In this document: piece by piece, positions 1-64,000 of the stretch
How positions within the stretch are numbered: the stretch's first letter is position 1
Layout: each line of letters opens with the position of its first letter
Assembly (NCBI GenBank): GCA_029258795.1
Contig: JAPDKB010000008.1
Coordinates: 2,955-66,954 of the forward strand
Source: an archaeon
Lineage (GTDB): Archaea > EX4484-52 > WAPT01
Direction of reading: 5' to 3'
Length of the DNA: 64,000 bases
The notes under the pieces: model-generated
Databases searched by the model: none
Seen by the model: only the letters and a program-made list of their open reading frames with translations
Told to the model about the DNA's origin: nothing
Program-made: the position numbers and the translations under genes

Positions 1-501
1 CACGTCTCCATAGTTGTCTATGATATACTGCTGTAGAGCATAGAGACCGCGCTTGTTTTTATAGCCGCCATAAATCGCAAACAGATGATCCCTCTCTATC
101 TCGAAAAACTCGACCTTCAGCTTCTCATTTATGTTGCTTATCCTTATGATGGTTGGAGTGTGCCTCTCTCCTTCTATACAGCAGAAGTTAACATTCAGTC
201 CGCAGAAGACATATCCTGCTCCGCCCATCGTTGAGGTGAAGAATCCCTTCCAGATGGGAGAACGAGCCGCAAAAATCAGGCGATGTGTGCCGGGAATGTT
301 TGATGCTGCAAGCGGGCCAACACCGAAAATCAGCGCGTTTTTCGGGCTCAAAGCATCGTAACGCCACGACTCGTAGCGGTTGAGGTGCATCTCAACCGCA
401 AAATCCACCACACCCAGAATGCGCTCGTCCTTAACCTTTTCCAGCTTCCAGCTCTTCTCCGCAACGTCTATGAAAAGTGCTCTTCTTTCCGGCAGGGGCA
501 T
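1..501 (-). CDS. gor: Glyceraldehyde-3-phosphate:ferredoxin oxidoreductase (AOR family), N-terminal part; runs off the window
   Basis: Absent from ORF track. Manual translation from ATG 501: MPLPERRALFIDVAEKSW...ILGVVDFAVEMH...ALIFGVGPLAAS...HRLIFAARSPIWKGFFTSTMGGAGY, typical of the GAPOR/AOR N-terminus. Confidence 0.75.
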   Translation of the reverse strand, partial: MPLPERRALFIDVAEKSWKLEKVKDERILGVVDFAVEMHLNRYESWRYDALSPKNALIFGVGPLAASNIPGTHRLIFAARSPIWKGFFTSTMGGAGYVFCGLNVNFCCIEGERHTPTIIRISNINEKLKVEFFEIERDHLFAIYGGYKNKRGLYALQQYIIDNYGDV

Positions 502-592
502 GAAGATTATTATGGCGGGGGAAATGATATAAAGATTTGTCCTCCTAGCTCGTGGAGCTTGGGTGGTGAGTAACCATTATAGAAATCTAACC

Positions 593-1474
593 TCAATCCT
601 CAACCAGATCTATCCACCCAGCGTACTTCTCAATTTCGCCCCTGACCACCTTCTGATAGTACTTCTGGATTTCCTTAGCACGGGTTGTGGAGTACTGGAT
701 GTTGTTTATCTCTTTTATCGGAGTTATCTCTGCTGCTGTGCCGGTGAAGAACGCTTCATCAAAGCATGGAAGTTCGTGAACGGAAACTGTTCTTACTTCC
801 GCTGTGTAGCCAAGCTCTTCTGCAAATTTCAGCACGGTATCTCTCGTTATCCCAGCAAGAATGCTTCCGGTGGGGGGTGTGATAAGCTTGTCATCCTTGA
901 TGAAGAAGATGTTCTCTCCTGGACCCTCCGCCACATTACCATCAAGGTCAAGCATGAGCGCCTCATCATAACCAAACTCTCTCGCCTCTATCGTTGCCAG
1001 CACGGAGTTGAAGTAGTGTCCGCATATCTTTGCCTCCGGATTCGTTATCAGGCGGTTCATTCTGTGGTAGCTGCTTATCTTTACCCTGACATCATCACCC
1101 AGATATTTTGGGAATTCGATGGCAAAGACCGCAACGTCAGCCTTCTGACTCAAAACGTTCAGACCTATTTTTCCGAAGTTGTAGAAGGCTATTGGCCTTA
1201 TGTAAGCATCATCCAACCCGTTCTCCCTTATGACTTGCTTGCATGCTTCAATCAGTTCTTCCTCAGAAAAATCGAGGTTCATTCCCAAAACCTTTGCTGA
1301 AAAAAAGAACCTCTTTATGTGGTCCTTCAGCCTGAAAATCCCTCTCTTTCCATTTGCAAGCTTGTAGCATCTTATTCCCTCAAAAACACCCGTGCCGTAA
1401 TGCAAAGTGTGACAGGTTATCGGAATTTTGGGATCCTCCACCATTTCTCCGTTGTACCAGACCTTCATACCCAT
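593..1474 (-). CDS. ilvE: Branched-chain amino acid aminotransferase (class IV PLP)
   Basis: LHYGTGVFEGIR, AKICGHY, EGPGENIF, ILAGITRD and FFTGTAAEITP motifs; start refined to MGMKVW. Confidence 0.95.
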   Translation of the reverse strand: MGMKVWYNGEMVEDPKIPITCHTLHYGTGVFEGIRCYKLANGKRGIFRLKDHIKRFFFSAKVLGMNLDFSEEELIEACKQVIRENGLDDAYIRPIAFYNFGKIGLNVLSQKADVAVFAIEFPKYLGDDVRVKISSYHRMNRLITNPEAKICGHYFNSVLATIEAREFGYDEALMLDLDGNVAEGPGENIFFIKDDKLITPPTGSILAGITRDTVLKFAEELGYTAEVRTVSVHELPCFDEAFFTGTAAEITPIKEINNIQYSTTRAKEIQKYYQKVVRGEIEKYAGWIDLVED

Positions 1475-1508
1475 GCATTTTAATTGATTGCGACAGATTT
1501 TTAAAGGT

Positions 1509-3296
1509 ATGAAAGTTCTCATCTACGGCTACGGGAGGATGGGAAGGACATTTCACAACATTCTGGGCAGTAGCGGGAACTACGTGAAAATTTATTCCCT
1601 TGATGAGCATTGTGAAGTAAGTGAGATTGATTTTGGGAGGTTTGATGCCGCTGTTCTGTGTGTGCCTGAAAGTGCATATCCGGAAGTGCTGGAGAAGCTT
1701 CCGAAGGGGATTCTCGTTGTGGACATTTCCTCCACAAAAGAGAAAACGCTGCCCCTGCTCAGGGATTCAGGACATGAGTATCTGAGTATCCACCCTCTTT
1801 TTGGTGAGAACATCTACCCGTACTTTTCGGAGGTCATGCTGGTGGAGAGCAACTCTGACAGAGCAAAAGAGTTCCTGAAAATGCTTGAGAGTACGGGTAT
1901 GCGCGTTATAGATGGGAGGGAGCACGATAAAGAGATGGCGAAGGTGCAGGGCGTAACCCATTTCACGCTTCTCGCCCTTTACGAGTATTTGAAGGACACA
2001 CATTCCAGAACCGCGCTGCTCAATGCGCTTTTACCTCTCTGCCTCCGGCTGAAAACCCAGAATCCTGAGGTGATAAAGAGGATTCAGGAGGTTGCGAAGG
2101 ATGAAAGGGAGGGGTTTCTCAACTTCCTAAAGGAGTTCAACGAGAAGTTCATGGAGAACTTTGAGAGTTATTTTGGTTTGGAAGGAGATTACAGCTTTCT
2201 TCTGAATGCTGCCAAGATTTACGAAAAGCCAAAGAGTCTGGTTGAGTACAGGAATTACTTGGAGGTTATAGATTCTCTTATCATGGATCTGCTCAATCTG
2301 AGGGAGCAGGCAGCAAGAGAAATCGCGCTCATCAAGAAGGAAAAGAGCATACCTATAGAGGTGAAGGAAGTTGAGGAGAGGAAGCTCAACCGGCTTCTGA
2401 AGAAACCAAGGAATCCCATAATTACGGGAGAGATATTTTCCCGTATATTCCAGCTCTCCAAGGAGGTGCAGTACGAAATCCTTGGAATTAGCGGGCTTGT
2501 TGGCGTGCTCGGGCCGGAGGGAAGTTACAGTGAGGAGGCAGCACTTAACCTCATTGGGAACAGAATCTTTCTGAGGCATTATGGCACGATAGAAGACGTT
2601 TTCAGGGGGGTTGAGAAGGGGGAAGTGGCTTATGGTGTTGTGCCGATAGAGAACTCGCTGACTGGAAGTGTTGCTGAGTCTCTAGAATCGCTTTTGAGTC
2701 ACGACGTCTTTGCGATTGGAGAGGTGGATTTGAGGATTTCGCACTGCCTCGTTGCCAGATCTCATGTTGATCTGAAGAAGGTGAGGTATGTTTACTCGCA
2801 TCCCCAAGCTGTAATGCAGTGCATGAATTTTCTGAGGAGAAATTTGAGCAATGCCGAGATAATCTATGCTTCCAGCACATCTCAGGCACTGAAAATGCTG
2901 GATGACGACTCTGTGGCCATCGCTTCTGAGAATGCCGCAAGATTAAGCGGGTGTGTCGTGCTGAAGAGAGATATTCAGGACAACAAGGAGAACAGAACGA
3001 GGTTTTATATCATCACGAGAGATGGAAAGGTTGATAAGCCGGAAGTCACAGCTCTTTTCTTCTCGGTTGAGGACAGACCCGGCTCGCTGAAGGAGATACT
3101 GGATGTGTTCTATGAGAAGCGCATAAACTTACGCAAGCTTGAGTCGCGCCCAGACAGGAGGAATCCAGGAAAGTACATATTCTTCACCGAAGCTGAAGCT
3201 AATCTGGATGATGAGATCGTGAGAAAGCTTAAAGAGAAGACGGAATTCGTCAAGATCGTTGGAAAGCTCAAGAGGATGGATTTTCTGGAGGTCTGA
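1509..3296 (+). CDS. Trifunctional prephenate dehydrogenase / chorismate mutase / prephenate dehydratase (with ACT domain)
   Basis: Rossmann GYGRMG and HPLFG (PDH); YRNYLEVIDSLIMDLLNLR (CM); LGPEGSYSE, PIENS, SHPQA, NRTRF (PDT); DRPGSL and LESRP (ACT). Confidence 0.92.
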   Translation: MKVLIYGYGRMGRTFHNILGSSGNYVKIYSLDEHCEVSEIDFGRFDAAVLCVPESAYPEVLEKLPKGILVVDISSTKEKTLPLLRDSGHEYLSIHPLFGENIYPYFSEVMLVESNSDRAKEFLKMLESTGMRVIDGREHDKEMAKVQGVTHFTLLALYEYLKDTHSRTALLNALLPLCLRLKTQNPEVIKRIQEVAKDEREGFLNFLKEFNEKFMENFESYFGLEGDYSFLLNAAKIYEKPKSLVEYRNYLEVIDSLIMDLLNLREQAAREIALIKKEKSIPIEVKEVEERKLNRLLKKPRNPIITGEIFSRIFQLSKEVQYEILGISGLVGVLGPEGSYSEEAALNLIGNRIFLRHYGTIEDVFRGVEKGEVAYGVVPIENSLTGSVAESLESLLSHDVFAIGEVDLRISHCLVARSHVDLKKVRYVYSHPQAVMQCMNFLRRNLSNAEIIYASSTSQALKMLDDDSVAIASENAARLSGCVVLKRDIQDNKENRTRFYIITRDGKVDKPEVTALFFSVEDRPGSLKEILDVFYEKRINLRKLESRPDRRNPGKYIFFTEAEANLDDEIVRKLKEKTEFVKIVGKLKRMDFLEV

Positions 3297-3304
3297 AGCG
3301 AGAT

Positions 3305-4087
3305 TTAATCGTGGATGTTAAGAACTTCAAACAGCTCCGAAAGGTCGTTGATTATGTGGTCCGCTCCCACTTTCTCCAGAATTTCTCTGGTTGCCATTCC
3401 CGTCAGCACGCCCACGCATCTGACACCTGCCTCTCTTGCAGAGATTATGTCAACTGCAGAATCACCCACAAAAACGCAATTTTCTGGCTGAACATGGAAG
3501 AGTTGCATTGCCTTCATCACGCCCTCTGGATGGGGCTTGGGATTTTTCTGATCCTCCCAGGTGATTATGACGTCAAAGAGTTCGTGGATGTTGTGGTTTT
3601 CCAGTATCCTCAGCGTTGATTTCTTTCTCCTGTTGGAGACGAGCGCGATTTTTAAGCTTCTTTCCTTCAGCTTTTCAAGGGTGGGCTTTGCATTTTTGCA
3701 CAATGGATACTTCGTGTCGTCGAATATCTCATAAAGGTAAGTGGTGAGCAGCTTGCCAAGCTTTTCAGCTTTCGAATCGAAATCTTCATGCTTTGCTCTC
3801 ATCTCCTCCACAAGGCGGTTGAGCTCTGCGTTGGGATTTTCCTTTTCCATTATGCTCTGCATGCTTTTTCCTGAAAGAAACACTGCGAGAAACCCTCTGG
3901 CTTTTCCGTGCTCCGTGTTGAAGTCCTTCAGGCTTGAGAGCGCGTTGCATTCCTTCATGGTGTAGGGAAACTCGTTCCTTTTACACAATCCGAGCTGCTC
4001 GAACGCCCAGATGTAGGAGTCGTAAAGCACAGACATGGAATCCCAGATGGTTCCGCCTCCGTCAAAAATCACGGCTTTGAGGGTCAT
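3305..4087 (-). CDS. HAD-superfamily hydrolase (phosphoglycolate phosphatase-like)
   Basis: VIFDGGGT motif I variant, VSN, KPHP, VGDSAVD. Confidence 0.85.
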   Translation of the reverse strand: MTLKAVIFDGGGTIWDSMSVLYDSYIWAFEQLGLCKRNEFPYTMKECNALSSLKDFNTEHGKARGFLAVFLSGKSMQSIMEKENPNAELNRLVEEMRAKHEDFDSKAEKLGKLLTTYLYEIFDDTKYPLCKNAKPTLEKLKERSLKIALVSNRRKKSTLRILENHNIHELFDVIITWEDQKNPKPHPEGVMKAMQLFHVQPENCVFVGDSAVDIISAREAGVRCVGVLTGMATREILEKVGADHIINDLSELFEVLNIHD

Positions 4088-4168
4088 TTGGTATCTCCAG
4101 CGCGAATTAAGGAATATTTGGAGATTTGATTTTTATTCATTTAAAATTTCGTGAAGAGCTAATTGTCA

Positions 4169-4678
4169 ATGTCGCTGGAAGTTGAACTGAAGGTACTTGG
4201 CATAAAGCCGGAAAGTGTTAAGAAAAAGCTTGAAGAGATGAGAGTTTTGACAAGGAAGATTGATCAGCGCGACTTCGTGATTTTGCCCAGCGGTAAGGAA
4301 GTGCTGAGGGTTCGTAAGGTGGACGGGAAGGTAAAGCTGACATGGAAGTACAGGGTGGAGAAGAGCAAGTTTAAGGTTGCGAGAGAAACGGAGGTTGAAG
4401 TTTCAGACTACGACAAAATGAAGAGGATTCTGTTCAGGATGTGCAAAGGCTTGCCCTATTATGAATACGAGAAAATCAGGGAGGTTTTTGAACTAAATGG
4501 TGTTAAAGGGGAAATTGTGAAGCTTGAGGGTCTAGCGCCATATCTCGAGCTTGAAGGAGAGCGGGAGAAGATAATGGAAGTGATTAAAATGCTCGGGCTG
4601 GAAAACAAGGAAACGAGCAGTGATGGCATACCTTCTCTCCTCAGAAAAGTCGGAATCATGCCGAAGAAAATTGAATAA
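4169..4678 (+). CDS. cyaB: CYTH-domain protein (class IV adenylate cyclase-like)
   Basis: EVELK (ExExK), LRVR, YLELEG. Confidence 0.8.
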   Translation: MSLEVELKVLGIKPESVKKKLEEMRVLTRKIDQRDFVILPSGKEVLRVRKVDGKVKLTWKYRVEKSKFKVARETEVEVSDYDKMKRILFRMCKGLPYYEYEKIREVFELNGVKGEIVKLEGLAPYLELEGEREKIMEVIKMLGLENKETSSDGIPSLLRKVGIMPKKIE

Positions 4679-4815
4679 GTTGTACTTAATTGCTAGAAGA
4701 AATAATAATGCGGGTAATCGCGGCCTTCATCTTTCTCTCTTCTTTTATGAGATTCAGACCATCACGCCGGTATTCTGGAATGTCTCGCTCTGTTAAGGAT
4801 ATTTAAATTTAATAA

Positions 4816-5175
4816 CTCACATGTCATTACATATCCGAAAATTATCTCGGTGAAATAGAATTTGAAACCGAGGAAGGCAAAATAATTAGTTTACCTTTGC
4901 ATAAAATGCCAAAATATGCGTTAAGAAAAGATGAAAAACCCCTCGGAGAAATTCTCAATGAGATGAATTTAGATATAGAAAAAATAAAGGAAGATAACCC
5001 AGGTATCGATATTGAGCATATTGATCCCTACGAAATGGTACCTTCACATATAATATCTCTGGAAACACTTGAAGATGGAAAGTATTATTTGCACGAAAAT
5101 CAAGTTTACTGCAAAAAAGGCAGAAATTTAGAAATTTACGATATTGTGGAATCTTGTGGAGAAAAAAGAAAATAG
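4816..5175 (+). pseudogene. AT-rich orphan ORF or gene remnant
   Basis: Frame of ORF 4897..5175 stays open back to 4816 with no ATG; lies in an AT-rich stretch 4680-5510. Confidence 0.35.
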
Positions 5176-5513
5176 TAAAATTTGCAGAGATATCCTTAAA
5201 GTAGGATGTTCTTTTATCTCTGATAGCTCGCTCTGTTTTTTGTCTCTTCATCCATTCTTTCGTACGCGAATAACAGATGCCTGTTATAAAGTATGTATGT
5301 GAAAGATCGGGAATAAAAACCAAGTAGGTGTTTATAGCTTTTAAGTTCTTTATTGTAAGTGAGATTTAATCATTGTTTTTGTGTCTTAACACTTGGTTTG
5401 TGAGGTAAAATGTTTTTGTTTGACCAGAACGTTATTAAGAGGGTGGTGATTATTGTGGCGCTTCTAAGATAATAGCAAACAAACATAAAAATCTTATTTT
5501 CTCAGTTTTTTCC

Positions 5514-5990
5514 ATGAAGGTGCTTGTAGCAAGTGATCACGCGGGATTTGAGCTGAAGAACCATGTTGTGGGGTTTCTGAAAAATGAGGGGTATGATGTT
5601 GTTGATCTCGGTCCCCACGAGTATGATCCTGAGGATGATTTTGTTGATTTTGCGGAAAAGCTGTGCAGGAAGATGCTGGAGGAGATGAAGGAAAACGAGA
5701 ACAAGGATGAGATCAGAGGAATTTTAATCTGTGGTTCTGGGCAGGGTATGTGCATAGCAGCCAACAAGTTCCCCGGCATTTATGCTGCGCAGATATGGGA
5801 TGAGGCAAGCGGAAAAATAGCTAAAGAGCACGATGATGCAAACGTCGCATGTCTTGCGGGAAGGTTTCTGGATAAAGAAACAGCGGAAAAAGCCGTTAAA
5901 GCATGGCTTGAAGCGAGGTTTCTGGAAGAGGAAAAGAGATTGAGGCGTGTTAACAAAATCAAAAAAATTGAGAGAGAATTCATGAAATGA
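5514..5990 (+). CDS. rpiB: Ribose-5-phosphate isomerase B
   Basis: ASDHAGFELK, ICGSGQGMCIAANKFPGI, AKEHDDAN. Confidence 0.95.
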   Translation: MKVLVASDHAGFELKNHVVGFLKNEGYDVVDLGPHEYDPEDDFVDFAEKLCRKMLEEMKENENKDEIRGILICGSGQGMCIAANKFPGIYAAQIWDEASGKIAKEHDDANVACLAGRFLDKETAEKAVKAWLEARFLEEEKRLRRVNKIKKIEREFMK

Positions 5991-6493
5991 TCATGCCCGT
6001 GATGGGAATAGACCTGGCGGGAAAGGAGAAGAACGAAACAGGAATATGCATCTACTTTCTTGAATGGCTTGGGGAAAAGCCGCATGTTGTGAGGAGAACA
6101 GTCCACACCGATGATGAGATAATGGAGCTTGTGAGGAAACACAAACCAAAGGTTGTGGCAGTAGATGCGCCTTTCTCCTTTCCGAAGGAAGGAGAGGGTT
6201 ATTTCAGAAAAGCGGATCGCATGCTGATTGAGCGCGGATTTAAAGTGCTCTCTCCTCTATTCAAAGGCATGCAGGTGCTTGTAAGGAGGGCTATGAAGCT
6301 GAGGGAAGAGATAGAAAAGGAAGGAGTGGAAGTTATAGAGACCTTTCCGAGGGCGGTGCAGCGGATATTTGGGCTTGAGAAGCCGGAAGGAGTTAATGAG
6401 CACGAGTTCGACGCTTTTTTGTGCGCGCTTGCAGCAAAAGCTTATCTGGAAGGGGAATATGAGAATCTGGATGGGATAATTTTGCCTCTCTGA
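5987..6493 (+). CDS. DUF429-like predicted RNase H-fold nuclease
   Basis: GIDLAG, VAVDAPFS, IETFP, HEFDA. Confidence 0.75.
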   Translation: MIMPVMGIDLAGKEKNETGICIYFLEWLGEKPHVVRRTVHTDDEIMELVRKHKPKVVAVDAPFSFPKEGEGYFRKADRMLIERGFKVLSPLFKGMQVLVRRAMKLREEIEKEGVEVIETFPRAVQRIFGLEKPEGVNEHEFDAFLCALAAKAYLEGEYENLDGIILPL

Positions 6494-6526
6494 TAATGGG
6501 CACAGATAAACGAGAGAAAGCTGCCA

Positions 6527-7138
6527 TCATCTCGAGCTTGCCGCCTCCTTCTCCCTTCTGACCCTTTCCTCGTAAGCATAGCTCTTTGTGGTGTCCTTGT
6601 TGTATGCTCCGAGAATCTCTTCAGCTAGGGCTTGAGCAGCGCTTGTCTTCTTGTTGAAGCATTTGTGATATGTGCCCTGCGCTATGTGCCTCAATGCAAG
6701 GTCGACCCTTCTCTGAGGAGAAGTAACGACTGGTTCTCTCACAAATATACCTCCCTTCTGGTAGGTTATGACCTCTTCAAGAGGAGCCGCATTCTCTATC
6801 GCTTTAACCAGCACCTGAATCGGATTCTGCTTGGTTTTCTTGTGGATTATCTCGAAAGCTTCATCGATTATGGTAAAAGCGTTGAGAGTTTTACCAACAC
6901 AGTGACCGCTGGTATATTTGTGTTTCTTACCCTTGTGACCCGGAACAAAAAGCTTGTTTGCAAGCCTCTCTATTATGTTCAGCTTGGACTTGTAGAACTG
7001 CTGCCTTGCATGTCTTCCTCCTGTTTTGGGATATACCATGGGCTTCAGATTTATGTATGCCTGCAATCCCTTATCCTCAACCTTCACTCCCTCGTAGCTC
7101 CACTTGTTGAGAAATTTAATCTCTGTTACCATGACCAT
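6527..7138 (-). CDS. rps7: 30S ribosomal protein S7
   Basis: NPIQVLVKAIENAAP, SPQRRVDLALR; operon context. Confidence 0.97.
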   Translation of the reverse strand: MVMVTEIKFLNKWSYEGVKVEDKGLQAYINLKPMVYPKTGGRHARQQFYKSKLNIIERLANKLFVPGHKGKKHKYTSGHCVGKTLNAFTIIDEAFEIIHKKTKQNPIQVLVKAIENAAPLEEVITYQKGGIFVREPVVTSPQRRVDLALRHIAQGTYHKCFNKKTSAAQALAEEILGAYNKDTTKSYAYEERVRREKEAASSR

Positions 7139-7145
7139 TTCACCT

Positions 7146-7586
7146 TCATCTTACCTGTCTCTTCTTCCTGCCCTTCACAAGCTCCTTGAGAGAAATACCA
7201 TTAACTTTCACAACCTTCCATCTCACACCGGAAAGGTCTCCGTACTTCCTTCCCTTAGGACCGCCGATACCCTCAATTATAACCTCATCGTGCTCCTGAA
7301 CATGATTTATTGCGCCATCAAGCGGGCAGAAGGCAGTAACTTGCTTACCGTTCTTTATGAGCTGTACCCTCACACACTTTCTCATGCCGGAATAAGGCTG
7401 CTTTGCCTCTATCATACGCTTCTCCAGAACTATCCCCTTTGCCTGTGGCGCTCCCTCCAGCGGGTCAGCTTTCTCCTTCAATCTCAACACTCTTCTTTTG
7501 TAGTAAGGATCATACCATCTCTTTTTCTTCTCCACCTTCAATATGTCCCTTGCCGCATACAATCCCTTTGGCATGACCAACACCAC
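7146..7586 (-). CDS. rps12: 30S ribosomal protein S12
   Basis: [33 protein letters not shown]. Confidence 0.97.
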
Positions 7587-7592
7587 AAGCCA

Positions 7593-8021
7593 CTACTTCA
7601 ATTTTATGTCGTGGACGTCAAACCATCTCTTCAAAAATTCCCGTATAACTTTAATATTTTTTCCCTCTCTTCCGATCACAACGGGTCTGTGCTTCCTGTC
7701 CACCTCGACTTTTACAATTATCTTGCCATCATTTTTTAAAACTTTCGTGTCTTTTACATCCACCAGCATAAGATTTTTAACGAAGGTCTCGAGATCATCT
7801 GCATATCTGAAAACCTTTACGCGCTTACCCATCAACTCTTCTATTTTCCTTATCTTCTCTCCTCTCTTACCTATTGCATTGGATATTCTACCCTTTATCA
7901 GAAAGTAAGCAGTATCTCCAGCGTTTATATAGTCCACAACCTGCGTCCGTGTCAGCTTCTCAAAGGCTGCAATAGCCATTAGGTCCTCGGTGGTGTACTT
8001 AACCTTTGCTGAGGTCATCAT
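7593..8021 (-). CDS. nusA: Archaeal NusA-like KH-domain protein
   Basis: Two KH motifs (AIGKRG, VIGREG); position in the rpo operon. Confidence 0.92.
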   Translation of the reverse strand: MMTSAKVKYTTEDLMAIAAFEKLTRTQVVDYINAGDTAYFLIKGRISNAIGKRGEKIRKIEELMGKRVKVFRYADDLETFVKNLMLVDVKDTKVLKNDGKIIVKVEVDRKHRPVVIGREGKNIKVIREFLKRWFDVHDIKLK

Positions 8022-8031
8022 GATCCCTTCA

Positions 8032-8304
8032 TCACTTCTTCTTTATTCCCAACACCGACACCGGAAAGGGCTTCTGGCACAGAGCTCCAAGTTCCTTGTT
8101 ATCCTCCTCATACACTACAAGCTCCACTCCAGCCAGTTCAGCGTAATACTTAATTCTTTCCTTCTCCTCTTCAGGGTAGTTTATGGCAACCACGACCTTT
8201 TCCACATTTCCCTTCTTCAGCTCTTTCAAGGTTCTTTCAGCTCCCAGTATTGCTCTTCCGCTTTTCACGGCCTCCAAAATCATCTGTTCCACTCCTGCAG
8301 CCAT
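8032..8304 (-). CDS. rpl30e: 50S ribosomal protein L30e
   Basis: ELGALCQKPFPVS; operon position. Confidence 0.93.
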   Translation of the reverse strand: MAAGVEQMILEAVKSGRAILGAERTLKELKKGNVEKVVVAINYPEEEKERIKYYAELAGVELVVYEEDNKELGALCQKPFPVSVLGIKKK

Positions 8305-8310
8305 AGCTCA

Positions 8311-9456
8311 TCACTCCTCCTTTATTCCAAGCTTGAACATTCCTGTTCCTATTGGTGGCAGGTTACCCACTATGACATTGGCAAATATGCTCTTGAGGTC
8401 ATCCACCTCTCCACTAGCTGCCGCATTGGTTAAGTGTTTTATCGTTTCCTCGAAGTTTGCCCTCGCGAGCACGGATGCTTTTTCTCCTGCAACACCATAC
8501 CTTCCTATCGGTTTGACAACTCCCGAAAATGTCATGATGTCCGCAACAAGCATAACATGTCTTTCATCCGTATCGACACCCTGCTCCCTTAGAGTTCTCA
8601 GGGTTTCCTCCACTATTAAATTTCTTGCTGCCTCTATACCCAGCAGCTTCATCACTTCAAAAATGTGGTTCGATCTGGTTCTTGTGGGGTCAACTCCGTT
8701 CATGGTGAGCACTTTTTTTAGATTTGTTCCGAGAGTTCTTATCACCCAATCATCTCCAACCTTTTCCACTATAACCTGAGTTATGCCCTTTATACCCTTT
8801 ATCTGCACACCTCTTGCCTTCACTCTCATCTGCTGCAGGTCTCTTATGCTGACCTCTTCCTTCTTTGATTCGAGAATTATCTTGTTCCCTCCTTCAACCC
8901 TGACCTCTGCGTTTCTCAAATTCTTTTTAATTATTTTCGCAACCTCCTCAAGCTCCATGTCTATCTCTTTCAGCTTTTCCTCATCCACAACCAGCTCCAC
9001 CTTCATCTCCATGAGATCGATGGAGTCCTCCTTCATTATCTGTTCAAGCGTCGTTTCCTTTATCTCTGCAGCGATTTTCTTTGCCGCTTCCTTATTGTTG
9101 TGTTCCTCATCCAGATAAATTTCCATGGAAGGTGTTGACGGAACCTTCCTCGCATCGAAAATCTCTATGAGTCTGGGTAAACCTTTCGTTGTGACGAGCT
9201 GAACTCTCCCCTCTGCGTGATAAGCTCGCAGCGTGGTCTGGGTGGCGGGCTCAGAGATAGAGTGGGCTGCCACCATTCCTATGGCCTCACCCACATCGTA
9301 AAGCATTTCCAGATATCGCTTTCTCCATTTCTCCTGCTCCTTCTTTGGAAGCTTGCTTATTTCCTCCTCATACCTTTTGGGCAACCTTATTTGGATCGTG
9401 TTGCCTCCTTCATTAACATCTGCACTTTTGGTTTTCTTTTTTGCCTTGGTCATCAT
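8311..9456 (-). CDS. rpo1C: RNA polymerase subunit A''
   Basis: AHSISEPATQTTL, GLPRLIEI, SVLARANFE. Confidence 0.96.
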   Translation of the reverse strand: MMTKAKKKTKSADVNEGGNTIQIRLPKRYEEEISKLPKKEQEKWRKRYLEMLYDVGEAIGMVAAHSISEPATQTTLRAYHAEGRVQLVTTKGLPRLIEIFDARKVPSTPSMEIYLDEEHNNKEAAKKIAAEIKETTLEQIMKEDSIDLMEMKVELVVDEEKLKEIDMELEEVAKIIKKNLRNAEVRVEGGNKIILESKKEEVSIRDLQQMRVKARGVQIKGIKGITQVIVEKVGDDWVIRTLGTNLKKVLTMNGVDPTRTRSNHIFEVMKLLGIEAARNLIVEETLRTLREQGVDTDERHVMLVADIMTFSGVVKPIGRYGVAGEKASVLARANFEETIKHLTNAAASGEVDDLKSIFANVIVGNLPPIGTGMFKLGIKEE

Positions 9457-11951
9457 GCACCACCCATCAGCTTGCCCCAGCTGCTTTTAGCGGGGTCTAT
9501 ACCATCCTCACCAGGAACGAACTGGACTATGTTTCCGGCAGCATCCCTCACAGTCCAGTCGTAATCCACACGTAAGTCATGGAGGGCGTTGACAAGCCTT
9601 CTTTCCAGATAGCCAGACACCCTCGTCTTGAGGGATGAATCCATTATACCCTCTCTACCCTTCATGACCTCGAAGAAAAATTCTATGGGGTCAAGACCCT
9701 CAATGAATGATGACTCCACATATCCGTGAGCTTTCGGACCGAGATCATACTTCTTGAAGTGAGCCAGAGTTCTGCCCTTGAAGCCCCTGAAGGCTCTTCC
9801 ACCCCTTATCATTTCCTGTCCCACAATTCCCGCCATGTAAGTCAAGTTTTGCAAGCTACCTCTTGCTCCCGTCTTAGCCATGATCATGGCATCCGTCTCG
9901 GTGAAGTTCTTCTTTATGATATCCTGTACCTTGTTAACAGCTTCCCACAGCTCAGCCATTATTAAATCTTCTCTTGTCTCCTCCACGGTCCTGCCCGGAT
10001 ATGGTGTTATCTCTCCCTTCCTGTACTTTTCTATGATGCCATCCACCTTCTTGTACGTTTCCTTCACCACCTTCTTTATCTCCTTCTTTATGTCCTGTGG
10101 CAGGTCTATGTCAGAGATGGAGATGGTGAATCCTCTTATCATGAGAGCGCGTATACACATCCTTGTAACTCTATCCAGAAACTCTCTGGCAACCGAATGA
10201 CCATATTCCATATCTATCTTATCGAGCAACAATCCCTTGAATGGGGATATCGCCTTGCTGTCGATGGCACCGCAAACAAGCTCACCGTTCTTCACGACAA
10301 CATAAGCATCATGCTCACACTTATCCTTCTTGCACTTATCACATTTCTGGCAGAATCCAGCTTTAAACTCTATGTTGAGGTCATCCGGCAATAGCATTGA
10401 GAACAGCTCCTTGCCGGTGTACTCTTCCTTTTCCAGGTCCATGTATATTCCGGCTGCAGCAAGCACCTGCGCCGCCTCTTCTCTGCTGAATTTTGTGCCT
10501 GTTTTGGTGAGAATGTATGCACCGCTTATGAAGTCCTGCGTAGCTCCGATAATCGGTCCTCCGAACCTCGGAGACCTTATATTTTTCTCAACCAGCATCA
10601 GCTCTTCTGCTTCAGCTCTTGCTTCAGCGGTTTGAGGAACATGAAGGTTCATTTCATCTCCATCGAAGTCAGCGTTGTATGGCGGGCATGCAGCAAGGTG
10701 AAGCCTGAAAGTGCGATACGGCATAACCCTGACCTTGTGGGCCATCACAGACATTCTGTGGAGGGATGGCTGCCTGTTGAAGAGCACAACATCCCCATCC
10801 TGAAGGTGTCTCTCAACTATGTAACCCTCTGCAAGCTCTTCTGCAATCTCCTCCTTGTTTTCGGGCAAAATTCTTTTTCTTGTGCCATCAGGTCTTATTA
10901 TGTAATTGGCTCCGGGATAAACATCACTTCCGTTTTTAACGAGCTTTCTCATTTCTTTTATGTTGTGCGATGTGACCTTTATCGGGATGGTTATTTCCAT
11001 CGCAACCTCAAGCGGGACGCCAACCTCATTTATACTTATCAGTGGGTCTGGAGACACCACGGCTCTTGCAGAAAAGTTAACTCTCTTACCCGTAAGGTTG
11101 TGCCTAAACCTGCCCTCTTTAGTTTTCAACCTCTGAGCGAGAGTCTTGAGGGGTCTTCCAGATCTGTGCCTTGCAGGAGGTACTCCACTCAACTCGTTGT
11201 TGAAGTATGTTGCCACGTGATACTGTAAAAGCTCCCAGAGGTCATCTATAATGAATTGCGGAGCCCCGATTTCAAGATTTTCAGCAAGTCTCTGATTTAT
11301 CCTTATTATGTCCACCAGTTTGTGTGTCAGGTCATCCTCGCTCCTCTCTCCCGTCTCAAGGGTTATGGAGGGTCTTGCTGTTATTGGTGGCACGAGGAGC
11401 AGTGTGAGCACAAGCCATTCTGGCCTGCCACCCTTCAAGCCCAGTGCCTTTGCATCCTCATCGCTTATCTTTTCGAAGTGAGCCCTTATCTCTTCAGGGT
11501 TGAGCTGCTTGTTGCCCCTGAAGAATGTGTATGGCTTCTCAAATTTCACCTTCTCTATCTTCGCATTACAGTGAGGGCACTGCTTTGGCGGTTCAGCTTT
11601 CAACCTTTCAGCATCACTCCTAACCTTCGACTTTTCAAGCAGAAGCTTACCGCACTCAGGACATGTGAGGGTGAGCAGGATTTTTATCTGCTTGAGATAG
11701 AGAACGTTGAGCACCGGCTTGGCAAGCTCTATGTAACCAAAGTGACCCGGACAATCTCCGAACTTACCACCACAGGTTCTGCACCTTATGCCGGGGTCAA
11801 CGACACCCAGCCTCGGATCCATAACTCCTCCTTTAACCGGATAAGCGTCAGCATCGTACACTTCCGGAGTGGTGACCTTCATAACCGCAAGCTTCTTTAT
11901 GGCTTGAGGAGACAATAACTCGAATTTTATAGCTTTTATTACTCTTGCCAT
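9453..11951 (-). CDS. rpo1N: RNA polymerase subunit A'
   Basis: YNADFDGDEMN catalytic motif, LFNRQPSLH, Zn-binding N-terminus. Confidence 0.98.
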   Translation of the reverse strand: MARVIKAIKFELLSPQAIKKLAVMKVTTPEVYDADAYPVKGGVMDPRLGVVDPGIRCRTCGGKFGDCPGHFGYIELAKPVLNVLYLKQIKILLTLTCPECGKLLLEKSKVRSDAERLKAEPPKQCPHCNAKIEKVKFEKPYTFFRGNKQLNPEEIRAHFEKISDEDAKALGLKGGRPEWLVLTLLLVPPITARPSITLETGERSEDDLTHKLVDIIRINQRLAENLEIGAPQFIIDDLWELLQYHVATYFNNELSGVPPARHRSGRPLKTLAQRLKTKEGRFRHNLTGKRVNFSARAVVSPDPLISINEVGVPLEVAMEITIPIKVTSHNIKEMRKLVKNGSDVYPGANYIIRPDGTRKRILPENKEEIAEELAEGYIVERHLQDGDVVLFNRQPSLHRMSVMAHKVRVMPYRTFRLHLAACPPYNADFDGDEMNLHVPQTAEARAEAEELMLVEKNIRSPRFGGPIIGATQDFISGAYILTKTGTKFSREEAAQVLAAAGIYMDLEKEEYTGKELFSMLLPDDLNIEFKAGFCQKCDKCKKDKCEHDAYVVVKNGELVCGAIDSKAISPFKGLLLDKIDMEYGHSVAREFLDRVTRMCIRALMIRGFTISISDIDLPQDIKKEIKKVVKETYKKVDGIIEKYRKGEITPYPGRTVEETREDLIMAELWEAVNKVQDIIKKNFTETDAMIMAKTGARGSLQNLTYMAGIVGQEMIRGGRAFRGFKGRTLAHFKKYDLGPKAHGYVESSFIEGLDPIEFFFEVMKGREGIMDSSLKTRVSGYLERRLVNALHDLRVDYDWTVRDAAGNIVQFVPGEDGIDPAKSSWGKLMGGA

Positions 11952-11972
11952 ATCACACCACACCCTTCAAAA

Positions 11973-14900
11973 TCACTCTTCTTCCTCACCAACTTTCAGT
12001 TTTGGATTGATGTGCATCGCTCTCAGCTCATCAAGGAGGAGCTTGAACGCATATGAAACCTCTGCCTCCTCCACATTTTCTGATTTACAGAGCTGGCATA
12101 CTGGCTTGTTCTTTATGTAGTCAAACATTGCTATGCTTCCGCATTCCTTACACACATACACTTTAGTGCGGTCTGAGCTAAACCTCTCTTTGAGAGTTAT
12201 GGCAGCACCATGGGCTATCAGGCAGTCCTTCTCCATCTCTCCAAATCTCAGTCCACCTTCCCTGCTCCTACCCTCAGTTGGCTGCTTTGTGAGCAGGGTG
12301 ACAGGGCCTCTTGCCCTTGCATGTATCTTGTGGGAAGCTATATGGTATAGTCTGAAGTAATGGCCCACTCCTATCAAGATGTGTGCCTCGTATTTCTTTC
12401 CTGTCACACCATCATACAGCACTTCCTTTCCATCGTATCTGAATCCGGCTTTCTCAAGCGCCTTCACTATCTCCTCTTCATTGGATTTAAAGACGGTGCC
12501 ATTGATTCTCTCGCCCTTCATCGCTGCGGCCTTACCTCCTATGAACTCGAGCAGCTGTCCGACCGTCATTCTGGATGGGATTGCGTGAGCATTTATTATT
12601 ATGTCGGGGGTGATGCCGTCCTTTGTGAAAGGCATGTCGTGCTCAGGCACTATAATCCCTATAACTCCTTTCTGACCGTGCCTTGTAGCGAACTTATCTC
12701 CCACCTCTGGCACCTTTGGCTCTCTGACTGTAACCTTAACCAGCCTGTCTCCGTCATCATTCTCCGTCACCACCGCCTTATCCACTATTCCTCCCTCTCT
12801 CGGATTCACGGTTTCAGAGTTATCTCTTACGGCTCTCACACCCATCCTGACCTCTTTCATCACACCAAGGAACCTTATCGGGGAGATCTTACCGACCAGC
12901 ACATCATTGCCATCAACTTCGGTTTCAGGGGGTATTATTCCATCCTCATCCAGATGTCTGTAAGCATTCTCTCCTTTGTAACCCTTGACCGTGGGGTCGG
13001 GAATCCTTATCTCGTCCTCCTGTCCGCCCCAGTAACGTGTAGCTTCCGTTATGTATGTCCTGTAGAAATATGATCTTCCGAGCCCCCTCTCTATGGACGC
13101 CTTGTTGACTATAAGAGCATCCTCCATATTGTATCCTTCAAAAGGCATTACAGCTACTACCAGATTCTGACCTGTGGGGTGCTCCTCCAAGCCAGTGAAC
13201 TTAGTGCTGTCTGACATGATGATTGGGAGCTGTGGATATGCCAGCAGGTAGCTTGATGTGTCCGTCCTAACCAAGTAGTTCTTGGCGTAAAGACCTAACG
13301 ACTGCACTATCATTCTCGTACCGTAGTTAAGCCTGTCTCCTCTGTCCTTCTCCGCAAGCACAAGCAGTGATGCGTCAACACCCAGAATGAATAGAGGATC
13401 AATCTCGAGGTGGGTGTGCTCTTCCGTAACATCTTCCTCCTTCAACGCAACGTAAGCATTTTCCTCCTCTTCGGCATCGAGGTACTCAACTATTCCTTTC
13501 TCCACAAGCTCCTTCCATGTTATCTCTCCCTTGAGCAGCTTTTCCTTAAGCTCATCCGTGAGCTTTGACCTGCCGTTCTCCACCACTATGAGCGGGCGCC
13601 TTGCTCTTCCACCATCCGTGTTTATAACAACTTCCTGCCTGTCCTCATAATAGCAAACGTTCATCTTCTTTGTGAGCACGCCCTTCCTTCTCTTCTCCCT
13701 GAGCATTCCGGCCAGCTTTTTACCATCAGGATAGTATCCAACAAGATTTCCGTTCAGATAAACCTCCACTCCAACCTTCTCCTTCTCGCTCACACCCATT
13801 GATTTGAGGGCTGATACGATTTTTGTGTTCTCAACTTCCGTTGCATCGGTGGTTATCTCAGCTGCTATTGCCAGGAACTTCCTCAAACCGATGTTCTGAC
13901 CTTCGGGAGTCCTTATGGCACATATCCTTCCCCACTGGGTCGGGTGAAGTTCTCTTGCCTCAAAGTGCTCCTGAGTTGAGGAAAGAGGTGAGACAACACT
14001 CCTCAAGTGGGCAACACTCCTCACAAAATTGCTCCTCTCCAGCCTTTGGGACACACCGGTTCTGCCCCCAACCCAGTTTCCTGTTGCCATGGCCCTCATA
14101 ATCTGCTTAGTAAACACATCTGACACCACCGTGCTCTGCAGCTTTAGCAGCTTCCTGCCACGCTTCATCATTTTCTGGTAGTTGTACTGCAATCTTGCTA
14201 TCAGACCCCACCTGCCAAGAATCACTGACCTGACAAGCATTTCCATTAGCTCGCCGACCATGCGGAGGCGTTTGTTAGCATAATGATCTATATCATCCGG
14301 TTCTATCTTGCCCCTCCTGAGCTTTATCAGCTTCCTCATCACCATCGCAAGATACTTTGCCTTCAGGATTCTGCTTGCAGCCGTTGTGCCGAGGTGTGGA
14401 AGGAAGTAATTATCGAGGAGGTAGTAAACTCTCTCTTCCCTCTGCTCCTTCTGGGTTATCTTCATCTTCCTGCCGAGGAAATCCACAGCATCCTCTCTGT
14501 TATACACATCCACACCGTAGATGTTGAGGTAAACATCTTCAAGCTCGTCCTCCTCAGCGTTTATCTCCTCTATTATATCCTTATCGCTGTCAAGCCCGAG
14601 AGCTTTTATCACTGCTATGAGCGGGATGGGCTGCTGCACACCCGTCAAGCGTGTCGTTATTATACCATCGCTCTGCCTTTCGAATATATGTTTCTGCACA
14701 AACCCGCTTCTTTCGGAGTTTATTCTTGCATAGTACTCGTTCTTCTTCCTCTGCAAAATGAGTTTGTTAGGTGCAACCTCCTCAGAAACTATGACCACTC
14801 TCTCGGTTCCGTTTATTATGAAATAACCACCCGGATCATCAGGATCCTCTCCCGCCTTTATTAGCTCTTCCCTGCTCATCTTGGAGAGAGGGCAGAGCAC

Positions 14901-15266
14901 GGATTTGACCATGACCGGAATCTCCCCTATCTCCACAGTTTCTGTGTTGTACTCCACATCCTCGAAAACATGAGTCATCTCGACAAAAATCGGAGCAGCA
15001 TAAGTTATGTTTCTCAACCTTGCTTCATGTGGAAGAATGGGCTCGACATTGCCTCCGGGCTCCCTTATCTGTGGCTCGCCAACCATCACCTTTCCAAGTT
15101 TGATGTAAAGTTCTTCTCCTGTCGGAAGCTCGATAGGAATCTTACCAATCTCATCAATTATTTTCTGCAGCTTTCTCGTCACAAAATCGTTGTAGGATTC
15201 TATCTGGTGTCTCGCGAGAGCGCCATCCCTTGCAAGCTCATCCAAAAAACTCTTACCCAAATTCAT
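11973..15266 (-). CDS. rpo2: RNA polymerase subunit B (unsplit)
   Basis: [35 protein letters not shown]. Confidence 0.98.
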
Positions 15267-15511
15267 CCCTTAACCACCACCCTATAATATATGGATTCTC
15301 CAGCAGTCGGGCTTTTTCTGGTAATCCTGATTATGTCCCCGGGCTTTGCTCCGAGAATTTTGGCGACCGGGTCAGAAGCATAAATGCGTGGAAGCTGTTT
15401 TTTTGTGATGTTGAGCTCCTCCAGCAATTTCTTTGCTTCTTCCTCGCTAAGAATTTCATGTTTTGGCACGAGCTCGTGATTGAGGATTATATCTTTCTTG
15501 ATGTTCACCAC
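15263..15511 (-). CDS. rpo5: RNA polymerase subunit H
   Basis: [28 protein letters not shown]; the ORF-track extension overlaps tRNA-Lys, so start taken at GTG about 15511. Confidence 0.95.
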
Positions 15512-15565
15512 CGCTAAGGATTTATTTCGGTTGGACAGGGCACCCATGGAGCATGTGGTTGAAAT

Positions 15566-15704
15566 TGGTGGGCCCGACGGGATTTGAACCCGCGACTCCC
15601 GGGTGTCTTCCGCTCCTGCCTTCACGGCAGGGAGGGCAGTCTGGTTAAAAGCTTCACCCTCCTTGTTAAGAGCCCGGTGCTCTACCAGACTGAGCTACGG
15701 GCCC
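15566..15704 (-). tRNA. tRNA-Lys(CTT) with 62-nt intron at 37/38 (15605-15666), encoded CCA
   Basis: GGGCCCG acceptor, GCTC/GAGC D-arm, CCGGG-CT-CTT-A|intron|A-CCCGG, GTTCAAATC T-loop, ACCA end. Confidence 0.92.
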
Positions 15705-16031
15705 ACGGACAGGGAACATGATGCGGAACACAGCATGAGTGAAGTTATGTGAGAGAGGTATTTGAAGTGTGAGGAAGAGCTGTGAGCTAATATTCAACCA
15801 CCCGCGAGAAGGTTTTACAACCTCATCTTTTCATACCTCAAATTTATAAACTTTGCGGATTCTTCGAGGATGCAGGATGTTTGGTCGACATATCAGAACA
15901 TCAAAATATTTAATGGAAAACTTTATATTATTTTTAGAGGGTGTTGGGGAAAATAAGAAAGGTGTCGATGCAAGGAGAACAAGCTTTTTTAAAGTTTGTG
16001 TGTTATGAAATAAAATCGCTCTGAGTTTTGC

Positions 16032-16156
16032 GCCCCGGTAGTGTAGTCCGGCTGATCATACGGGACTGTCACTCCCGTGACCCGGGTTCAAAAGATGCTG
16101 CTCGATGCCGTCCTGCAGGATCGGGCATGCTGCTGGATTTCCCGGCCGGGGCGCCA
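16032..16156 (+). tRNA. tRNA-Asp(GTC) with T-loop intron (about 16093-16139)
   Basis: GCCCCGG acceptor, CGGGA-CT-GTC-AC-TCCCG, relaxed BHB (TTCA/TGGA helix, AAA and TTT bulges), GCCA end. Confidence 0.92.
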
Positions 16157-16199
16157 AGTTCTTCTTTTTGTTAAAGAGATTAGTAACAAAATCCTTTGC

Positions 16200-17264
16200 C
16201 TAGAAATTCAAGAGTCGCTCTTTGTTTTTAACCAAAGATATCAATAGCAAAAGCAGTTCCCGATCAATAAGAACGTGTTTATAATATCCTTTTCTCTCTC
16301 GCATCTCTACGATGTCTCTCCAAACGCTAGGGGCTACATTATTTGTGGCTGTAATCATTAGAAGTTCTCCTTCTTTCGCATGTCTAACTCCTTCTGAGTA
16401 ATCCATTTCGCTAAATCTGCTCTTGAAATATGCTTTTGCCTCTCCATACTTTTCAGGTTTTATGCTGCTCAAATAACTATAGAGATTTATGATATGAAAA
16501 TCCGGCATACCTGGCCCGCCAATTCTAACCACTTTAGAGTTGAGAAGTGTGTTACCGTATTGGGTGTGCAGTGTAGTCAAGAACTTTGGTAATGTTTCTC
16601 TCAACTCTTTGAGCAGATTCACGACAAATTTTTCGAAGTTGTAAGGCCTTTCCTTCTCATTCCAAGCACTTACTACTTCATCGAACCAAATTTCACTAGA
16701 CTTTTCTGGAGAAGTTGGAATATCTCTCGCGATACTCTGAATGAGTTCCTCGACCTCCTCGGAGTCTTGTCTGAGAAATTCAAGAAGGTAGTATGCTTTT
16801 TGCTTCCATGGTGCTAACTTACGAAGACTCCTTCTGTGATCCAAATATACAAAAATACAGTTCTTCCCCTTGTTTTCGGAGAGGATGTACGTAAAGTTCG
16901 AGATCTCTGGAAAAATCACGTAAATAGATTTTTGAGCATAGTGTAGTTTCAAAACCATTCTATGCTTATCCAATTCTACAGGTGCGATAGTGCTTATCTT
17001 ACGCTTAACTTCCTGAAGTATCGTTATATAACGGACATTCTCGATAATCCTCTTAATCCTTATATGTTTCTCGGATGGGCGTATCTGCCTTCCACACCTA
17101 CAAATTGGTAGTTGAGTCGAGCAATCATCGAACTCTATTTCTTCATCACAATTCTGACATTTCAACACTTTTTTTTCTTCTATTTCAATAAAATCTTTTA
17201 GGTCTTCTGGTAAGCTCTGTGTTAAAAGCGAATATCCTCTAACCAAAGGAATCCTGTCTGTCAT
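16200..17264 (-). CDS. Zn-ribbon plus Mrr-like PD-(D/E)xK endonuclease-domain protein
   Basis: N-terminal CQNC...CRCG; C-terminal FEKFVVNLL...GGPGMPDF...EAKAY...MITATN...VLIDRELL matches the Mrr_cat pattern. Confidence 0.6.
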   Translation of the reverse strand: MTDRIPLVRGYSLLTQSLPEDLKDFIEIEEKKVLKCQNCDEEIEFDDCSTQLPICRCGRQIRPSEKHIRIKRIIENVRYITILQEVKRKISTIAPVELDKHRMVLKLHYAQKSIYVIFPEISNFTYILSENKGKNCIFVYLDHRRSLRKLAPWKQKAYYLLEFLRQDSEEVEELIQSIARDIPTSPEKSSEIWFDEVVSAWNEKERPYNFEKFVVNLLKELRETLPKFLTTLHTQYGNTLLNSKVVRIGGPGMPDFHIINLYSYLSSIKPEKYGEAKAYFKSRFSEMDYSEGVRHAKEGELLMITATNNVAPSVWRDIVEMRERKGYYKHVLIDRELLLLLISLVKNKERLLNF

Positions 17265-18436
17265 TTTGTCAACACCTTATTTAGATATGCTAAGATGTTC
17301 TCTCGATCCTCTAAGGAAAGACCCCGATAGTCAAAACTTATGCTTGTGTCTTCTCCTTCCCTGAAGAATTTTATTGTAAATTTTCTCCCCTGAAACTTTA
17401 TTCGAACATATTCACAGTCGCTTTCATCGAGAACTAACTCGTACGTTTCTCTCAAATCAGTTAACGCATTTTCTACTCCTAATTCCTCGTCTTGTGCTTT
17501 GATAATTACCTTTGGGGAATCGGTGAGTGGAAAGTTTGCAAAACATGCTTCCAAAAGTTTTACATTTTTATCTTCGCCTTTCATCCATTTTGATATTAGC
17601 TTGTTTATTTTTTCTCTTGGAAACTTTCTTTCTTCTTCACTTAGTTTTACATCATTGTTAGTAAGATCCTTTATGAGGTTTTCCGCAAATTTTTTTATCG
17701 TCTTTTTTTCTTTTTTTGTATAGATCTCCACCCTTGAGAAATCTTTTTGTATCTTAAAAACCTTCGAATCTGCCAGTCGTACAAAATCATTCCTATCTAC
17801 TAGTTTTATTGGGGCGCTTTTGAGTCTAGATCTTCGAAAAATAATTATCCATTCGTTTTCAGTTTCTTTAAACCACCAAACCTTGGATTTCTGCCTTTTT
17901 TTCTTCCTTTTTCTTTCGTACGTATTTAGAAGATTTTCTACGGTTTCTTCATCTACATGTATATCTTCTACCTCAGGACGAGGATCGACAATGTACTTGG
18001 TAAATTTGCACTTTCTTATAAAAGACTCATAAAGTAAATCAACAAGCGCATCACTATGTTTGAGGTATAATAAAATAATCAACATGTCTGCATCATTCCC
18101 GTAGATTTTCATCTCGTCATCTTCGAGGAATTTGGCAGCGTGTTCACGTATCAAAGCCATGTGGCCAATCTTACTAGCAAACCAAGAGCAGCAATACATA
18201 GAAAACATTAACTCTTTGTCTTTATTGTACATCTCCCGGAATTTTTCAAACCTTTTACGTTTTTTAGTTTTGTCTAGACCTAAAAATCCTAACCATTTCT
18301 CATTTCTTGTCCTTAATCTATTGAAAATCTTTTTACAAAAACTTTTTTCGTCTGTTTTCATTTCATCGAGAAAGTCTTCTACTGGAATTTCTAGTTTTTT
18401 CCAAAATTCCACAGTCTTCTCTCCAATATCGTTCAT
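17261..18436 (-). CDS. Hypothetical protein, 391 aa, coupled to the nuclease gene
   Basis: Long AT-rich ORF, 4-nt overlap with downstream gene; no recognised motif. Confidence 0.75.
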   Translation of the reverse strand: MNDIGEKTVEFWKKLEIPVEDFLDEMKTDEKSFCKKIFNRLRTRNEKWLGFLGLDKTKKRKRFEKFREMYNKDKELMFSMYCCSWFASKIGHMALIREHAAKFLEDDEMKIYGNDADMLIILLYLKHSDALVDLLYESFIRKCKFTKYIVDPRPEVEDIHVDEETVENLLNTYERKRKKKRQKSKVWWFKETENEWIIIFRRSRLKSAPIKLVDRNDFVRLADSKVFKIQKDFSRVEIYTKKEKKTIKKFAENLIKDLTNNDVKLSEEERKFPREKINKLISKWMKGEDKNVKLLEACFANFPLTDSPKVIIKAQDEELGVENALTDLRETYELVLDESDCEYVRIKFQGRKFTIKFFREGEDTSISFDYRGLSLEDRENILAYLNKVLTK

Positions 18437-18438
18437 AA

Positions 18439-19044
18439 TTAATCACCATTAATCATGTTCATTAAAGCGACTTGCTCTACAGCACTTAGCTCAAATGAAA
18501 CCAAATTTGCGATTTCTGAAACAATTTTCTCGTCTAAATTAAATTTTTTCACAAGTTTTTTCCATTCTTTATCCTCTAGATTTTCTAGTGCGTTAAAAAA
18601 ACAAAAAATAATCTCATCAAATCCTTTTCTTTTTCCTCCTAGGTCAATAAGTGTTTCGAAATACTCTTTCAAAAAATACTTAATAAGATCTGGAGGTATA
18701 ACTTTCTTCAAATCGTTTATACTCATCGAAGTTAATCTTGTTTTGCCTGAAAAAAGAAATGGCTCTCTAATATGGATAATTTCATTTACTGTCGTGTAGA
18801 ACACGTTGAGTAACGAACTCCAATTTACTTCGTATTTCTTAGATTTATCTCGGCGGACAGGTTTTATCAGACCTGCTTTTTCTAACTCTTTAAGCTGTTC
18901 TGTGACCGTAGGTTGTTTCTTTTTTAGAACCTTCGCTATGGAAGTTGCGTAGTTTTTGCCGCTTATAATACTTAACAAAACCTCGAGATATGCTGGTCTT
19001 TCCAATATATCAAGTACGTTGTCAAGATTAGTCTGTTTTGCCAT
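18439..19044 (-). CDS. ArsR/winged-HTH transcriptional regulator
   Basis: YATSIAKVLKKKQPTVTEQLKELEKAGLI HTH. Confidence 0.8.
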   Translation of the reverse strand: MAKQTNLDNVLDILERPAYLEVLLSIISGKNYATSIAKVLKKKQPTVTEQLKELEKAGLIKPVRRDKSKKYEVNWSSLLNVFYTTVNEIIHIREPFLFSGKTRLTSMSINDLKKVIPPDLIKYFLKEYFETLIDLGGKRKGFDEIIFCFFNALENLEDKEWKKLVKKFNLDEKIVSEIANLVSFELSAVEQVALMNMINGD

Positions 19045-19135
19045 GATTATAAAAACTACACAAAAATATTTAAATGTTATTGGTATCGACTATACCATAA
19101 AAAATGGGTGTTTGGAGGGTGTTAATAGAGTACTA

Positions 19136-19924
19136 CTATAATACGCTCGCCCCTCCCCCCAAAAACTCCTGCAAATCTCTGAATTCATCGATTAAATCTG
19201 CGGCAAGGTATGCTGAACCGCCGTTCTTCTCCTTCACTCTGTAGATGGAGATCACCCCACATGGCAGTTGCTGCTCTTCCTTCCTTAAGTCAAGCGCTAT
19301 GAAGCACACCACATCTTTCGTGCTGTAAAGTGAGCTCATCCATTTCGCAATTTCCCTTATCGTTGAGCCCGAATTGACCACATCGTCCACTATGGCTATG
19401 CGGTCCACATCAACCGCGGTCTCAACCGCTCTGTATTCATCCAGAACCTTTCTGTAAATCTGACCCTCATAGGGCTTGCCACTGATATTGTCTATAAAGC
19501 CGATTGTTTTGCCATCTTTCACCACCCTCTTTATCGGACAGTAAAGGATTTCTAGCATGCTTTTTCCGTTTGTGGACAGTGAAAGCCGTATCCTCTCCAT
19601 CAATTCCTTGCCTCCACTTCCCACTGAAATTACGGCATCATAGCTCAGAAGCTCGCTGTACCACGTTTCAACACAATCCCTTTCCATCTCTTTAAGCTTG
19701 GCGTTTTCCCACTTGCGCTGCGATAGAAAAGAAGGTACGCGCTTGCCCTGCTTCTCCTTCCATCTTGCGTACTTCTCCACGCTCCTCCCATCAAGCTCGC
19801 TCAGAGCATCAAGCAGCGCTTCCATTTCATCCTTTTCCTCCCCGAGGTAGAAAATGGCAGTGTAGTTATCGACTATGAACCCTCTTGCCGGTAGCGTACC
19901 TTCTCGATTCAGATATGCTGACAT
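19136..19924 (-). CDS. Type I phosphoribosyltransferase-domain protein
   Basis: PRPP motif IAIVDDVVNSGSTI; an RBS-linked in-frame ATG at 19963 is cut off by TAG at 19931-19933. Confidence 0.7.
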   Translation of the reverse strand: MSAYLNREGTLPARGFIVDNYTAIFYLGEEKDEMEALLDALSELDGRSVEKYARWKEKQGKRVPSFLSQRKWENAKLKEMERDCVETWYSELLSYDAVISVGSGGKELMERIRLSLSTNGKSMLEILYCPIKRVVKDGKTIGFIDNISGKPYEGQIYRKVLDEYRAVETAVDVDRIAIVDDVVNSGSTIREIAKWMSSLYSTKDVVCFIALDLRKEEQQLPCGVISIYRVKEKNGGSAYLAADLIDEFRDLQEFLGGGASVL

Positions 19925-20141
19925 TTCCCGCTAATTCCTTAAGATTTCTCGTACTCCATTCATACCACCTCCGGTGTTTTTTTAGAAGGGAGATGATGAG
20001 AACATAGCTGAAGCTAAGAAAAAGCACATTTCCTTTCATGGCGCGAGATGTTGGTACAGCATCACCACACCTATGTTAAAATCACACCATCAAAGTTTTT
20101 AAGCTTAACCATTTCAGAAAAAGCGTTCCTTTGATGGAAAA

Positions 20142-20519
20142 TTATTTCAAATAGCGGGTGTTTTCAAGCAATATTTCGGCAAAGTTTCTTATATTCCCTA
20201 TGGACGGGTTGGTTTCCATGTATTTCTCTATTATTGGATGAAAATCCATCTCTACAATCGCATGTCTGGGTCTTTCGTACATTTCCTGCAGCGTGCACGT
20301 GAATACTGTTGCACTTGAACTCATCTTTCCTTTATTTGAAGCCACGCTAACACTACTCTGGTCCACCTTGAGAGACACAAGCAATTCATTACACGCGTCA
20401 TCCGTGAACACGAAAAAATAGTAAGGATATCCACCATACCCTGCCGCTATTTCCTTAAAACCAAGGTCCGAAATGAGCTTGTCTATGGAAGATAGAGAAA
20501 GTGACCATACGGTTGACAC
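20142..20519 (-). CDS. Hypothetical protein
   Basis: 125-aa ORF, plausible composition, no motif. Confidence 0.5.
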   Translation of the reverse strand: MSTVWSLSLSSIDKLISDLGFKEIAAGYGGYPYYFFVFTDDACNELLVSLKVDQSSVSVASNKGKMSSSATVFTCTLQEMYERPRHAIVEMDFHPIIEKYMETNPSIGNIRNFAEILLENTRYLK

Positions 20520-20581
20520 CCTCTCTCTGAAATTGATTTTGGTTAGTGACTCGTTGAAAAGTAAAAATTTTTAATTATTAG

Positions 20582-21235
20582 CTATCGGCCGCCCTTTTCC
20601 GTCAGGAGCTTGATTATGGCCAGCGCAAACTCTTCAGCTGCCTTTGGGTCACTTGCTGTCACTATTTTACCATCCACCTCAACATCTCTGCCCGTATAAA
20701 TTACTCCGGCTTTCTCAAGCTCGTCCCTTGCCCCTTTCCATACTGTAGCATGTTTTCCTTCCAGAATTCCAGCTCTGGCAAGGATGACTGGCCCGAGACA
20801 TATCGCTCCTACAACCTTTCCTTCTCCGTAAGCTGATCTCGCAATTTCAAGGGCGCGCTCATTCTCGAAATAGATGGTAGCTCCTGCCCCTCCCACAAAA
20901 ACAACCGCATCGAAATCAGAAACGTTGATCTCGTAGATGGTGTAATTAACCATTATCGTTGAGCCGAGCATACCCTTGGCAATGCCTTTCCGTAAAGAAG
21001 CAACCATGACTTTGGCGCCACGACTTTCAAGCACGTTTTTGGTCACGAAGAGCTCCTCATCCCTGAAGTTTTCAGGAGCTATTATCATGAGCAGGGACTT
21101 GTTGGCCAGCTCATCACTTACCTTCTGGTCCTGAGTTACAATCTCTCTTGTATTGTTCTGCTTTCCCACACACCCCGAAAAGAAAACGACAAGCACGGTC
21201 AAAATTAGGAACAGGACTGTGGCGTGTTTCTTCAT
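20582..21235 (-). CDS. DJ-1/PfpI family protein with lipoprotein-like signal peptide
   Basis: FRDEE, VFVGGAG, GAICLGP nucleophile elbow; N-terminal hydrophobic helix ending FSGC. Confidence 0.88.
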   Translation of the reverse strand: MKKHATVLFLILTVLVVFFSGCVGKQNNTREIVTQDQKVSDELANKSLLMIIAPENFRDEELFVTKNVLESRGAKVMVASLRKGIAKGMLGSTIMVNYTIYEINVSDFDAVVFVGGAGATIYFENERALEIARSAYGEGKVVGAICLGPVILARAGILEGKHATVWKGARDELEKAGVIYTGRDVEVDGKIVTASDPKAAEEFALAIIKLLTEKGGR

Positions 21236-21320
21236 GCTAAATGATGTGGCGCTAAAATTATTTAAACCTCCATGCAGCTAACCTGAAGTTATCAAAAAGC
21301 TCTGCATGGAGGTGAGGAAA

Positions 21321-21615
21321 ATGGCGGGTGAGTATTTTGGACTCCAGCGGAGAGGTGGTGTACGGTCCAACCGGTGTTGATGCGGAGTTCTTGTGGAAGC
21401 AGCTAAGCCGTTACAGGATAAAAGATGCTGGTTCTGTGCCAAATTACGAATGGGTTATAACCCGGTTAAAGGTGCGCCTGAAAGAAAACGGATGTGAAAG
21501 GCTGTACGAATGTCCGGAGGATGTGCTTCCTCTTTCTTACAAAGCGGAAGTGGACGTTCTGATTCCGCTGCTGAAGAGTAAGAAAATAGTTGGATATGAT
21601 GTTGTGAAGAAGTAA
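21321..21615 (+). CDS. Small hypothetical protein, possibly frameshifted at the 5' end
   Basis: GGAGGTGA RBS points to ATG 21321, which is 1 nt out of frame with ORF 21328..21615. Confidence 0.45.
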
Positions 21616-21666
21616 CCCGCTCTTTCTTTATTCTTTTTTAAAAAGAAAATACTGAGAAATAAGGAG

Positions 21667-21784
<118 letters not shown>

Positions 21785-21816
21785 GGAAGAATATATGCGG
21801 GTAAGATTTTTAAGGT

Positions 21817-22107
21817 TTATCCCGTCCCTCGAAGCCCCAGCTTTTTCTCGATATCTTCTGGTTTGGCGTTTTTTAGCAGTACATCCTTCTCCCTGTTTTT
21901 CTCCCCTCTCACGATTTCAGCTTTAACGCCCAGCAGTTTGGAAAGGAAGCGCACAAGCTCTTTGTTTGCCCTGCCTTCAGCAGGTGGAGCTTTGACCCTA
22001 ATTTTTAAGCGGTTGCGCGCGGCATCCACTTCAGCTATTTCGTTCTTCTTGGCGTTTGGTACCACTAAAAGTTTGAGAACTATACCTTCAGGATGTTTTC
22101 TAATCAC
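21817..22107 (-). CDS. DUF167/YggU family protein
   Basis: VVPNAKKNEI, VKAPPAEGRANKEL, IVRGEKNREK. Confidence 0.9.
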   Translation of the reverse strand: MIRKHPEGIVLKLLVVPNAKKNEIAEVDAARNRLKIRVKAPPAEGRANKELVRFLSKLLGVKAEIVRGEKNREKDVLLKNAKPEDIEKKLGLRGTG

Positions 22108-22118
22108 TTACATCCCCA

Positions 22119-23285
22119 TTAGCAAATTGTCTTCCTTGCTTTATCCATACACTTTTCAAGATATACCACAATCTCGTTAAGTGAGGGTTTTAACCTTTCC
22201 GTTAAAAAAGTGCGAATGTCCCTTTGCAGATACATATTAATTTCTTCTTTCGGGATTAGATCATCCATGTATTTCTCATATAGCTTCAAACCAGTTAAAT
22301 ACATGAGAATGTTGTAGATCCTCGTGATGTGCGAGTCTGCGATGGATTTAGTTTTCCACGACTGATCCATACCTATCGTTCCTCGATACAATATGGTATT
22401 TCCATCCTCTATCTCGATATATCGGGGATTGGACAACACTTTAATCTCTGGGTTAAACCGTAGATGTTTCAATTCTTTTAATTGCTGACATAATTCATTC
22501 CTATATGAGTTCTCCATCAAAGAGAGTATCGACTCTCCTTGTTTGTCCTCATTTCCAATCACAAGTAATGTGAAATAATTGTTGTATATTTCAAAACCGC
22601 CCTTGACAGGTAGAGGGCTACTAGGGCAGTGATCATTGTATATAGCAGAAACTACGGTAAGTTCCGAATCCCTAATCATAGAGTCGATCAAATCCTCGCC
22701 GGTGTTTGTACCATCTCTTATTACGAAATATCGAGCTGTAAATGGTATGTCCGTTATCCCTAAATCTCTTTTAAAGCTGAGTTCATCTATCCGAAGGTCG
22801 TCCCACACCCTCAGTTCGATTTCAGGCGAGTATCTTTCAGCATCAAGTCCATTGGCTTTTGTAAATTCAAAAAATAAAGATGATGGTTTAGACCATACTT
22901 GTACGGGATGTTCCTTTACCTCGACCACTCTATGTAAGAGTTCGTGAATGCAAATCGCGGGAACAGGGATATCTGGGTTTAAGATATATTCTTTTCCGAT
23001 TTCAATTTTGATACCTTCGTCAGTGTTGTTTGATACGGCCCTTGGACGTGAATGCCTGTATGTCATCCGTGGATGAGTGTCCCAATCCACTATTTCAACT
23101 ATAACTGATCCATGGTTTTTGAGTCTTTCAAATAGTTCTGAGGATGTTTCTTTTAATAGTTCAAAAGCTATTTCGAAATTAGATTCAATTTCTTTCTTCA
23201 GATCTTCAAATATAGCCTGAGGAAGAAATTTGTTAGTAATGAGTAGCTGTGGTTTTTCCTCATTCATAACATTAACCACCTTCAC
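22119..23285 (-). CDS. Hypothetical HEXXH zinc-metallopeptidase-like protein
   Basis: IHELLH followed by DDLRID; AT-rich. Confidence 0.55.
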   Translation of the reverse strand: MKVVNVMNEEKPQLLITNKFLPQAIFEDLKKEIESNFEIAFELLKETSSELFERLKNHGSVIVEIVDWDTHPRMTYRHSRPRAVSNNTDEGIKIEIGKEYILNPDIPVPAICIHELLHRVVEVKEHPVQVWSKPSSLFFEFTKANGLDAERYSPEIELRVWDDLRIDELSFKRDLGITDIPFTARYFVIRDGTNTGEDLIDSMIRDSELTVVSAIYNDHCPSSPLPVKGGFEIYNNYFTLLVIGNEDKQGESILSLMENSYRNELCQQLKELKHLRFNPEIKVLSNPRYIEIEDGNTILYRGTIGMDQSWKTKSIADSHITRIYNILMYLTGLKLYEKYMDDLIPKEEINMYLQRDIRTFLTERLKPSLNEIVVYLEKCMDKARKTIC

Positions 23286-23361
23286 TTAGTCTTCACTTTA
23301 TAGATATGGAATTTTCGATTAAAATTTAAAAATTTATAATTATGTACTTACTATTTGGTAA

Positions 23362-23835
23362 TTAATTAATTCTCTTTATCACTCTCACCATCCACTCCTC
23401 AAATCCCATCTTCCTCCAGAATGCACGCGCACCTTCGTTTCTGTGATCGAAAGAAAGGGTTATGTACTCGACTCCTTTCTCCCTGAACCAATCGAGCAGA
23501 AAGTTGAACATCTTTTCACCTATGCCCTTCTTTCTATGATCGGCACCAACGCATGCGTCGCTTATCCTGCCCATCTTTTTGATTTTCAGGAATGGTCTTG
23601 CACTCTCCACCACTCCGATCATGTAGCCGATAATGTTGCCATCCTCCTCGGCCACCACAACCAGAGCATCGTCCTTGCTGGAAAGCAGGTTCTCAACGTG
23701 CTTTCTAAAGCCCTCTTCAACCTTAGCTCCCTTTTTGTAAATTTCATCCATCTCCGCATGCATGTCCGCAAGCTGTTTGTTTATCCTCGCTATTTCATCA
23801 ACATCCTCAAGCCGGGCTTTCCTAACCGTCACCAT
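23362..23835 (-). CDS. GNAT acetyltransferase
   Basis: VGADHRKKGIG, NEGARAFWRKMGF. Confidence 0.92.
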   Translation of the reverse strand: MVTVRKARLEDVDEIARINKQLADMHAEMDEIYKKGAKVEEGFRKHVENLLSSKDDALVVVAEEDGNIIGYMIGVVESARPFLKIKKMGRISDACVGADHRKKGIGEKMFNFLLDWFREKGVEYITLSFDHRNEGARAFWRKMGFEEWMVRVIKRIN

Positions 23836-23888
23836 GGTTTTTCATCTGTGGGGGAGTTTTATAAGGGTTTCAAGTTCTCCTTGGCTGA

Positions 23889-25579
23889 TTACGTTAAAGC
23901 CCACAGAACAAGCTTGGCAAAACCAATCAGTGCAAGGAAAACAATCACTTGGCGAAGGTAGTGTTTCTTGTCTTTTCTATTTATCCATAGTCCAATCAGG
24001 AAAGTGATGTAGAATGTGAGCAGGAATGAAAATACAACAAACCCAGCGTAAAATGCCAGAATTTTAAGCTTGGTGCGTTTTTCAAGCGGGATGTTTTGGG
24101 GTGAAATTTGCGGTGTTCTTTCTCTTTGTTTTATATCCAGCAAATAGAGAAGTACTATCACAAAAATCAGGAATGTACAAAACATGATAATACCTAATTC
24201 TTCGTAATGAGTGTTCAGATAATGGAGTTTTCTCTTGATTTCGTCGTTTATTCTGGTATGAAAACTCGCGTTTTTCACCTTTCCGATAATATCAAAATCA
24301 GGGTTGGTATCTTTAAACTCCCAGAGATAATATCTGTAACCGCCCATTAGAACATAATCTTTTTCCTGGTCAAATTCTGCTTCAAGATCATCATCTATTT
24401 TCACGATGATTTTAGTATCTCGGATTGGAGTGTACCACGCAGCCCCTGTTCCGAGGGGATAATATATCGTCCGTTTATGTTGAGTCCTATATCTATCTGG
24501 AAACCATTTTTACTTTGCTTGTAAAGTAATAAAGTAAGATTTGTGGCAACATCAAGCTCGTAATTGCTGACTGGTAGGTCTATGAAATCCTCTAATTCGT
24601 CACGTAGTTCGTTTTTTATCTGGGGTTCACATTTTTCGAGTAGAAAATTCTTTTTACATCTTTCATAATAACTAAGAATTTTATCACAGCTGCTATGGAT
24701 GTTTTCATTATCCCAACACGCAAGACACAATGCCATATCCCCGGACTCCTGACAACACAACATATTTATTACTCCGTATAATACGCCTTCAACCTCACAT
24801 TTTTGTTGTATTTCTGGATTACTTCTCACAAATTGCAGAACTTTCTCCAGAAGTTCAGGATTGTTAAATTCTAGATATTCATAATACTCTTTGCTCCTCT
24901 CATCCAACCCTTCAAGTTCTAATGTTACGATAGCGATGTAATGTCTTCGATATTTATCCACAACATCCTTCAAATTTTCAGGAAGCTCTACATCTGGATA
25001 GTTTTCCTTCAGGAATTCTTCTAGTGTTTGTCCGCTATCTACCTTGTATATCTCCACCATTCCAGCCTCAAATGCGAAAGTTTCGACCTTTTCTATGCCT
25101 TTTGAAGCTTCATTAAATTGAATAAAAGGTTCAAATAAATAGTAAAGGAAGAATGATTGAAAAAACGTAAATTCTAAATATCCATCCAAGTAATTATTCA
25201 TAACACGTGTGCCTCTTTCTATAATGCCTGTAAAGCTCTGCAATTTTTTTGTTTTGATTATGTCATTATAGTTATATTTTTTCAAAAATTCCTTGTCTGT
25301 AATTCTACTAGCGTCCAGATAGTAAGGTTTAGAAACCAAAGGTATCAAAATTGTGATGTTTGTGTCTTCTTTACCTATGTATCCTATTGAAAGGAATAGA
25401 TGAATCATCTCATGTGTCTCGTTCAGGACTTCAATAAAAGCGTACTGATGGTTTTCTTCTATGGAATGTAGGTCGATGTTTTTGATGACCGGAAGTGGCA
25501 TGCCGTCTGCACTGACGGAAGATGGAAGGAGGATTGCAACAAAAAGTGCTGCTGTTATAAGATAAAGTTCTTTTTTCAT
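23889..25579 (-). pseudogene. Secreted, C-terminally membrane-anchored protein split by a frameshift near 24468
   Basis: ORF 24401..25579 has a signal peptide; the alternate frame IYYPLGTGAAWYTPIRDTKIIVKIDDD runs directly into ORF 23889..24404 (TM helices). Confidence 0.6.
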
Positions 25580-25639
25580 GAAAGTGGTTTTGTGTGGATA
25601 TCGGTTATAAAAGTTTCGTAATGTTAACGGACTTGCACT

Positions 25640-26857
25640 TTACTCCTCCACTTTAATCAGCAACCCCAGCCCGATAACAACACAAGCCAGAACCACGACT
25701 ATAACGGCATGCAATCCGTGGAGCTCGGTTATTGCTCCGTAGATGAGAGATGCTACCGTTCCAGCAAGCATTGTTGGCACTGTTATGAAGGACAGTGTTG
25801 TGCTTCTTATCTTAGAAGGGATTGGCCTGTTGAGCAGCGAGCTGAAGATGGGCTCCGTGCCCGTCTCCACGGACATCAGCAAAATGAGTAAAGCGATCGA
25901 GACGAGAGGGTGGCTAATGAAGAATAGAAGCAGGATCAGCAGCACTGCAAAAACCTCCGTAGCTATTATTGCATTTCTCTCGCTTCCGAACATTTTCACA
26001 AGATGCTCGTTGTAGTGATAAATCATTATAGCAAGAGCGGAGCTGCTCAGAAAGATCAGATTGAAAAACTGCTCCTTTATTCCGAGAACATCTTTGACGT
26101 AAGGAAAAAATCCGATGAAAAGCATACCATATCCTATGCTCCACACCACCATGCTGGCAGTAAGGTATTTCAGCGTGGTGGAAGAGCGGATCAGCTCGAT
26201 AAATTGCTTAAAATTGGTCAGAGTTTTTCGGATTAGTTTTATCGCGCTTTTTTCTTTTTTGCGGAGGGGAGCCTCCTCCGAAAATAGAAGGTTGAGTAAG
26301 ATAAAAACATCGAGAATTGCGGCCACAATCCAGAAATAACGCAATAGATGCGTCACATTCCCTTCAAACCCGCCTGCTCTGAAGAGAAACACAAAGGCGA
26401 TCAAGCTTGCGAATATAAAGGAAGCTTCACCCAACTTCATCATTTTGCTGGTGTATCTTACCCATTGCCTCTCACCATAACTTCGCTTTACCTCATCCAT
26501 AATCCATGCATTGAGCGGTCTGGAAATGAAAGACGAGGCAACACCCATCAAAGCAACAGCCACCAGGAAATGTGAATATGTGCTTGCAAAAAACATGAGC
26601 AGATAGGCGATGGTATAGAGTAAATTTCCCAACATTGCTGACTTTCTCCTGCTCCACGCATCAGCCATGCTTCCCGTCACCACAACAAGCACGGCAAGAA
26701 TGAAATAATACAGCGCCATTAAACTGCCAAGCTGCGCATGGCTGATTCCTGAATTTAGAAGATAGATGACGAATATTGGTCCGAGTAAAGCGTCAATACA
26801 CTGAGCCAGGATTTCGTTTACGAAAAATACTCGCAGCTTTCCAGATATCATGAACAT
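25640..26857 (-). CDS. MFS transporter
   Basis: About 12 TM helices, motif A GSMADAWSRRKS. Confidence 0.9.
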   Translation of the reverse strand: MFMISGKLRVFFVNEILAQCIDALLGPIFVIYLLNSGISHAQLGSLMALYYFILAVLVVVTGSMADAWSRRKSAMLGNLLYTIAYLLMFFASTYSHFLVAVALMGVASSFISRPLNAWIMDEVKRSYGERQWVRYTSKMMKLGEASFIFASLIAFVFLFRAGGFEGNVTHLLRYFWIVAAILDVFILLNLLFSEEAPLRKKEKSAIKLIRKTLTNFKQFIELIRSSTTLKYLTASMVVWSIGYGMLFIGFFPYVKDVLGIKEQFFNLIFLSSSALAIMIYHYNEHLVKMFGSERNAIIATEVFAVLLILLLFFISHPLVSIALLILLMSVETGTEPIFSSLLNRPIPSKIRSTTLSFITVPTMLAGTVASLIYGAITELHGLHAVIVVVLACVVIGLGLLIKVEE

Positions 26858-26916
26858 AAAGTAGTGCTTTTATGCGTTATAAAATTTTTATATGCACTTT
26901 TTCCATATAGAACTCC

Positions 26917-28110
26917 ATGTCGCATAAATCAGCAGTTTCAATGGAGAAAAACATAAGGAAGGTTTATCTGTTGAGCTTTTTGTCATCATTTCATTTTTTC
27001 TCAGCTGTGCTTATACCCTTCTTTACCCTTTGGGGTAAGCTCAGCTTCACCCAGATTCTCATCCTGCAATCCATTTTCCAGCTGACCATCGTGGCCATGG
27101 AAGTGCCTACAGGTGTGGTGGCTGACAAGCTCGGCAGGAAGTTTTCCATAGCAATCGGATTTCTGCTCACAACAATAGGTGCGCTCGTTTACGCAAGCGT
27201 GCCGAACTTCTGGGTTTTTGTCATTGCAGAAGTGCTGTTTGGCGTGGGAGTGAGCTTCTTTTCAGGAGCTACGGAAGCGTTTGTTTATGATACGCTCAAG
27301 CAGTCCGGCAGAGAGAAAGGCTCGAAGCGTGTTTTCATAAGGCTCGAGCAGTTTAACTTGCTGGGACTTGCGACCTCAGCCCCAATTGGAAGTGTTATTG
27401 CTCACTATCTCGGTTTGAGAGCACCCATGCTTCTCACATCAGTCCCGCTGTTTTTGGGAGCGATCATAGCACTCAGCATGAAGGAGCCGGAGATACATGA
27501 GAAAGGAAGGAAACCCTCGTATCTGGAGATTCTGAAATCAAGCATTGATATGTTCAAAAAGAGAAGAGAGCTGAGAATCCTAAGCATTGATATGGTGGTG
27601 GTTGCCCTGCTCTCCTATTTCTACATCTGGGGGTATCAGGCAAAGCTGATGCAAGTCGCATTTCCAATAGCGCTCTTCGGTGTGGTGCATGCAACGATAG
27701 TCACGAGCGAGGCCGCCATATTGCATTTCCTTGAAAAGCTTGAAAAACTAGTTGGTGGAAAGAAGAATTATCTTTTCATTTCTGCGGTGATTCCCGGAGT
27801 ATGCTACTTGTTGATTGGTGCGTCCTCCAGCTGGATTATTGTGCTGCCGGCCATGATAGCGGGCATGGCCTTTGGATTAACAAGAAGGACGCCAATGATA
27901 AACTATATAAACAAGTTCGTGGACTCAAAAGCGAGGGCAACCACACTTTCTTTCATAAACCTCTCACGCTCTCTGATGCTCGCGATTATCAATCCTGTTG
28001 TTGGTAAAGCCGTGGACATCAATCTCAACCTGACCTTCATTGGTTTGGGTATTATCCTTCTTGCTGTTGCAGCAACATCGAGGATTGAGGAAGAGATGCT
28101 TCTGGATTAA
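26917..28110 (+). CDS. MFS transporter
   Basis: EVPTGVVADKLGRK, SGATEAFVYD. Confidence 0.92.
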   Translation: MSHKSAVSMEKNIRKVYLLSFLSSFHFFSAVLIPFFTLWGKLSFTQILILQSIFQLTIVAMEVPTGVVADKLGRKFSIAIGFLLTTIGALVYASVPNFWVFVIAEVLFGVGVSFFSGATEAFVYDTLKQSGREKGSKRVFIRLEQFNLLGLATSAPIGSVIAHYLGLRAPMLLTSVPLFLGAIIALSMKEPEIHEKGRKPSYLEILKSSIDMFKKRRELRILSIDMVVVALLSYFYIWGYQAKLMQVAFPIALFGVVHATIVTSEAAILHFLEKLEKLVGGKKNYLFISAVIPGVCYLLIGASSSWIIVLPAMIAGMAFGLTRRTPMINYINKFVDSKARATTLSFINLSRSLMLAIINPVVGKAVDINLNLTFIGLGIILLAVAATSRIEEEMLLD

Positions 28111-28144
28111 TCTTTAAAAAGCTGTCATCTCACTATTTAAGCTC

Positions 28145-28450
28145 ATGGCGAAGAAGGAGAAGGGTGAGGAGAAAGCCAAGAAAATGGATTATAAAGAAAA
28201 GGAGAAGAAAGCATCCATAGTTGCGATGATTTCAATTGTGCTCGGGATTGTTATGGGTTACGTTTCCGTCAAGCTTGTGGTTAGATTCGCGCTGCTTGCA
28301 GGCATGGTTTTCATGTTCGTCTATTATAAACTCGTTGCAAAATTCGTTTCCGGGCTGGATAAAGATGAGCTCATAGGCAACACCATCTTTCCGTTTCTCA
28401 CAACATGGTACGCAACGTGGGTCTTTCTCTACAATTACTTTGCATCCTGA
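28145..28450 (+). CDS. Small three-TM membrane protein (EMC6-like, tentative)
   Basis: Three hydrophobic helices, C-terminal FLTTWYATWVFLYN. Confidence 0.6.
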   Translation: MAKKEKGEEKAKKMDYKEKEKKASIVAMISIVLGIVMGYVSVKLVVRFALLAGMVFMFVYYKLVAKFVSGLDKDELIGNTIFPFLTTWYATWVFLYNYFAS

Positions 28451-29653
28451 TCAGCTCTTCCCGAGCCACTTCTGCTTGAGCTCGTGAAAGCTGCCATCAA
28501 TTATGCTCTCCCTTATCTCCCTCATCAGCTTGAGAATGAAATGAAGGTTGTGGTATGAAGCCAGGCGGAAAAAGCTGAGTTTCTCGTTTCTGTAAAGGTG
28601 ATGGAGATATGCTCTGGTGTAATCCTGACAGACGAAACAGTCACACCAATCATCAGGTCTGGTTTTTTCAAGCCTGAAGCTTGCGTTTCCAATCTTGATT
28701 CTGAACTTGTTTCCCACGGTTCCGCCCGAGAAAGGAGAGATGAAGATCATACCTCTCCTCGCCCATCTGGTGGGTGTGACGCAGTCAAATACATCAATAC
28801 CTCTCTCAACACAGTTGAAGAGGTCCTCCACAGCTCCAATGCCGAGGAGGTGTCTTGGCTTCTCCGCCGGCAATAGAGGGATGACCCATTCAAGAATGTT
28901 GTGCATGTCCTGCTTCGTCTTGCCGAGAGAGCCACCTATCCCAAACCCGTCAAAAGGCAGTGAGGCTATGAATCTGGCTGATTTTACGCGCAAATCCTTG
29001 TACGCTCCACCCTGCACTATGCCGAAAATTGCCTGCTTCTTATCGTAAGCTTCAAGGCATTCCAGAGCCCACCTGTGGGTGCGTTCAAGCGCTAAAGATG
29101 TGTATTCCTTGCTGGAAAGTGGAGAGGTGCACTCATCCAGCACATAAACGACGTCGGAGCCGAGCTTGGACTGTATTTTCATGGAAAGTTCTGGTGTGAG
29201 ACGCATTTTTTCTCCAGTTATCGGATTTCTGTACGTTATGCCTTCATCATCCACCTTTGCCCATCTCTCTCCAACTTTTGGCTCCTCCTTCATTTCATCT
29301 CCGGGAAATATGTTGTTGGCTATCTTGCCAACACCATGCTCCATTCCGAAACCGAGGGAGAATGCCTGAAATCCTCCGGAATCCGTGAAGATCGTGCCAT
29401 TATAGTTCATGAAGTTGTGAAGACCTCCAAGCTTGTTTATGAGCTCCTCTCCCGGCTTGAGGTGGAGGTGGAAGGTGTTCGCTATGAGCGCCTCAACCTT
29501 CAGCTTCTTCAAATCCCTGCTGTCAAGAGCCCTAACGCTTGCCAGCGTTGCTACCGGCAAAAACACAGGAGTCTTGAATTTTTTGCCCCTGACGCGCACA
29601 ACTCCGGCTCTGGCTTTTCCAAGCTCTGTCTCTATGCTGAATCGCAGCTTCAT
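28451..29653 (-). CDS. tgt: Bacterial-type queuine tRNA-ribosyltransferase
   Basis: TDSGGFQAFSL, LDEC, GIVQGG, GIGGSLG, PRHLLGIG, DVFDCVTPTR, Zn site CDCFVC...HN; no archaeosine-TGT PUA tail. Confidence 0.9.
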   Translation of the reverse strand: MKLRFSIETELGKARAGVVRVRGKKFKTPVFLPVATLASVRALDSRDLKKLKVEALIANTFHLHLKPGEELINKLGGLHNFMNYNGTIFTDSGGFQAFSLGFGMEHGVGKIANNIFPGDEMKEEPKVGERWAKVDDEGITYRNPITGEKMRLTPELSMKIQSKLGSDVVYVLDECTSPLSSKEYTSLALERTHRWALECLEAYDKKQAIFGIVQGGAYKDLRVKSARFIASLPFDGFGIGGSLGKTKQDMHNILEWVIPLLPAEKPRHLLGIGAVEDLFNCVERGIDVFDCVTPTRWARRGMIFISPFSGGTVGNKFRIKIGNASFRLEKTRPDDWCDCFVCQDYTRAYLHHLYRNEKLSFFRLASYHNLHFILKLMREIRESIIDGSFHELKQKWLGKS

Positions 29654-29732
29654 CAAGCCAAAAGAAGGAGGCAAACAATTTTAAAGTTAAGAGGGAAAAG
29701 TCAAACTCGTTGGATTGCGGGGTGGAAAAGAA

Positions 29733-31037
29733 ATGCTCAGGAGCAAGTACATCTCGGAGGTGAAAGCGGGCGAGAAAGTCAAGCTTGCAGGTCATGTTTA
29801 TGAAATAAGGGATCTGGGCAAGCTCGTGTTCGTGATTCTGAGAGATGTTAGCGGATTGATTCAGCTCGTGGCTAACAAGAAGGATTGTGGAGACGAGGTT
29901 TTCAAGAAAGTCAAGAACCTGACAAAGGAGGACTTTGTGGTTGTAGAAGGGGAAGCGGTTGCGAATGAAAAAGCTCCATACAGGAAGGTTGAGGTGTTGA
30001 TTAAGAAGCTTGAAGTCATCGCTGAAAGTGATTCTCCTCAGCCCATAGACGTGTCCGGCAAAATAGAGAGCACGCTTGACAAAAGGCTGGACTGGCGCTT
30101 CATAGACATGAAAAATCCTGACGTGCTTGCAATTTTCATCTTCCAGAGCAAGCTCGTGGGTTTCATGGAGGAGTTTCTGCGCAGGAACCGGTTTGTGAGA
30201 ATATTCACATCCCGCATAACAAATGCCGCTACAGAAGGAGGAGCTGATTATTTTCCAATCATGTACTTCAACAAGGAGGCGTTTCTTGCACAAAGTCCGC
30301 AGCTCTACAAGGAGAGTGTGCTTGTGTCCGGCATAGATAGAGTGTATGATGTTGGTATGGTTTACAGGGCTGAGCCGCACCACACCACAAGGCATCTCTG
30401 CGAGTACGTTTCCTTTGATGTGGAGATGGTTTCGGAAAGCATGAGGGATGTGCTTGAGATTCAGGAAGGTGTGCTTAGATACGCTTTCGAAAAGCTGAAC
30501 AAGGATGAATGGGTAAAGGAAATGCTTGAAAAACGTAACATTCAGCTTCCTTTCCCGAAGAAGATTCCGGAAGTGAGTTTTGAGGAGGCCAATGAGATTT
30601 TGAAAGGTGCGGGGGCTGAGGTGGAGGAACACGATTTAACACCAGAAGGGGAGAGGAAGCTGTGCGAGTACTTTACAAAAGAGCATGATAGCGAGTTTGT
30701 GCTTGTTCACAGCTTTCCTTTTGCAAAGAAACCGTTCTACCTGATGAGGTATAAGGACAGGCCAGAGATCACTCATTCCTTTGATCTGCTTTACCGTGGG
30801 CTTGAGATAACGTCCGGAGGGCAGAGAGAGCACAGGTATGAGGAAAGGGTCAAGAACATAAGAGATAAGGGCATGGCTGTCGAGCAGTTCGATCATCTCC
30901 GCTTCTTCAAGTACGGCATGCCTCCTCATGGCGGCTTTGGGCTTGGAATTGAAAGGTTAACAGCTCAGATGCTCAAGCTGAAGAACGTGAGGGAAGCGAG
31001 TTTAACACCGAGGGATCCTGACAGGCTGGTGCCGTGA
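29733..31037 (+). CDS. aspS: Aspartyl-tRNA synthetase, archaeal type, probably non-discriminating
   Basis: OB domain, LAQSPQLYK, YRAE, EITSGGQR, GMPPHGGFGLGIERL, PRDPDRL. Confidence 0.95.
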   Translation: MLRSKYISEVKAGEKVKLAGHVYEIRDLGKLVFVILRDVSGLIQLVANKKDCGDEVFKKVKNLTKEDFVVVEGEAVANEKAPYRKVEVLIKKLEVIAESDSPQPIDVSGKIESTLDKRLDWRFIDMKNPDVLAIFIFQSKLVGFMEEFLRRNRFVRIFTSRITNAATEGGADYFPIMYFNKEAFLAQSPQLYKESVLVSGIDRVYDVGMVYRAEPHHTTRHLCEYVSFDVEMVSESMRDVLEIQEGVLRYAFEKLNKDEWVKEMLEKRNIQLPFPKKIPEVSFEEANEILKGAGAEVEEHDLTPEGERKLCEYFTKEHDSEFVLVHSFPFAKKPFYLMRYKDRPEITHSFDLLYRGLEITSGGQREHRYEERVKNIRDKGMAVEQFDHLRFFKYGMPPHGGFGLGIERLTAQMLKLKNVREASLTPRDPDRLVP

Positions 31038-31047
31038 AACTTGCTTT

Positions 31048-31593
31048 TTACTCAACTCTTATAACCTTCGCTATCACTGGAATATCTTCCTCCAGAACCA
31101 CAGGTGTTTTTGTCTCAACTGATATGTACTGACCTACGCTAAGATTAGAAAAGGGTACGGGAATTTCTTTGAACTGTGGCTCAAAAGATTCCTCATTTAT
31201 TTCGATTTCCACCATTACTATTCTTGTATCTCTTCCCACAACAACCTGCTTGATGAAATAATCCGGTTCGTATAAGAATTTTGTGATGCTTCCCCCGCGA
31301 TAAATGTTTGGAACTTTCAGCTTCAGGGTTTTTATCTGAGGGCTAATTTCGATTATCTCGCCCTCAAAACTTGTGACCTCTCTGGAAGCGTTTTCCTCCG
31401 TTACAAAAATCGGTAAAAGTCCATTTTTCACTTTCTCCATAAATTTCTGATCAATTTCTTTGAGAGTGTTTTGCTTCACAACATCTGGCGGTGTGACGAG
31501 GGATTTGCCTATATAAATTCCTATGATGAAAACTATGATGAGGGAAATTATCCAAGTTAGAGTTTGTTTGTTAGACATTTTTATCACGAGCAA
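31048..31593 (-). CDS. Membrane-anchored hypothetical protein
   Basis: N-terminal TM helix followed by a beta-rich domain. Confidence 0.65.
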   Translation of the reverse strand: MLVIKMSNKQTLTWIISLIIVFIIGIYIGKSLVTPPDVVKQNTLKEIDQKFMEKVKNGLLPIFVTEENASREVTSFEGEIIEISPQIKTLKLKVPNIYRGGSITKFLYEPDYFIKQVVVGRDTRIVMVEIEINEESFEPQFKEIPVPFSNLSVGQYISVETKTPVVLEEDIPVIAKVIRVE

Positions 31594-32858
31594 GTTATTT
31601 TACAGCATACTCCATAGACAAATATAGTTCCCGAATCTGGACCACAATACACATTGCAACCTTTCTTATCAACCTTAGGCACTATACCTTTTAACCACCC
31701 GTCATTAAAATAACAATAGCCACCGCAACTGACAATAGTTTCATCATTTTTACAAAGAACTTTCCTACACTCTTTACTTCCCGTACAATAATCGCTAACA
31801 CTTCTACACTGTAAAGAGCAAGATGAAGCACCTCCAGAAGGCCAACTTGATCTGCAGTCACCTCCTATGCAGAGCTGCGAGCCTTTGACGTAGCCCGAAA
31901 CTTGTAAGTCGTCAGCTACATAGAGCGTAGAATCTTCAGGATCTCTCAAAGTGTTTGCTTCTATGATGTTCGCATCTAAAATGTCGTTGTCCCGCATGTT
32001 TAGATCTCCTGTCATAGAATCTCCAGCAGTGTTTACAAATCTCGAATCGCAATCGGAGCAGGATGAAATTCCACCACCACTCGGCCATCTTGACCTGCAA
32101 TCACTTCCTATGCAGAGCTGCGAGCATCTACCAGGAGTATCACACCTCGTATCCCGATCAGTTCCACATTTAACATTACCGTAAGAGTCAGTGTAAAGTT
32201 TGTTGCAGTTCTTCTTGTTTATTATTTTGATGTCATTGGCTCGTAAACTGTCTGAGATAATAACCCATGAATCTTCGGGGTCTCTTATTATGTTTGCTTC
32301 CACCATATTGGCGTCTAGTAAGTTGTGATCCTGCATATTTAAATCTCCTGTCAGGGAATCTCCGCTTCTGTTCACAAATACTGAGGAACAATCTGAACAG
32401 CTAGAGATCCCACCTGATCCTGCGTTATCCACTCCACAAATCCATTTATCTCCGCTCCATTTGAGCACCTGCCCATCAGAACAGGAGGTTAAACCCGTTC
32501 CTCCTTTGGATGGTTGGAGGGTCCCTAAAAGATCATTCAGGTTATGGGTGTGGGTTGCAGAAGCGAAAGCACTGGCATCCTTTCCGTCAAGCTTGTCGGC
32601 ATTCAGAGCGTAATCAGCCTGAGAGGCGTTTGCAACCTTTCCCTCTATCAAACTGGCGTTTATTTTTCCAGTTGTAGTTGCTAAAGGTATGTATTGTGTT
32701 CCTATTTTCGCATAAATTTCATCTAATGTGTGATACGCCCCGGTCGTGACAGCTGCAAGTGAGTTATCTGAGATGTTTAAAATTGTGATCAAAACCAAAA
32801 GTCCTGCCAAGATAAATGCGTGTTTTCTCTCAATTCTAATCGTTACGTGTATCTCCAT
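31584..32858 (-). CDS. Exported Cys/Gly/Ser-rich repeat protein (adhesin or tail-fibre-like)
   Basis: N-terminal TM; NADKLDGKD; duplicated GGISSCSDC..FVN..GDS.TGDLNM..LDAN..RDPEDS and SQLCIG.DCRS.WPSGG modules. Confidence 0.7.
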   Translation of the reverse strand: MEIHVTIRIERKHAFILAGLLVLITILNISDNSLAAVTTGAYHTLDEIYAKIGTQYIPLATTTGKINASLIEGKVANASQADYALNADKLDGKDASAFASATHTHNLNDLLGTLQPSKGGTGLTSCSDGQVLKWSGDKWICGVDNAGSGGISSCSDCSSVFVNRSGDSLTGDLNMQDHNLLDANMVEANIIRDPEDSWVIISDSLRANDIKIINKKNCNKLYTDSYGNVKCGTDRDTRCDTPGRCSQLCIGSDCRSRWPSGGGISSCSDCDSRFVNTAGDSMTGDLNMRDNDILDANIIEANTLRDPEDSTLYVADDLQVSGYVKGSQLCIGGDCRSSWPSGGASSCSLQCRSVSDYCTGSKECRKVLCKNDETIVSCGGYCYFNDGWLKGIVPKVDKKGCNVYCGPDSGTIFVYGVCCKITCS

Positions 32859-32918
32859 ACGCTTTTATTTTGTCCAAACCGCTATATATAAATTTTCGAA
32901 AGCAAGAAAGGGGTTATT

Positions 32919-33938
32919 ATGAACCTCGAACTCGTCTGGTTCGATTCCTTCGGAGCAAAGTCCTCCTGCGTTCTTGTTAAAACTAAAGACGTCTCCATTC
33001 TAATCGATCCCGGCGTTGCGATCATGCACCGGAGCTTTCCTGCAAGCTTACCCCAAAAGCTCATGTGGGTGGAGAAGGGCTGGCATGAGGTGGAGAAGGC
33101 AGCGAGAAAAGCTGATGTGGTTGTAGTGACTCATTACCATTACGATCATCACAGCCCAGACAGAATGAAGATTTATGGTGGCAAGCTTCTTCTTACCAAA
33201 GACCCGAACCGCTACATAAATGATTCGCAGCGCGGTAGAGCTATGAAATTTTTCGAAAACCTGTGGAGGTATTTTGGAGATGAAGAGCTAAAGCCCGGAA
33301 GTCACCAGAAAAACGAGGAGTTCAGTAAAGCTGATGCACTGGATGTTGTGCCAACAGGCAAGATGAATGAAAAGCAGAAGAAGTGGTTTGAGGCAAGAGT
33401 GAAAAAGTGGAAGGGTTACAGAAAGATTGAGGAGGCTGAGTTTGATGACCTCAAAATAAGATTTGCTGACAGCGTTGAACTTACCTTTGGAAAAACGAAG
33501 CTGAGAACGATTGGTCCGCTCTTCCACGGTGTGGAATGCTCGCGTGTGGGCTGGGTTTTCATGGTTGTGGTGGAAGAGGGGAGCAAAAAGCTCCTTTACA
33601 CCTCCGACCTTTGCGGACCGATAATTGAGAAGTATGCTGAGGTGATGGTCAAGGAAAAGCCAACATATCTTGTGGTGGATGGTCCCAATACCTACATGCT
33701 TGGCTACTTGCTGAGCAACGAGAATCTTGAGAGAGCAATTCGTAACGTGTGCAGAATCGTGAAGAAGGTTGATTTCGAGCTCTTCATCTGGGATCACCAC
33801 CTGCCAAGGGAGCCGAATTTCAGGCATCATACATCTGAAGTGTGGGAGCTTGCAAGAAAGCTGAAGAAGGATGTGATGACAGCGCGCGAATACAAAGAGG
33901 GGAAGCCAGCTGTGGTGGAGGAACTCGTTAAGGAATGA
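32919..33938 (+). CDS. Metallo-beta-lactamase-fold hydrolase (UPF0282-like)
   Basis: ILIDPG, THYHYDH, YTSD, DHH. Confidence 0.88.
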   Translation: MNLELVWFDSFGAKSSCVLVKTKDVSILIDPGVAIMHRSFPASLPQKLMWVEKGWHEVEKAARKADVVVVTHYHYDHHSPDRMKIYGGKLLLTKDPNRYINDSQRGRAMKFFENLWRYFGDEELKPGSHQKNEEFSKADALDVVPTGKMNEKQKKWFEARVKKWKGYRKIEEAEFDDLKIRFADSVELTFGKTKLRTIGPLFHGVECSRVGWVFMVVVEEGSKKLLYTSDLCGPIIEKYAEVMVKEKPTYLVVDGPNTYMLGYLLSNENLERAIRNVCRIVKKVDFELFIWDHHLPREPNFRHHTSEVWELARKLKKDVMTAREYKEGKPAVVEELVKE

Positions 33939-33971
33939 TTCAATTTAAAGTTTAGAATTTCTGTGTTTTTT

Positions 33972-34769
33972 ATGGTGAAACTATCTGAGCTTGTGGGGTT
34001 TCTGGATGAATATTTGGGAATTAATCGGGATTATGGTGATGCCGTTCTCAACGGGCTTGTGGTAGAAGCTTGCGATCTGGAAAAAAATGTGGAGGTTGTC
34101 TGTCTTGCGTGTGATGTGAATAAGAAGGTTATTGAGGAGGTTGCAAAGAGAAATGCAAGCCTACTCATCACTCACCACGGCATCTTTACGAAACATGATG
34201 AAGCGAAGCTTGTGGGGTTGAAGGGTAAGCTCGTCAGGATGCTGGTGAAGAATGGCATTTCTCTTTACGTTGCTCACCTGCCGCTTGACTTTCACGAAGA
34301 AATTGGAAATCATGTAGCTTTGGCAAGGGCTCTGAATTTTAGGAATTTCCGGATTGTTGAACTGAAAAAGGGTGACAAAGATTATGGGAGTGCGGTGGTT
34401 GTTGAGCTTGAAAACGGAATGAATGCTGAAGATTTTGCAAGATTTCTGGCTGAAAAGCTTGATGTCAGCATTGACTTCCAGCCTGCGGGAGGCAAAGTGA
34501 GGAATGTTGCAATAGTCACCGGCTCAAGCATGTCAATGCTGGAAGACGTGTTGAAAGCTGCTGATGTTGATTCATTTCTCTGCGGGGAGGCAAAACACGC
34601 TTATATTTACCATGCGGAGCAGCTGGGCGTCAATGTTTTTTATGCCACACATTACAGGACGGAGATTTTCGGGCTGAAGGAACTTGCAAACAAGCTGGAA
34701 AACACATTTAAAGGTTTGGGGGTAGTGTTTATTGATATTCCGCCTTCCATTAAAAGGGTGGAGAGATGA
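33972..34769 (+). CDS. Nif3-like dinuclear metal protein
   Basis: LITHHG, HLPLD, GEAKH, THYRTE. Confidence 0.92.
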   Translation: MVKLSELVGFLDEYLGINRDYGDAVLNGLVVEACDLEKNVEVVCLACDVNKKVIEEVAKRNASLLITHHGIFTKHDEAKLVGLKGKLVRMLVKNGISLYVAHLPLDFHEEIGNHVALARALNFRNFRIVELKKGDKDYGSAVVVELENGMNAEDFARFLAEKLDVSIDFQPAGGKVRNVAIVTGSSMSMLEDVLKAADVDSFLCGEAKHAYIYHAEQLGVNVFYATHYRTEIFGLKELANKLENTFKGLGVVFIDIPPSIKRVER

Positions 34770-34957
34770 TGGTAGCGAAAAACATTCCTTCCGTGTGTCT
34801 AAGCTGTGGGGGATGCGTTGGTGTGTGTCCGCAGGATGCCATAAGTTTGAAGGATATGAAGATTGTGATCGATAAGGAGAAATGCAACAACTGCGGTGCG
34901 TGTGTCAGATTCTGTCCTGTCGGAGCCATGAAGCTTGATGAAGAGCGGGGTGATTGA
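34766..34957 (+). CDS. 2x[4Fe-4S] ferredoxin
   Basis: Two CxxCxxCxxxCP motifs. Confidence 0.93.
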   Translation: MMVAKNIPSVCLSCGGCVGVCPQDAISLKDMKIVIDKEKCNNCGACVRFCPVGAMKLDEERGD

Positions 34958-36167
34958 TATCACGAGGCCAGTTAACCTGAAGGACGAGTATGATGTTGTT
35001 ATCATCGGAGCTGGTCCAGCAGGCAGTAGATGTGCAAGGCTGATAGCTGAGGAAGGGTTCAGTGTGGCTGTGTTTGAGAAAAGGGCTGAGATTGGGGCTC
35101 CAAAAAGATGTGCCGAAGGCATTGGAGTAAAAGCCCTGCAAAGAATGGGATACACGGGCAATGAGAGGTTTGTTGCGCAGCATATCGATGGCTTCTATCT
35201 TTATGCTCCCAACGGGAAGGAGTTCATGGTGGAGTATGGTTCGTCTCAGGGTTGTGTGGTTGAAAGGAAGGTGTTTGATAAGTTTCTTGCTTACGATGCC
35301 GCTAAGGCAGGAGCTTCTTTCTTCACCAGGACGGAAGTTGTTGATGTCCTGCGGGATGATGGGAAGATAAGCGGCGTCGTTATCAGATATGGTGAGGAGG
35401 AATTTGAGGTTAAAGCCAAGGTGGTTGTATCTGCGGAAGGTATTGAGGGTAAGATTGCGAGGAAAGCGGGCATAGACACGACCAACAAACTCATAAACGT
35501 TGACTCCGGCTATCAGTACGAGATGGCAAACCTTACAATGAAGGACCCAAAGAAGCTTTACTTTTACCTCGGCAATGAGATTGCTCCTCGCGGCTACATC
35601 TGGATATTTCCGAAGGGAGAGTACGTTGCAAATGTTGGTATAGGGATTGGAGGTGTGGGCGCTACAAAAAAAGCAAAGGAGTATCTGGATGCGTGGATAG
35701 AGAACCATCCAGAGATATTCGGAGAGGCGAGCATAATTGAGGAAAATGCTGGAGGCATACCTGTTGGTGGCCTGCTGGAAGATATGGTGAGGGATGGATT
35801 TGTTGTTATAGGGGATGCCGCCCATACCGTCAACCCGATTCATGGCGGGGGTATGGATGAAGGTACAAAAGCAGGAGAGATGGCTGCCAGAGTTATCTGT
35901 GAGTGCCTTGAACAGGGAGATGTTAGCCATAATGCACTTGCAAAGTTCAACAAGCTGTGGTGGAAGGAGAGAGGGGAGAAGTTGAAGAGGGTGGAGAAGC
36001 TCAGGCAGGTGATTGAGAAGCTTAGGGATGATGATCTCAACTTCCTTGCGGAGGAGCTTGATGTGCAGGATGTGATTGATTTTGCAGGCGGAAAAAATCT
36101 TACCAAACTGGCGAAGATTCTCATCAAAAGACCGAAGCTGATAAAGCTTGCGACTATCTTGAGATAA
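34935..36167 (+). CDS. Digeranylgeranylglycerophospholipid reductase (GGR family)
   Basis: GAGPAG, PKRCAEG, GYIWIFPKG, GDAA..VNPIHGGG. Confidence 0.9.
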   Translation: MMKSGVIDITRPVNLKDEYDVVIIGAGPAGSRCARLIAEEGFSVAVFEKRAEIGAPKRCAEGIGVKALQRMGYTGNERFVAQHIDGFYLYAPNGKEFMVEYGSSQGCVVERKVFDKFLAYDAAKAGASFFTRTEVVDVLRDDGKISGVVIRYGEEEFEVKAKVVVSAEGIEGKIARKAGIDTTNKLINVDSGYQYEMANLTMKDPKKLYFYLGNEIAPRGYIWIFPKGEYVANVGIGIGGVGATKKAKEYLDAWIENHPEIFGEASIIEENAGGIPVGGLLEDMVRDGFVVIGDAAHTVNPIHGGGMDEGTKAGEMAARVICECLEQGDVSHNALAKFNKLWWKERGEKLKRVEKLRQVIEKLRDDDLNFLAEELDVQDVIDFAGGKNLTKLAKILIKRPKLIKLATILR

Positions 36168-36206
36168 GGAACCACTTATAAATTTTTGTTCTGAATAGCT
36201 GTGATT

Positions 36207-36914
36207 ATGAGCAATGAGATTGAGCACATAGCCTTCATCATGGATGGTAACAGGAGATTTGCTAAGCGTTTGATGCAGAAGCCCTGGAAGGGACATGAAT
36301 GGGGGGCAAAGAAGGTCAGGGAAGTGCTCAGGTGGTGCAGAGATGCTGGAGTTAGGTATGTGACCCTTTATTCTCTCTCCATCGAAAACCTGCAGAAAAG
36401 GCCAAAGCAGGAGCTTGATATGCTGATGCGAATTTTCAAAAAGGAGTTTGAAGCTATACCTAATGATGATGAAATTCATGAGAATGAGGTTCGTATCAAT
36501 GTTATAGGCAGGGTGCACTTGCTGCCCAAAGAAGTGAGAGATGCAATAGCTAGAGCTGTTGAGGCAACGCAACACTACAACAAATACGTGGTGAACTTCG
36601 CCATAGCTTATGGTGGGAGGAGCGAGATTGTCGATGGTGTGAGGAAAGTAATGGTTGATTTTGCTTCTGGAAAGATCGGGTCGGATGAACTTGATGAAGA
36701 GAGATTCAGACATTATCTCTACACCAACGGCACGCCTGATCCTGATCTGATAATAAGAACTGGTGGGGAAAGGAGGCTTTCCGGATTCCTGCTCTGGCAG
36801 GCAGCTTATGCTGAACTTTACTTTACCAACACTCTCTGGCCGGAGTTTAGTAGGGAGGAATTTCAAGCTGCTTTAAAGGATTTTTTCCACAGAGAGAGAA
36901 GGTTCGGGAGGTGA
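36207..36914 (+). CDS. uppS: cis-prenyltransferase (UppS family)
   Basis: HIAFIMDGNRR, YGGRSEI, DLIIRTGGERRLSGFLLWQ, RRFG. Confidence 0.96.
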   Translation: MSNEIEHIAFIMDGNRRFAKRLMQKPWKGHEWGAKKVREVLRWCRDAGVRYVTLYSLSIENLQKRPKQELDMLMRIFKKEFEAIPNDDEIHENEVRINVIGRVHLLPKEVRDAIARAVEATQHYNKYVVNFAIAYGGRSEIVDGVRKVMVDFASGKIGSDELDEERFRHYLYTNGTPDPDLIIRTGGERRLSGFLLWQAAYAELYFTNTLWPEFSREEFQAALKDFFHRERRFGR

Positions 36915-36979
36915 ACAGGATTCTTATTTTGCGGTGCTGCCGGATTGTACCTAATTTTTAAGTTTTAAATTTTAATTTT

Positions 36980-36995
36980 TAGGAAATTTTTCCCA
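36980..36995. repeat. GGA-N6-TCC palindromic site
   Basis: TAGGAAATTTTTCCCA with T-rich left and A-rich right flank. Confidence 0.7.
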
Positions 36996-37065
36996 ATTAT
37001 AAAAAAATATAAGGTAACGACTCACATCCCTAGTAAGGAATTTCTATCCCTCGCTTTCGGGCTGT

Positions 37066-37449
37066 TCAGAATATCGCACTCCCTCTATAGAAGTTGTCTC
37101 TGGTCCCAAGTAAATTTCTCTTTTGGAATAGAGGTACAGCACAACTATAACACCAAATATGAATGCTGCAATGTTACCTAATAATCAAATTTGTTAGCAC
37201 ACTCAGAGAAAACAGGGCCACGGCGATTTTCCAAGCGGTTGGGTTCAGTTTTAACAGTCCGTACCAGATCACTGCACCAGCAAGCAGGAGTATTGTTGTA
37301 AGTATGATCAGTAGTCCCATCCATGGAGCATAGTAAGATATATAGCTCCATCTCTGAAGTACCACTCCTAGTCCAAGGAAGTACCACGCCAGAGAGAAGT
37401 AAAAAAGTCCAGCAAGGATTTTTACACCGAGTGGGGCTTCCCTCTTCAT
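37066..37449 (-). pseudogene. Orphan four-TM membrane protein, frameshifted near 37180
   Basis: ORF 37174..37449 continues in another frame as LGNIAAFIFGVIVVLYLYSKREIY...; strong GGAGGTGA RBS. Confidence 0.6.
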
Positions 37450-37709
37450 AGCATCACCTCCTAAACACTAACTCCTGTCTTTTTTACTTCCAGTCGTCAT
37501 CCCCGCGGACGTGCAAAGAAATCGCTCTGCCCTTCTGCCGCGGGTCACAACAATCTCTGCGATTTGAGAGAACTAAATGCCACGCTAGCGCTTCAAAAAC
37601 ATTCGTCCCCAGAAGTCAAGGAATTCTGTTGTTCTTAGAACAAATCGTGATTAAAACCAGAGAACTTAAAAAGCTTTCCGCGTTGCGTTTTTACAATTTT
37701 GGAGATTGT

Positions 37710-37964
37710 TTAAACCTTTCTTCTCAGCAGTCCCAGTCTTTCTCCTATTTCGAGCCACGCCCACGCCCAAACCACGGCTTCAAATGATCTCACATAGTCC
37801 TGTTTTTCCAGAAAATAGCGCGCATCCTTTATGTAAGCTTTGATGTTCTCCACGAAGCCCTTCTGTGAGTTATCCAGCAGCTCTATTTCGAGATTTTCAA
37901 GCTTGTTCAGCCATTTTTCCGTTTCCTGAATGAGCTGTTCTTTGATGTTGTCTTCACCCATCAT
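37710..37964 (-). CDS. DUF357 family protein
   Basis: AYIKDARYFLEK, FEAVVWAWAWLE; next to dph5. Confidence 0.85.
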   Translation of the reverse strand: MMGEDNIKEQLIQETEKWLNKLENLEIELLDNSQKGFVENIKAYIKDARYFLEKQDYVRSFEAVVWAWAWLEIGERLGLLRRKV

Positions 37965-38701
37965 TTCACCTCTATGAGCCTCAAAAACTCCTCCTCATGG
38001 TGCTCCAGCTCTGCAGGCAATATGAGGCAATGTGGCGGTTTTCCGAAATCTATACTTTTAAGTTTTGAAATCGAACCATAAAGTACGTTTTTGTCCCTGC
38101 TGCCAAGACGGGAAAGGACCACAATCTTTGTCTTCTCGTTGAAAATTCCGTTGCCTTTTTTCTCTTCCATCTTTAACAGGATGTCCAGAGCTGTCTTTAC
38201 ATCCATCCCTATATCGAGAAGAATTAAAGTGTGGAGGTTTGCTTTCAGGTTGTTGAGAATGTGGTCGTAAGGGCTGAGAGGAAAGTAATTTTCCCCCGGG
38301 AAGGGAAGGCTAACGACTCTGCCGAATTTATAAAGGGAAAGCCCGCTTTCACCAGCTGCCGTGAGGATTGAGGAGGCGTGTATCACCTCAACCTCTACGC
38401 CGGAAAGCATGCACTCCCTCACTATCTCCTTGTGTGTTGTTGCGAAGAGCGGATCGCCCGGCACGAGAAAAGCCACAACTTTGTTTTTAGCTTCTTTAAC
38501 AACCACGTTCCTCTCTTCAACATCCTCTCTCCTCAGTTCTACAATTTCCTTCCCTATCATTTTGCTCAGATTTTCAATGTTGATATTGAGCGGAGATGTG
38601 TATCTCTCAAAAAAAACGATGTCAGCTTTCTTGCATGCTTCCAGACCTCTTAAGCTCATGTCTTTCTCATCGCTAAGACCCAAACCCACAAGGTAAAGCA
38701 T
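37961..38701 (-). CDS. dph5: Diphthine synthase
   Basis: LYLVGLGL, ERYTS, GDPLFATTH, YKFGR, LHTLILLDI. Confidence 0.95.
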   Translation of the reverse strand: MLYLVGLGLSDEKDMSLRGLEACKKADIVFFERYTSPLNINIENLSKMIGKEIVELRREDVEERNVVVKEAKNKVVAFLVPGDPLFATTHKEIVRECMLSGVEVEVIHASSILTAAGESGLSLYKFGRVVSLPFPGENYFPLSPYDHILNNLKANLHTLILLDIGMDVKTALDILLKMEEKKGNGIFNEKTKIVVLSRLGSRDKNVLYGSISKLKSIDFGKPPHCLILPAELEHHEEEFLRLIEVK

Positions 38702-38753
38702 GATTTGTGTTTTTGGATAGATATTTTAAAAGGTTGTCAACCAATTTTTGTGT

Positions 38754-39140
38754 ATGGCGAGGTTTGGGAACATACTCAAAAAGCTCATCAAGATGGCAGA
38801 AACGGATGATGATGTGTTAGCGGTGCTGCTTTTCGGTAGTGTTGCCAGAGGAGAGAAAAATGGTAAAGACCTGGACATATGTCTTGTCTTTAAGAAGGAC
38901 ACGGATAAAAATAAAATATTCGAGAAAATGGTGGAATACGCTTCCATTTCCGATATTGTGGATGTTAAAGCGTTTCAGCTTCTCCCGCTTCATATGAGAA
39001 TGAGGGTGATTAGAGAAGGTAAGATTTTGCATGTTAAAAATGAGGATTTAGTGTACGATGTTGTAATATCTACACTCAGAGAGTTCGAGGAATTCAAGTT
39101 CATCTACCATTCCTATCTGGAAGGTGTGTTGAATGGATAA
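38754..39140 (+). CDS. mntA: MNT nucleotidyltransferase antitoxin
   Basis: LFGSVARG...DLD (GS-x-DxD). Confidence 0.88.
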   Translation: MARFGNILKKLIKMAETDDDVLAVLLFGSVARGEKNGKDLDICLVFKKDTDKNKIFEKMVEYASISDIVDVKAFQLLPLHMRMRVIREGKILHVKNEDLVYDVVISTLREFEEFKFIYHSYLEGVLNG

Positions 39141-39558
39141 GGAAAGGATACTCGCAAAAATAGATGAAATGGATGGATATCTGGAAGAGCTTGAAAGCAT
39201 CAGACCATCAACTTTTGAAGAATATGAGAGTAGCATCGAGAAAAAGCGCGCCTGCGAAAGACTTCTTCAGCTGGCCATAGAATGCGTTATAGATGTATGC
39301 GCGATGATCGTTAAGGAGTGCAAACTTGGATTGCCTGCTGATGAAGATGACATGTTCAGAAAGATAAGGAAAGCGGGTGTGATAAACAATGAGCTTGAGG
39401 AAAAGCTGAGAAAGATGAAGGGGTTCAGAAACATTTTGATACATCGCTACGGAGAGATAGATGATGAGCTTGTTTTTGAAAAGCTGTTCATGATTGAGGA
39501 TTTCGAGAAGTTTAAGGAAGCTGTGCTCGAATTTCTTAGAAAAGGTGAGATTGAGTGA
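39133..39558 (+). CDS. hepT: HEPN (DUF86) ribonuclease toxin
   Basis: RNILIHRY (RX4HXY); overlaps the MNT gene. Confidence 0.9.
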   Translation: MDKERILAKIDEMDGYLEELESIRPSTFEEYESSIEKKRACERLLQLAIECVIDVCAMIVKECKLGLPADEDDMFRKIRKAGVINNELEEKLRKMKGFRNILIHRYGEIDDELVFEKLFMIEDFEKFKEAVLEFLRKGEIE

Positions 39559-40445
39559 GCTCAGGCTTAAACGTTCGCAAGCTTCTCGAAGGAAAGGTAG
39601 GTGAGGATGAGTTAGAACACATACCGCGTGCTTTCGAAATAATAGGAGATATAGCCATAGTTGAGCTCGATGAAGTTGCAAGAAAGCATGCAAAGCTAAT
39701 AGCTGACGCGATAATGCAGCTAAACAAAAACGTGAAGGTCGTGCTGAACAAAGTTGAAGATGTCTCCGGCAAGTATCGTGTGCCGAGGTATGAAGTCATT
39801 GCGGCTAAGCAAAACGAAAGGAATTTCTCGCACATCAAAAAAGAGTTTCGCCCCACGAAAATAACTGAAACCGTACATACAGAACATGGATGTAAGTTCC
39901 TTCTGGATGTCAGTAAAGTGTATTTTTCCGCGCGCCTGAGTTTTGAAAGGAAAAGGATAGCTGAGATGGTGAGGGATGGCGAGAGAGTGCTCGTGATGTT
40001 TGCCGGTGTTGGTCCGTTTGCCATAGTGATAGCGAAGAATGCCAACCCTGCTGAGGTTGTTGGAGTTGAGCTGAACCCTCACGCTGTTGAATACTTCAGG
40101 AAGAACGTAGCACTAAACAAAGTTGAAGATAAGGTAAAAGTTGTGGAGGGAGATGTTGCAGAAATTGTGCCAAAACTGCAATATCAATTTGACCGTATCG
40201 TCATGCCTGCTCCGAAGGATGCTCCGGATTATCTGGAGGTTGCGCTTGAAAAGATAAAGGAGGGTGGAATGATCCATCTGTACACTTTTGCAAGCGAGGA
40301 GGAAATAGAAAGCAAGGATGTTGTGAAACGTGTGGAGGAGAGGTGCAAGAAAGCGGGTAAGAAAGCAGAGGTCGTATTCTTCAGGAAGTGTGGAGCCGTC
40401 GCTCCTTATCATTACAGAGTTGTGCTGGATTTGAAGATTGGATAA
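39555..40445 (+). CDS. trm5: Trm5/Taw2-family tRNA methyltransferase
   Basis: FEIIGDIA, KVYFSARL, MFAGVGPF, ELNP. Confidence 0.85.
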   Translation: MSSGLNVRKLLEGKVGEDELEHIPRAFEIIGDIAIVELDEVARKHAKLIADAIMQLNKNVKVVLNKVEDVSGKYRVPRYEVIAAKQNERNFSHIKKEFRPTKITETVHTEHGCKFLLDVSKVYFSARLSFERKRIAEMVRDGERVLVMFAGVGPFAIVIAKNANPAEVVGVELNPHAVEYFRKNVALNKVEDKVKVVEGDVAEIVPKLQYQFDRIVMPAPKDAPDYLEVALEKIKEGGMIHLYTFASEEEIESKDVVKRVEERCKKAGKKAEVVFFRKCGAVAPYHYRVVLDLKIG

Positions 40446-40453
40446 ATTTCCCA
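40438..40453. repeat. GGA-N6-TCC palindromic site
   Basis: TTGGATAAATTTCCCA, exact reverse complement of the site at 44258. Confidence 0.75.
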
Positions 40454-40486
40454 AAAAAATAGAAAAGAAAAATGAAAAAGATCAAA

Positions 40487-41044
40487 TCAGTGCAATGTCA
40501 CCCGTAATGTCTTTATCCGCATCGCTTTCGCCCCCTCTATCTGATCTCCGATTTCATTCCAGTCATGGATTCGTATCTTAAATTCTACATTGTTTGAAGG
40601 TTTTGTCTCTGGACCAACTATAGTAATAGTTATCTGTTCTCTCGGAACTTCGATAGCAGTATAATATATGTGGTCTGTTGGAAATCCTAAACCCTCCAAT
40701 TTTTCTAGAAATCTCTTAAATAAGGTTGGGATTCGGTAGAATTCTATGTCATTATTATCAGGATCCTCCAAATTAAAGTGGAATTTGGCTCCATTTTCCG
40801 TCTCTTCAATTTCATAGCATACAAGATTAACTCCTGACTCTGTCCAGACACACCCTTCTGGATTTTCCTCTTCTAATTTTTCTATTGCTTCAGTTAATCT
40901 CTCGACAGTTTCGTACCCTTCAAATGAATAGCTCCAGAGCACTGTTCCAAGAGCCTCGCCATACCCTAACTCTAAAATAATTTTCACAATACTTTCAAAA
41001 ATATCCAAAAGTTTACGAATCTCGCGTTCATACACCACCTTCAT
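40487..41044 (-). CDS. Orphan hypothetical protein
   Basis: GGAGGTGA RBS before ATG 41044; 185 aa, acidic. Confidence 0.7.
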   Translation of the reverse strand: MKVVYEREIRKLLDIFESIVKIILELGYGEALGTVLWSYSFEGYETVERLTEAIEKLEEENPEGCVWTESGVNLVCYEIEETENGAKFHFNLEDPDNNDIEFYRIPTLFKRFLEKLEGLGFPTDHIYYTAIEVPREQITITIVGPETKPSNNVEFKIRIHDWNEIGDQIEGAKAMRIKTLRVTLH

Positions 41045-41328
41045 AACCACATCACCTCCCAACTTTTCAAGGTGCACAGAATGGACAACTTCAGGTGCAT
41101 TAGGATAACCCAGGTCAAAGAATATCTCTGCTATATAAACGTGCTTTGCTGTTAAAGTGTGGTTCTAGGCGGGACAAACTAATGCAAACTAAGAACAAAG
41201 CTACCACTAGCACCACTAGTTATTCTGTCTCATCTAAGAACAAAGTCTGGTCAGCTCTTTGTTTGCGCAAGGAATTCTTAAACCAAAGATTTTAAATTTG
41301 TTAATAGTGGTGGCTACAGAAAGCGGCT

Positions 41329-43092
41329 TTATTTCCCGATCTTCTTCCTCGCTCCAGTCACCAGATCAACCAGCTCCTCATCCGCTATGACGTAAGGATA
41401 GTACACGAGCTGGACGCTGTCCACCTTGCCCAGTAACCGCCTTGCGAGCTGCGCTGCCTGCTCGTGACTTATCTCAGCTTTTATCACCCTCCCCGCTATC
41501 TCCTCCATGCCGTACTCTATGCTCATCTCAGCTATGCTTCCATTTCCATTTTGCTCCCTAACCACGTTTCCGTCGAAGAAAAGGAACTTGCCCTGTACAG
41601 CATCCATCACGTAGCGCTTACCTGCAACATTGAAAACCCAGCACGGATAATAAACCTTGCTTCCCGCGGGTACAGCACTTACGGGTTTGAGAGGCAGAAA
41701 TACTGGAATTTCGTTTTCCCTCTGCTCCGTAACATCCTGCGTTACACCGCCGTGCTTGCTCCTTCTCACTCTTATCTTTACTATGATGGGGAATTCCTGC
41801 CCTATTATCAATGCCGTGCCGGTGTTCAGATTCTTTATCTCCTTCTCGAGCTCAGCACTCAGCCCTTCGGCATAGCTCACAGCTTTCAAGTCGTTTGGGT
41901 TCATCATCCTCAGTATTATCTGTGTGTTGCACTGGCTCAGCACGTTCTTGTCTATCCTTGCAGGCCTCTGGCTTATCACACACAAGCCAAGCCCGAACTT
42001 CCTGCCCTCTGAAGCCACGTTTTTGATTATCTTCGCGCTTATCTTTGCCTCGCTCTGCGGAATGAAGTTGTGAGCTTCCTCTATAACCAGAAAGCAGGGA
42101 TTTATCATGCCTATCTTCCTTGCTTCGAAAATCTTCTCCACGATCTTGTAAACAACATAGGCCTGCACTTCCTGGCTCACGCCACGAAGGTTTATCACCG
42201 TTATCTTGCCCGGCACAACCAGCTTTGTTACGGGTGTTGCCTCCTCGCTGAATATCTTCATGTCCTTCAGCATCTCAAGCATGTTTATCACATTCCATTT
42301 ACTCTGGCTCTGACTCTGCTCTATTTCAGCTATCACATCCTCAAGCGTGTACTTCTTTTTGGTTGACTTAACGCGCTTGAACGCAGCGTAGAGCAGGGCG
42401 AGCTGTGATGCTGTGGGTTTGGACGGGAAGAGCATGCCTATCTCCCTCGGATCTATTTCATCGTAGCCAAAGCTCAGCTGCATCGCTCCGGGATTAACGC
42501 GGGGATCAGGGCTGTAGTGCTGCACCTCGTAACCCTTCGGCTGAATTCCGAACTTGCGGAATGCTTCAGCATCCTTAACGTCGTTCGGGAAGCGCATGGA
42601 GATGTACTCGCCATGCGGATCTATCACAACAACAGGAATCCTCCTTTCGGCTATCTCCTCCAGCAATACACCGACGGTGTATGACTTGCCCGAGCCCGTG
42701 GCAGCAAGCACAGCAACATGCTTTGAGATCAGCTCCTGTGGATCAAGAAAGACCTTCACATCCTCATTGGCTTCAAGCACGCCTATGTAAAGCCCGTCTT
42801 TCTTGAGATTGAGCACCTCACTTATTATCTTCCTGTCAGCTTTGTACACCAGACTGTTCGGCTTTATGGGAACCTTCGGAATTTTTAGAATGCCATTCTC
42901 CCTGTAACCTATTATTCTCGCTTTGCACACCATCTTGCCGTCAGGATGCATCTCCACATCCTCAACCCTGCAGAGAAGCCAGTTGTCATCTGCACTCTTC
43001 ACAGTAACGAAATCCATTCTGTTCACTTCCTTGTACGCACGGAAGTGAAAGCTCTTCGTCCCGGTTTTGCCGAAGACCTCTCCAACCAGCAT
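41329..43092 (-). CDS. HerA-like (DUF87) ATPase with C-terminal extension
   Basis: HAS barrel, Walker A ATGSGKS, IDPHGEY, EEAHNF, EGRKFG, SQRP. Confidence 0.88.
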   Translation of the reverse strand: MLVGEVFGKTGTKSFHFRAYKEVNRMDFVTVKSADDNWLLCRVEDVEMHPDGKMVCKARIIGYRENGILKIPKVPIKPNSLVYKADRKIISEVLNLKKDGLYIGVLEANEDVKVFLDPQELISKHVAVLAATGSGKSYTVGVLLEEIAERRIPVVVIDPHGEYISMRFPNDVKDAEAFRKFGIQPKGYEVQHYSPDPRVNPGAMQLSFGYDEIDPREIGMLFPSKPTASQLALLYAAFKRVKSTKKKYTLEDVIAEIEQSQSQSKWNVINMLEMLKDMKIFSEEATPVTKLVVPGKITVINLRGVSQEVQAYVVYKIVEKIFEARKIGMINPCFLVIEEAHNFIPQSEAKISAKIIKNVASEGRKFGLGLCVISQRPARIDKNVLSQCNTQIILRMMNPNDLKAVSYAEGLSAELEKEIKNLNTGTALIIGQEFPIIVKIRVRRSKHGGVTQDVTEQRENEIPVFLPLKPVSAVPAGSKVYYPCWVFNVAGKRYVMDAVQGKFLFFDGNVVREQNGNGSIAEMSIEYGMEEIAGRVIKAEISHEQAAQLARRLLGKVDSVQLVYYPYVIADEELVDLVTGARKKIGK

Positions 43093-43157
43093 GAGAACCG
43101 TATGGGAATTTAATGGCTGAAATTATTTTAAGTTTCCCTGAAACAACTTCCAGTTTA

Positions 43158-43173
43158 AGGGATGTTTTTCCCG
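43158..43173. repeat. GGA-N6-TCC palindromic site (variant)
   Basis: AGGGATGTTTTTCCCG upstream of tRNA-Pro copy 1. Confidence 0.5.
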
Positions 43174-43285
43174 AATAAAAAATTTTATCCTATACTATTA
43201 CCATACTCTTTCGGAATTTCCGTGGAGTAAAACCCCACTATTTTAAAAAATTTCACGTTCAGAATTCCTTGCGTTCATGGATATT

Positions 43286-43410
43286 GGGGCCGTGGTGTAG
43301 CTTGGTTATCATTCCGGCTTTGGGAGCCGGCGACCCCGGTTCAAATGCCATGGAGCAAGCTCCTTGCATTTCTAGCTGCTCCGCGGCTGAAAATCCGGGC
43401 GGCCCCACCA
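43286..43410 (+). tRNA. tRNA-Pro(TGG) copy 1 with 48-nt T-loop intron (43346-43393)
   Basis: GGGGCCG acceptor, CCGGC-TT-TGG-GA-GCCGG, BHB TTCA/TGAA with AAT bulges, ACCA end. Confidence 0.93.
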
Positions 43411-43716
43411 GAGCCGGAGAGAATTGAATCTACTTTTAGAATCCTATGTGTCCCGAGAAATCTATTTTTGTTTTGGGTTCTCTGTACTGGACAATTTAGT
43501 GTATTGCCCAATTATTTAAAAGTGTTTTGTGGAGTGCCATCATCATTAACAACTTCCGTAAATTATATAAGTATTGCTGATTTAGGAGATGTTCATCAAA
43601 AAATATCTGCGTCTTTTTCTTGGGCGGGACAGAAGTTGTGGTTTATCTAGTTTTTAGTATGGGTCTGTATTGTCCCGCTCCTCCCTTCAAGGAGAAGGGG
43701 TTTTGGAGGTGAGAAG

Positions 43717-44118
43717 TTGAGAGATTGGATCGATGTTGTTGTAAAATGGGGGTTGGAGGATGCGCAATACCTTATGAAAAAGGCAAGAGTCGAAATGTCG
43801 TGGGATGGAGAAGATACGGAGATGCAGCGCAAAATAACTGGCAGTATAAGAAAAGAATTTAACGCCGCTCTCCAAGAAATAAAGAAGCAAAACGGTCTTT
43901 TGGGTAGCGAGGGCGAGATTGATACGCTCGAAATAAATTTAATACGCAAAATAGCTTGTAGGCACTGGCTGCAGGAATTGAAATCAATAGCGGAGCGCCG
44001 CAAGGTTCTGGGTGCTTCAAAGAAGATAAACGAGGCAATAAAAGAGGTGGAGAAGGAGATCAAGAATCTTCTGGAAGAAGCAGAACATATCTACATGAAC
44101 AACAGCGCACTTTCTTAA
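43717..44118 (+). CDS. Orphan helical protein
   Basis: GGAGGTGA RBS plus TTG start; preceded by TGTCCCGCTCCTCC leader. Confidence 0.65.
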   Translation: MRDWIDVVVKWGLEDAQYLMKKARVEMSWDGEDTEMQRKITGSIRKEFNAALQEIKKQNGLLGSEGEIDTLEINLIRKIACRHWLQELKSIAERRKVLGASKKINEAIKEVEKEIKNLLEEAEHIYMNNSALS

Positions 44119-44257
44119 TTTTTTAGAAAAAGTGGGGGTGGTAGGAATGCGTGTATCCAATATTATTAGCAAGATTGTGCTGATAATAATAATTGTGCTT
44201 GCAATGTTTGGAGCGTATAATATAATCAAGATATTCATCTTATTTTTTGTTTATTTT

Positions 44258-44273
44258 TGGGAAATTTATCCAA
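44258..44273. repeat. GGA-N6-TCC palindromic site
   Basis: TGGGAAATTTATCCAA after a T-tract. Confidence 0.75.
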
Positions 44274-44286
44274 CAAAAAACCTGAG

Positions 44287-45306
44287 TTAACATATTCTTG
44301 GCACCATGCTACCATAAGGCATCTGGAGAATGCGTTTTCCCCCTATAGTGGTTTGGATTACAACCTCCTCGTGCTCTTCGGTTGTGTAACCGGCTATGGC
44401 AGCATTTTTCTCGCCAGCTTTGTGCAGTGCTTGAAGCACATCCTCCGCTTTTTCCTTCACCACCGTCATCACAACCACTCCTTCATTCGCCATGGAGAAC
44501 GGATCAAGCCCCAGCACCTCGCAGAAGTTCCTTACCTCTTGCCTTATGGGGATTTTGCTCTCCTCAATCACCATACCAACATTGCTCTGCTCGGCTATCT
44601 CGTTAAGGGCTGCTGCGATTCCTCCCCGCGTCGCATCCTTCATGGAAGTTATTCCTCCTTCTTCCATCGCCCTTCTGACAAAATGCCAGACATGCTTGCA
44701 ATCCGAGCTGGCTTCCAGCTCAAAATCAAGATTTTCTCTTGCAAGTAGCACTGCTACGCTGTGCTCTGCTATGTTGCTAGTTATTATCACCGCTTCACCT
44801 TTACAAGCGCCGCAATTTCTGATCCAAGAATGCGGATATTGCCTGTAACTTCTCACCACCTCCAGATTGTGCTCAAGCCACTCGTTTCTCTTTCCAATAC
44901 ATGCTGTGTTTATGATCATCTCAAAATCTCCCTTCATGGTTTTGGTGTCTCCCCCCAAAAGCTCAGCATCTATCTCTTTCATGTATTGCGAGATATCTGA
45001 AATAACTTGCAAAAACTTGTCCTTCTCGAGTTCCTCATTCATGACGAGAGAAAGTAGAAAAGATGAGGGCTGCGCACCCATAACAGCAACATCATTTGCT
45101 GACCCGCAGATCGCAAGTTTTCCGATGGTACCGCCGGGAAATATTATTGGTTCAATAGTATGGCTGTCCGTAGTTATCACCATCTCGTCTGAGATAATAG
45201 CAGCATCCTCTCTGCTCTTCACATCAATTTTTGAGAACACGAATTTCTCCAGGAACTCCATCATTTTCTTACCGCCATCTCCTACATCCCCTACGCGCTC
45301 ATCCAT
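44287..45306 (-). CDS. hypE: Hydrogenase maturation carbamoyl dehydratase
   Basis: TTDSHT, GGDTK, MKDATRGG, ANEG, C-terminal PRIC. Confidence 0.95.
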   Translation of the reverse strand: MDERVGDVGDGGKKMMEFLEKFVFSKIDVKSREDAAIISDEMVITTDSHTIEPIIFPGGTIGKLAICGSANDVAVMGAQPSSFLLSLVMNEELEKDKFLQVISDISQYMKEIDAELLGGDTKTMKGDFEMIINTACIGKRNEWLEHNLEVVRSYRQYPHSWIRNCGACKGEAVIITSNIAEHSVAVLLARENLDFELEASSDCKHVWHFVRRAMEEGGITSMKDATRGGIAAALNEIAEQSNVGMVIEESKIPIRQEVRNFCEVLGLDPFSMANEGVVVMTVVKEKAEDVLQALHKAGEKNAAIAGYTTEEHEEVVIQTTIGGKRILQMPYGSMVPRIC

Positions 45307-47629
45307 CAATCTCACCCAAAAACTTTGTGAGGTACGCCTGTCCTAAACTTATTCCGTTATCTCCAACAGGCACTTCACTTGGAAGCACAACGTTGATTCC
45401 ATGGTTCTGACAGATTTCCATAACCTTGCCAACAAAAATGGGGTTGACCATCACACCGCCCGAAAGCACAACATCACACCCTTTTTTCCTTGCGTAATAA
45501 CATGCTATTTCTGCCATTCCCGAAGCAAGGCATTCTATGGCTTCTCTCGCAACCTCTGCTCTGCTTACAACACCATCTTTTATTTTTTCATAACCTTCTT
45601 TTACGAAATTAGAAATTAAAAGTTCTTTAACCGTACCAGATTTAAATGGCAAGTTTTCCCCTCCGTAAGGCGCGGGATAAACGCTCTTTTCTTCCTTTAT
45701 CCTGAACGAAGGATAAAGCTCAATCTCCTTTTCCCATTGTGCTGCAAGCGCCTCAAGCTTCATAGCTCCCTCTCCCTCATACGTCATTCTTGAATGGATA
45801 CCAAGAAGATTAGCTATCCCATCAAAGAATCTTCCAGCTGATGTGCAGGATATTGTGTTTATGCCTTCCCTCAGCGCTCTCGCTATAAGCTCAAACTCTC
45901 TATTCTTGTTTTGCTCACCGATTTCATCCTCAAGCACTCCTGCAAGATGGAGCAAGGAAAGTTTTATTTTCTCCGGATTTAATGTTGATGCATCACCCCC
46001 TACCAGCTCAAACGGCTGGAGATGCCCTATTCTCCTGAACTCATTTTTGGTTAAATCAAGATAAAGTGCTTCGCACCCCCACACCGCTCCATCAAATCCA
46101 TATCCTGTGCCATCGCAGCAGACTGCAACCGCTCTTTCCATCTTTTTCTCCATCATCGCCGCGAGAGCATGGGAAAAGTGATGCTGCACTCTGTAAAGCT
46201 TTGCGTTCATTCTTTCCGCTAGCTTTTCAGCAAAGAAAGTTGTGTTGTAAGCAGGATTCAGATCGCAGAGAACAGCATCCAGCTTTTTCACATCAAGCCA
46301 GTCGAGGAAACGGTGCACCACCTGTTTGAAGTGTGTGCTATATGTCTGGAAGTTGGAAGTATCACCAACGTACTGGCTGGGATAAACTACGCCATTTTTA
46401 ACCACACAGATGGAGTTGTAGAGCTCGGCCCCCACACAAACCGCCGCCAGTTTTGCTCCAATTCTGAAGCTTGCCGGAATGAAACCCCTCGACCTTCTGA
46501 TGAAGACAGGATTGCCATCGACAACTCTCATCACAGAGTCATCGCACCTGTTCTCAATTTTCAAGTTGTGGATAAGGTAAGCGTCAGCTTCCATTTTCTC
46601 CATTACACTCTCATCTGTGAACATAGGCATGCCCGGCAGGTTTGCTGAGGTCATGATGATAGCATTGCAATTCATGTGGTTGAAAAGAATGTGATGCAGA
46701 GCTGAATAAGGAAGCATGATTCCAAGCGTGTGGAGGGAAGGTGCCACCTCGTTCAGCAAGTCCCGCTTTTTCTTCCGAAGGATCACGATGGGTCTTGCAC
46801 GAGATAGCAGTACTCTTTCCTCTTCCATGGTGATTTCACAAAGATTCCTCGCAACCCTCAAATCTCTCACCATTACGGCAAAGGGCTGCTGCTCCCTGCG
46901 CAGCATTTCTCTCATGCGCCTGACCGCATTTTCGTTGAAAGCGTCACATGCCAAATGGTAGCCGCCCCACCCCTTGATTGCGATTATGGCTCCACCCTCA
47001 ATCATGCGTGCTGCCAGTTTTACCGCTTCTAGATTCCTTGCGATTGCAACACCTTCTTTGTAAAGAATGTAAGATGGTCCGCATGCAGGACAGCACGTGG
47101 TTTGGGCATGGTATCTTCTGGATTCCACACTCTCATACTCATGCTTGCATTTTTCGCAGAGAGGGAAGGAAGCGAATGAGGTATAATCTCTGTCAAACGG
47201 AAATCCCTTGAAAATCGTGAAGCGCGGGCCGCAAGCAGTACATGATGTGAATGGATACATGTACCTCCTGTCATTTTCATCCATCACTTCATTAAGGCAT
47301 TCATCGCAGATTGCACTGTCAGGAGGGGGGAAGCTGATTTCAGACGAGACTCGGGATGATGAGCTCGCCCTTATCTCAAAAATCTCGGGAAGCTCCTCAT
47401 TAACTCCCGCTTTTTCCACAACAACTTCATCTATCGATGCTATGGGTGGGAGCTCCTGTCTAACTCTTTTTATCAGCTCTTCGGGATTTCTATCCACAGC
47501 TATTTCAACCTCTCCTCCTCCCAGATTTTTCACATAGCCGCAGAACTTCATCTCCCTCGCTATTCTGCATACCGTAGGTCTGAATCCAACTCCCTGCACC
47601 TTGCCACGCACAATCACTCTATACATCAT
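45299..47629 (-). CDS. hypF: Hydrogenase maturation carbamoyltransferase
   Basis: GKVQGVGFRP, Zn fingers, TSAN, QHHFSH, DGTGYG, DNGISLGQ. Confidence 0.96.
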   Translation of the reverse strand: MMYRVIVRGKVQGVGFRPTVCRIAREMKFCGYVKNLGGGEVEIAVDRNPEELIKRVRQELPPIASIDEVVVEKAGVNEELPEIFEIRASSSSRVSSEISFPPPDSAICDECLNEVMDENDRRYMYPFTSCTACGPRFTIFKGFPFDRDYTSFASFPLCEKCKHEYESVESRRYHAQTTCCPACGPSYILYKEGVAIARNLEAVKLAARMIEGGAIIAIKGWGGYHLACDAFNENAVRRMREMLRREQQPFAVMVRDLRVARNLCEITMEEERVLLSRARPIVILRKKKRDLLNEVAPSLHTLGIMLPYSALHHILFNHMNCNAIIMTSANLPGMPMFTDESVMEKMEADAYLIHNLKIENRCDDSVMRVVDGNPVFIRRSRGFIPASFRIGAKLAAVCVGAELYNSICVVKNGVVYPSQYVGDTSNFQTYSTHFKQVVHRFLDWLDVKKLDAVLCDLNPAYNTTFFAEKLAERMNAKLYRVQHHFSHALAAMMEKKMERAVAVCCDGTGYGFDGAVWGCEALYLDLTKNEFRRIGHLQPFELVGGDASTLNPEKIKLSLLHLAGVLEDEIGEQNKNREFELIARALREGINTISCTSAGRFFDGIANLLGIHSRMTYEGEGAMKLEALAAQWEKEIELYPSFRIKEEKSVYPAPYGGENLPFKSGTVKELLISNFVKEGYEKIKDGVVSRAEVAREAIECLASGMAEIACYYARKKGCDVVLSGGVMVNPIFVGKVMEICQNHGINVVLPSEVPVGDNGISLGQAYLTKFLGEIDG

Positions 47630-47663
47630 TATTTGAACTTTAGCTTGGAAGAAATTAATAGGT

Positions 47664-47846
47664 ATGTGCATAGGTGTGCGTGGCAGGATTTTGGAAAAAG
47701 AAGGGAATCAGGCTATTGTGGATTTTGGAGGAGTTAAAAGGAAAATCAGAGTTGATTTGACCCCGGAAGTTAGGGTTGGGGATGTTGTGATGGTGCATGC
47801 CGGTTTTTCTATAGCGGTTGTTAGAGATGGTGGGAATGGAGCGTGA
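47664..47846 (+). CDS. hypC: Hydrogenase assembly chaperone HypC (short form)
   Basis: MCIG N-terminus, VDFGGV, VMVHAGFSI. Confidence 0.9.
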   Translation: MCIGVRGRILEKEGNQAIVDFGGVKRKIRVDLTPEVRVGDVVMVHAGFSIAVVRDGGNGA

Positions 47847-48909
47847 TGCTGAGTTGTGGATTGGAAAAATAAAGGAACTTGCTTCAGAGATAGATAGGGA
47901 AATTGCCATCCTCACGCTCTGTGGTACTCATGAAAACACGGTGGCTAGAGCAGGTATAAGAAGCTTGATGCCTGAAAACGTAAAGCTCGTGCCCGGACCG
48001 GGCTGTCCCGTGTGTGTCATCGTTGATGAAGAAATTGCGAAATTTATGCATTTTCTTGAAAATGTTGATAGCATAGTCACATGCTTTGGGGATGTGGCGA
48101 AGCTTCCTTACAGGGGCAGATCCCTAAAAAGCGTTAATGGCAAAGGCAAACTGCATGTTGTTTACAGTGTTTTTGACGCCCTAAAGCTTGCAGAAAAAGT
48201 TTCAAAGCCAGTGGTTCATCTTGCAATCGGATTTGAGACCACGATGCCATCAACCGCTCTGGCTTTGCTTGATGCTCCGGAGAATTTTTACGTTCTCAAC
48301 GCTCACAGATTTTTTATTCCAGCCATTTCTGCCTTGCTGAGCAGAACAGCACGCAGAGTTGATGCTCTCATCAACCCCGGACACGTGTCTGCAATAGTGG
48401 GTGTTATACCTTACAGAGAAGTTGTGAAGAAGTTTCAAGTTCCCCAAGTTATATCCGGATTTGAGCCATTAGATGTGGTTGAGTCCATAGCTTTGCTGCT
48501 TGAGATGTTAAAGGAAGGAAAGGCTGAAGTTATCAACCAGTATCACAGGGTTGTGAAGGAAGAGGGTAATGAGGAAGCTCTGAAACTATTAGATCAGGTG
48601 TTTACGAGAGATGATGTGGAATGGAGGGGGCTCAGGGTGATAGAGAAGAGCAAGCCCGCTTTAAAGAAAGAATTTGAGGAGAAGGATGCTGAAAAAGCTT
48701 TTGAAGACGTGTTTGATGATTTTGAATTTGAAGAGGATGAAAGGAAGAAAGCATGCAGGTGTGGAGATGTGCTGCTTGCCAACATAACCCCGCACGAGTG
48801 TCCTCTTTTCGGAAAGGTATGCGCACCATCCAATCCTATCGGACCGTGCATGGTCAGCATAGAGGGAGCGTGCAACATATGGTACGGGCTTGCTAGCAGA
48901 AAGTGGTGA
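47827..48909 (+). CDS. hypD: Hydrogenase formation protein HypD
   Basis: CGTHE, GPGCPVC, GFETT, PGHVS, PIGPCMVSIEGAC. Confidence 0.96.
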   Translation: MVGMERDAELWIGKIKELASEIDREIAILTLCGTHENTVARAGIRSLMPENVKLVPGPGCPVCVIVDEEIAKFMHFLENVDSIVTCFGDVAKLPYRGRSLKSVNGKGKLHVVYSVFDALKLAEKVSKPVVHLAIGFETTMPSTALALLDAPENFYVLNAHRFFIPAISALLSRTARRVDALINPGHVSAIVGVIPYREVVKKFQVPQVISGFEPLDVVESIALLLEMLKEGKAEVINQYHRVVKEEGNEEALKLLDQVFTRDDVEWRGLRVIEKSKPALKKEFEEKDAEKAFEDVFDDFEFEEDERKKACRCGDVLLANITPHECPLFGKVCAPSNPIGPCMVSIEGACNIWYGLASRKW

Positions 48910-49141
48910 AAACGTAACAAATTCAATTTGTATATGGTTTAGTGTGATTGTAGTCCATTCGTCTATTTTTGAGAATGAATATTAGGAGGTAAATTGATAA
49001 CCCATACCTAGATACGGTGGTTCTCTGAAGAGGGACTCTAATAGTTAAGATGAGTCGCTGATACAACTAAATCTTTTTAAAAATTCTACCTGACAGAAAA
49101 ATTCTTACACTCAAAGGCATGGGTTAGCCTTGGGTTGTGAA

Positions 49142-49260
49142 GGGGCCGTGGTGTAGCTTGGTCATCATTCCGGCTTTGGGAGCCGGCGACCCCGGTTCAA
49201 ATGCTGCAGCCCACAAACTAATCCTACAAGTTGCGGCTGAAAATCCGGGCGGCCCCACCA
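49142..49260 (+). tRNA. tRNA-Pro(TGG) copy 2 with 42-nt T-loop intron (49202-49243)
   Basis: Exons match copy 1 except one D-loop base; different intron core; ACCA end. Confidence 0.93.
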
Positions 49261-49662
49261 GAGCCGGAGAGAATTGAATCTATTTCTTTGATGATCTGGT
49301 GTCCCGAGAAAACAAAACTCACACTCCTACTTGTCCTTTGGGATGAGTTTAAAGTATTCTCAAAATATTTTGAAACTTGTTTAAACATTTGTAGGGGTTC
49401 TTTGACCAAAAACTATATAACCATTAAAAACAAAGACACTGTTAGCCCGAAACGAATGAGCTCAAAAGAGCAAACTTGGGACAGGCATGCGTTTTCTTTA
49501 GAGCGTAGTATGGTGCATGTGTTCGCTCCTCCCTTCACTTCTCCCCTCGAGGGAGGAGCGAGTTGATTGGCGAGAGGGCAATGAGAAAAGCTGCTGGATA
49601 GCCATACGTGCTTGAGGTGTCTATGGCGGGAAAAGAGGTTGTGGTTAAGGAGGTGAGGTGAG

Positions 49663-50016
49663 ATGGGAGTAAAGGAAGTGGTTGATGATACAGATACCTC
49701 GAAGGAAGTGCTCAGAAAGGTTATTCTGGAGGAACTAGCAGATATAAAAAGAAGACTGGACAAACTAGATAAACTAGATGATATTGAGAGGAGAATCGAT
49801 GATATTGAAGAGAGACTGAATAAGATAGAGAAAAGTGTAAGAAGACTTAATTGGCGTGTGGGGGAGTTAGAAGAGGAAGTCGATTCCTTAAGACGTCGCT
49901 TAAGTGGGCGCCCCATTATCTTTGATGATGACAAGGTTCCGGTGATCGAACCAACGCCTGCATTGGGCGGCATAATGAGCTGCGAGTGGGACAGATCCGG
50001 ACAGAGCCTTGATTGA
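49663..50016 (+). CDS. Orphan coiled-coil protein
   Basis: GGAGGTGAGGTGA RBS; heptad repeats (LDKLDKLDDIERRIDDIEERL). Confidence 0.65.
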   Translation: MGVKEVVDDTDTSKEVLRKVILEELADIKRRLDKLDKLDDIERRIDDIEERLNKIEKSVRRLNWRVGELEEEVDSLRRRLSGRPIIFDDDKVPVIEPTPALGGIMSCEWDRSGQSLD

Positions 50017-50293
50017 TTAACTTCGAACTAAAGCATATCCTAAAATTTACGCGAATGCAACATTCTCTTAATTTTTTTCGAAATGACGTGACTGCGGAAT
50101 TTTCCCTGACTAGAAAAGTATATAAGTGTTAAGGATTAAAGATGACTCTGTTCAAAAAAACGAGTTCTTTATATTTGGTGTTGAAGCTTGGACGTGTTGG
50201 ACATGTTGGTGTTTTTTCTACTCGAACATATGATCTCCTGTGTCCCGCTCCTCCAGTCAGGGAGGAGGGAACAGGAGGTGAGGAGGTGGGGTT

Positions 50294-50656
50294 ATGAAGG
50301 ATTTGGAATGGTTGATTGAAGTGACACAGCGAGAGCGTGAAAGGCAGTAGAAGTTACAGAATATGGAATTTATGAAGGTATTCAAGGAGATTGAGGAACT
50401 CGAGAGACAAAAGGAAGAGTATCGTAGTAAGGTTGAGGAAGTTGAGAAGCAGATACAAGAATTGGGGTCACGATTGAGATGTGCAGATGTGGATGAGAAA
50501 TTTAGTTATTCGGTTGAGATTCGTAAAGATGTGGTAGTGTTCAGAGTGAGACGCCGAAGAGATATGAGTGTTGAGGGTCAGGTAGAGATTCCACATGATA
50601 TGTTGCAAGGGTTTGTGGATTGGTTGAGACGGAAAGGTGTGATAGATGTGAGGTGA
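50294..50656 (+). pseudogene. Orphan coiled-coil protein with in-frame TAG at 50348-50350
   Basis: Strong RBS then ATG 50294 (MKDLEWLIEVTQRERERQ*KLQNMEF...), in frame with ORF 50363..50656. Confidence 0.55.
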
Positions 50657-50660
50657 TGAA

Positions 50661-51043
50661 ATGCAGTATGAGGTGATCGGTGAGTGGGAGGCAGTGACCT
50701 TTCAGAGACAAAGGACCGAATAACAGAGATTCTGAAAAAGAGAGGCGTTGGGTATGGTGACGAGGGCGGGTAACAGTAGTATGTTGGGACGTGAGGGTGA
50801 AATCGATGTCCTTGAGACAGATGATCTGATGCAAAAGAAAGCTCTAGTATGCTGGCTAGAGAAAATGATGCTAATCGCACTTTGGCACTCCAACGATCTT
50901 ACAACAAGCGTTCTCAAAAAATAGAAGAGATGGAGATAATAAAAGAGAAAGGCAAGACAACGTCCAAAGAGATTCTAGAGATCATAGATCAAATAGAACA
51001 ATTACTAGAGGTATTAAAACAAAAGGTTTCTAGTTCTTCTTAA
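50661..51043 (+). pseudogene. Decayed orphan gene with several frameshifts
   Basis: GAGGTGA RBS plus ATG 50661; coding-like fragments in alternating frames ending in ORF 50849..51043. Confidence 0.4.
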
Positions 51044-51084
51044 TTTTTTTGTATTTTGTAAGTTGGGTTTTATTTTTCGATTTA

Positions 51085-51100
51085 TGGGAAAATTATCCAA
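51085..51100. repeat. GGA-N6-TCC palindromic site
   Basis: TGGGAAAATTATCCAA. Confidence 0.72.
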
Positions 51101-51266
51101 TTAAGTGGATTGTATCGTGTGTTGTGAGAAGGTTAGTCGAAATGAGAGATGAGTGTTGTCACGTTGGTGTGCTCAACGTAACAACAATAATCTATATAAA
51201 GATTTTTTCGCTCACAATATATCAACATATCACACGTGAGCTCCGCCCAGAAAAAGATGAAGGTGA

Positions 51267-51431
51267 GTGAACTTGGTCATATACGTTAAGGTGATATGCC
51301 CGAAATGCGGCGGCACCTTTGAATGGAAATGGGGTCGTCAAAAAGGCGTGTGCGATATATGTGAGGCGGAGCTCACGATAAGGGATGTCAAGCTTGCCAA
51401 AGGCGAGATTTTGAAGCTATTGCAAGGTTGA
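51267..51431 (+). CDS. Small Zn-ribbon protein, 54 aa
   Basis: Manual translation: ...VICPKCGGTFEWKWGRQKGVCDICEAEL...; upstream AGGTGA. Confidence 0.55.
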   Translation: MNLVIYVKVICPKCGGTFEWKWGRQKGVCDICEAELTIRDVKLAKGEILKLLQG

Positions 51432-51519
51432 TGAGATTTCTTGCAAAAACTGAAATTGGTTGTTGAAGTCATTGAAATTAATGTGTTTCGTGGATATTGG
51501 AAGCAAGCCAACACATTCT

Positions 51520-51726
51520 TCAAAAATCGTATCTTGGATCTCTCCCCCATCCACGGTACATTATACCTTCTATGTATACTCTAGGCGGAACGCTGCCTTC
51601 GAGGGGACCTTTAAGTAATTCTGCTCTTGAAAAAGCTGCATCTAAAGCCGCTTCCTCAGTAATGGGTCCACATATATTTTTCGCCCTTTCAAATACGTAG
51701 CTTTCCCTTCCAAACATTTTCAACAC
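51520..51726 (-). CDS. Small hypothetical protein
   Basis: GGGGTG RBS-like sequence; follows ORF 51739..52107. Confidence 0.35.
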   Translation of the reverse strand: MLKMFGRESYVFERAKNICGPITEEAALDAAFSRAELLKGPLEGSVPPRVYIEGIMYRGWGRDPRYDF

Positions 51727-51738
51727 CCCCGTTGAAAT

Positions 51739-52107
51739 TTAGCTTATGTGAGATATCTCCAAACTCTTGCAAGTTTGGGCAAGATCCTGCTCAAGGTTTA
51801 TAATGTTCTTGTAGACGATCTCTTCCAAAAACGCTCTCACCTGTTTGGCAATTTCAGGAATATGCTTTTCATAAAGTTTTTTATTTTTCTTAAGATCATT
51901 CTCGACATTAACTACCTGCCTGTAAAGATTTTCAAGACCCCATAGTTCCTCGATTTTATTGTGATTTGCTGCTCCCGCTTTTGCTATGTTAAGTGCTTCC
52001 TTAACCTCATTAACGGCACCCAGCACACCTTGGTAAGTGAGCCGGGGATTTTCAAGAGATTTGATCGCACCATACACCTTTTTTTCAGCAAGTCTATATT
52101 CAAACAT
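51739..52107 (-). CDS. Hypothetical protein
   Basis: 122-aa ORF divergent from tbp. Confidence 0.55.
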   Translation of the reverse strand: MFEYRLAEKKVYGAIKSLENPRLTYQGVLGAVNEVKEALNIAKAGAANHNKIEELWGLENLYRQVVNVENDLKKNKKLYEKHIPEIAKQVRAFLEEIVYKNIINLEQDLAQTCKSLEISHIS

Positions 52108-52252
52108 CCCACAACCACCCCCAAAATTTTCTTGCTCTTTATTATGGTATTAAAAGTATTTAAATGTTTCGTTACTTTTAAGTGGTTACAATTTAAAAAG
52201 GTTAAACATTTAAAGATGTCCTCAAAATTTAAAAAGGCAAGGGGTGTGTGGT

Positions 52253-52831
52253 ATGGCCAAAAGCAAGAAGGACGAGAACTTCGTTGACAAGGAGGATGAG
52301 ATAAAGATAGAGAATGTTGTGGTTTCTGCTGACTTGAAAACACGTTTACCTCTTGAAAAGATAGCGATGGAACTGGAAGGAGCTGAATATGAACCCGAGA
52401 GCTTTCCCGGTCTGGTTTACAGAATAAAGGAGCCAAAAGCTTCCCTGCTGATTTTCACCACCGGTAAGATAATATGCGCGGGCACACGCTCTCAGGAAAT
52501 CGCAATGCAGGCCATAAAAAAGGTCATTCAGGACCTCAGAAAGATCGGAATTGAGGTAAAGGGCGAGCCAGAACTGAAAGTGGAGAACCTTGTAGCTTCC
52601 GCTAATCTCAAGGCGAGATTCGATCTGAACCGCATAGTTTACGAGCTTGAGGATTGTGAGTACGAGCCGGAGCAGTTCCCGGGCTTGGTGCACAGGATGG
52701 AGGACCCACCTGTTGTGTTCCTCATCTTCAACTCGGGAAGGCTCGTGTGTACTGGCGCTAGGTCAAAAGAGGAAGTGAAGAGAGCCATAAACAACCTCAA
52801 GAAAGAGCTTGAGGCGATAGGTGCGTTCTAA
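52253..52831 (+). CDS. tbp: TATA-box binding protein
   Basis: Two repeats: IENVVVS...YEPESFPGLVYR and VENLVAS...YEPEQFPGLVHR. Confidence 0.98.
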   Translation: MAKSKKDENFVDKEDEIKIENVVVSADLKTRLPLEKIAMELEGAEYEPESFPGLVYRIKEPKASLLIFTTGKIICAGTRSQEIAMQAIKKVIQDLRKIGIEVKGEPELKVENLVASANLKARFDLNRIVYELEDCEYEPEQFPGLVHRMEDPPVVFLIFNSGRLVCTGARSKEEVKRAINNLKKELEAIGAF

Positions 52832-52867
52832 ATTCTTCCCACTCAAAATATTTTTGGGTGAGATTTC

Positions 52868-53467
52868 ATGAAGTTGCTGTGTGCTTCAGATTACCATGCA
52901 AACCACCGCTTTCTTGAGAGCACTGTGGAGCACGCTGAAAAGCTGGAGCCGGATGTGTTCGTTTACTGTGGGGATTTCGTAATGCAGGAGTATGCGGAGG
53001 AACTCATAAAAAGGTTGGAGGAAGTTGGCGTGCCGGTGCTTGCGGTTGCCGGCAATCTTGATCTCGGTATCATCTATGAAAGCGAGATGTCGGAAATAGT
53101 GATGTACGGTTTGAGAGAGCTTAAGGGCTATCACTTTTTACTTGTGAGCGCCACCTATCCCTTCATTCTGGATGAAGCTCTTGCCGATGTTGAGGGTATA
53201 GACCCTTCCAAGCTGATATTCGTGACACATTACCCGCCAAAAGGTGTGCTTGACAAAATATGGAGCAACGAGCATGTTGGCTATGATGGTTATGCTGAAT
53301 TTGATGAGAATGTCAAGCCAGCGCTCCACGTTTTCGGTCACATTCATGAGGACAACGGGTTTGAGATTAAGAGCAACACGATTTTTGTTAATTGCGCTGC
53401 CACACCATCCAGAAAGATCTACTTGGTTGATCTGAAAAAAAGAGAGGTAAGGGATGTTAAGCTATGA
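52868..53467 (+). CDS. Metallophosphoesterase
   Basis: SDYH, GD, GN, THYPP, GHIHE. Confidence 0.88.
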   Translation: MKLLCASDYHANHRFLESTVEHAEKLEPDVFVYCGDFVMQEYAEELIKRLEEVGVPVLAVAGNLDLGIIYESEMSEIVMYGLRELKGYHFLLVSATYPFILDEALADVEGIDPSKLIFVTHYPPKGVLDKIWSNEHVGYDGYAEFDENVKPALHVFGHIHEDNGFEIKSNTIFVNCAATPSRKIYLVDLKKREVRDVKL

Positions 53468-54399
53468 AGCAAAAGCTGAATGTGCCGCGGCTCTTCAGGG
53501 AGCGCTACAGGAGGATTCTTGGGGATGAGGTAAAGGTTCTTGTTGATTACTGCTTCAAACCGCTCAGGAAAAGCATAAGGATCAACACGCTAAAGATTGA
53601 TGTGGATGAATGTGTGAAAATGCTTGAATCCAAAGGGTGGGAACTGAAGCAGGTGCCATGGTGTAGCAACGGCTTCTGGGTGGAGAACAGAAATGAGGAG
53701 CAGCTTGGAAACACGCTGGAGCACTTTATGGGCTACTATTACGTGCAGGAAGCATCATCCATGATCCCTCCTATTGTGCTGCAGCCAGAGGAAAAGGATT
53801 TCGTGCTTGACATAGCTGCCGCGCCAGGCTCTAAGACCACGCAGATGGCTGAAATGATGAAGAACAAGGGGTGTATAGTGGCAAACGACATCCAGATTCA
53901 GCGGATAAAGGTGTTGAGGTTCAATCTGGAGAAGCTCGGAGTCATAAACACCGTTGTGACGAGAATGGATGGAAGGAAGTTCATAAAGTTTAAGGAGAGG
54001 TTTGATAAAGTTCTGGTGGATGCCCCTTGCTCATCCGAGGGTATCATGAGGAAGGACTGGAAAGCGTTTTCCAGATGGAACATCAAATTCATAAAGGAGA
54101 TGGCAAAGCTGCAGAAAAAGCTGGTGGATGCTGCTGCGGTCACGCTTAAGAGAGGGGGTGTAATGGTTTACTCCACATGCACCATGTCTCCGGAGGAGAA
54201 TGAGGCGGTGGTGGATTATGCTGTAAAGAAGCACGGGCTGGTGGTGGAGAAGGTAAAGGTTAAGGGGCTTAAAGCCAGGCACGGCATAACTGAATGGGAA
54301 AGCCAGCAATTCGATGAAAGTGTGAGGAACTGCTTGCGCATCTGGCCTCAGGATAATGACAGCGAGGGATTTTTCGTTGCAAAGTTGAGGAAGGAGTGA
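53464..54399 (+). CDS. RsmB/NOL1/NOP2 family RNA m5C methyltransferase
   Basis: QEASSM, AAPGSKT, DAPCS, YSTCT, EENE. Confidence 0.95.
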   Translation: MKQKLNVPRLFRERYRRILGDEVKVLVDYCFKPLRKSIRINTLKIDVDECVKMLESKGWELKQVPWCSNGFWVENRNEEQLGNTLEHFMGYYYVQEASSMIPPIVLQPEEKDFVLDIAAAPGSKTTQMAEMMKNKGCIVANDIQIQRIKVLRFNLEKLGVINTVVTRMDGRKFIKFKERFDKVLVDAPCSSEGIMRKDWKAFSRWNIKFIKEMAKLQKKLVDAAAVTLKRGGVMVYSTCTMSPEENEAVVDYAVKKHGLVVEKVKVKGLKARHGITEWESQQFDESVRNCLRIWPQDNDSEGFFVAKLRKE

Positions 54400-54404
54400 G
54401 GGAA

Positions 54405-54872
54405 ATGAGCAAGCTGAAAATTATGAGTGAAGAGGAAAAGAGGGAGATGCTGGACTATCTGGAGGAGAGGTTCGGGATAGATAGGGGTGTATTTAACGGT
54501 TACATTTTCATTAAGAGCGGGAGGAAGGTGTGGATAACAAACAGGGATGTTGTGGAGAAGAACTTCTCCGGGATGAATGTGGAAGCTGCGGGCATGCTTT
54601 TTGTTAGATGGGAAAAAATTAAGGACAAGATCAAGATCACCACGAATGCTGCGCAGATTTTTGGAAAGTACGCAACAAAGAACGTTGTGGAAGTGGATGA
54701 AATTCAGCTCCACCAAGTTCTATGCGGACTCAACCTGTATGATGTGGATGTTGATTGTGAAGACGGATACGTGCTTTTAAAGTATGGGGAACACATTCTT
54801 GGGGTGGGGTTGAAGCACGGGAACTTCATCAAAAACCTGATTCCAAAAGCAAGGAGAGTTAAAAAGCTTTAA
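54405..54872 (+). CDS. Nip7/PUA-like protein (RsmF C-terminal-like)
   Basis: Follows the NOL1 gene; GYVLL..ILGVG..IKNLIPKARR. Confidence 0.7.
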   Translation: MSKLKIMSEEEKREMLDYLEERFGIDRGVFNGYIFIKSGRKVWITNRDVVEKNFSGMNVEAAGMLFVRWEKIKDKIKITTNAAQIFGKYATKNVVEVDEIQLHQVLCGLNLYDVDVDCEDGYVLLKYGEHILGVGLKHGNFIKNLIPKARRVKKL

Positions 54873-54977
54873 AACTTTGGCTTTAAAAGGGTGAATTGAA
54901 AGCAAAAAAATTCGCTTCATGGATTTTTCAGTTAGGACGCATGTTGTGTTTGAGCAGATAGCTCCATGTTCTTCCAA

Positions 54978-55080
54978 ATCCCGGCTCCGGGGACAGTGCT
55001 TTCTCTCATCCTTCCTCTCCAGACGGAATTCTTATCCGTCGCATCCCCCATGAGAAAAGCGTCCATACCGGAGCCCGGAT
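54978..55080 (+). ncRNA. Free-standing BHB hairpin upstream of the tRNA-Gly-like gene
   Basis: Outer stem GGCTCCGG/CCGGAGCC, central GGAC/GTCC helix, AGT and ATA bulges, inner stem GCTTT(C)TCTCAT/ATGAGAAAAGC. Confidence 0.55.
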
Positions 55081-55085
55081 TCCAT

Positions 55086-55156
55086 GCGGCCGTGGTGTAG
55101 TGGGATCACGCCCCGTATCCAGCGGGGAAACGCCGGTTCGATTCCGGCCGGCCGCA
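55086..55156 (+). tRNA. tRNA-Gly(TCC)-like gene with non-canonical A33 and no CCA
   Basis: GCGGCCG/CGGCCGC acceptor, CCCCG-TA-TCC-AG-CGGGG, GCCGG-TTCGATT-CCGGC. Confidence 0.7.
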
Positions 55157-55186
55157 AATTCATGAAGATGTGTGGAGGTGGAGAAG

Positions 55187-55351
55187 ATGGCACCTCCTGA
55201 GAAATGTGATGAGTGCGGTTCCACCAACCTCAAGAAAGTTGTGATCGCCAAAATACCAACAGGGCCAATGGTCATTGGAGGGAGCACACCGTTAATGGAG
55301 TTAGCAGTATATCAATGTCGAGAGTGTAAAAACATAATGGGTCCCAAGTAA
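55187..55351 (+). CDS. Small Zn-ribbon protein, 54 aa
   Basis: Manual translation: MAPPEKCDECGSTNL...YQCRECKNIMGPK; GGAGGTG RBS. Confidence 0.65.
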   Translation: MAPPEKCDECGSTNLKKVVIAKIPTGPMVIGGSTPLMELAVYQCRECKNIMGPK

Positions 55352-55391
55352 AAGCAAGCTTTCAGACCATTTTATTTTTTCTTTTTATTTT

Positions 55392-55407
55392 TGGGAAATT
55401 TGTCCTG
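55392..55407. repeat. GGA-N6-TCC palindromic site
   Basis: TGGGAAATTTGTCCTG after a T-tract. Confidence 0.7.
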
Positions 55408-55598
55408 ATTTTGGTTTTGGATGAATGTGGAAGGGGCTCAGTTCAGCAAAAGGTTTATAAATTTTCGAGATATGTGTGACTAAAGAGTAACAAAAGTTGT
55501 CGATGCTGTAAATAATGGATCCCGTGAAAAAGCGGGATACCTAATTCTGGTTTAAGTAGTGGACAGCGTGAAGATGGCTGTCTCTATCTGTCCCGCAT

Positions 55599-55645
55599 GC
55601 CCCTGTTCAGGTTTTCTTTCCCGGGTGCAATTCCCGGCAAGGGTC
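55599..55645 (+). ncRNA. tRNA minihelix-like element (acceptor stem plus T-arm)
   Basis: GCCCCTG/CAAGGGT (6 of 7 pairs) enclosing a linker and CCGGG-TGCAATT-CCCGG. Confidence 0.55.
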
Positions 55646-55670
55646 GGAAGATATTAAAAGGAGGTGAAGA

Positions 55671-55973
55671 ATGATGGTGTCGTACTGCGCAGCATCGGAA
55701 ATGCTGAAGGGCACTTCCGAACTATGCGAGGTGTATCTGTTCGTTATACTCTATCTATCTGGATTATTGGCCGCATACGTCATCATAAAGCTGGAGAGAG
55801 AGCCAGAGATTCTGGAAAAGCTGACGAACAAACTGAATAGGAAGATAAGCTGGACTGGAAAGACGCTAGATAACATGGATGTTTGGGAAATAATAGTCAC
55901 GAGCATCATTCTGATTTCGCCAGTGCTATTTGTTATTCCATTCCTGCTAGGGTTCTGCCCGCGCTACTGCTAG
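55671..55973 (+). CDS. Orphan two-TM membrane protein
   Basis: GGAGGTGA RBS; two hydrophobic helices. Confidence 0.65.
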   Translation: MMVSYCAASEMLKGTSELCEVYLFVILYLSGLLAAYVIIKLEREPEILEKLTNKLNRKISWTGKTLDNMDVWEIIVTSIILISPVLFVIPFLLGFCPRYC

Positions 55974-56013
55974 CATAAATGTCCGCTAAGCTTTTCCCCA
56001 AATTTTTTGTCAT

Positions 56014-56141
56014 GCCCCCGTAAGGTAGCCAGGCATCCTTCCTTCCGGCGGATGGTTCGTTTTTCTGGAAAAGGAGGAGGTGCTATCCCGCCGCCACCTC
56101 ATTGCCGGAAGGAAACCCGGGTTCAAATCCCGGCGGGGGCA
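56014..56141 (+). ncRNA. tRNA-like element with the anticodon loop replaced by a ~55-nt insert
   Basis: GCCCCCG/CGGGGGC acceptor, AGG/CCT D-arm, 10-bp stem TCCTTCCGGC/GCCGGAAGGA, intact T-arm; no clear BHB or anticodon. Confidence 0.55.
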
Positions 56142-56185
56142 CTTTTCGAAATTTTTGGTGAAAACAAAACCTTCCTATTTTTTGT

Positions 56186-56231
56186 GCGGCCGAAAAAGCA
56201 CTGTGTCCGGGTGCAATTCCCGGCGGCCGCT
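56186..56231 (+). ncRNA. Perfect tRNA minihelix-like element
   Basis: GCGGCCG, 14-nt linker, CCGGG-TGCAATT-CCCGG, CGGCCGC. Confidence 0.65.
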
Positions 56232-56255
56232 GGAAAACTGTGAAAAAAGGAGGAG

Positions 56256-56534
56256 GTGAGAATTTTGAGGGAGAAAAAACCGGGGTCTGATTGGATATTG
56301 ATATGGGTTGAAAAGGATATTAAGAAAGAAGGTATGTTGAAGAAAATAATAGAGTATGCTAGGGAAAATGAGTTGATTGAGCAGGATAGAAAGTGGCTTC
56401 ACCCTACAGAAATAGAGGAAGTAGTAGGAAAGGTGCTAAAACACATAATGAAAGAAAAAGATCCTAACGCACCCCTGACACCAGAGAGGGCTGAAGAGCT
56501 CTATAACAAACACTATGTCACCCACGAACACTAA
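56256..56534 (+). CDS. Orphan hypothetical protein
   Basis: GGAGGAGGTGA RBS directly after the minihelix. Confidence 0.6.
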   Translation: MRILREKKPGSDWILIWVEKDIKKEGMLKKIIEYARENELIEQDRKWLHPTEIEEVVGKVLKHIMKEKDPNAPLTPERAEELYNKHYVTHEH

Positions 56535-56568
56535 TCGTCACCCATTAATTTTTATTTTTTGAAATTTA

Positions 56569-56584
56569 TGGGAAGAAATTCCCG
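56569..56584. repeat. GGA-N6-TCC palindromic site
   Basis: TGGGAAGAAATTCCCG. Confidence 0.7.
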
Positions 56585-56640
56585 TTTAATTGAGATTAAA
56601 AAATTTAAATGCGAGAAATAAAAAGCTGTGTGTTGTTGGT

Positions 56641-56762
56641 GGGCCGGTGGTCTAGCCTGGAAGGACGCTGGCTTCGCACGCCAGAGACCCCGGGTTCAAA
56701 TGCTGCGGAGCAAGCATGAATATGCTGGAACTCCGCAGCTGAGAATCCCGGCCGGTCCACCA
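56641..56762 (+). tRNA. tRNA-Ala(CGC) with 45-nt T-loop intron (56701-56745)
   Basis: G3:U70 pair, CTGGC-TT-CGC-AC-GCCAG, BHB TTCA/TGAG with AAT bulges, ACCA end. Confidence 0.93.
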
Positions 56763-56765
56763 CAT

Positions 56766-57440
56766 CTATTTCAGCACTTTTCCTGTCATTTTCCACCATA
56801 TGAGAAGGTCAAGCTCTCCCACCTGCATTTTCTTGTGATGTGCTATACCACACAACAACTTTTCAAGCTTGAGATAATCTTTTCTTTTTGAAAGATTTGG
56901 ATCCCACCAGAAGGGTATACACCCTTCTCGATAAAGCCAGTCGAGCACATGCCTGTCAACTATGGCAACATCAAGCTGTCCCGTGTTTCTTAAAAAGTGA
57001 CTTGCCTCCTTGTATCCAATACCCTTGATATTTTTAACCAGCCATTCCCGAACCATTGCACTTTCTTCCAGCTTGAGCACTTCCAGCACTTCATCCATCT
57101 TTTGCCATGCATCGATGATGTATTTTGCTTTTCTCTGATAAAACCTCACCCCACATTTTCTGAGAGCATTACGAATCCGTCGCTCATCCATATTGTCATT
57201 CTCCTTTTCAGCGAGCATCTTCTGAAACTTCAGACCCGCAATTGCTGACGAATTGGCGGCAGAGATGCAGAACGCAAGCTCGGAAAATATGGTGGCGTCA
57301 AACTCCGTATCAAAATATGGCTGAAAGTTGTGATGTGTTTTTCCTTTCCTTCCAAGCTCGATGAATTTAAGCACTCTATCTCTTATCGCTTTTATCACTT
57401 CAGGCCTCTCCTCCAGACGTTTGTAAGCATCGCAGGACAT
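56766..57440 (-). CDS. ogg: 8-oxoguanine N-glycosylase/DNA lyase
   Basis: FSELAFC, KGIGYKEASHFLRN, AIVDRH, W..MTGKVLK. Confidence 0.92.
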   Translation of the reverse strand: MSCDAYKRLEERPEVIKAIRDRVLKFIELGRKGKTHHNFQPYFDTEFDATIFSELAFCISAANSSAIAGLKFQKMLAEKENDNMDERRIRNALRKCGVRFYQRKAKYIIDAWQKMDEVLEVLKLEESAMVREWLVKNIKGIGYKEASHFLRNTGQLDVAIVDRHVLDWLYREGCIPFWWDPNLSKRKDYLKLEKLLCGIAHHKKMQVGELDLLIWWKMTGKVLK

Positions 57441-57829
57441 ATTCTGACAACTCCCTCAAAGTTCTCTATCTTTTTGTGCACTTCCATCAGCTCATCCATG
57501 CTGTTGCATACCACTTCCACTATCAAATTGTGATCACCACTGGTTATATATATCACTTCCACTTCCTTAAATCCCTTGAGTTTTTCGTAAACCTCAACCA
57601 GTTTTTCTGGTTTCACATCAATGCCAGTTAGCGATATTGCCATTCCTGCTCTCACGGGATCGATTAGAGCTTTGTATCCCAGCACAACACCGCTTGCTTC
57701 AAGCTTCTCTATCCTTTTTCTTATTGCTGCCTCACTTACCTTAAAAAGCTTTGCCAAAGCCACATTCGGGATTCTTGCGTTTCTTATCAGTGCTCTTATC
57801 AGGAGTTTATCGTTTATTCTATTCTTCAT
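57395..57829 (-). CDS. Lrp/AsnC family transcriptional regulator
   Basis: NARIP..LAK..VSEAAIRKRIEKL, SGDHNL. Confidence 0.92.
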   Translation of the reverse strand: MKNRINDKLLIRALIRNARIPNVALAKLFKVSEAAIRKRIEKLEASGVVLGYKALIDPVRAGMAISLTGIDVKPEKLVEVYEKLKGFKEVEVIYITSGDHNLIVEVVCNSMDELMEVHKKIENFEGVVRICPAMLTNVWRRGLK

Positions 57830-57919
57830 ATTTCGCATTTCGAACTTAAAGTTTTTAAATCTTTAAAATAATGTTTATATAAGATACCGAAATGTTCGAA
57901 TTTGTGAAGGTGGAAAAGA

Positions 57920-58504
57920 ATGGAGAAGACAATGGAGAATCTTGTCAAGGCGTTCATAGGGGAAAGTCAGGCAAGGAATCGCTATAACATGTATGCAAAG
58001 ATCGCCAAGAAAGAGGGATACGAGCAGATAGCAGAAATATTTGAAATCACAGCAGAAAATGAAAGAGAGCATGCAAAATGGCTCATGAAAATGATCCAAG
58101 AGTTGCTCAAAAAAATGAATAAGGGTATGAGCAGCATTAAGGTGGAGGCTGAAGCCCCTCTGGTTGTGGGAAACACAGTGGAGAACCTGAGGGCGGCTAT
58201 AGAGGGGGAGCACTATGAGAACAGTGAAATGTATCCTGAATTTGCAAGGATTGCGGAAGAGGAAGGGCTGAAAGATATTGGTGAAAGGTTGAGAGCAATA
58301 GCGAAAGCTGAAGAGCATCACGAGGAGCGTTACAGGAAGCTGTTTGAGCTTGTGGAAGCAGGTAAGTTCTTCAAGAGGGATAAGGAAGTTGTGTGGGTTT
58401 GCAGGAAGTGCGGCTATGTCCGTACTGGGACAGAACCTCCAGCCAAATGTCCTTCGTGTGACCACCCATACAATTACTTTCAGGTTAAGTGTGAGGAGTT
58501 TTGA
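57920..58504 (+). CDS. rbr: Rubrerythrin
   Basis: AFIGESQARNRY, ExxH motifs, C-terminal CRKCG...CPSC. Confidence 0.96.
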   Translation: MEKTMENLVKAFIGESQARNRYNMYAKIAKKEGYEQIAEIFEITAENEREHAKWLMKMIQELLKKMNKGMSSIKVEAEAPLVVGNTVENLRAAIEGEHYENSEMYPEFARIAEEEGLKDIGERLRAIAKAEEHHEERYRKLFELVEAGKFFKRDKEVVWVCRKCGYVRTGTEPPAKCPSCDHPYNYFQVKCEEF

Positions 58505-58629
58505 TTTTCCCTCTTCCTTCCATTTATTCTCTGGAGTCGTTTAAAGCATTTACATTTAATTAGTGAAAAAACTGATGTGCAGGAAAGAAATATATTTTTG
58601 TTCTGCCCACCTTAATCTTGGTGAGTGTC

Positions 58630-58800
58630 ATGGAGAACATAGCGGAGATTAAGGAGAGGATCTTGAAAGCTGGCCTCGGGGTTCAGACGGAAAAGGTGGA
58701 AAAAGATAATGAGCAGTTCTGCCCAGAGTGCGGTATGCGGCTTGTGCCAGCAGAGGGCTGTGTATTCTGTCCGTCATGCGGGTGGAGTCCGTGTAAATAG
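58630..58800 (+). CDS. Small Zn-ribbon protein
   Basis: CPECG...EGCVFCPSCGWSPC, resembles the C-terminal ribbon of class II ribonucleotide reductases. Confidence 0.65.
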   Translation: MENIAEIKERILKAGLGVQTEKVEKDNEQFCPECGMRLVPAEGCVFCPSCGWSPCK

Positions 58801-58813
58801 TTAGGGTGGTGTT

Positions 58814-59386
58814 ATGACGAGTGATCTTGAATGCATATTTTGCAAGATAATAGAGAAGAAAATTCCTGCAGCGGTGATTTATGAGGATCCTTATGTCATC
58901 TCATTTCTTGATATAAATCCTCGATTTAAGGGGCATGCACTCGTCATTCCAAAGGTGCACGTCTCAACCCTTGATGAGTTGGGGGATGAGGCTTTGGCAC
59001 ACCTTTTCGTGGTGGTGAAGCATGTTGCCAAGAATTTGAAGGAAACGCTTGGCGCGGATGGCTACAACATCATAAGCAACAACGGAAGTGTTGCAGGACA
59101 GGTTGTTCCACACTTGCACATCCATGTTGTTCCGCGATACGCTGATGAGAAGAAAGGAATTGGTTTTGAAGCCACATTCCCTGTTGATGAAGAGGCCAAG
59201 AACAAACTGCACGAAATTGCTGAAAAGGCCAAGATAAAGCACGAGATAAAACCAGCATTTAGGAAAGATGATAAAGCAGATACGAGCGAAAAAGAGGAAA
59301 AGAAGGATGGAAAGGAAGAAAATAAAGAAGCATTACCATATGAAAGCGAGTATTTTGAGGACAACGGTGTGCCGAAGTTCAGGTGA
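58814..59386 (+). CDS. HIT family hydrolase
   Basis: CIFCKI, GHALVIPK, HLHIHVVPR. Confidence 0.95.
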   Translation: MTSDLECIFCKIIEKKIPAAVIYEDPYVISFLDINPRFKGHALVIPKVHVSTLDELGDEALAHLFVVVKHVAKNLKETLGADGYNIISNNGSVAGQVVPHLHIHVVPRYADEKKGIGFEATFPVDEEAKNKLHEIAEKAKIKHEIKPAFRKDDKADTSEKEEKKDGKEENKEALPYESEYFEDNGVPKFR

Positions 59387-59414
59387 GCTCTACTTTTTGC
59401 TTTTTTTATTTTAA

Positions 59415-59430
59415 TGGGATTAATTTCCTA
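59415..59430. repeat. GGA-N6-TCC palindromic site
   Basis: TGGGATTAATTTCCTA between a T-tract and an A-tract. Confidence 0.7.
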
Positions 59431-59449
59431 AAAAACAAAGAAAAAAAAA

Positions 59450-59665
59450 TCAAGAAATCTTCTTTAAGCGAATTTTGTAAATCTCTCCTTCATTGGTGAT
59501 ACTTGAAATACACCAGCTATAACCTTCCGGCCATATTTCTCCATTCATCCCTATTATTTTGTTGTCCTTTACCCTCCCCCACGTTACGATCTCTCCCGCG
59601 CGTTTATCCTTGCTAACGGCACCGCATACCTCTAGCAAGCCAAGTAAGAACTCGTTATCCTCCAA
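59450..59665 (-). CDS. Orphan small protein
   Basis: GGAGGTGAG RBS plus TTG start. Confidence 0.5.
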   Translation of the reverse strand: MEDNEFLLGLLEVCGAVSKDKRAGEIVTWGRVKDNKIIGMNGEIWPEGYSWCISSITNEGEIYKIRLKKIS

Positions 59666-59726
59666 TCTTACTCACCTCCATCCGGAATTGATCTTTTGCT
59701 AAAAGCGCATCTTCAAAAAAAGAGAA

Positions 59727-60743
59727 TTATTGTTGCGGCAGTATTATTGGTGGTGCCACTGGCTCGGTAAGATTTACTCCGGGGTAGAAGTTAGATGGTG
59801 CAGGCACTATGATTATTGCGTTGTTCTCCGATTCCGCGAACTTCTGAAGCACCTGTAGATAGTACCACTGCACGTATTCTGGATTTCTTCTCAGCGATTC
59901 TCCAATTATCTGGTTAGCCTTTGCTATACCCTCTGCCTCAACCTGCTTTCTTTCTGCCTCTCTCTTTTCTTTCTCAAGAATGTACTGCATTCTCTGGGCT
60001 TCTTGTTGTGCCTGCAGTTTAGCCTCGATTGCATCCTTCAGTCGGGTTGGAAGTTCTATTTTTCTCAGGTACACTCCCGTGACATCAAAGTACTGTGATA
60101 GTCTCTTCTCCAGCTCATTGTGAATTGATGCTTCCACTTCACTTCTTTTTGATCCATAAATTTCCTCTGCGTCGTACTGGGAAATCACATCCCTCACCGC
60201 GCTTCTAATGGTTGCTATCTTCCATTGCTCCAGATAGTCCTGATTCTTGAACGTCTTTGCGATTTCTTCCAGCTTGTCCTTTCTTATCTTTGTCGCAACC
60301 GAGAGATCAATTCGAATCTCCAGTGCGTCCTTGCTCAGAACCACGATGCTCGGATAGACAAGCCTAGAGGTAGCTATTTCCTCGGATTCGGCGGAAGCTG
60401 TGGCGGGTATCATTTCCTCCTTGCTTACAAAATCGACGGTTCTCACACCAACATAATAGATCTCCACGCTCTGTGTTAGTGGGTTCCTCCAGTGAATGCC
60501 GGGTTCTGCAGTACCTACGAATTTTCCGAACTCTTTGATCACCGCTTCTTCCGTTTGGTCTACCGTGTAGACTCCTAGCGCGCAGAAAGCTATTATGATT
60601 GCAATTGCACCAGCAATTACCCACTTCAACCACCATGGCCTTCGCTTTTTCTCTTCAGATCTTCTTTCACTCCCTCCACTCCAACCTTCAACTCTAGCTT
60701 CCTCCGGAGAAATAGGTCCATCCATCTCCAAGGGGTCTTCCAT
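59727..60743 (-). CDS. SPFH/band 7 (prohibitin-like) membrane protein
   Basis: TM helix, EFGK..EPGIH, IRSAVRDV, AIEAK..AQQEAQR. Confidence 0.93.
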   Translation of the reverse strand: MEDPLEMDGPISPEEARVEGWSGGSERRSEEKKRRPWWLKWVIAGAIAIIIAFCALGVYTVDQTEEAVIKEFGKFVGTAEPGIHWRNPLTQSVEIYYVGVRTVDFVSKEEMIPATASAESEEIATSRLVYPSIVVLSKDALEIRIDLSVATKIRKDKLEEIAKTFKNQDYLEQWKIATIRSAVRDVISQYDAEEIYGSKRSEVEASIHNELEKRLSQYFDVTGVYLRKIELPTRLKDAIEAKLQAQQEAQRMQYILEKEKREAERKQVEAEGIAKANQIIGESLRRNPEYVQWYYLQVLQKFAESENNAIIIVPAPSNFYPGVNLTEPVAPPIILPQQ

Positions 60744-60750
60744 CTTTCTA

Positions 60751-60808
60751 ACCTCCCCCGGGCCGCTATTCCCTGACTTGCGTCAGGGGCGACACCCGGT
60801 GTGGGAGG
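60751..60808 (-). promoter_or_regulatory. Structured 5' leader sequestering the RBS of the SPFH gene
   Basis: Reverse strand: ACCTCCC...CCGGG...CCCTGAC-GCAA-GTCAGGG...CCCGG-GGGAGGT. Confidence 0.5.
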
Positions 60809-61086
60809 TAGAGAAGTATCACTACAATACTCATATCTTTCGTCTCGAGGTAAGAAGTCAGATTTTGTTTTTAACAGAAACCGTTTTTATCTAAACCTTT
60901 ATATTTTTTACTATTTGGTGGTTCTTTCAGGTTAACATGATCTTCAATCTCTCTCTGGCTAACAAATAAATTCTTGACTGAGGATATACTTACTGAACAT
61001 CAATAAAAGTTGTGGAACGTGTGGGAGCTGTTTCTTGTCCAAGTAGCTTTCAGAATATGATTGATGTGTCCCGCTCTGTCCCGTGT

Positions 61087-61135
61087 GCTCCCGTGCGAGC
61101 CCTGCTTGTGCCCGGGTTCAAATCCCGGCGGGAGA
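61087..61135 (+). ncRNA. tRNA minihelix-like element with a single internal hairpin
   Basis: CTCCCG/CGGGAG, GCGAGC-CCT-GCTTGT hairpin, CCGGG-TTCAAAT-CCCGG. Confidence 0.55.
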
Positions 61136-61515
61136 TGATATGTGGCGGGAGATGAATTTTGGAATGCCGCCGGGGGGCGCCAGCCCGGTGGTTTGTGACC
61201 GCCTACTTTTCGGCGGTACTGGCGCACAAAAGTTTGTAATGGTTAGAGGGGGGTGGATATGGAAGCTCCAGGCTTCGAGCTAATATTCGCAATAATTGGA
61301 CTTTTAGCAACTCTGTGGTTATGAAAAAAGCGATTACAAGAGAGGAGGTGAAAATGTGCTGAGGCGAAGGGATGGAGGCCCCATCGACAGAACGGGCCAA
61401 TGAATTATAGTGATTCTAATGACTCTCACTTTTGTGTACATACTACTGGGTGCTGTGAATATTCTTAGAGAGCTCATGAGCTAAACAATTTCCCAATTTT
61501 TTATTTTTCATAATT

Positions 61516-61531
61516 TGGGAAATATTTCCCA
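61516..61531. repeat. GGA-N6-TCC palindromic site (perfect palindrome)
   Basis: TGGGAAATATTTCCCA with extended inverted flanks. Confidence 0.78.
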
Positions 61532-61563
61532 TAAAATGAAAAAATAAAAAATGGGAAGGAAGT

Positions 61564-62370
61564 TCAGGTTGTGAAGTGTCCCTCCTCCGCAAACCTGACA
61601 AGCTGCATCTTCTTTTCTACCTCTTCCATCAGCTTTCCTTTCATATTTTCGACATCGCGTTTGATGGAGCTCTCTATTCCCTCAAGCCGCTTGAACAGCA
61701 TAACGTCCGTGTTCGCTACGGACATTTTGAGATGGTGGGTTAATCTTTCCACCGCCATCATTCTCAAAGTATCTCTGAATACGTCTGGAACCTCATTTCC
61801 ATTTTCTATGAGCCCCTCAAATTCTTGAGTCAGGTCTACCCGGACTTTATCCAGAATATCCCGCAACATGGCTTCGCCCAAAAGGGACTTTATTTGCTTC
61901 ACCACCTCTTCGCTCAGCAGGTATCTCAGTGTGTGGTAAGCATCCCCAACCATGACAGGTATCTCTTTCTCCGATACTGCTCTGCACCTCATCTCCCTCG
62001 CTTTTTCCAGCAGAATCTCTGCTTCCGTGTAATCCATGGGAACTGGTGCTGCCAGAATTTTAGCATCGGACACTACGACACCCTTTTCTTTTATGTACGT
62101 TGCAGCAATCTCTATTATTTTGTTTATTTCCCAGACATCCTTGTCCAATTTGTTTTTCCGGCAGAACTCCGCCAATTCCAAGATATCCACAGCATATCTT
62201 TCCTCCAGCAGCGCTCTCAAAGAAAGCACTTCCTCCTCGCTACTCCTTACATCTTCCACTACCGGTTTCTCAAACTCTACTTCCTCTCCACTCCCTACCA
62301 AACTCTCACCTCCTGAAGCCAGGGGCGCTCCGGACTCGAACCGGAGAAAAAACATCCCGTTGCGCCCCAT
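61564..62370 (-). CDS. Hypothetical helical protein
   Basis: Long ORF with host-like codon usage; start uncertain. Confidence 0.7.
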   Translation of the reverse strand: MGRNGMFFLRFESGAPLASGGESLVGSGEEVEFEKPVVEDVRSSEEEVLSLRALLEERYAVDILELAEFCRKNKLDKDVWEINKIIEIAATYIKEKGVVVSDAKILAAPVPMDYTEAEILLEKAREMRCRAVSEKEIPVMVGDAYHTLRYLLSEEVVKQIKSLLGEAMLRDILDKVRVDLTQEFEGLIENGNEVPDVFRDTLRMMAVERLTHHLKMSVANTDVMLFKRLEGIESSIKRDVENMKGKLMEEVEKKMQLVRFAEEGHFTT

Positions 62371-62565
62371 GAAGATAAGTTGAGACGAGGTAGAGCATAG
62401 GTAGAAGTAGACCATCCCATACAAACCGTCTCAAGAGCCCTTGTAGTTATTTGACAGCCCCCTATTTCGGGTTTAAAATTTTTAATCATTGCTGAAAGAA
62501 TTGAGAGTGTAAAACGCCAAAGTAAAAAATTTAAGGTGCATAAATGATAAGCTGTGTGATGCCAC

Positions 62566-64000
62566 ATGCAGTATGACTTCCACAAAATCGAGAAGGAGGT
62601 AAAGGAGTACTGGGAAAAGAACAAAATTCCGGAAAGGATTGCTGACTTCAATGCCAACCTAAAGACACGTAAAAAGAAATTCTATCTGCTTGATGGACCG
62701 CCTTATGCCAACGCCCCTCCTCACGCTGGACATGCCATGACCATAGTTTTCAAGGATCTCTGGGGTAAGTTCAAGTTCATGAACGGCTATGCTGTCTGGT
62801 TCCAGCCGGGTTTTGACTGTCACGGCCTGCCGATTGAGAATATGGTTGAGAAGAAGTTTGGGATAGGATCAAAGAAGGATATAGAGAACAAGATTGGTGT
62901 TGCCAAGTTCATTCAGATGTGTAAAGAATATGCTACTCAAAACCTGAAAGAATGGATGGAATACTACAAAGATCTTGGAGCATGGAAGGGCTGGCTCACG
63001 CCTTACTTAACTTACGAGCCATACTACATAGAGAGCATATGGTGGACCGTCAAAAAGCTTTTCGATGAAGGGTTGATGGTTAAGGGCAAGAAGCCCATAC
63101 ACTGGTGCCCGAGATGCCAGACATCCATTTCAGGGTATGAGGCTACCGACTCCTACAAAAACGTTACCGACCCCTCCATTTATGTTAAGTTCAAGGTGAA
63201 GGATAGGGATAACGAGTACCTGCTCGCATGGACCACAACACCTTGGACGCTTCCGGCTAACGTTGCGCTTGTTGTTCATCCTGATGAGACCTACGTTAAG
63301 ATTGAGGTTGATGGCGAGTATTTAATTCTCGCTGAAAAACGCCTTAAGGATGTGATGGAAAGAGCTGGCATCAAGGACTACAAGGTTATTGAGAAGTTTG
63401 AGGGTAAGAAGCTGGATGGTGTGGAGTACGAGCCATTAATGCCAGAGCTTCAGACGCAGCAGGAGGCTGCCAAGAGTGGAAAAGCGCACAGAATTGTTAT
63501 GTCCGTCCCTATTCTGAAGAAGGTTGTTGCCTCCAAGATAAAAGCAAAGAAAGAGGTTGAGGAGGAAGAGGAAGGAGAAGCTTTTGGTCACATGGTTACC
63601 ATGGATGCCGGTACAGGCATAGTGCACTGTGCTCCCGGCCATGGAGCAGAAGACAACAAGCTTGGTGCTTATTATGGCTTGCCAGTAATCTCGCCTGTTG
63701 ATGATGAGGGCAAGTTCACAAGCGAAGCTGGTTGGCTGGAAGGAAAGTTTGTGAAGGATGCGGATAAGGAAATAATAGAGCATCTTAAGCAAAAAGGTCT
63801 GCTATTCCACGCTGAAAGGATAGTTCACAGCTATCCTCTCTGCTGGAGGTGCAAAACCCCCCTCATTTACCGCACCACAGACCAATGGTTCTTCCTCATA
63901 GACCCAATAAAGGAGATGATGCTCAAATTCAATGAAGAGACAAGATGGCTTCCTGACTTTGCAAAGGAGCGCATGAGGAACTGGGTCAAGGACGAGGCGG
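62566..64000 (+). CDS. ileS: Isoleucyl-tRNA synthetase, N-terminal part; runs off the window
   Basis: Absent from ORF track. Manual translation: MQYDFHKIEKEV...LLDGPPYANAPPHAGHA...PGFDCHGLPIE...AWTTTPWTLPAN...GTGIVHCAPGHG. Confidence 0.93.
   Translation, partial: MQYDFHKIEKEVKEYWEKNKIPERIADFNANLKTRKKKFYLLDGPPYANAPPHAGHAMTIVFKDLWGKFKFMNGYAVWFQPGFDCHGLPIENMVEKKFGIGSKKDIENKIGVAKFIQMCKEYATQNLKEWMEYYKDLGAWKGWLTPYLTYEPYYIESIWWTVKKLFDEGLMVKGKKPIHWCPRCQTSISGYEATDSYKNVTDPSIYVKFKVKDRDNEYLLAWTTTPWTLPANVALVVHPDETYVKIEVDGEYLILAEKRLKDVMERAGIKDYKVIEKFEGKKLDGVEYEPLMPELQTQQEAAKSGKAHRIVMSVPILKKVVASKIKAKKEVEEEEEGEAFGHMVTMDAGTGIVHCAPGHGAEDNKLGAYYGLPVISPVDDEGKFTSEAGWLEGKFVKDADKEIIEHLKQKGLLFHAERIVHSYPLCWRCKTPLIYRTTDQWFFLIDPIKEMMLKFNEETRWLPDFAKERMRNWVKDEA

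What the first reader, a model, noticed from the sequence alone, without database searches (positions are those of the whole stretch)
36960..61560. Family of orphan-gene units with tRNA-like or structured heads and a conserved palindromic tail: candidate undescribed cassette system
Seen: about eight units inserted between housekeeping genes: ~36980-37680(-), 40438-41300(-), 43240-44273(+), 49070-51100(+), 54880-55407(+), 55550-56584(+), 59415-60810(-) and 60900-61531(+). Each shows several of: an AGAATTCCTTG box, a TGTCCCG(CTCCTCC) leader, a full, odd or minimal tRNA element, a very strong GGAGGTG RBS, one to three small unrelated ORFs (several decayed), then a T-tract and a GGA-N6-TCC palindrome. 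The cargo differs every time while the flanking signals recur. Inference: mobile or exchangeable cassettes (dif-module, integron-like or tRNA-headed SINE-like) mobilised in trans. No integrase or reverse transcriptase is visible in this window.
Basis: partly seen in the sequence, partly recalled or inferred. Interest (0 to 1): 0.85.

Follow-up and report, generated by a model that had tools for sequence, protein, structure and literature searches.

The report
Variable small-gene modules with tRNA-like heads
A tiny hydrothermal-vent archaeon carries small orphan-gene modules that start with a tRNA gene or a cut-down tRNA-like hairpin, end in a rare T-run plus palindrome, and come and go between close strains, though nothing shows a dedicated cassette-moving machine.

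Summary
The window is contig C3 of a 1.17 Mb DPANN ("Nanobdellati") genome from a hydrothermal vent. It holds nine or more small-gene units with recurring signals.

- **Tail:** the oligo-T plus GGGAAA..TTTCCC tail occurs at only 12 sites in the genome, 8 of them within these 24.6 kb.
- **Heads:** these are redundant or decaying tRNA copies: a second tRNA-Pro, a tRNA-Gly with A33, a tRNA-Glu-derived pseudo-tRNA, and five acceptor-plus-T-arm minihelices lying 9-20 nt before a Shine-Dalgarno box. Other heads are hairpins that sequester the Shine-Dalgarno box.
- **Variability:** unit 4 (2264 bp, flanked by a 10-bp direct repeat) is absent from strain contigs and from a congener. Units 7+8 are also skipped in strain contigs. 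The trm5-herA site is empty in one congener and holds different cargo in another.
- **Conserved units:** units 1 and 6b and a contig C4 unit are orthologous across the genus.
- **Boundaries and enzymes:** indel boundaries do not sit at a constant motif. The genome has one Xer-like recombinase, no reverse transcriptase and no IS200/605 genes.

Best reading (about 0.45): these are tRNA-derived expression modules for accessory small genes. The heads work like t-elements and the tail is a terminator plus a protein site. The modules spread by duplication and ordinary recombination, not as an integron-like or dif-like system.

The parts
36977..37690 (-). Unit 1. It has a TATA box, the AGAATTCCTTG box (37617-37627), a CCCGCGG hairpin flanked by GA / GAUGA that looks like a K-turn (37502-37544), a Shine-Dalgarno box at 37455, a frameshifted membrane ORF (37174-37449 plus its continuation), and a tail (palindrome 36982-36994).
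   Evidence: Sequence. G001 has an intact orthologous ORF of about 150 aa with the same hairpin and tail at the same place. No Pfam match.
40435..41300 (-). Unit 2. It has a TATA box plus the AGAATTCCTTGCG box (41268-41278), TGTCCCG (41170-41176), a Shine-Dalgarno box at 41053, a 185-aa orphan ORF, and a tail (palindrome 40440-40452) that overlaps the trm5 stop codon.
   Evidence: The ORF has no homologue other than itself among 5.8 billion proteins. G001 has a different head and cargo but the same tail. G002 has 73-76 nt and no tail.
43240..44276 (+). Unit 3. It has a promoter with the AGAATTCCTTGCG box (43261), tRNA-Pro(TGG) at 43286-43410 with an insert of about 48 nt in the T-loop (43347-43394), a trailer, TGTCCCG twice, a CTCCTCC hairpin leader, orf133 (43717-44118), a hydrophobic orf52, and a tail (palindrome 44259-44271).
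   Evidence: orf133 has no homologue other than itself. It is paralogous to unit 4.
48917..51180 (+). Unit 4, a 2264-bp insertion/deletion. It holds a second tRNA-Pro(TGG) at 49142-49260 with the same exons and trailer as copy 1 but a different T-loop insert, two CTCCTCC-type hairpin leaders, coiled-coil ORFs (49663-50016 and 50363-50656), a frameshifted orf133 paralogue (about 50775-51043), and a tail (palindrome 51086-51098). It is flanked by the direct repeat AACGTAACAA at 48911-48920 and 51175-51184.
   Evidence: Contigs of runs X2 and X3 join 48916 to 51181. G001 has 53 nt at this place. Repeats are and the paralogy with unit 3.
54880..55410 (+). Unit 5. A long hairpin (about 54977-55082) is followed by tRNA-Gly(TCC) at 55086-55157, which has A at position 33 and no CCA. 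A Shine-Dalgarno box lies 17 nt after the tRNA, followed by a 54-59 aa zinc-ribbon ORF and a tail (palindrome 55393-55405).
   Evidence: A canonical tRNA-Gly(TCC) exists elsewhere, at C2:32001. The unit is absent from the G001 locus.
55540..56000 (+). Unit 6a. It has TGTCCCG (55589), a tRNA-like minihelix (55599-55644), a Shine-Dalgarno box at 55660, and a 100-aa membrane ORF (55671-55973).
   Evidence: It is absent from the G001 locus.
56014..56141 (+). A pseudo- or odd tRNA derived from tRNA-Glu(TTC). It has the same acceptor stem and T arm as the real tRNA-Glu, a weakened anticodon stem, and an insert of about 57 nt before the T arm that holds a GGAGGTG / CACCTC hairpin.
   Evidence: Alignment with the real tRNA-Glu (C3:78096-78168, minus strand) and with the G001 tRNA-Glu. 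A 26-nt stretch is identical to the G001 tRNA-Glu.
56145..56590 (+). Unit 6b. It has a promoter, a minihelix (56186-56230) with the same acceptor stem as the unit 5 tRNA-Gly, a Shine-Dalgarno box at 56252, orf92 (56256-56534), and a tail (palindrome 56570-56583). The tRNA-Ala(CGC) at 56641-56762, which has a T-loop insert, follows.
   Evidence: Orthologous units (minihelix, an orf92 homologue at 40-41% identity, tail, tRNA-Ala) are present in G001 and G002.
59387..61496 (.). Units 7 and 8, which vary together as one insertion/deletion. Unit 7 (minus strand) has a hairpin that sequesters the Shine-Dalgarno box, an SPFH/Band 7 gene (59727-60743), orf71, and a two-way tail (palindrome 59417-59429). 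Unit 8 (plus strand) has TGTCCCG twice (61067 and 61077), a minihelix (61087-61135), G+C-rich hairpins and very short ORFs.
   Evidence: An X2 contig joins 59386 to 61497 with 8 other letters between (table 5c). Sequence, Pfam, folds. G001 has a different 307-aa gene between the HIT gene and the tRNA synthetase gene.
61487..62400 (-). Unit 9 and the shared two-way tail. It has a minihelix (62368-62322), a Shine-Dalgarno box at 62307-62313, an orphan ORF of about 244 aa (62295-61564), and a palindrome at 61517-61530 with T-runs on both strands.
   Evidence: No Pfam match. There were 0 hits in 1.84 billion representative proteins and none.

Best explanation
These are lineage-specific expression modules for small accessory proteins, built from tRNA genes.

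**How a module is built.** Each module is transcribed from a tRNA-type promoter. Its head is a redundant tRNA copy or what is left of one: an intact duplicate, then a tRNA with a damaged anticodon arm, then a bare acceptor-stem plus T-arm minihelix.

**How the head works (inferred).** The head probably acts like a t-element. It would be a substrate for RNase P and tRNase Z, or a protective 5' structure, that sets the 5' end of the downstream mRNA 9-20 nt before a strong Shine-Dalgarno box. Other leaders carry CCUCC-type hairpins that pair with the Shine-Dalgarno box.

**How the tail works (inferred).** Transcription ends in an oligo-T run. This is followed by a conserved 12-14 bp palindrome that is most likely a protein-binding site acting as an insulator, roadblock or operator.

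**How modules spread (inferred).** Modules multiply by DNA-level duplication together with their tRNA head. Unit 4 is a diverged copy, or an alternative allele, of unit 3 placed at a new site. Modules are gained, lost and swapped between strains by illegitimate and homologous recombination in a generally fluid set of intergenic sites, not by a recombinase dedicated to the motifs.

**Shown versus inferred.** Shown: the anatomy, the rarity and clustering of the motifs, the paralogy, the presence/absence differences, and the presence of RNase P RNA and RNase Z. Inferred: RNA processing at the heads, the role of the palindrome, and the route of spread.
For: **Tail**
- There are 12 sites in 1.17 Mb, 8 of them within 24.6 kb, and none at ordinary genes.
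- The palindrome is kept at syntenic sites in G001 and G002 while the flanks diverge.

**Heads**
- G000 has five minihelices, four of them in the window. Each sits a tRNA-like distance from a TATA box, by my reading of the sequence, and four of the five have a Shine-Dalgarno box 9-20 nt (27 nt in the C4 copy) downstream; the unit 8 copy has none close by.
- The covariance model hit 3 of 42 genomes of the order, all in this genus. One hit was not in the training set.
- 97.9% of cells are paired, and 8 of 12 pairs change on both sides.
- Orthologues show compensatory changes: the C4 unit acceptor stem GAGCCGG/CCGGCTC against GGGCCGG/CCGGCCC, and the unit 6b T stem CCGGG/CCCGG against CCCGG/CCGGG.

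**tRNA origin**
- The unit 6b acceptor stem equals that of the unit 5 tRNA-Gly.
- The unit 8 T arm equals that of the tRNA-Glu-derived element, a 22-nt identity.
- The odd element aligns with the real tRNA-Glu.
- tRNA-Pro(TGG) and tRNA-Gly(TCC) are both redundant copies.

**Processing enzymes**
- RNase P RNA scores 133.6 bits and RNase Z 359 bits.

**Leaders**
- Hairpins that sequester the Shine-Dalgarno box were folded.

**Duplication**
- Units 3 and 4 share the tRNA plus trailer, the leader, the orf133 family and the tail.
- An X2 contig is a mosaic of unit 4 cargo with the 3' end of unit 3.

**Fluidity without a dedicated machine**
- Boundaries are not at a fixed motif.
- Recombinase census.

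**Precedent**
Against: - There are no RNA data at all, so processing at the minihelices and termination at the T-runs are untested.
- I picked the minihelix copies with a scan that required pairing, and the model hits are fitted to the structure. The covariation figures therefore lean towards the structure, and n is only 8.
- Some facts fit a site-specific mechanism better. In G001 against G002 the inserted block ends exactly at the outer edge of the palindrome. The empty form of the unit 7+8 site keeps one tail while the filled form has two. Unit 4 has a clean 10-bp direct repeat, like a target-site duplication.
- The palindrome lies after the T-run, so it is not needed for intrinsic termination, and its binding protein is unknown.
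- Units 1, 2 and 7 have no tRNA-like head.
Confidence: 0.45

Rival explanations
1. This is a true site-specific cassette system. The palindromic tail would be a recombination site, in the manner of attC or dif, used in trans by the genome's single Xer-like tyrosine recombinase or by an unknown enzyme. Units would be excised and inserted at tails.
For: - Tails occur only in these units.
- The G001 block that G002 lacks ends exactly at the palindrome.
- Units 7+8 lie between two tails, and the empty form keeps one.
- The palindrome with its AT-rich flanks can be written as 11-6-11, the geometry given for dif (PMC2958812, passages read). This is my own parsing: 8 of 11 arm positions match in the best copy.
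- A small winged-helix gene whose relative in G036 is ringed by four such palindromes lies next to the Xer-like gene in G000.
Against: - The boundaries of unit 4 lie 225 nt before its tRNA and 82 nt beyond its tail palindrome, and they carry their own 10-bp repeat.
- The empty trm5-herA site in G002 has no tail at all.
- Only GGGA..TCCC is conserved, and the right arm is not.
- Units have their own promoters, lie on both strands and form no array.
- Three units are stable orthologues.
- No palindrome lies near the winged-helix or Xer genes in G000.
Confidence: 0.17
2. The units are decayed remains of viruses or plasmids that integrated at tRNA genes. The heads would be att-type tRNA duplications and the tails would be the foreign element's own terminators.
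For: - The units cluster around tRNA-Pro, tRNA-Gly, tRNA-Glu-like and tRNA-Ala genes.
- The cargo consists of orphans: small coiled-coil, membrane and zinc-ribbon proteins.
- tRNA copies are duplicated.
- A toxin-antitoxin pair (MNT/HepT) is inserted nearby.
Against: - There is no integrase, and no integrase fragment was seen in the ORFs scanned in the window. The only tyrosine recombinase in the genome is Xer-like.
- The minihelices carry both acceptor strands and show compensatory changes, which att duplications do not.
- No PHROG match beyond weak coiled-coil noise for any of the 10 cargo ORFs scanned.
- The units are 0.5-2.3 kb, each with its own promoter.
- Several are conserved across species.
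Confidence: 0.15
3. There is no family at all. On this reading the region holds ordinary intergenic promoters, terminators and tRNA genes of a compact archaeal genome, plus fast-evolving small genes, and the shared motifs are chance or general signals.
For: - GGAGGTG and oligo-T runs are general signals.
- AGAATTCCTTG with 1 mismatch is not enriched.
- The heads are heterogeneous.
- Other variable islets, such as the G001 interval between HIT and the tRNA synthetase gene, lack these motifs.
Against: - The tail and the minihelix are each far rarer than genes (12 and 5 sites) yet occur together in the same units.
- Units 3 and 4 are demonstrably paralogous.
Confidence: 0.08

Closest known systems
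[quoted passage not shown] Known from Haloferax volcanii upstream of 5S rRNA, and from plant mitochondrial mRNAs.
   Same: In both cases a tRNA-like fold is fused to another transcript, lies just upstream of the functional RNA, and has tRNA-type acceptor and T-arm features. The processing enzymes are present in this genome (PMC4326828 and PMC1920247, passages read).
   Different: Here the element is a bare acceptor plus T-arm minihelix placed 9-20 nt before a Shine-Dalgarno box of small orphan genes. It is tied to a shared palindromic tail and to strain-variable units. Cleavage has not been shown.
Integron gene cassettes with attC sites
   Same: Both have one or a few small, often orphan, ORFs with an imperfect palindrome at the 3' end, and cargo that differs between strains.
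   Different: This locus has no intI, attI or Pc promoter and no array. The units carry their own promoters, lie on both strands and are scattered between core genes. The palindrome is 12-14 bp rather than an attC, and the indel ends are not at it. The integron features are recalled, not looked up.
dif / pdif modules and Xer recombination
   Same: Both involve a short palindrome with an AT-rich centre. The genome has a single Xer-like recombinase, and one module (units 7+8) lies between two palindromes.
   Different: dif is defined as two 11-bp arms with a 6-bp spacer and is normally unique per chromosome (PMC2958812, passages read). Here there are 12 sites with only 4-5 bp conserved per arm, most units have a single tail, and unit 4 ignores it. 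The pdif module features are recalled.
REP/BIME-type extragenic palindromes of bacteria
   Same: Both are short palindromes repeated at the 3' ends of genes, often between convergent genes, and are likely bound by proteins or act in termination.
   Different: The copy number here is far lower (12). The genome has no RAYT/Y1 transposase. The host is archaeal, and the palindrome follows rather than precedes the T-run. REP features are recalled.
Archaeal integrative elements at tRNA genes, and replacement-type flexible genomic islets
   Same: Both show variable orphan DNA next to tRNA genes and between conserved flanking genes, with alternative alleles at one site in different strains.
   Different: This locus has no integrase and no att half-tRNA repeats, and the units are much smaller. 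The shared heads and tails are not explained by islet turnover alone.

Membership tests
t-element (tRNA-like processing signal) | Folds into a tRNA-like structure or part of one (acceptor stem plus T arm) within a longer transcript | tested here: met
   There is a 7-bp acceptor stem and a 5-bp T stem with a 7-nt T-like loop. 97.9% of cells are paired and 8 of 12 pairs change on both sides. The copies were chosen by a scan that required pairing, so these figures are biased towards the structure.
t-element (tRNA-like processing signal) | Cleaved by RNase P and/or tRNase Z, producing the end of the neighbouring RNA | not testable with these tools
   No RNA run holds the locus. The enzymes are present.
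Integron cassette | An integron integrase (intI) with attI and an array of promoterless cassettes | tested here: not met
   The genome has one tyrosine recombinase, of Xer type, on contig C7. The units are scattered, lie on both strands, and have their own TATA boxes.
Integron cassette | Cassette boundaries lie at the attC recombination point | tested here: not met
   Unit 4 ends 82 nt beyond its palindrome and 225 nt before its tRNA.
dif / pdif module | A 28-bp site made of two 11-bp Xer-binding arms and a 6-bp spacer | tested here: inconclusive
   Only GGGA-N6-TCC(C) is conserved. The arms can be extended into AT-rich flanks, with 8 of 11 positions matching in the best copy, by my own parsing. 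The definition is from PMC2958812.
dif / pdif module | Modules are bounded by a pair of sites | tested here: not met
   Most units have one tail. The unit 4 indel contains one tail and is not bounded by any. Units 7+8 are the only case lying between two.
tRNA-derived SINE / retroelement | Reverse transcriptase available, an A-rich or other retroposition tail, and no internal genes | tested here: not met
   No RVT_1 match in the genome, which is 96% complete. The units carry ORFs.
IS200/IS605-type or MITE-type non-autonomous element | Terminal inverted repeats or subterminal hairpins, plus a matching transposase in the genome | tested here: not met
   No inverted repeat at the ends of unit 4, by inspection of the sequence. 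No Y1_Tnp or OrfB_IS605 match, and only sub-threshold TnpB zinc-ribbon hits. There is one DDE_Tnp_1 gene, on contig C13.
Integrated virus or plasmid at a tRNA gene | An integrase gene or its split halves, and direct repeats of part of the tRNA (attL and attR) | tested here: not met
   No integrase domain in the window ORFs scanned. The tRNA-Pro repeat is a whole gene with its trailer, and the minihelices contain both acceptor strands.

The most novel reading that the evidence does not exclude
This could be a previously undescribed way of making and spreading new genes in a reduced archaeal genome. Small orphan genes would be captured behind tRNA genes, and the tRNA-plus-gene module would be copied to new intergenic sites. 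The redundant tRNA would then be whittled down to an acceptor plus T-arm minihelix that is kept as an RNase P / tRNase Z processing handle. The oligo-T plus palindrome tail, bound by a small winged-helix protein encoded beside the lone Xer-like recombinase, would mark the end of the module and serve as its recombination site.
Probability: 0.12. Interest if true: 0.85.

Novelty: new variant of a known kind. Interest (0 to 1): 0.55.

Why it matters
DPANN archaea have tiny genomes and many orphan genes of unknown origin. This locus shows, at single-site resolution, orphan small-protein genes being added, duplicated, swapped and decaying between strains of one vent population.

It also links those genes to a visible series of tRNA decay: an intact duplicate, then an A33 variant, then a pseudo-tRNA, then a minihelix. 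If the minihelices are processed like t-elements, that would be a natural archaeal example of tRNA-processing enzymes setting mRNA 5' ends for a whole gene class. It would also give a concrete model for how new genes obtain promoters and RNA-end signals.

The rare conserved palindrome is a ready-made candidate operator, insulator or recombination site that can be tested with two small proteins encoded in the same genome.

Tried and rejected
- **Rfam.** A gathering-threshold scan of the whole window and a permissive scan of 36800-61700 found only tRNA or weak tRNA-like matches, and no known family for heads or tails. A scan of the three C4 loci found nothing.
- **PHROGs.** A scan of 10 cargo ORFs gave only weak coiled-coil noise.
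- **Homologue searches.** orf185 and orf133 matched only themselves. The unit 9 protein matched nothing and had 0 hits in 1.84 billion representatives. The word-based searches can miss distant relatives.
- **RNA evidence.** No RNA holder is listed for the locus.
- **Reads.** Read laying used contigs only. Parts without cover, and joints between tRNA-like stretches (43305->56114, 5666x->6111x, 55394->61529, each with sides of 20-22 nt), were set aside as other tRNAs or repeats.
- **Odd tRNA.** I tried to splice the odd tRNA by deleting every possible single insert and re-scanning with ARAGORN. The results were ambiguous, with many anticodons. I settled on the alignment with the real tRNA-Glu instead.
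- **NrpR operator.** I considered this operator, GGAA-N6-TTCC as I recall it. The spacing differs here (GGAA-N4-TTCC), so I rejected it.
- **Type I toxin-antitoxin reading.** I considered it because of the small hydrophobic ORFs with sequestered Shine-Dalgarno boxes. No antisense partner was examined and half of the cargo is soluble, so I did not pursue it.
- **Stray motif copies.** The copy of GGGTGCAATTCCC on C1 and the fourth AGAATTCCTTG both lie in coding sequence.
- **Operator lead.** I looked for palindromes at the winged-helix/Xer locus of G000 and found none.
- **Closed or unused sources.** Supplementary files of the papers were not opened. Figure S3 of PMC2958812, which shows dif flanking sequences, might bear on the comparison with dif.

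Full report
**Setting**

The window is G000:C3:2955-66954. The assembly is 1.17 Mb in 23 contigs and is 96% complete. Its nearest public relatives are titled "MAG: Nanobdellati archaeon", that is DPANN. The DNA is held by hydrothermal-vent metagenome runs.

Pfam shows ordinary genes in this stretch: geranylgeranyl reductase, UppS, DUF357, a TP-methylase, Trm5, HerA, HypE/F/D, TBP, a phosphoesterase, RsmB, a PUA protein, Ogg, Lrp, rubrerythrin, HIT and a class I tRNA synthetase. Between them lie short stretches whose ORFs have no family.

I add a ninth at 61513-62400(-).

*The tail is the strongest shared signal.*
- It is an oligo-T run followed by GGGAAA..TTTCCC, with G32 G33 A34 A35 and T41 C42 C43 invariant in 13 aligned copies.
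- TTTNNGGAWWWWWWTCC gives 4 window hits against 0.02 expected, and GGGAAAWTTRTCC with up to 1 mismatch gives 5 against 0.45.
- The profile was trained on the 13 sequences (12 sites, one read in both directions), so those hits follow by construction. The informative result is that nhmmer and Infernal found nothing else in the genome apart from one weak site at C4:24095.
- Eight sites lie in 24.6 kb of the window and four on contig C4.
- Each follows small ORFs without a family. The only annotated gene directly upstream of a tail is HIT, at a two-way tail. This rests on hand inspection and a crude script.

*Other motifs.*
- TGTCCCG is enriched in the window, 12 hits against 4.0 expected.
- Of the 65 genome hits, those I judged to lie outside coding sequence are nearly all in these units, one C4 unit and one tRNA intron.
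- AGAATTCCTTG has three non-coding copies, all in the heads of units 1-3. In units 2 and 3 it lies 11-12 nt after a TTTAAAA box (I9, 71).
- GGAGGTG is a general ribosome-binding site of this genome, with 27 window hits of which 13 are in units by my count. It says nothing about a family.

**What the heads are**

The genome is rich in tRNA genes with an insert in the T-loop.
- At least nine tRNAs carry related inserts (GCTGCGGAGCAAGC...CCGCAGCTGAAA) at the same spot.
- This is why Rfam scores many tRNAs poorly. Of 34 matches, 20 pass the cut-off.

Against that background the heads form a series.
1. **Unit 4** starts with a second tRNA-Pro(TGG). Its exons and 3' trailer are 98% identical to the unit 3 copy, but its insert differs (D3/D7).
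2. **Unit 5** starts with a second tRNA-Gly(TCC) that has A instead of U at position 33 and no CCA. A canonical copy lies at C2:32001.
3. **56014-56141** is a tRNA-Glu(TTC) derivative. It has the acceptor stem and T arm of the real gene (C3:78096-78168), a weakened anticodon stem, and about 57 extra nucleotides.
4. **Five elements** keep only a 7-bp acceptor stem, a 3-18 nt spacer and a T arm: 55599-55644, 56186-56230, 61087-61135, 62368-62322(-) and C4:86496-86463(-).

The unit 6b minihelix has the acceptor stem of the unit 5 tRNA-Gly. The unit 8 minihelix shares 22 identical nucleotides with the tRNA-Glu derivative (D2, 61).

Four of the five minihelices in G000 are followed after 9-27 nt by a Shine-Dalgarno box and a start codon; the unit 8 copy is followed by more structured RNA instead. 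The minihelices that I checked by eye (units 6a and 6b, the C4 copy and the G001 copy of unit 6b) lie a tRNA-like distance after a TATA box.

A covariance model of eight copies hit only this genus.
- It matched 3 of 42 genomes of the order: G000 five times, G001 twice and G002 twice.
- One G002 hit was new.
- That new hit heads an orf92 orthologue with a tail and tRNA-Ala behind it.

Pair counts are 97.9% paired, with 8 of 12 pairs changed on both sides. The copies were found by a scan that demanded pairing, so the fair evidence is the orthologous pairs.
- The C4 unit has GAGCCGG/CCGGCTC in G000 against GGGCCGG/CCGGCCC in G001 and G002.
- Unit 6b has the T stem CCGGG/CCCGG against CCCGG/CCGGG.

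Both acceptor strands are present, so these are not att-type half-tRNA repeats.

Other leaders are hairpins in which CCUCC-type runs pair with GGAGG-type runs, in some cases the ribosome-binding site itself. This is seen in units 3, 4 and 7 and at C4:66.7 kb.

Unit 1 has a CCCGCGG hairpin bracketed by GA and GAUGA, which reads like a K-turn. That is an inference. It occurs once in G000 but at least twice in G001 and twice in G002, where it breaks the assembly.

**Are the units variable?**

Some are.

*Unit 4.*
- Contigs from other runs join 48916 to 51181. In X2 the depth is 21.9. In X3 the contig is 281 nt with 140 nt on each side.
- A second X2 contig joins 48913 to 51182 with 4 letters between.
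- The skipped 2264 bp is unit 4. It is bracketed by AACGTAACAA at 48911-48920 and 51175-51184.
- Congener G001 has 53 nt there with one similar copy of the repeat, so the empty state looks ancestral.

*Units 7+8.* An X2 contig joins 59386 to 61497 with 8 letters between, removing units 7+8 but keeping the tail at 61517 (table 5c).

*Mosaic allele.* Another X2 contig carries unit 4 cargo (49393-50254 and 50849-50947) and then runs on into the 3' end of unit 3 at 44098. This is a mosaic allele at the tRNA-Pro site.

*The trm5-herA site.*
- G000 has unit 2.
- G001 has 872-911 nt with a different head (the CCCGCGG hairpin) and an unrelated membrane ORF, but the same tail.
- G002 has 73-76 nt and no tail.

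*Other sites.*
- The interval from the PUA gene to tRNA-Ala is 1767 nt in G000 and 773 nt in G001. G001 lacks unit 5, unit 6a and the pseudo-tRNA.
- Between HIT and the tRNA synthetase gene, G001 has an unrelated AT-rich 307-aa gene and no tail.
- At C4:86 kb the tail and minihelix are conserved, but G000 has 1015 nt against 615 nt in G001.

Some units are fixed. Unit 1, unit 6b and the C4 minihelix unit are orthologous in the genus.

X1 is probably the source sample, so it is not independent. All four runs are contigs, so absence of cover means nothing.

**Units 3 and 4 are paralogues**

They share the following:
- the tRNA plus its trailer, at 82% identity over 180 nt;
- the TGTCCCGCTCCTCC leader, at 78% over 49 nt;
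- the tail;
- an orf133-family gene that is frameshifted in unit 4, at 46% identity over 35 aa (E = 5e-6 in a tiny search space).

So "cargo differs every time" is not quite right, and at least one unit arose by copying.

**Mobilising genes**

The genome has:
- one tyrosine recombinase (279 aa, with Phage_integrase and SAM-like N-terminal domains, Xer-like) on contig C7;
- one DDE_Tnp_1 transposase on the 8-kb contig C13;
- no RVT_1, no Y1_Tnp and no OrfB_IS605, with only sub-threshold TnpB zinc-ribbon hits.

The genome is 96% complete, so absence is likely but not proven.

**What the tail might be**

The palindrome lies after the T-run on each transcribed strand, so it is not a bacterial-type terminator hairpin. 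It is conserved at syntenic sites while the flanks drift. It is 13 of 13 identical in unit 1 and 14 of 14 at C4:86 kb.

In tandem gene arrangements it sits about 15-30 nt before the next TATA box. In five cases it lies between convergent genes.

Tail-like sites also occur in another family of the order. All 4 of 4 genomes of genus g13 have them. In G036, four palindromes ring a 100-aa winged-helix gene.

G000 has a 46%-identical homologue (E = 3.5e-25) lying tail-to-tail with the Xer-like gene, but no palindrome is nearby. This is a lead to the binding protein, not a result.

**Conclusion**

The best-supported mechanism is a tRNA-derived expression module with a t-element-like head and a terminator-plus-palindrome tail. 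Such modules would spread by duplication and general recombination.

RNase P RNA and RNase Z are both present, and t-elements are an established precedent (PMC4326828 and PMC1920247, passages read).

A site-specific cassette system remains possible. The exact palindrome end in the G001/G002 comparison, the two tails around units 7+8 and the 10-bp repeat of unit 4 all point that way. It fails the integron and pdif membership tests, however, and cannot explain the boundaries of unit 4.

The comparisons with integrons, pdif modules, REP elements, tRNA-intron transposition in Thermoproteales and the NrpR operator rest on recall, not on papers read here. For dif I read passages of PMC2958812. Its figures and supplements, which hold the actual sequences, were not seen.

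Noticed in passing
window 43347-43394, 49203-49244 and about 56702-56746; G000 C1:82997, C2:32050, C2:190607, C3:78117(-), C4:63549, C5:34848(-): At least nine tRNA genes carry related inserts at one spot in the T-loop (GCTGCGGAGCAAGC...CCGCAGCTGAAA). The two tRNA-Pro(TGG) copies have the same exons but different inserts. The G001 tRNAs at the matching places (Pro, which has anticodon CGG there, and Ala), and the G001 tRNA-Glu(CTC), have no insert. This suggests recent gain, loss or replacement of introns within the genus.
   Followed up: partly
window 38748-39558: A nucleotidyltransferase/HepT (MNT/HepT) toxin-antitoxin pair fills 870 nt between the TP-methylase gene and trm5. G001 and G002 have about 80 nt at this place.
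   Followed up: partly
L040 (G036:C35:3527-4800); G000 C7:47321-48450: In another family of the order, four tail-type palindromes surround a 100-aa winged-helix gene. Its G000 homologue (95 aa, 46% identical) lies tail-to-tail with the only tyrosine recombinase of the genome. It is a candidate binding protein for the palindrome.
   Followed up: partly
window 37040-37449 (-): The membrane ORF of unit 1 is broken by a frameshift or stop near 37175, compared with the intact G001 orthologue of about 150 aa. This could be decay or an assembly error.
   Followed up: no
window 55086-55157: The tRNA-Gly(TCC) of unit 5 has A at position 33 of the anticodon loop (TATCCAG) and lacks an encoded CCA, unlike most tRNAs of this genome.
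   Followed up: no
L015 (G002:C3, 5144 bp), both ends: The contig begins and ends with the same 20 nt. These lie beside copies of the CCCGCGG hairpin head, so the head is repeated closely enough in G002 to break the assembly.
   Followed up: no
window 51181-51449: A small zinc-ribbon-like gene and its promoter are 80% identical to G001, much more conserved than the surrounding units. The unit 4 insertion lies just before its TATA box.
   Followed up: no
window 61260-61325: A 21-codon ORF (MEAPGFE... followed by a hydrophobic run) resembles a free-standing PGF-type C-terminal sorting signal. That resemblance is recalled, not tested.
   Followed up: no
window 15569-15704 (-), 21667-21783 (-), and 17000-19000: There is an intron-containing tRNA and a 5S rRNA gene. 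A low-G+C stretch (0.33-0.35) lies at 17-19 kb. None of these was examined.
   Followed up: no
G000 contigs C10, C12, C17 and C11: Three short contigs have G+C of 0.28-0.31 against 0.45 for the rest of the assembly. C11 holds four tRNAs in a row, three of them without an encoded CCA. These may be foreign DNA or wrongly binned.
   Followed up: no
G001 C24 (g1r 15261-15335) versus window 43286-43410: At the same place between HerA and HypE, G001 has tRNA-Pro(CGG) and G000 has tRNA-Pro(TGG).
   Followed up: no

Follow-up and report, generated by a model that had tools for sequence, protein, structure and literature searches.

A genus-restricted intergenic palindrome abutting oligo-T tracts in an uncultured vent archaeon: a possible protein-bound boundary element

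What might a 16-bp palindrome do that recurs nine times within 64,000 nucleotides of an archaeal genome, mostly where genes end? The question arises from a stretch of that length (the window, considered as a whole) in the 1.17-Mb, 96% complete genome of an uncultured vent archaeon (G000). We define the palindrome as a TGGGA arm, six A/T bases and a TCCCA arm (TGGGA-W6-TCCCA), and call a copy strong when it has at most one mismatch in the genome-wide scan. Two genomes of the same genus, G001 and G002, served for comparison; coding DNA identity among the three species is 65–80%.

A check of the window recovered all nine 16-mers, coordinates and letters included, that a first-pass annotation had listed. 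The pattern by which it defined them, GGA-N6-TCC, does not rise above chance: the window holds 24 matches against 17.68 ± 4.18 in shuffled versions, 7 of 100 shuffles reach at least 24, and the 15 remaining matches have ordinary, coding-like flanks. The narrower class that it had actually picked, with an A/T spacer and TGGGA/TCCCA arms, is strongly non-random in genome-wide scans against controls. GGA-W6-TCC occurs 27 times genome-wide, 11 of them outside open reading frames (ORFs) of at least 100 aa, where six control palindromes have zero or one copy each. The 11 strong copies comprise nine outside every called ORF and two in doubtful ORFs (73 and 94 aa); credible genes contain none. When 320 five-base arms with three G/C were ranked, TGGGA led with nine intergenic copies, against two for the runner-up and a mean of 0.11. 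Identical 16-mers also recur: TAGGAAATTTTTCCCA is present three times, and TGGGAAATTTATCCAA, found at 44258, matches the 40438 site read on the opposite strand.

Unit 1 (36951..37014) carries TAGGAAATTTTTCCCA at 36980-36995, T-rich to the left and A-rich to the right, where UppS (+, stop 36914) converges with a 91-aa membrane ORF (−, stop 37174); the 16-mer is identical in G001 and G002 (16/16 columns). In unit 2 (40438..40484), TTGGATAAATTTCCCA at 40438-40453 includes the TYW2 stop codon, and a 196-aa orphan (−, stop 40487) converges on it; the A-run right of the palindrome is this orphan's T-run, and the gap spans ~41 nt in all. The slot at 40487-41077 holds unrelated genes in G000 and G001, the palindrome of the latter standing beside a 201-aa gene, and is empty in G002, where TYW2 and HerA converge 76 nt apart and the palindrome is absent. 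Unit 3 (43158..43195) is a weak copy, AGGGATGTTTTTCCCG at 43158-43173, from which HerA (−, start 43092) and a tRNA with an intron (+, from 43286) diverge; its positional orthologues in G001 and G002, TGGGAATATTTTCCAA and TGGGAAGATTTTCCAA, are nearer the consensus. A T-run leads into TGGGAAATTTATCCAA at 44258-44273 in unit 4 (44233..44282), which separates a 133-aa orphan (+, stop 44118) from HypE (−, stop 44287) and for which no counterpart was found in the G001 stretch compared. One strain-variant contig fuses 51050 to 44252, in the areas of units 5 and 4.

Unit 5 (51044..51100; T-run, then TGGGAAAATTATCCAA at 51085-51100) follows a 64-aa orphan ORF (+, stop 51043) that ends 42 nt upstream of the palindrome. 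A 2.27-kb segment absent from variants (48914-51181) encloses this palindrome and has its right end 81 nt away. Unit 6 (55367..55410; T-run, then TGGGAAATTTGTCCTG at 55392-55407) is found 235 nt past tRNA-Gly(UCC) and ahead of a 100-aa ORF, whereas unit 7 (56541..56584; T-run, then TGGGAAGAAATTCCCG at 56569-56584) lies 35 nt past a 92-aa ORF and 55 nt ahead of tRNA-Ala, a spacing also seen in G001, with the TATA-like AAATTTAAAT beginning ~16 nt beyond the palindrome. Unit 8 (59390..59455; T-run, TGGGATTAATTTCCTA at 59415-59430, A-run) takes up the 63 nt that separate HIT (+, stop 59386) from a 71-aa orphan (−, stop 59450), and is the first element of a segment (59387-61496) absent from a strain variant. 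Unit 9 (61489..61557) begins 33 nt past a 286-aa orphan (−, stop 61564); its palindrome, TGGGAAATATTTCCCA at 61516-61531, is perfect and is accompanied by a T-run on either strand, outer half-sites TTCCCA and TGGGAA, and dyad symmetry over ~70 nt. As had been proposed, eight of the nine sites, all but 43158, have the 3' end of one or more genes or tRNAs facing them, and an incoming ORF is an orphan, matching no Pfam, PHROGs or NCBIfam family, at seven of nine. Partner genes are often housekeeping (UppS, TYW2, HypE, HIT).

The T-rich left and A-rich right flanks described earlier were borne out in three genomes, where 25 of 58 oriented flanks have 14 or more T among the 22 nt preceding the palindrome. 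In the composite element, a 20–25-nt T-run lies within ~3 nt of the palindrome, on the side of the incoming gene end, and T occupies positions −4 to −2 in 22–23 of 25 oriented units. Among the T-run-bearing orientations of this genome, about 12 of 15 have a same-strand gene or tRNA end 20–357 nt upstream, and nine have one within 81 nt, the + side of 61516 being an extra, uncertain case. A TATA-like box is frequent 12 to 26 nt past the palindrome, at a distance that varies even between orthologues: among the orthologues of C4 67507 it is 14, 18 or 26 nt, while the spacing of the T-run is constant. GGA-N6-TCC directly follows 10 of 59 strong intergenic T-runs (7/16 on C3, 3/9 on C4). Of 701 intergenic gaps only 10 contain the element, and the palindrome is missing from 49 of the 59 strong T-runs, so the element cannot be a general terminator.

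Eight sites recur at matching positions in G001 and G002. Across eight orthologous groups the sequences agree in 109 of 128 columns of the palindrome, compared with 471 of the 960 columns of the 60-nt flanks. All 30 aligned sites, which were collected through the GGA-N6-TCC pattern or by position, have GGA and TCC intact. No pair has changed on both sides (shuffled mean 2.1), and among 25 distinct rows 7 are mismatched at pair 1-16, 12 at 2-15 and 11 at 6-11. The 36-nt RNA folds of the nine sites range from −2.3 to −10.8 kcal/mol at 37 °C; seven are no better than about −6.4 kcal/mol, and only two outdo all but 6 of 200 shuffles. The motif is real, non-random, intergenic, coupled to T-runs and conserved, with no selection for base pairing. 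The lack of double changes, together with the weak hairpins, fits a protein site better than an RNA structure.

The best reading of the palindrome and its T-run, which we hold tentatively and with somewhat less than even confidence, is that they form a protein-bound boundary or roadblock terminator-insulator. The first-pass annotation had offered a protein-bound terminator or insulator as one option, and it agrees best with the anatomy (T-run on the incoming side, tiny convergent gaps, no compensation, weak hairpins), though we infer, rather than observe, the protein binding, the stopping of polymerase and the identity of the protein. The palindrome would bind a dimeric, sequence-specific protein through two TGGGA half-sites one helical turn apart over an A/T-rich centre, and with the abutting oligo-T tract would act as a boundary element between transcription units. 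RNA polymerase coming from a gene end may be halted by the bound protein with its active site on the T-run, and transcript release there would spare a converging gene, or the promoter that comes next, from read-through; where a TATA-like box lies 12–26 nt beyond, the protein might also shield or organise that promoter. Oligo-T suffices for intrinsic termination in archaea, and long coding-strand T-runs straight after stop codons are common to archaeal intrinsic terminators and the units described here, but a conserved palindrome past the T-run is not in the known signal. Candidate binders in this genome are 13 TrmB-like winged-helix hits (five above the family cut-off) and an Lrp/AsnC gene, none of which anything in the genome links to the palindrome. 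Counting against the boundary reading, a general boundary factor does not predict restriction to two chromosome stretches, the sites at 43158 and C4 16353, which have diverging promoters on either side and are approached by no gene, suit a promoter factor better, and the convergent TYW2/HerA pair of G002 does without the palindrome.

The closest parallel to such a boundary comes from eukaryotic Pol I units, at whose ends, and also just ahead of the next promoter, Reb1 and TTF-I sites are positioned much as the palindrome is here. The available portions of three reports on Pol I terminators (Reb1 and Nsi1 in yeast, the TTF-I "Sal box" in mammals) pair a DNA-bound factor with a T-rich element directly upstream of its sequence-specific site (PMC13675443, PMC12366685, PMC3045592). 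Our element differs in being archaeal and genus-specific, a 16-bp palindrome that would work from either direction rather than an asymmetric Myb-type site, and in its few (about 11–16), regionally clustered copies. The literature searched held no example of an archaeal roadblock terminator.

Alternatively, the palindrome could serve a transcription factor, as its operator or upstream activating site, in the control of a small regulon of strong promoters, the T-runs being unrelated neighbouring terminators; the proposed regulon comprises tRNAs, an unassigned structured RNA, a large surface protein, ADP-forming acetyl-CoA synthetase and HerA. Arms of 5 bp around an A/T centre have the shape of many archaeal winged-helix and Lrp-type sites, such as palindromes of 13–17 bp with arms one helical turn apart. 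TATA-like boxes lie 12–26 nt from 56569 (tRNA-Ala), 43158 (HerA), C4 67507, C4 86005 and C4 89958, and on both sides of C4 16353; the layout is retained in G001 and G002, and the Lrp/AsnC gene (57395-57838) falls within the cluster. A third of the copies, however, lack a promoter, including 36980, 40438, 44258 and 59415 between converging gene ends, and at 40438 and 59415 the palindrome fills the gap so that no promoter could be served. Furthermore, neighbouring genes have no common function, and the coupling is to T-runs rather than to TATA, as the varying distance at C4 67507 illustrates; we regard an operator as unlikely, if far from negligible. An RNA hairpin that stabilises or processes transcripts in 3' untranslated regions seems highly improbable. 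The location past gene ends would suit it, and two-sided units can form long hairpins (61516: −26.1 kcal/mol over 76 nt, z −3.85), but a transcript that ends at the T-run would stop short of the palindrome, which lies beyond it, and the weak short folds, broken pairing and zero compensatory changes speak against it, as does a likely thermophilic host. High G+C in structural RNAs is linked with growth temperature, and the values here (64–69%, against 45% for the genome) suggest such a lifestyle.

The remaining alternatives turn on how the copies are distributed. The motif is restricted to one genus, with 11 strong copies here against five each in G001 and G002. All 11 fall on contigs C3, C4 and C7, which account for 29% of the intergenic sequence, and none on C1 and C2 (546 kb together); the copies gather in two chromosome stretches and border segments of variable gene content. 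G000-specific copies at 51085, 59415, 55392/56569 and C4 89958 sit in segments missing from relatives or strain variants, and a unit stands where the genes end in each of three variable segments (48914-51181, 59387-61496 and ~55410-56585), as it does in the 40487-41077 slot. These units, and the 6-bp A/T spacer between inverted arms, a layout shared with dif, could point to site-specific recombination of an Xer/dif-like or integron attC-like kind, with insertion and excision of gene cassettes, and at 55392 a few bases at most separate one junction from the edge of the palindrome. Yet mappable strain and species indel junctions do not lie inside the palindrome: those at 48913-6/51181-2 are 81 nt away and have a 10-bp direct repeat of their own, the junction at 59386/61497 is at the outer edges of the T-runs, and C4 89958 is ~800 nt inside its variable segment. 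The intergenic dif site, in the available text of PMC2958812, has 11-bp arms, a single copy per chromosome and conservation across orders, as opposed to conserved arms of 5–6 bp and 11–16 copies here; the genome encodes one tyrosine recombinase (a 290-aa, XerA-like frame) with no second integrase found, and housekeeping genes neighbour the sites in both orientations. The Xer/dif-like site of the first-pass annotation thus finds no support, and we consider recombination very unlikely. A small selfish or neutral repeat of ~40–70 bp (T-run, palindrome, A-run), an AT-rich analogue of bacterial REP/BIME elements, appears doubtful at best; it posits local spread into harmless intergenic positions and travel with rearranged segments. 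REPs are high-copy, G+C-rich stable hairpins tied to RAYT transposases. Both kinds of element are extragenic palindromes at gene 3' ends and convergent gaps that vary in copy number among relatives, and the clustering, the recurring 16-mers and the 85–89% likeness of units from different loci across 35–44 nt (unit 6, 44 nt, against the unit ahead of tRNA-Ala in G001 and G002) favour a repeat. The copies here are nevertheless low-copy, weakly folding and conserved in position in three species, better preserved in the palindrome than in the flanks, and they lack target-site duplications, the one clear 10-bp repeat bracketing the 2.27-kb segment instead; no Y1 (RAYT-type) transposase was found in the 96%-complete genome. 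The clustering could also reflect a chromosome-level role, for which we see a slim chance, as a protein-bound replication-fork barrier, centromere-like site or SMC-positioning site, tolerated only between genes since a tightly bound protein would obstruct polymerase. The available text of PMC11840125 provides a precedent in Thermococcus, where SMC is positioned by a DNA-bound roadblock protein. A tight link to T-runs and incoming-gene direction would not be expected of such a site, and no ParB-like gene was found in the genome. C4 and C7 are adjacent in G002, so their copies span one ~128-kb stretch with Orc1/Cdc6 and PolD DP1, in which one palindrome lies ~1.8 kb from the cdc6 end; C7 also holds a conserved 1.1-kb non-coding region, not adjacent to cdc6, whose very AT-rich core is flanked by three palindrome-like sites.

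All nine 16-mers that the first-pass annotation listed in the window are present at the positions it reported. The GGA-N6-TCC core that served as its formal definition shows no excess: the window holds 24 matches against 17.7 ± 4.2 expected, a count reached by 7 of 100 shuffles, and the remaining 15 resemble ordinary coding sequence. The class it had selected by eye, with an A/T spacer and TGGGA/TCCCA arms, is highly non-random, and genome-wide counts of GGA-W6-TCC, of 1-mismatch copies and of arm words bear out its enrichment over controls. GGA-W6-TCC occurs 27 times in the genome, with 11 copies outside ORFs of at least 100 aa compared with 0–1 for six control palindromes; TGGGA-W6-TCCCA with at most one mismatch occurs 11 times, nine copies lying outside every called ORF and the other two within doubtful ORFs of 73 and 94 aa. 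When the same construction was counted for all 1024 five-base arms and compared among the 320 arms with three G/C, TGGGA yielded 9 intergenic copies, while the runner-up yielded 2 and the mean was 0.11. At two and three mismatches the signal merges with background (1 of 14 and 22 of 165 outside ORFs), and sites 43158, 55392 and 56569, which belong to this weaker class, are credible solely through their context and orthology. The 18-mer TTTTTGGGAAATTTWTCC matched 18 loci in viral collections and at least 120 in metagenome collections. Of these matches 98 were screened, and they lay in unrelated DNA with variable endings and no BLAST similarity to this genome; the pattern is too unspecific for such collections.

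Alignment of the sites on the palindrome reveals a T-run of 20–25 nt, typically TTTTTTATTTTTCATTT, that leads into it with a gap within ~3 nt. Positions −4 to −2 are T in 22–23 of 25 units oriented from the T-run side, and the unit consensus in that orientation is TGGGAAATTTWTCCCA. Most copies have a T-run on one side, while those at 59415, 61516 and 36980 have T-runs on both strands. Only palindrome positions 1–6 and 11–16 are conserved, and 1–2 and 15–16 are already variable. Site 61516 forms a ~70-nt dyad with extra outer TTCCCA/TGGGAA half-sites; an outer TTCC(C/T)A, at the T-run end away from the palindrome, was found in 4 of 15 units versus 4 of 78 control T-runs, which is only suggestive of a third half-site as part of the unit. 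Among strong intergenic T-runs on contigs C1–C9, 10 of 59 are directly followed by GGA-N6-TCC, comprising 7 of 16 on C3 (the contig of the window) and 3 of 9 on C4, with none among the 34 on other contigs.

The assembly (G000), in which the window is C3 2955–66954, comprises 1.17 Mb in 23 contigs, is 96% complete and contains TBP, TYW2, HypDEF, HerA and PolD/Cdc6 genes, which identify it as archaeal. The closest related loci are 78–79% identical to its acetyl-CoA synthetase, and the sequencing runs in which its DNA occurs bear the label of hydrothermal vent metagenomes, with no RNA run listed for window 52000–61999. Its 5S rRNA and tRNAs are richer in G+C (64–69%) than the genome overall (45%), which suggests a thermophilic lifestyle. 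A pattern scan of 31 genomes found 11 matches here and 5 in each of two same-genus genomes, G001 and G002, compared with 0, 1 and 0 for a reversed control pattern. The remaining 28 genomes, all from the order, had 0–4 matches and 0–2 for controls; the two relatives were scanned with one mismatch allowed, a setting that missed at least three degenerate orthologues. Most of the 13 out-of-genus matches examined had ordinary flanks.

Syntenic stretches yielded eight orthologous groups: 36980, 40438 (G001 only), 43158 and 55392 in the window, and 16353, 67507 and 86005 on C4 and 37778 on C7. Coding DNA of the three genomes is 65–80% identical. Across these groups, 109 of 128 palindrome columns are invariant versus 471 of 960 columns in the 60-nt flanks, and in these alignments the palindrome is an island of conservation. 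The distance between palindrome and T-run is fixed, while that between palindrome and TATA box at C4 67507 drifts among orthologues (14, 18 and 26 nt). GGA and TCC do not vary across 30 sites (25 distinct), an invariance that is partly by construction because sites were picked with a GGA/TCC pattern or by position. Variation at the outer and inner positions disrupts base pairing in 7, 12 and 11 of the 25 rows. Pairs changed on both sides number 0 where shuffles average 2.1, and 492 of 500 shuffles have a higher covariation score. Two half-sites one helical turn apart around an A/T centre have the layout expected of a dimeric DNA-binding protein. Candidates for such a protein in this genome are 13 TrmB-like matches, an Lrp/AsnC gene at 57395–57838 and other small winged-helix or ribbon-helix-helix proteins.

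Converging gene ends flank sites 36980, 40438, 44258 and 59415, and the gaps that hold 40438 and 59415 are only ~41 and 63 nt long. Site 61516 follows a 286-aa gene (−) on one side; sites 51085, 55392 and 56569 are in tandem settings, where an upstream unit ends before the site and a gene or tRNA leads away from it; and 43158 lies between diverging HerA and tRNA genes. In this genome, ~12 of 15 T-run orientations have a same-strand gene or tRNA end upstream, within 81 nt in nine. The incoming orphans (91, 196, 133, 64, 92, 71, 286, 107 and 116 aa) matched no Pfam, PHROGs or NCBIfam family and show no similarity to one another, so the first-pass term "orphan units" is a fair description, while the opposite neighbour is commonly a housekeeping gene (UppS, TYW2, HypE, HIT or tRNA-Ala). 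These orphans were rejected both as a single family and as the source of the binding protein: 17 proteins gave no credible family and no mutual similarity, the exceptions being coiled-coil noise and one PHROGs "secreted protein" match whose gene adjoins no site. Rfam searches of the window and four loci at the gathering threshold, and of 36500–62000 and two small stretches by E-value, gave no match at the sites; all matches were tRNAs, 5S rRNA or sub-threshold noise. By a crude gene call the element occupies six of 424 tandem gaps, two of 175 divergent ones and two of 102 convergent ones, and because it is this rare, it does not simply mark all convergent gene pairs, an outcome that the annotation would have counted against its reading.

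In near-identical strain contigs from other runs and in the two sister species, segments ending in a unit are missing or rearranged, and the association of units with variable, orphan-bearing slots is real. Segment 59387–61496 (2.1 kb) has unit 59415 as its first element and stops just before the T-run of unit 61516; it carries a Band7/SPFH gene and a 71-aa partner and is missing from one co-occurring strain variant, and one run contains both forms at comparable depths (16.2 and 13.1). Segment 48914–51181 (2.27 kb) carries a tRNA-Pro gene along with three orphan ORFs of coiled-coil type, and neither strain-variant contigs nor the two sister species have it; its joints lie at 48913–6 to 51181–2, palindrome 51085 is 81 nt inside, and the 10-bp direct repeat AACGTAACAA stands at its bounds. 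This segment looks like a transposed block because its tRNA-Pro matches a sequence between HerA and HypE in G001. Other variable segments are ~55410–56585, between units 55392 and 56569, and C4 89159–92215, with palindrome 89958 ~800 nt inside. Slot 40487–41077 holds unrelated genes in G000 and G001, with the palindrome in both, and is empty and without the palindrome in G002. An apparent joint of 55394 to 61529 has a side of only 22 nt and was probably produced artefactually by the repetition of the unit.

The best-supported mechanism, which we favor tentatively, is a protein-bound boundary element: a dimer would sit on the palindrome, would stop polymerase over the adjoining T-run and would shield whatever lies past the palindrome. 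The main facts that this leaves unaccounted for are rarity and regional clustering. Archaeal termination is currently explained by oligo-T tracts and RNA-directed factors, and our literature searches turned up no description of a DNA-bound factor that aids arrest of archaeal RNA polymerase. PMC13675443, PMC12366685 and PMC3045592 describe eukaryotic Pol I terminators as a DNA-bound factor plus a T-rich element, and the units resemble such Reb1- or TTF-I-type roadblock terminators in sequence arrangement, with a T-rich element directly upstream of a putative protein site at the end of a transcription unit. A more ambitious and rather unlikely version would make the element an archaeal counterpart of eukaryotic general boundary factors (Reb1/TTF-I-like), with a dimer beside oligo-T that terminates polymerase from both sides, insulates the next promoter and perhaps stalls replication forks or SMC, and with bound A/T-rich modules that delimit slots for the gain, swap and loss of orphan genes. 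If true, the eukaryote-like features of archaeal transcription would extend to boundary factors, and the separation of converging and tandem units in very compact genomes would be explained. If the element is merely a local repeat or small-regulon operator, it would still help annotators of this uncultured vent lineage to locate transcription units and variable gene slots.

The rival explanations rank, in descending order, as promoter factor, REP-like repeat, chromosome-level site, recombination site and RNA hairpin. That the palindrome is the operator of a promoter factor with a small regulon is unlikely. Such operators are dyad-symmetric and keep a fixed place relative to BRE/TATA or to the start site of the genes they regulate. 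Here the dyad is present and a TATA-like box lies 12–26 nt past it on the outgoing side at ~7 of 14 sites, but no such box accompanies the four convergent sites, and the spacing drifts between orthologues. Less probable still is a locally spreading REP-like repeat. REP/BIME elements are stable hairpin-forming repeats usually accompanied by a RAYT (Y1) transposase, whereas the folds here are weak, covariation is lacking, and no Y1 transposase (PF01797) was found in this 96%-complete genome. Regional clustering could instead point to a site that acts at chromosome level, for instance by halting replication forks or SMC (compare PMC11840125), which we consider improbable. All 11 strong copies are on three contigs, C3, C4 and C7, that together contribute 29% of intergenic bases (nominal probability 1e-6, with the contigs chosen post hoc), and the nine copies in the window lie within 25 kb of C3. 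Since the C4 start adjoins the C7 start in G002, the copies on these two contigs form one ~128-kb span that includes Orc1/Cdc6 and PolD DP1. A ParB-type centromere was rejected, as a search of the genome for ParB_N found no ParB-like gene.

A recombination site, the Xer/dif-like possibility raised in the first pass, is very improbable. Breakpoint mapping in strain variants, which the annotation had proposed, upheld the variation of segments ending in a unit and placed no junction within the spacer: the indel junctions that could be mapped, with joints taken from short metagenome contigs, are either 81 nt off and flanked by a separate 10-bp repeat, or else coincide with outer T-run edges or the palindrome edge, and crossover at the palindrome is therefore unlikely. 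Integrons combine an IntI-type integrase with attC sites of ~60–140 bp behind promoterless cassettes in one orientation. Here a single tyrosine recombinase (XerA-like, C7 47627–48121, in a 290-aa frame), a 16-bp core and the lack of Rfam matches at the sites led us to reject an attC cassette array; both strands contribute flanking genes, some of which are housekeeping genes that possess TATA boxes themselves. According to PMC2958812, dif has two 11-bp arms around a 6-bp spacer (28 bp), is single per genome and is conserved across orders, whereas conservation here covers positions 1–6 and 11–16 with a T-run beyond, the copies with at most one mismatch number 11, plus weaker ones, and the motif is limited to the genus. 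An RNA hairpin is the least probable reading and a very improbable one: folds of the 36-nt units range from −2.3 to −10.8 kcal/mol at 37 °C, and only two of nine clearly beat shuffles. A bacterial-type intrinsic terminator, for which a passage in PMC13675443 gives the order as G+C-rich hairpin and then U-tract, was rejected: along the transcribed strand of the incoming gene the T-run comes first and the palindrome after it, and A/T predominates in the stems.

Several observations concern annotation near the sites. The longest ORF left of 36980 (653 aa, window 34905–36866, −) is a spurious antisense frame; the real genes there, both on the plus strand, encode geranylgeranyl reductase (34935–36167) and undecaprenyl-diphosphate synthase (UppS; 36201–36914). 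At 38748–39558, a nucleotidyltransferase/HepT (MNT-HEPN type) toxin–antitoxin pair lies between a diphthine-synthase-like methylase and TYW2; it is absent from that place in both sister species, where the gap is 79 nt. Intron-bearing tRNA genes were skipped by the default tRNA scan: ARAGORN with introns allowed, together with a weak Rfam match, added tRNA genes at 43286 (43286–43410, the weak match) and 56014–56142 (tRNA-Gly(GCC) with an intron), and tRNA-like joints near 61110 hint at a third. The apparent conserved non-coding stretch at 51178–51449 was rejected as an RNA gene, being a promoter and a small zinc-ribbon ORF (51190–51449; ~58 aa, CPKC...CDIC) that has its own TATA box, falls below the ORF-length threshold and is ~80% identical at the DNA level in both sister species.

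Other non-coding elements were seen elsewhere in the genome. The G+C-rich non-coding stretch at C4 ~16060–16330 (3060–3330 of fetched locus L023) has a long compensated stem conserved in all three species and is probably a structured RNA; it matched no Rfam family, with only a weak C/D-box-like match (E 0.34). The distance from a BRE/TATA-like CCGAAAAATTTATAT to palindrome C4 16353 is 12 nt. On C7, 37540–38640 (4540–5640 of fetched locus L022) is a 1.1-kb, ORF-free and very A/T-rich region in which an extremely A/T-rich core is surrounded by palindrome-like sites (three in all) and by a recurring word, CTCTCA(C/T)A. It is 85–90% conserved in G001 and G002, whose contigs end there, and it adjoins a DUF373 gene and a gene for an HNH endonuclease rather than cdc6; an origin-like region or RNA promoter cluster is possible. 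Finally, a CRISPR-like array at C1 300065–302421, with a period of ~68–70 nt and a repeat containing GTTTGAGAAGAACTAG, is the source of the top over-represented intergenic words.

Follow-up and report, generated by a model that had tools for sequence, protein, structure and literature searches.

The locus examined here raises the question of why the top halves of tRNAs, each an acceptor stem and a T-arm, stand in front of small open reading frames (ORFs) in the chromosome of a tiny hydrothermal-vent archaeon, and whether their fold is being kept. In the 64,000-nucleotide window analysed, an initial annotation had reported three such minihelices, and all three are present (E1, E2 and E3). A fourth, E4, absent from that annotation, lies in the same window, and one further syntenic copy each was found in G001 and G002, the two closest relatives of the vent genome (G000). 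Six tRNA top-half minihelices are thus known from three genomes of one genus.

Anatomy and distribution of the minihelices

The six elements have a common anatomy, consisting of a 7-bp acceptor stem, a linker of 11-18 nt, a 5-bp T-stem and a 7-nt T-loop, with an overall length of 43-50 nt. T-loop positions 54, 56, 58 and 60 are invariant in all six. An encoded CCA is absent from every minihelix (6/6), compared with its presence in 13 of the 17 true tRNA genes checked, and the base 3' of the discriminator is always G, not C. The discriminator itself differs among the elements (C, T, T, T, G and C).

E1 (55599-55645, forward strand) is composed of an acceptor 5' strand (55599-55605), a 15-nt linker (55606-55620), a T-arm with a 5-bp stem and a 7-nt loop (55621-55637), an acceptor 3' strand (55638-55644) and a C discriminator (55645). 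It is the weakest copy: of the seven acceptor positions, one is G.U and another a C.A mismatch, the other five being Watson-Crick pairs. E2 (56186-56231, forward strand) has the perfect 7-bp and 5-bp stems previously ascribed to it, along with a 14-nt linker and a discriminator at 56231, and its 17-nt T-arm (56207-56223) is identical to that of E1. E3 (61087-61136, forward strand) pairs six of seven acceptor positions, the exception being a terminal G.A, and combines a perfect T-arm (61112-61128) with an 18-nt linker that forms a hairpin of its own. Retention of both acceptor strands and the T-arm around linkers of 14-18 nt, as originally described, therefore holds for all three. E4 lies on the reverse strand (62321-62368), with a perfect 7-bp acceptor stem, a 16-nt linker, a T-arm at 62345-62329 and its discriminator at 62321.

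Identity as canonical tRNA genes was rejected, as the linkers are only 11-18 nt long and hold neither a D arm nor an anticodon arm. Pieces of a split or permuted tRNA were also rejected, given that both acceptor strands lie within a single piece, paired with each other, and without an anticodon-arm strand. Neither ARAGORN nor Rfam called a tRNA at E1-E3, the latter even when the cut-off was relaxed from the gathering score to an E-value of 1.

A covariance model trained on the six sequences recovered these and no others, in 3/3 genomes of the genus and in none of the 39 other genomes of the phylum sample. The minihelix family was therefore not found beyond the genus in this sample, and the suggestion that it might be spread across DPANN genomes did not hold there. 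A search of the accessible literature returned no description of such elements in DPANN archaea; those papers in it that combine 'DPANN' and 'tRNA-like' concern other matters.

Pairing, covariation and chance

Matches in the real 1.17-Mb genome were compared with those in 40 first-order Markov genomes. Under a strict descriptor, perfect matches number two in the real genome (E2 and E4) and zero in the 40 Markov genomes. Allowing up to one non-Watson-Crick acceptor pair yields three real matches against a Markov mean of 0.95, while a looser descriptor yields nine against a mean of 3.15; on pairing alone, E1 and E3 are therefore not above chance. Instead, E1 and E3 are supported by the identical T-arm of E1, by shared flanks and by position. 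For the T-arm, 0.07 matches with three or fewer mismatches are expected, and four matches were reached in none of 100 shuffles. Folding energies vary between elements. E3 has a z-score of -2.7 (1/200 shuffles equally good) and E2 one of -1.9 (11/200), and E1, with a z-score of -0.3 (74/200), lacks the acceptor stem in its minimum-energy fold. E4 was located by a scan that required pairing and is thus ascertained for structure.

Covariation had been put forward as a check on these structures, and within the genus it is present. Across the six-element alignment, 97.2% of 72 cells are paired and double changes occur in 7 of 12 pairs, values reached by none of 500 shuffles; slid controls were 37-54% paired. 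For example, E4 and the G001 element differ by four double changes with no broken pair, and E1 and the G002 element by three double changes, one wobble and one mismatch. The third T-stem pair is G-C in three elements and C-G in the other three. In intergenic DNA, alignment between G000 and its relatives is lost, with matches confined to genes and tRNA-Ala. As the stems have been kept through compensatory double changes among homologous units in three genomes while flanks and proteins diverged, the selection on structure that the initial annotation proposed is supported by these comparisons, and the matched base changes suggest that the fold is being kept. This covariation comes from few events, since the set is tiny (six elements, two of them close orthologues), and parts of the stems may be copies from tRNA genes, not kept by selection.

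Gene units and tRNA neighbours

All six minihelices lie on the strand of their downstream ORF. In four cases (E1, E2, E4 and the G001 element) the start codon, accompanied by a strong Shine-Dalgarno site, follows after 19-33 nt, and four elements (E2, E4 and those of G001 and G002) head members of one orphan protein family with 25-40% identity. No downstream ORF matched any family or solved fold.

The unit behind E1 (ORF1, 55660-55973, forward strand) begins with a Shine-Dalgarno site at 55660-55667 and an ATG at 55671, 25 nt from the end of E1, and encodes a hydrophobic protein of 100 aa without a family. Behind E2, the ORF2 unit (56252-56534, forward strand; Shine-Dalgarno 56252-56259) encodes ~90 aa of the orphan family (alignment A3), starting either at GTG 56256, 24 nt from E2, or at the in-frame TTG 56265, 33 nt away, which is better spaced from the Shine-Dalgarno site. 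These distances agree with the original estimate that the first two elements end about 25 nt before an ORF start. The E4 unit (61564-62314, reverse strand; Shine-Dalgarno 62314-62306, TTG 62301) encodes 245 aa, of which the first ~100 residues belong to the ORF2 family at 25% identity. E3 is without a nearby Shine-Dalgarno site and ORF, the next ORF being a 21-codon frame 122 nt downstream, and the G002 element is ~115 nt away from its Shine-Dalgarno site. TATA-like boxes were recognised by eye ~130 nt before E1 (55463-55470, forward strand) and ~105 nt before E4 (62472-62478, reverse strand). Both are putative promoter elements, the former of the E1 unit, and the latter resembles the box before tRNA-Ala at 56603-56609.

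Further links connect these units. The E4, G001 and G002 units have leader motifs, a Shine-Dalgarno site and the first protein residues in common, and the protein behind E2 is a 40%-identical paralogue of theirs. A box just upstream is common to E1, E3 and the G001 and G002 elements.

The elements also have tRNA genes and tRNA-derived sequences as neighbours. A tRNA-Gly(TCC)-type gene (55085-55157, forward strand), with A at position 33 and no CCA, is followed by a Shine-Dalgarno site and ATG 55187, the start of a 54-aa zinc-ribbon ORF. This is the layout of a minihelix unit, but with a full cloverleaf, and the gene is one of 2/17 true tRNA genes with a Shine-Dalgarno site and start codon within ~31 nt downstream. 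The acceptor stem of E2 has the same letters as that of this gene, and the T-arm of E1 and E2 is one base off that of tRNA-Gly(GCC). E5 (56014-56141, forward strand), a tRNA-Glu-derived element 44 nt before E2, keeps the acceptor stem, T-arm and a D-like arm around an aberrant middle of ~92 nt. A 22-nt stretch of E3 (61111-61132), shared with tRNA-Glu-type sequences, is identical to the 3' part of E5. No donor with the acceptor stem of E1 or E4 was found among the tRNA genes of the genome, to which E1, E2 and E4 match best through T-arm stretches of 15-20 nt. Possible stages stand side by side in the locus: an ORF headed by a complete tRNA, a tRNA whose bottom half is ruined, a minihelix that still contains a remnant hairpin, and minihelices without one. 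These could show how such signals originate from tRNA genes.

Candidate roles of the minihelices

Several functions had been proposed for these elements. The idea of an mRNA-processing tag is the best anatomical fit, because the minihelices lie on the same strand as, and close upstream of, the Shine-Dalgarno site and start, have no CCA, carry G after the discriminator and share a genome with the relevant enzymes; those of a decoy or a primer have no specific support. A role as heads of mobile units is conceivable, because the units occupy slots that differ between members of the genus. The genome encodes RNase P RNA (133.6 bits), RNase Z (359 bits) and the CCA-adding enzyme (420.5 bits). As described in PMC7479834, the identity of the discriminator does not matter to archaeal RNase Z, and cytidines that follow it inhibit the enzyme. 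Our tentative reading, held with slightly less than even confidence, is that the minihelices are tRNA-derived, t-element-like RNase P/RNase Z processing signals heading accessory gene units. A promoter 50-130 nt upstream would give rise to a transcript of leader, minihelix and mRNA, from which RNase P would remove the leader by cutting at the minihelix 5' end, while RNase Z would cut 3' of the discriminator. These cuts would release an mRNA with a short, defined 5' UTR (19-33 nt, Shine-Dalgarno site included) and a free RNA of ~47 nt, which the CCA-adding enzyme could tag. We infer transcription, both cleavages and any effect on expression from the sequence.

Several points count against such processing. 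With leaders of 50-130 nt, RNase Z would need prior cleavage by RNase P, and use of a D-armless substrate by archaeal RNase P is our assumption. E1 has a weak acceptor stem, E3 and the G002 element are far from Shine-Dalgarno sites, and the family is tiny, the covariance model having no matches beyond its training set. In addition, selected computationally predicted Haloferax tRNA-like elements in the 2012 work of Holzle et al. reportedly went uncleaved in vitro.

Comparable signals exist in other systems. In fold, the minihelices are similar to mascRNA at the MALAT1 3' end, a tRNA-like structure in a longer transcript that is cut by RNase P and RNase Z and CCA-tagged; mascRNA differs in being eukaryotic, cloverleaf-like and at the 3' end of a non-coding RNA. 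Plant mitochondrial t-elements (Hanic-Joyce et al. 1990; Forner et al. 2007, PMC1920247) are likewise tRNA-like, with a conserved T-arm, and lie just upstream of mRNAs, whose 5' ends they mark. According to the latter account, cleavage by RNase Z and/or RNase P creates the mRNA 5' end, and the element thus set free acquires non-encoded C/A. An acceptor stem stacked on a T-arm with a tRNA-type T-loop, the hallmark of a t-element, is found in all six minihelices, and their placement close to a start codon and its Shine-Dalgarno site would agree with t-element borders being RNA ends. However, PMC1920247 describes the plant folds as ~74 nt long, non-canonical cloverleaves encoded by organelle genomes, whereas the minihelices retain only acceptor stem and T-arm in 43-50 nt of an archaeal chromosome. 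In further contrast to the plant elements, a start codon and its Shine-Dalgarno site follow four of the minihelices after 19-33 nt, the association is with a single orphan gene family, and processing is predicted. Closer in lineage, the Haloferax volcanii t-element (Holzle et al. 2008, 2012, via PMC4326828) is an archaeal tRNA-like element in a longer transcript, at which, as reviewed there, the terminus of the adjacent RNA is generated by tRNase Z (and RNase P). It lies upstream of 5S rRNA, whereas the minihelices precede protein-coding genes.

The minihelices could also be inert relics of tRNA genes from tRNA-mRNA units. Internal deletions would have removed the D and anticodon arms, and the pairing would be owed to recent origin or to patchwise transfer from intact tRNA genes, not to selection. 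We consider this unlikely, although E5 is a tRNA-Glu copy with a wrecked middle despite two proper tRNA-Glu genes elsewhere in the genome, E3 is separated from tRNA-Glu-type stems by two changes, of which only one is compensated, E1 and E3 contain mismatches, the A33 of the local tRNA-Gly(TCC) gene is odd and the family is restricted to one genus. Decay of this kind fits poorly with the four double changes and absence of broken pairs between E4 and its counterparts in G001/G002, where proteins are 25% identical and flanks barely align, or with the missing donors for E1 and E4, and repeated deletion of exactly the bottom half, leaving 11-18 nt, is unlikely by chance. Somewhat less probable is that a free ~47-nt RNA, processed and CCA-tagged, acts in trans, for instance by binding or titrating a tRNA-binding enzyme or nuclease, with the ORFs merely co-transcribed. 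Its fold is the part of a tRNA described as seen by RNase P, RNase Z, the CCA-adding enzyme and many synthetases (PMC4033280), the T-loop core is invariant, the 17-nt T-arm also occurs in viral tRNA-like and tmRNA-like ends, and the distance of E3 and the G002 element from Shine-Dalgarno sites would be expected. Nevertheless, discriminator and acceptor letters vary freely, so that no single aminoacylation or binding identity is kept, the one to four copies per genome are always tied to the same gene units, and, with ORFs that resemble no family or solved fold, no partner protein can be named.

The least probable account, which we regard as very unlikely, places the function in DNA, with the inverted repeats as cassette borders or recombination/attachment sites by tRNA genes and RNA structure irrelevant. 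Supporting this, the units occupy two slots that vary between genus members: the slot from RsmF-PUA to tRNA-Ala is occupied by three units in G000 but by a single unit in G001/G002, and that from HIT to IleRS has a different gene in G001. Metagenome contigs connect 59386 straight to 61497, a 12-nt direct repeat of E3's own 3' strand follows E3, and tRNA fragments are described as common at archaeal island borders (PMC9897764). In that description, attR-type partial tRNA genes likewise lie near tRNA genes in variable regions and are mis-called or missed by tRNA finders, and they are contiguous tRNA parts directly repeated at the far end of an integrase-bearing island. Minihelix acceptor strands instead flank a foreign linker, no integrase accompanies them, and a full tRNA counterpart is lacking for three of the four elements. 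As the initial annotation had argued, plain att duplication is a poor fit: no long direct repeat connects E1, E2 or E4 with a full tRNA, and the genome's single tyrosine recombinase match (PF00589) is on another contig (C7). No recombinase or integrase domain was found in the 13 locus ORFs scanned. The elements preserve the two acceptor strands as well as the T-loop consensus, in a fixed orientation to genes, neither of which an att scar requires; syntenic housekeeping genes lie between the tRNA-like copies. Assignment as attL/attR fragments was rejected, with E1, E2 and E4 matching tRNAs by the T-arm only and the 5 kb between E5 and E3 being syntenic housekeeping DNA.

A broader proposal, which we consider decidedly doubtful, extends the processing-signal reading and makes the tRNA top half in this DPANN genus a portable head of accessory gene cassettes, controlled by cleavage and recombining near tRNA genes. 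RNase P/RNase Z cleavage would detach a pyrimidine-rich leader able to mask the Shine-Dalgarno site, translation of cassette genes would depend on tRNA-processing capacity, and a CCA-taggable 47-nt RNA would be released. Through its resemblance to tRNA T-arms, the head would also enable recombination of cassettes into slots adjoining tRNA genes. If true, this would be an archaeal chromosomal counterpart of mitochondrial tRNA punctuation, combined with cassette mobility.

In summary, the significance of these elements is bounded by a very small, genus-restricted family that heads orphan genes. If the cleavages of the processing-signal reading occur, these archaeal protein-coding mRNAs would have 5' ends made by the tRNA machinery at a minimal tRNA mimic, and the minihelices would illustrate, in a natural setting, how small a portion of a tRNA suffices for this machinery.

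Structure and conservation of the minihelices

Three tRNA top-half minihelices, each made up of an acceptor stem and a T-arm, had been described in the initial annotation, and all three are present on the plus strand: E1 (55599-55645), E2 (56186-56231) and E3 (61087-61136), with the end of the last now read as 61136. They follow a common plan: the two strands of a 7-position acceptor stem enclose a short linker of unrelated sequence and a T-arm with a 5-bp stem and a 7-nt loop; the acceptor 3' strand follows the T-stem without a gap, and an unpaired discriminator comes last. On inspection, the stems of E2 are indeed perfect, as had been claimed. In the acceptor stem of E1, two positions depart from Watson-Crick pairing (one G.U, one C.A), while E3 has a terminal G.A and an 18-nt linker that forms its own hairpin. 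A fourth and perfect element, E4 (62321-62368, minus strand), was found by a descriptor scan. E1, E2 and E3 are not called as tRNAs by ARAGORN or Rfam, and membership tests reject a cloverleaf with an intron as the identity of the elements. A split or permuted tRNA piece was also rejected, as the acceptor strands pair inside one short piece and the anticodon-arm strand is absent.

The strict descriptor, consisting of a tRNA-type T-arm, an 8-25 nt linker and a 7-bp acceptor stem, was applied to the source genome (G000, 1.17 Mb, 96%-complete; the window is G000:C3:2955-66954). Perfect matches numbered two, compared with 0 in 40 simulated genomes. Allowing at most one non-Watson-Crick acceptor pair gave three matches against a simulated mean of 0.95 (40 genomes), and a looser descriptor gave nine against a mean of 3.15 (20 genomes). 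By these counts E2 exceeds chance by itself, and E1 and E3 do not; the support for the latter two is their context. E1 carries exactly the 17-nt T-arm of E2, and the motifs flanking E1 and E3 are common to copies in other genomes.

These copies occur once per genome in the other two members of the genus, G001 and G002 (L005:919-963 and L006:2143-2185, minus strand), between an RsmF-type PUA gene and tRNA-Ala(CGC) when the syntenic DNA is read. One of their acceptor stems is perfect and the other has a single G.U. A short box just upstream is common to E1, E3 and both of these elements, leader motifs are common to E4 and both, and the linker of E1 resembles that of the G002 element.

The suggestion that the structure is under selection is supported by the pattern of change. 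The comparison of E4 with the G001 element shows both partners replaced in four pairs, three of the acceptor stem and one of the T-stem, and no pair broken; E1 and the G002 element differ by three double changes, one wobble and one mismatch. At the third T-stem pair, three elements have G-C and the other three C-G. Across the alignment, which holds six sequences only, two of them close orthologues, and includes E4, ascertained by a scan demanding pairing, 97.2% of 72 cells are paired and 7 of 12 pairs show double changes. None of 500 shuffles reached these figures, and slid controls were 37-54% paired. Intergenic DNA otherwise no longer aligns between the source genome and its relatives, and a 12-bp two-stem structure under no selection would therefore be expected to have been lost. 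Some stems may reflect copying from tRNA genes instead of maintenance by selection.

Relation to tRNA genes

Judged by sequence likeness, the elements look tRNA-derived. The acceptor stem of E2 and of the G001 and G002 elements is that of the neighbouring tRNA-Gly(TCC) gene, the T-arm of E1 and E2 differs from the tRNA-Gly(GCC) T-arm at a single base, and E3 has 22 nt in common with tRNA-Glu-type 3' ends. An extra tRNA-Glu-derived copy, E5 (56014-56141, +), has intact ends and an aberrant middle. Over the first 9 and the last 26 nt it matches a tRNA-Glu(CTC) of the same genus exactly; its aberrant ~92 nt comprise a D-like arm and a long hairpin, which holds a 14-nt copy of the Shine-Dalgarno region of ORF2, the small orphan ORF behind E2. 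Two proper tRNA-Glu genes lie elsewhere in the genome. The ARAGORN solution for E5, a Gly(GCC) tRNA with a 57-nt intron, conflicts with the tRNA-Glu ends, and attempts by hand to place a single intron never yielded a normal anticodon loop. Given E5 and the apparently tRNA-derived elements, the locus can be arranged as a graded series of full tRNA, remodelled bottom half, minihelix with residual hairpin and bare minihelices.

The tRNA-Gly(TCC) gene (55085-55157, +) has an A for the near-universal U at position 33, does not encode CCA and has no orthologue that could be found in the two genus relatives; its role in decoding may not be a normal one. The tRNA-Ala(CGC) gene (56641-56762, +) contains a ~45-nt T-loop intron (about 56702-56746) that is absent from the orthologues in the two genus relatives and has look-alikes in at least six other places in the genome. 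A 39-nt promoter-like block before this gene (56597-56635) recurs with 77% identity before the IleRS gene (62523-62561), its layout being A-rich, then a TTTAA box, then AAGCTGTGTG. The tRNA-Trp(CCA) gene (C2:24473 region, L053) has a long anticodon-loop intron with C/D-box-like motifs and a second intron, in the T-loop, that occurs in the source genome alone. Four tRNA genes lie within 500 nt on contig C11. Among contigs C10, C12, C17 and C11, three short ones have 28-31% G+C versus about 44% elsewhere, and these contigs may be foreign or mis-binned DNA.

Gene units and their distribution

E1 and E2 had been said to end about 25 nt before an ORF start. This holds, with E1, E2, E4 and the G001 element all lying 19-33 nt before a start codon with a strong Shine-Dalgarno site. 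For the G002 element, the distance to its own Shine-Dalgarno site and start is about 115 nt, and from E3 to the next frame, one of 21 codons, it is 122 nt. The product of this frame (61259-61324, +) has a hydrophobic stretch after a Pro-Gly-Phe motif and by eye resembles a lone PGF-type C-terminal sorting signal. All six elements are on the strand of their downstream ORF. A Shine-Dalgarno site and start codon within about 31 nt are also found for 2 of 17 true tRNA genes, one being the tRNA-Gly(TCC)-type gene of the locus. CCA is encoded by none of the six elements, versus 13 of the 17 true tRNA genes checked, and in each of the six a G follows the discriminator. The discriminator itself varies among the elements, which argues against a kept aminoacylation identity. 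TATA-like boxes can be picked out by eye 50-130 nt upstream of E1, E3, E4 and the G001 and G002 elements, and would be consistent with promoters there.

Behind the G001 and G002 elements lies a gene for a ~100-aa protein. Its identity is 39-40% with ORF2 and 25% with residues 1-100 of E4-ORF, the 245-aa ORF that follows E4; three of these four proteins begin with the same five residues. Searches with the ORFs gave no Pfam family, nothing in PADLOC, no usable match in the ESM Atlas and one weak PHROGs match (E 0.0079). No PDB structure matched the AlphaFold model of ORF2 (pLDDT 71) at E up to 0.001, and the model obtained for E4-ORF was of low quality (pLDDT 51). Genes are repeatedly followed by a T-rich tract and then a GGGAAATTT..CC motif (55375-55405, 56549-56567 and 61477-61618, also on contigs C3 and C4), a combination that is probably terminator-associated; at 61477-61618 it lies between convergent genes and forms a long AT-rich palindrome.

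A covariance model (R1), trained on the six elements, was searched against 41 relatives, the family and a 42-genome phylum sample, and retrieved only its six training sequences, at 49-56 bits. Nine weaker matches proved to be 3' halves of ordinary tRNAs. In the proposed check across DPANN genomes, the elements were recovered throughout the genus (3/3 genomes) and in none of the other genomes of the phylum sample (0/39). The ORF2 protein family was likewise not found beyond the genus: genome contigs held two true loci and one spurious one, metagenome contigs one weak match of 22 residues, viral contigs no match, a 5.8-billion-protein set three proteins and the 42 genomes three. As both searches stay within the genus, the family is real but very small. 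The best DNA matches to the locus are from hydrothermal-vent metagenomes, and for 54900-57000 no RNA run was listed as a match. The exact T-arm of E1 and E2, with G at T-loop position 55, also occurs in 96 viral-contig stretches. Among the 80 matches listed (loci L065-L144), 40 continue with 7 nt and NCCA, like tmRNA or tRNA-like 3' ends, and 3 have a 5' partner 6-35 nt upstream and are minihelix-like.

Proposed processing and competing explanations

The initial annotation had argued against att-site duplication, and an att scar is indeed rejected here: both acceptor strands are kept, the only tyrosine recombinase match in the source genome is on another contig, leaving the locus without an integrase, and no long direct repeat linking E1, E2 or E4 to a full tRNA was found. 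Alternatively, the elements could be borders of cassettes at the DNA level, since the units of minihelix and gene occupy slots that vary within the genus. In contigs from two runs of another study, 59386 is linked to 61497 through 8 other letters; these contigs therefore point to a related strain without the SPFH gene and E3 (59387-61496). Contigs from a second study have an almost unchanged E3-E4 region, and in one genus relative the gap from HIT to IleRS holds an unrelated 307-aa ORF. Inert relics are a possible explanation for E1, E3 and E5, but the compensated divergence seen in E2, E4 and the elements of G001 and G002 is not readily explained in this way.

We read the elements as t-element-like processing signals, and every step after the fold is one that we infer. 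The tRNA top half was said to be the part recognised by RNase P, RNase Z and the CCA-adding enzyme, and the relevant passages of PMC4033280 agree; RNase P RNA, RNase Z (G000:C2:180959-181864) and an archaeal CCA-adding enzyme are all encoded in the source genome. Portions of PMC7479834 describe archaeal RNase Z as cutting after the discriminator regardless of its base, being hindered by cytidines after it, and requiring the acceptor stem and a mature 5' end. There is also precedent in plant mitochondria, where, according to sections of PMC1920247, t-elements upstream of cox1, rps4 and ccmFN1 define mRNA 5' ends and gain non-encoded C/A once released. It is these enzyme preferences and this precedent that suggest the processing reading. 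The likeness to the plant elements is a tRNA-like fold upstream of an mRNA, which here would be cleaved in a similar way. A T at -1 was considered as RNase P context, and is weak, being present in 6/6 elements but also in about half of the listed true tRNA genes.

Masking of the Shine-Dalgarno site by the leader until processing was suggested by context folds, in which the two pair in the E4, E2 and G001 units. It was kept only for a more speculative reading, as 127, 47, 173, 35 and 237 of 300 dinucleotide shuffles of the leader gave duplex energies at least as good, and when 167 other genes serve as the comparison, E4 is the sole outlier (1.8%, with the others at 17-44%). The elements are a real, structurally conserved and genus-restricted family of tRNA top-halves, tied to orphan gene units.
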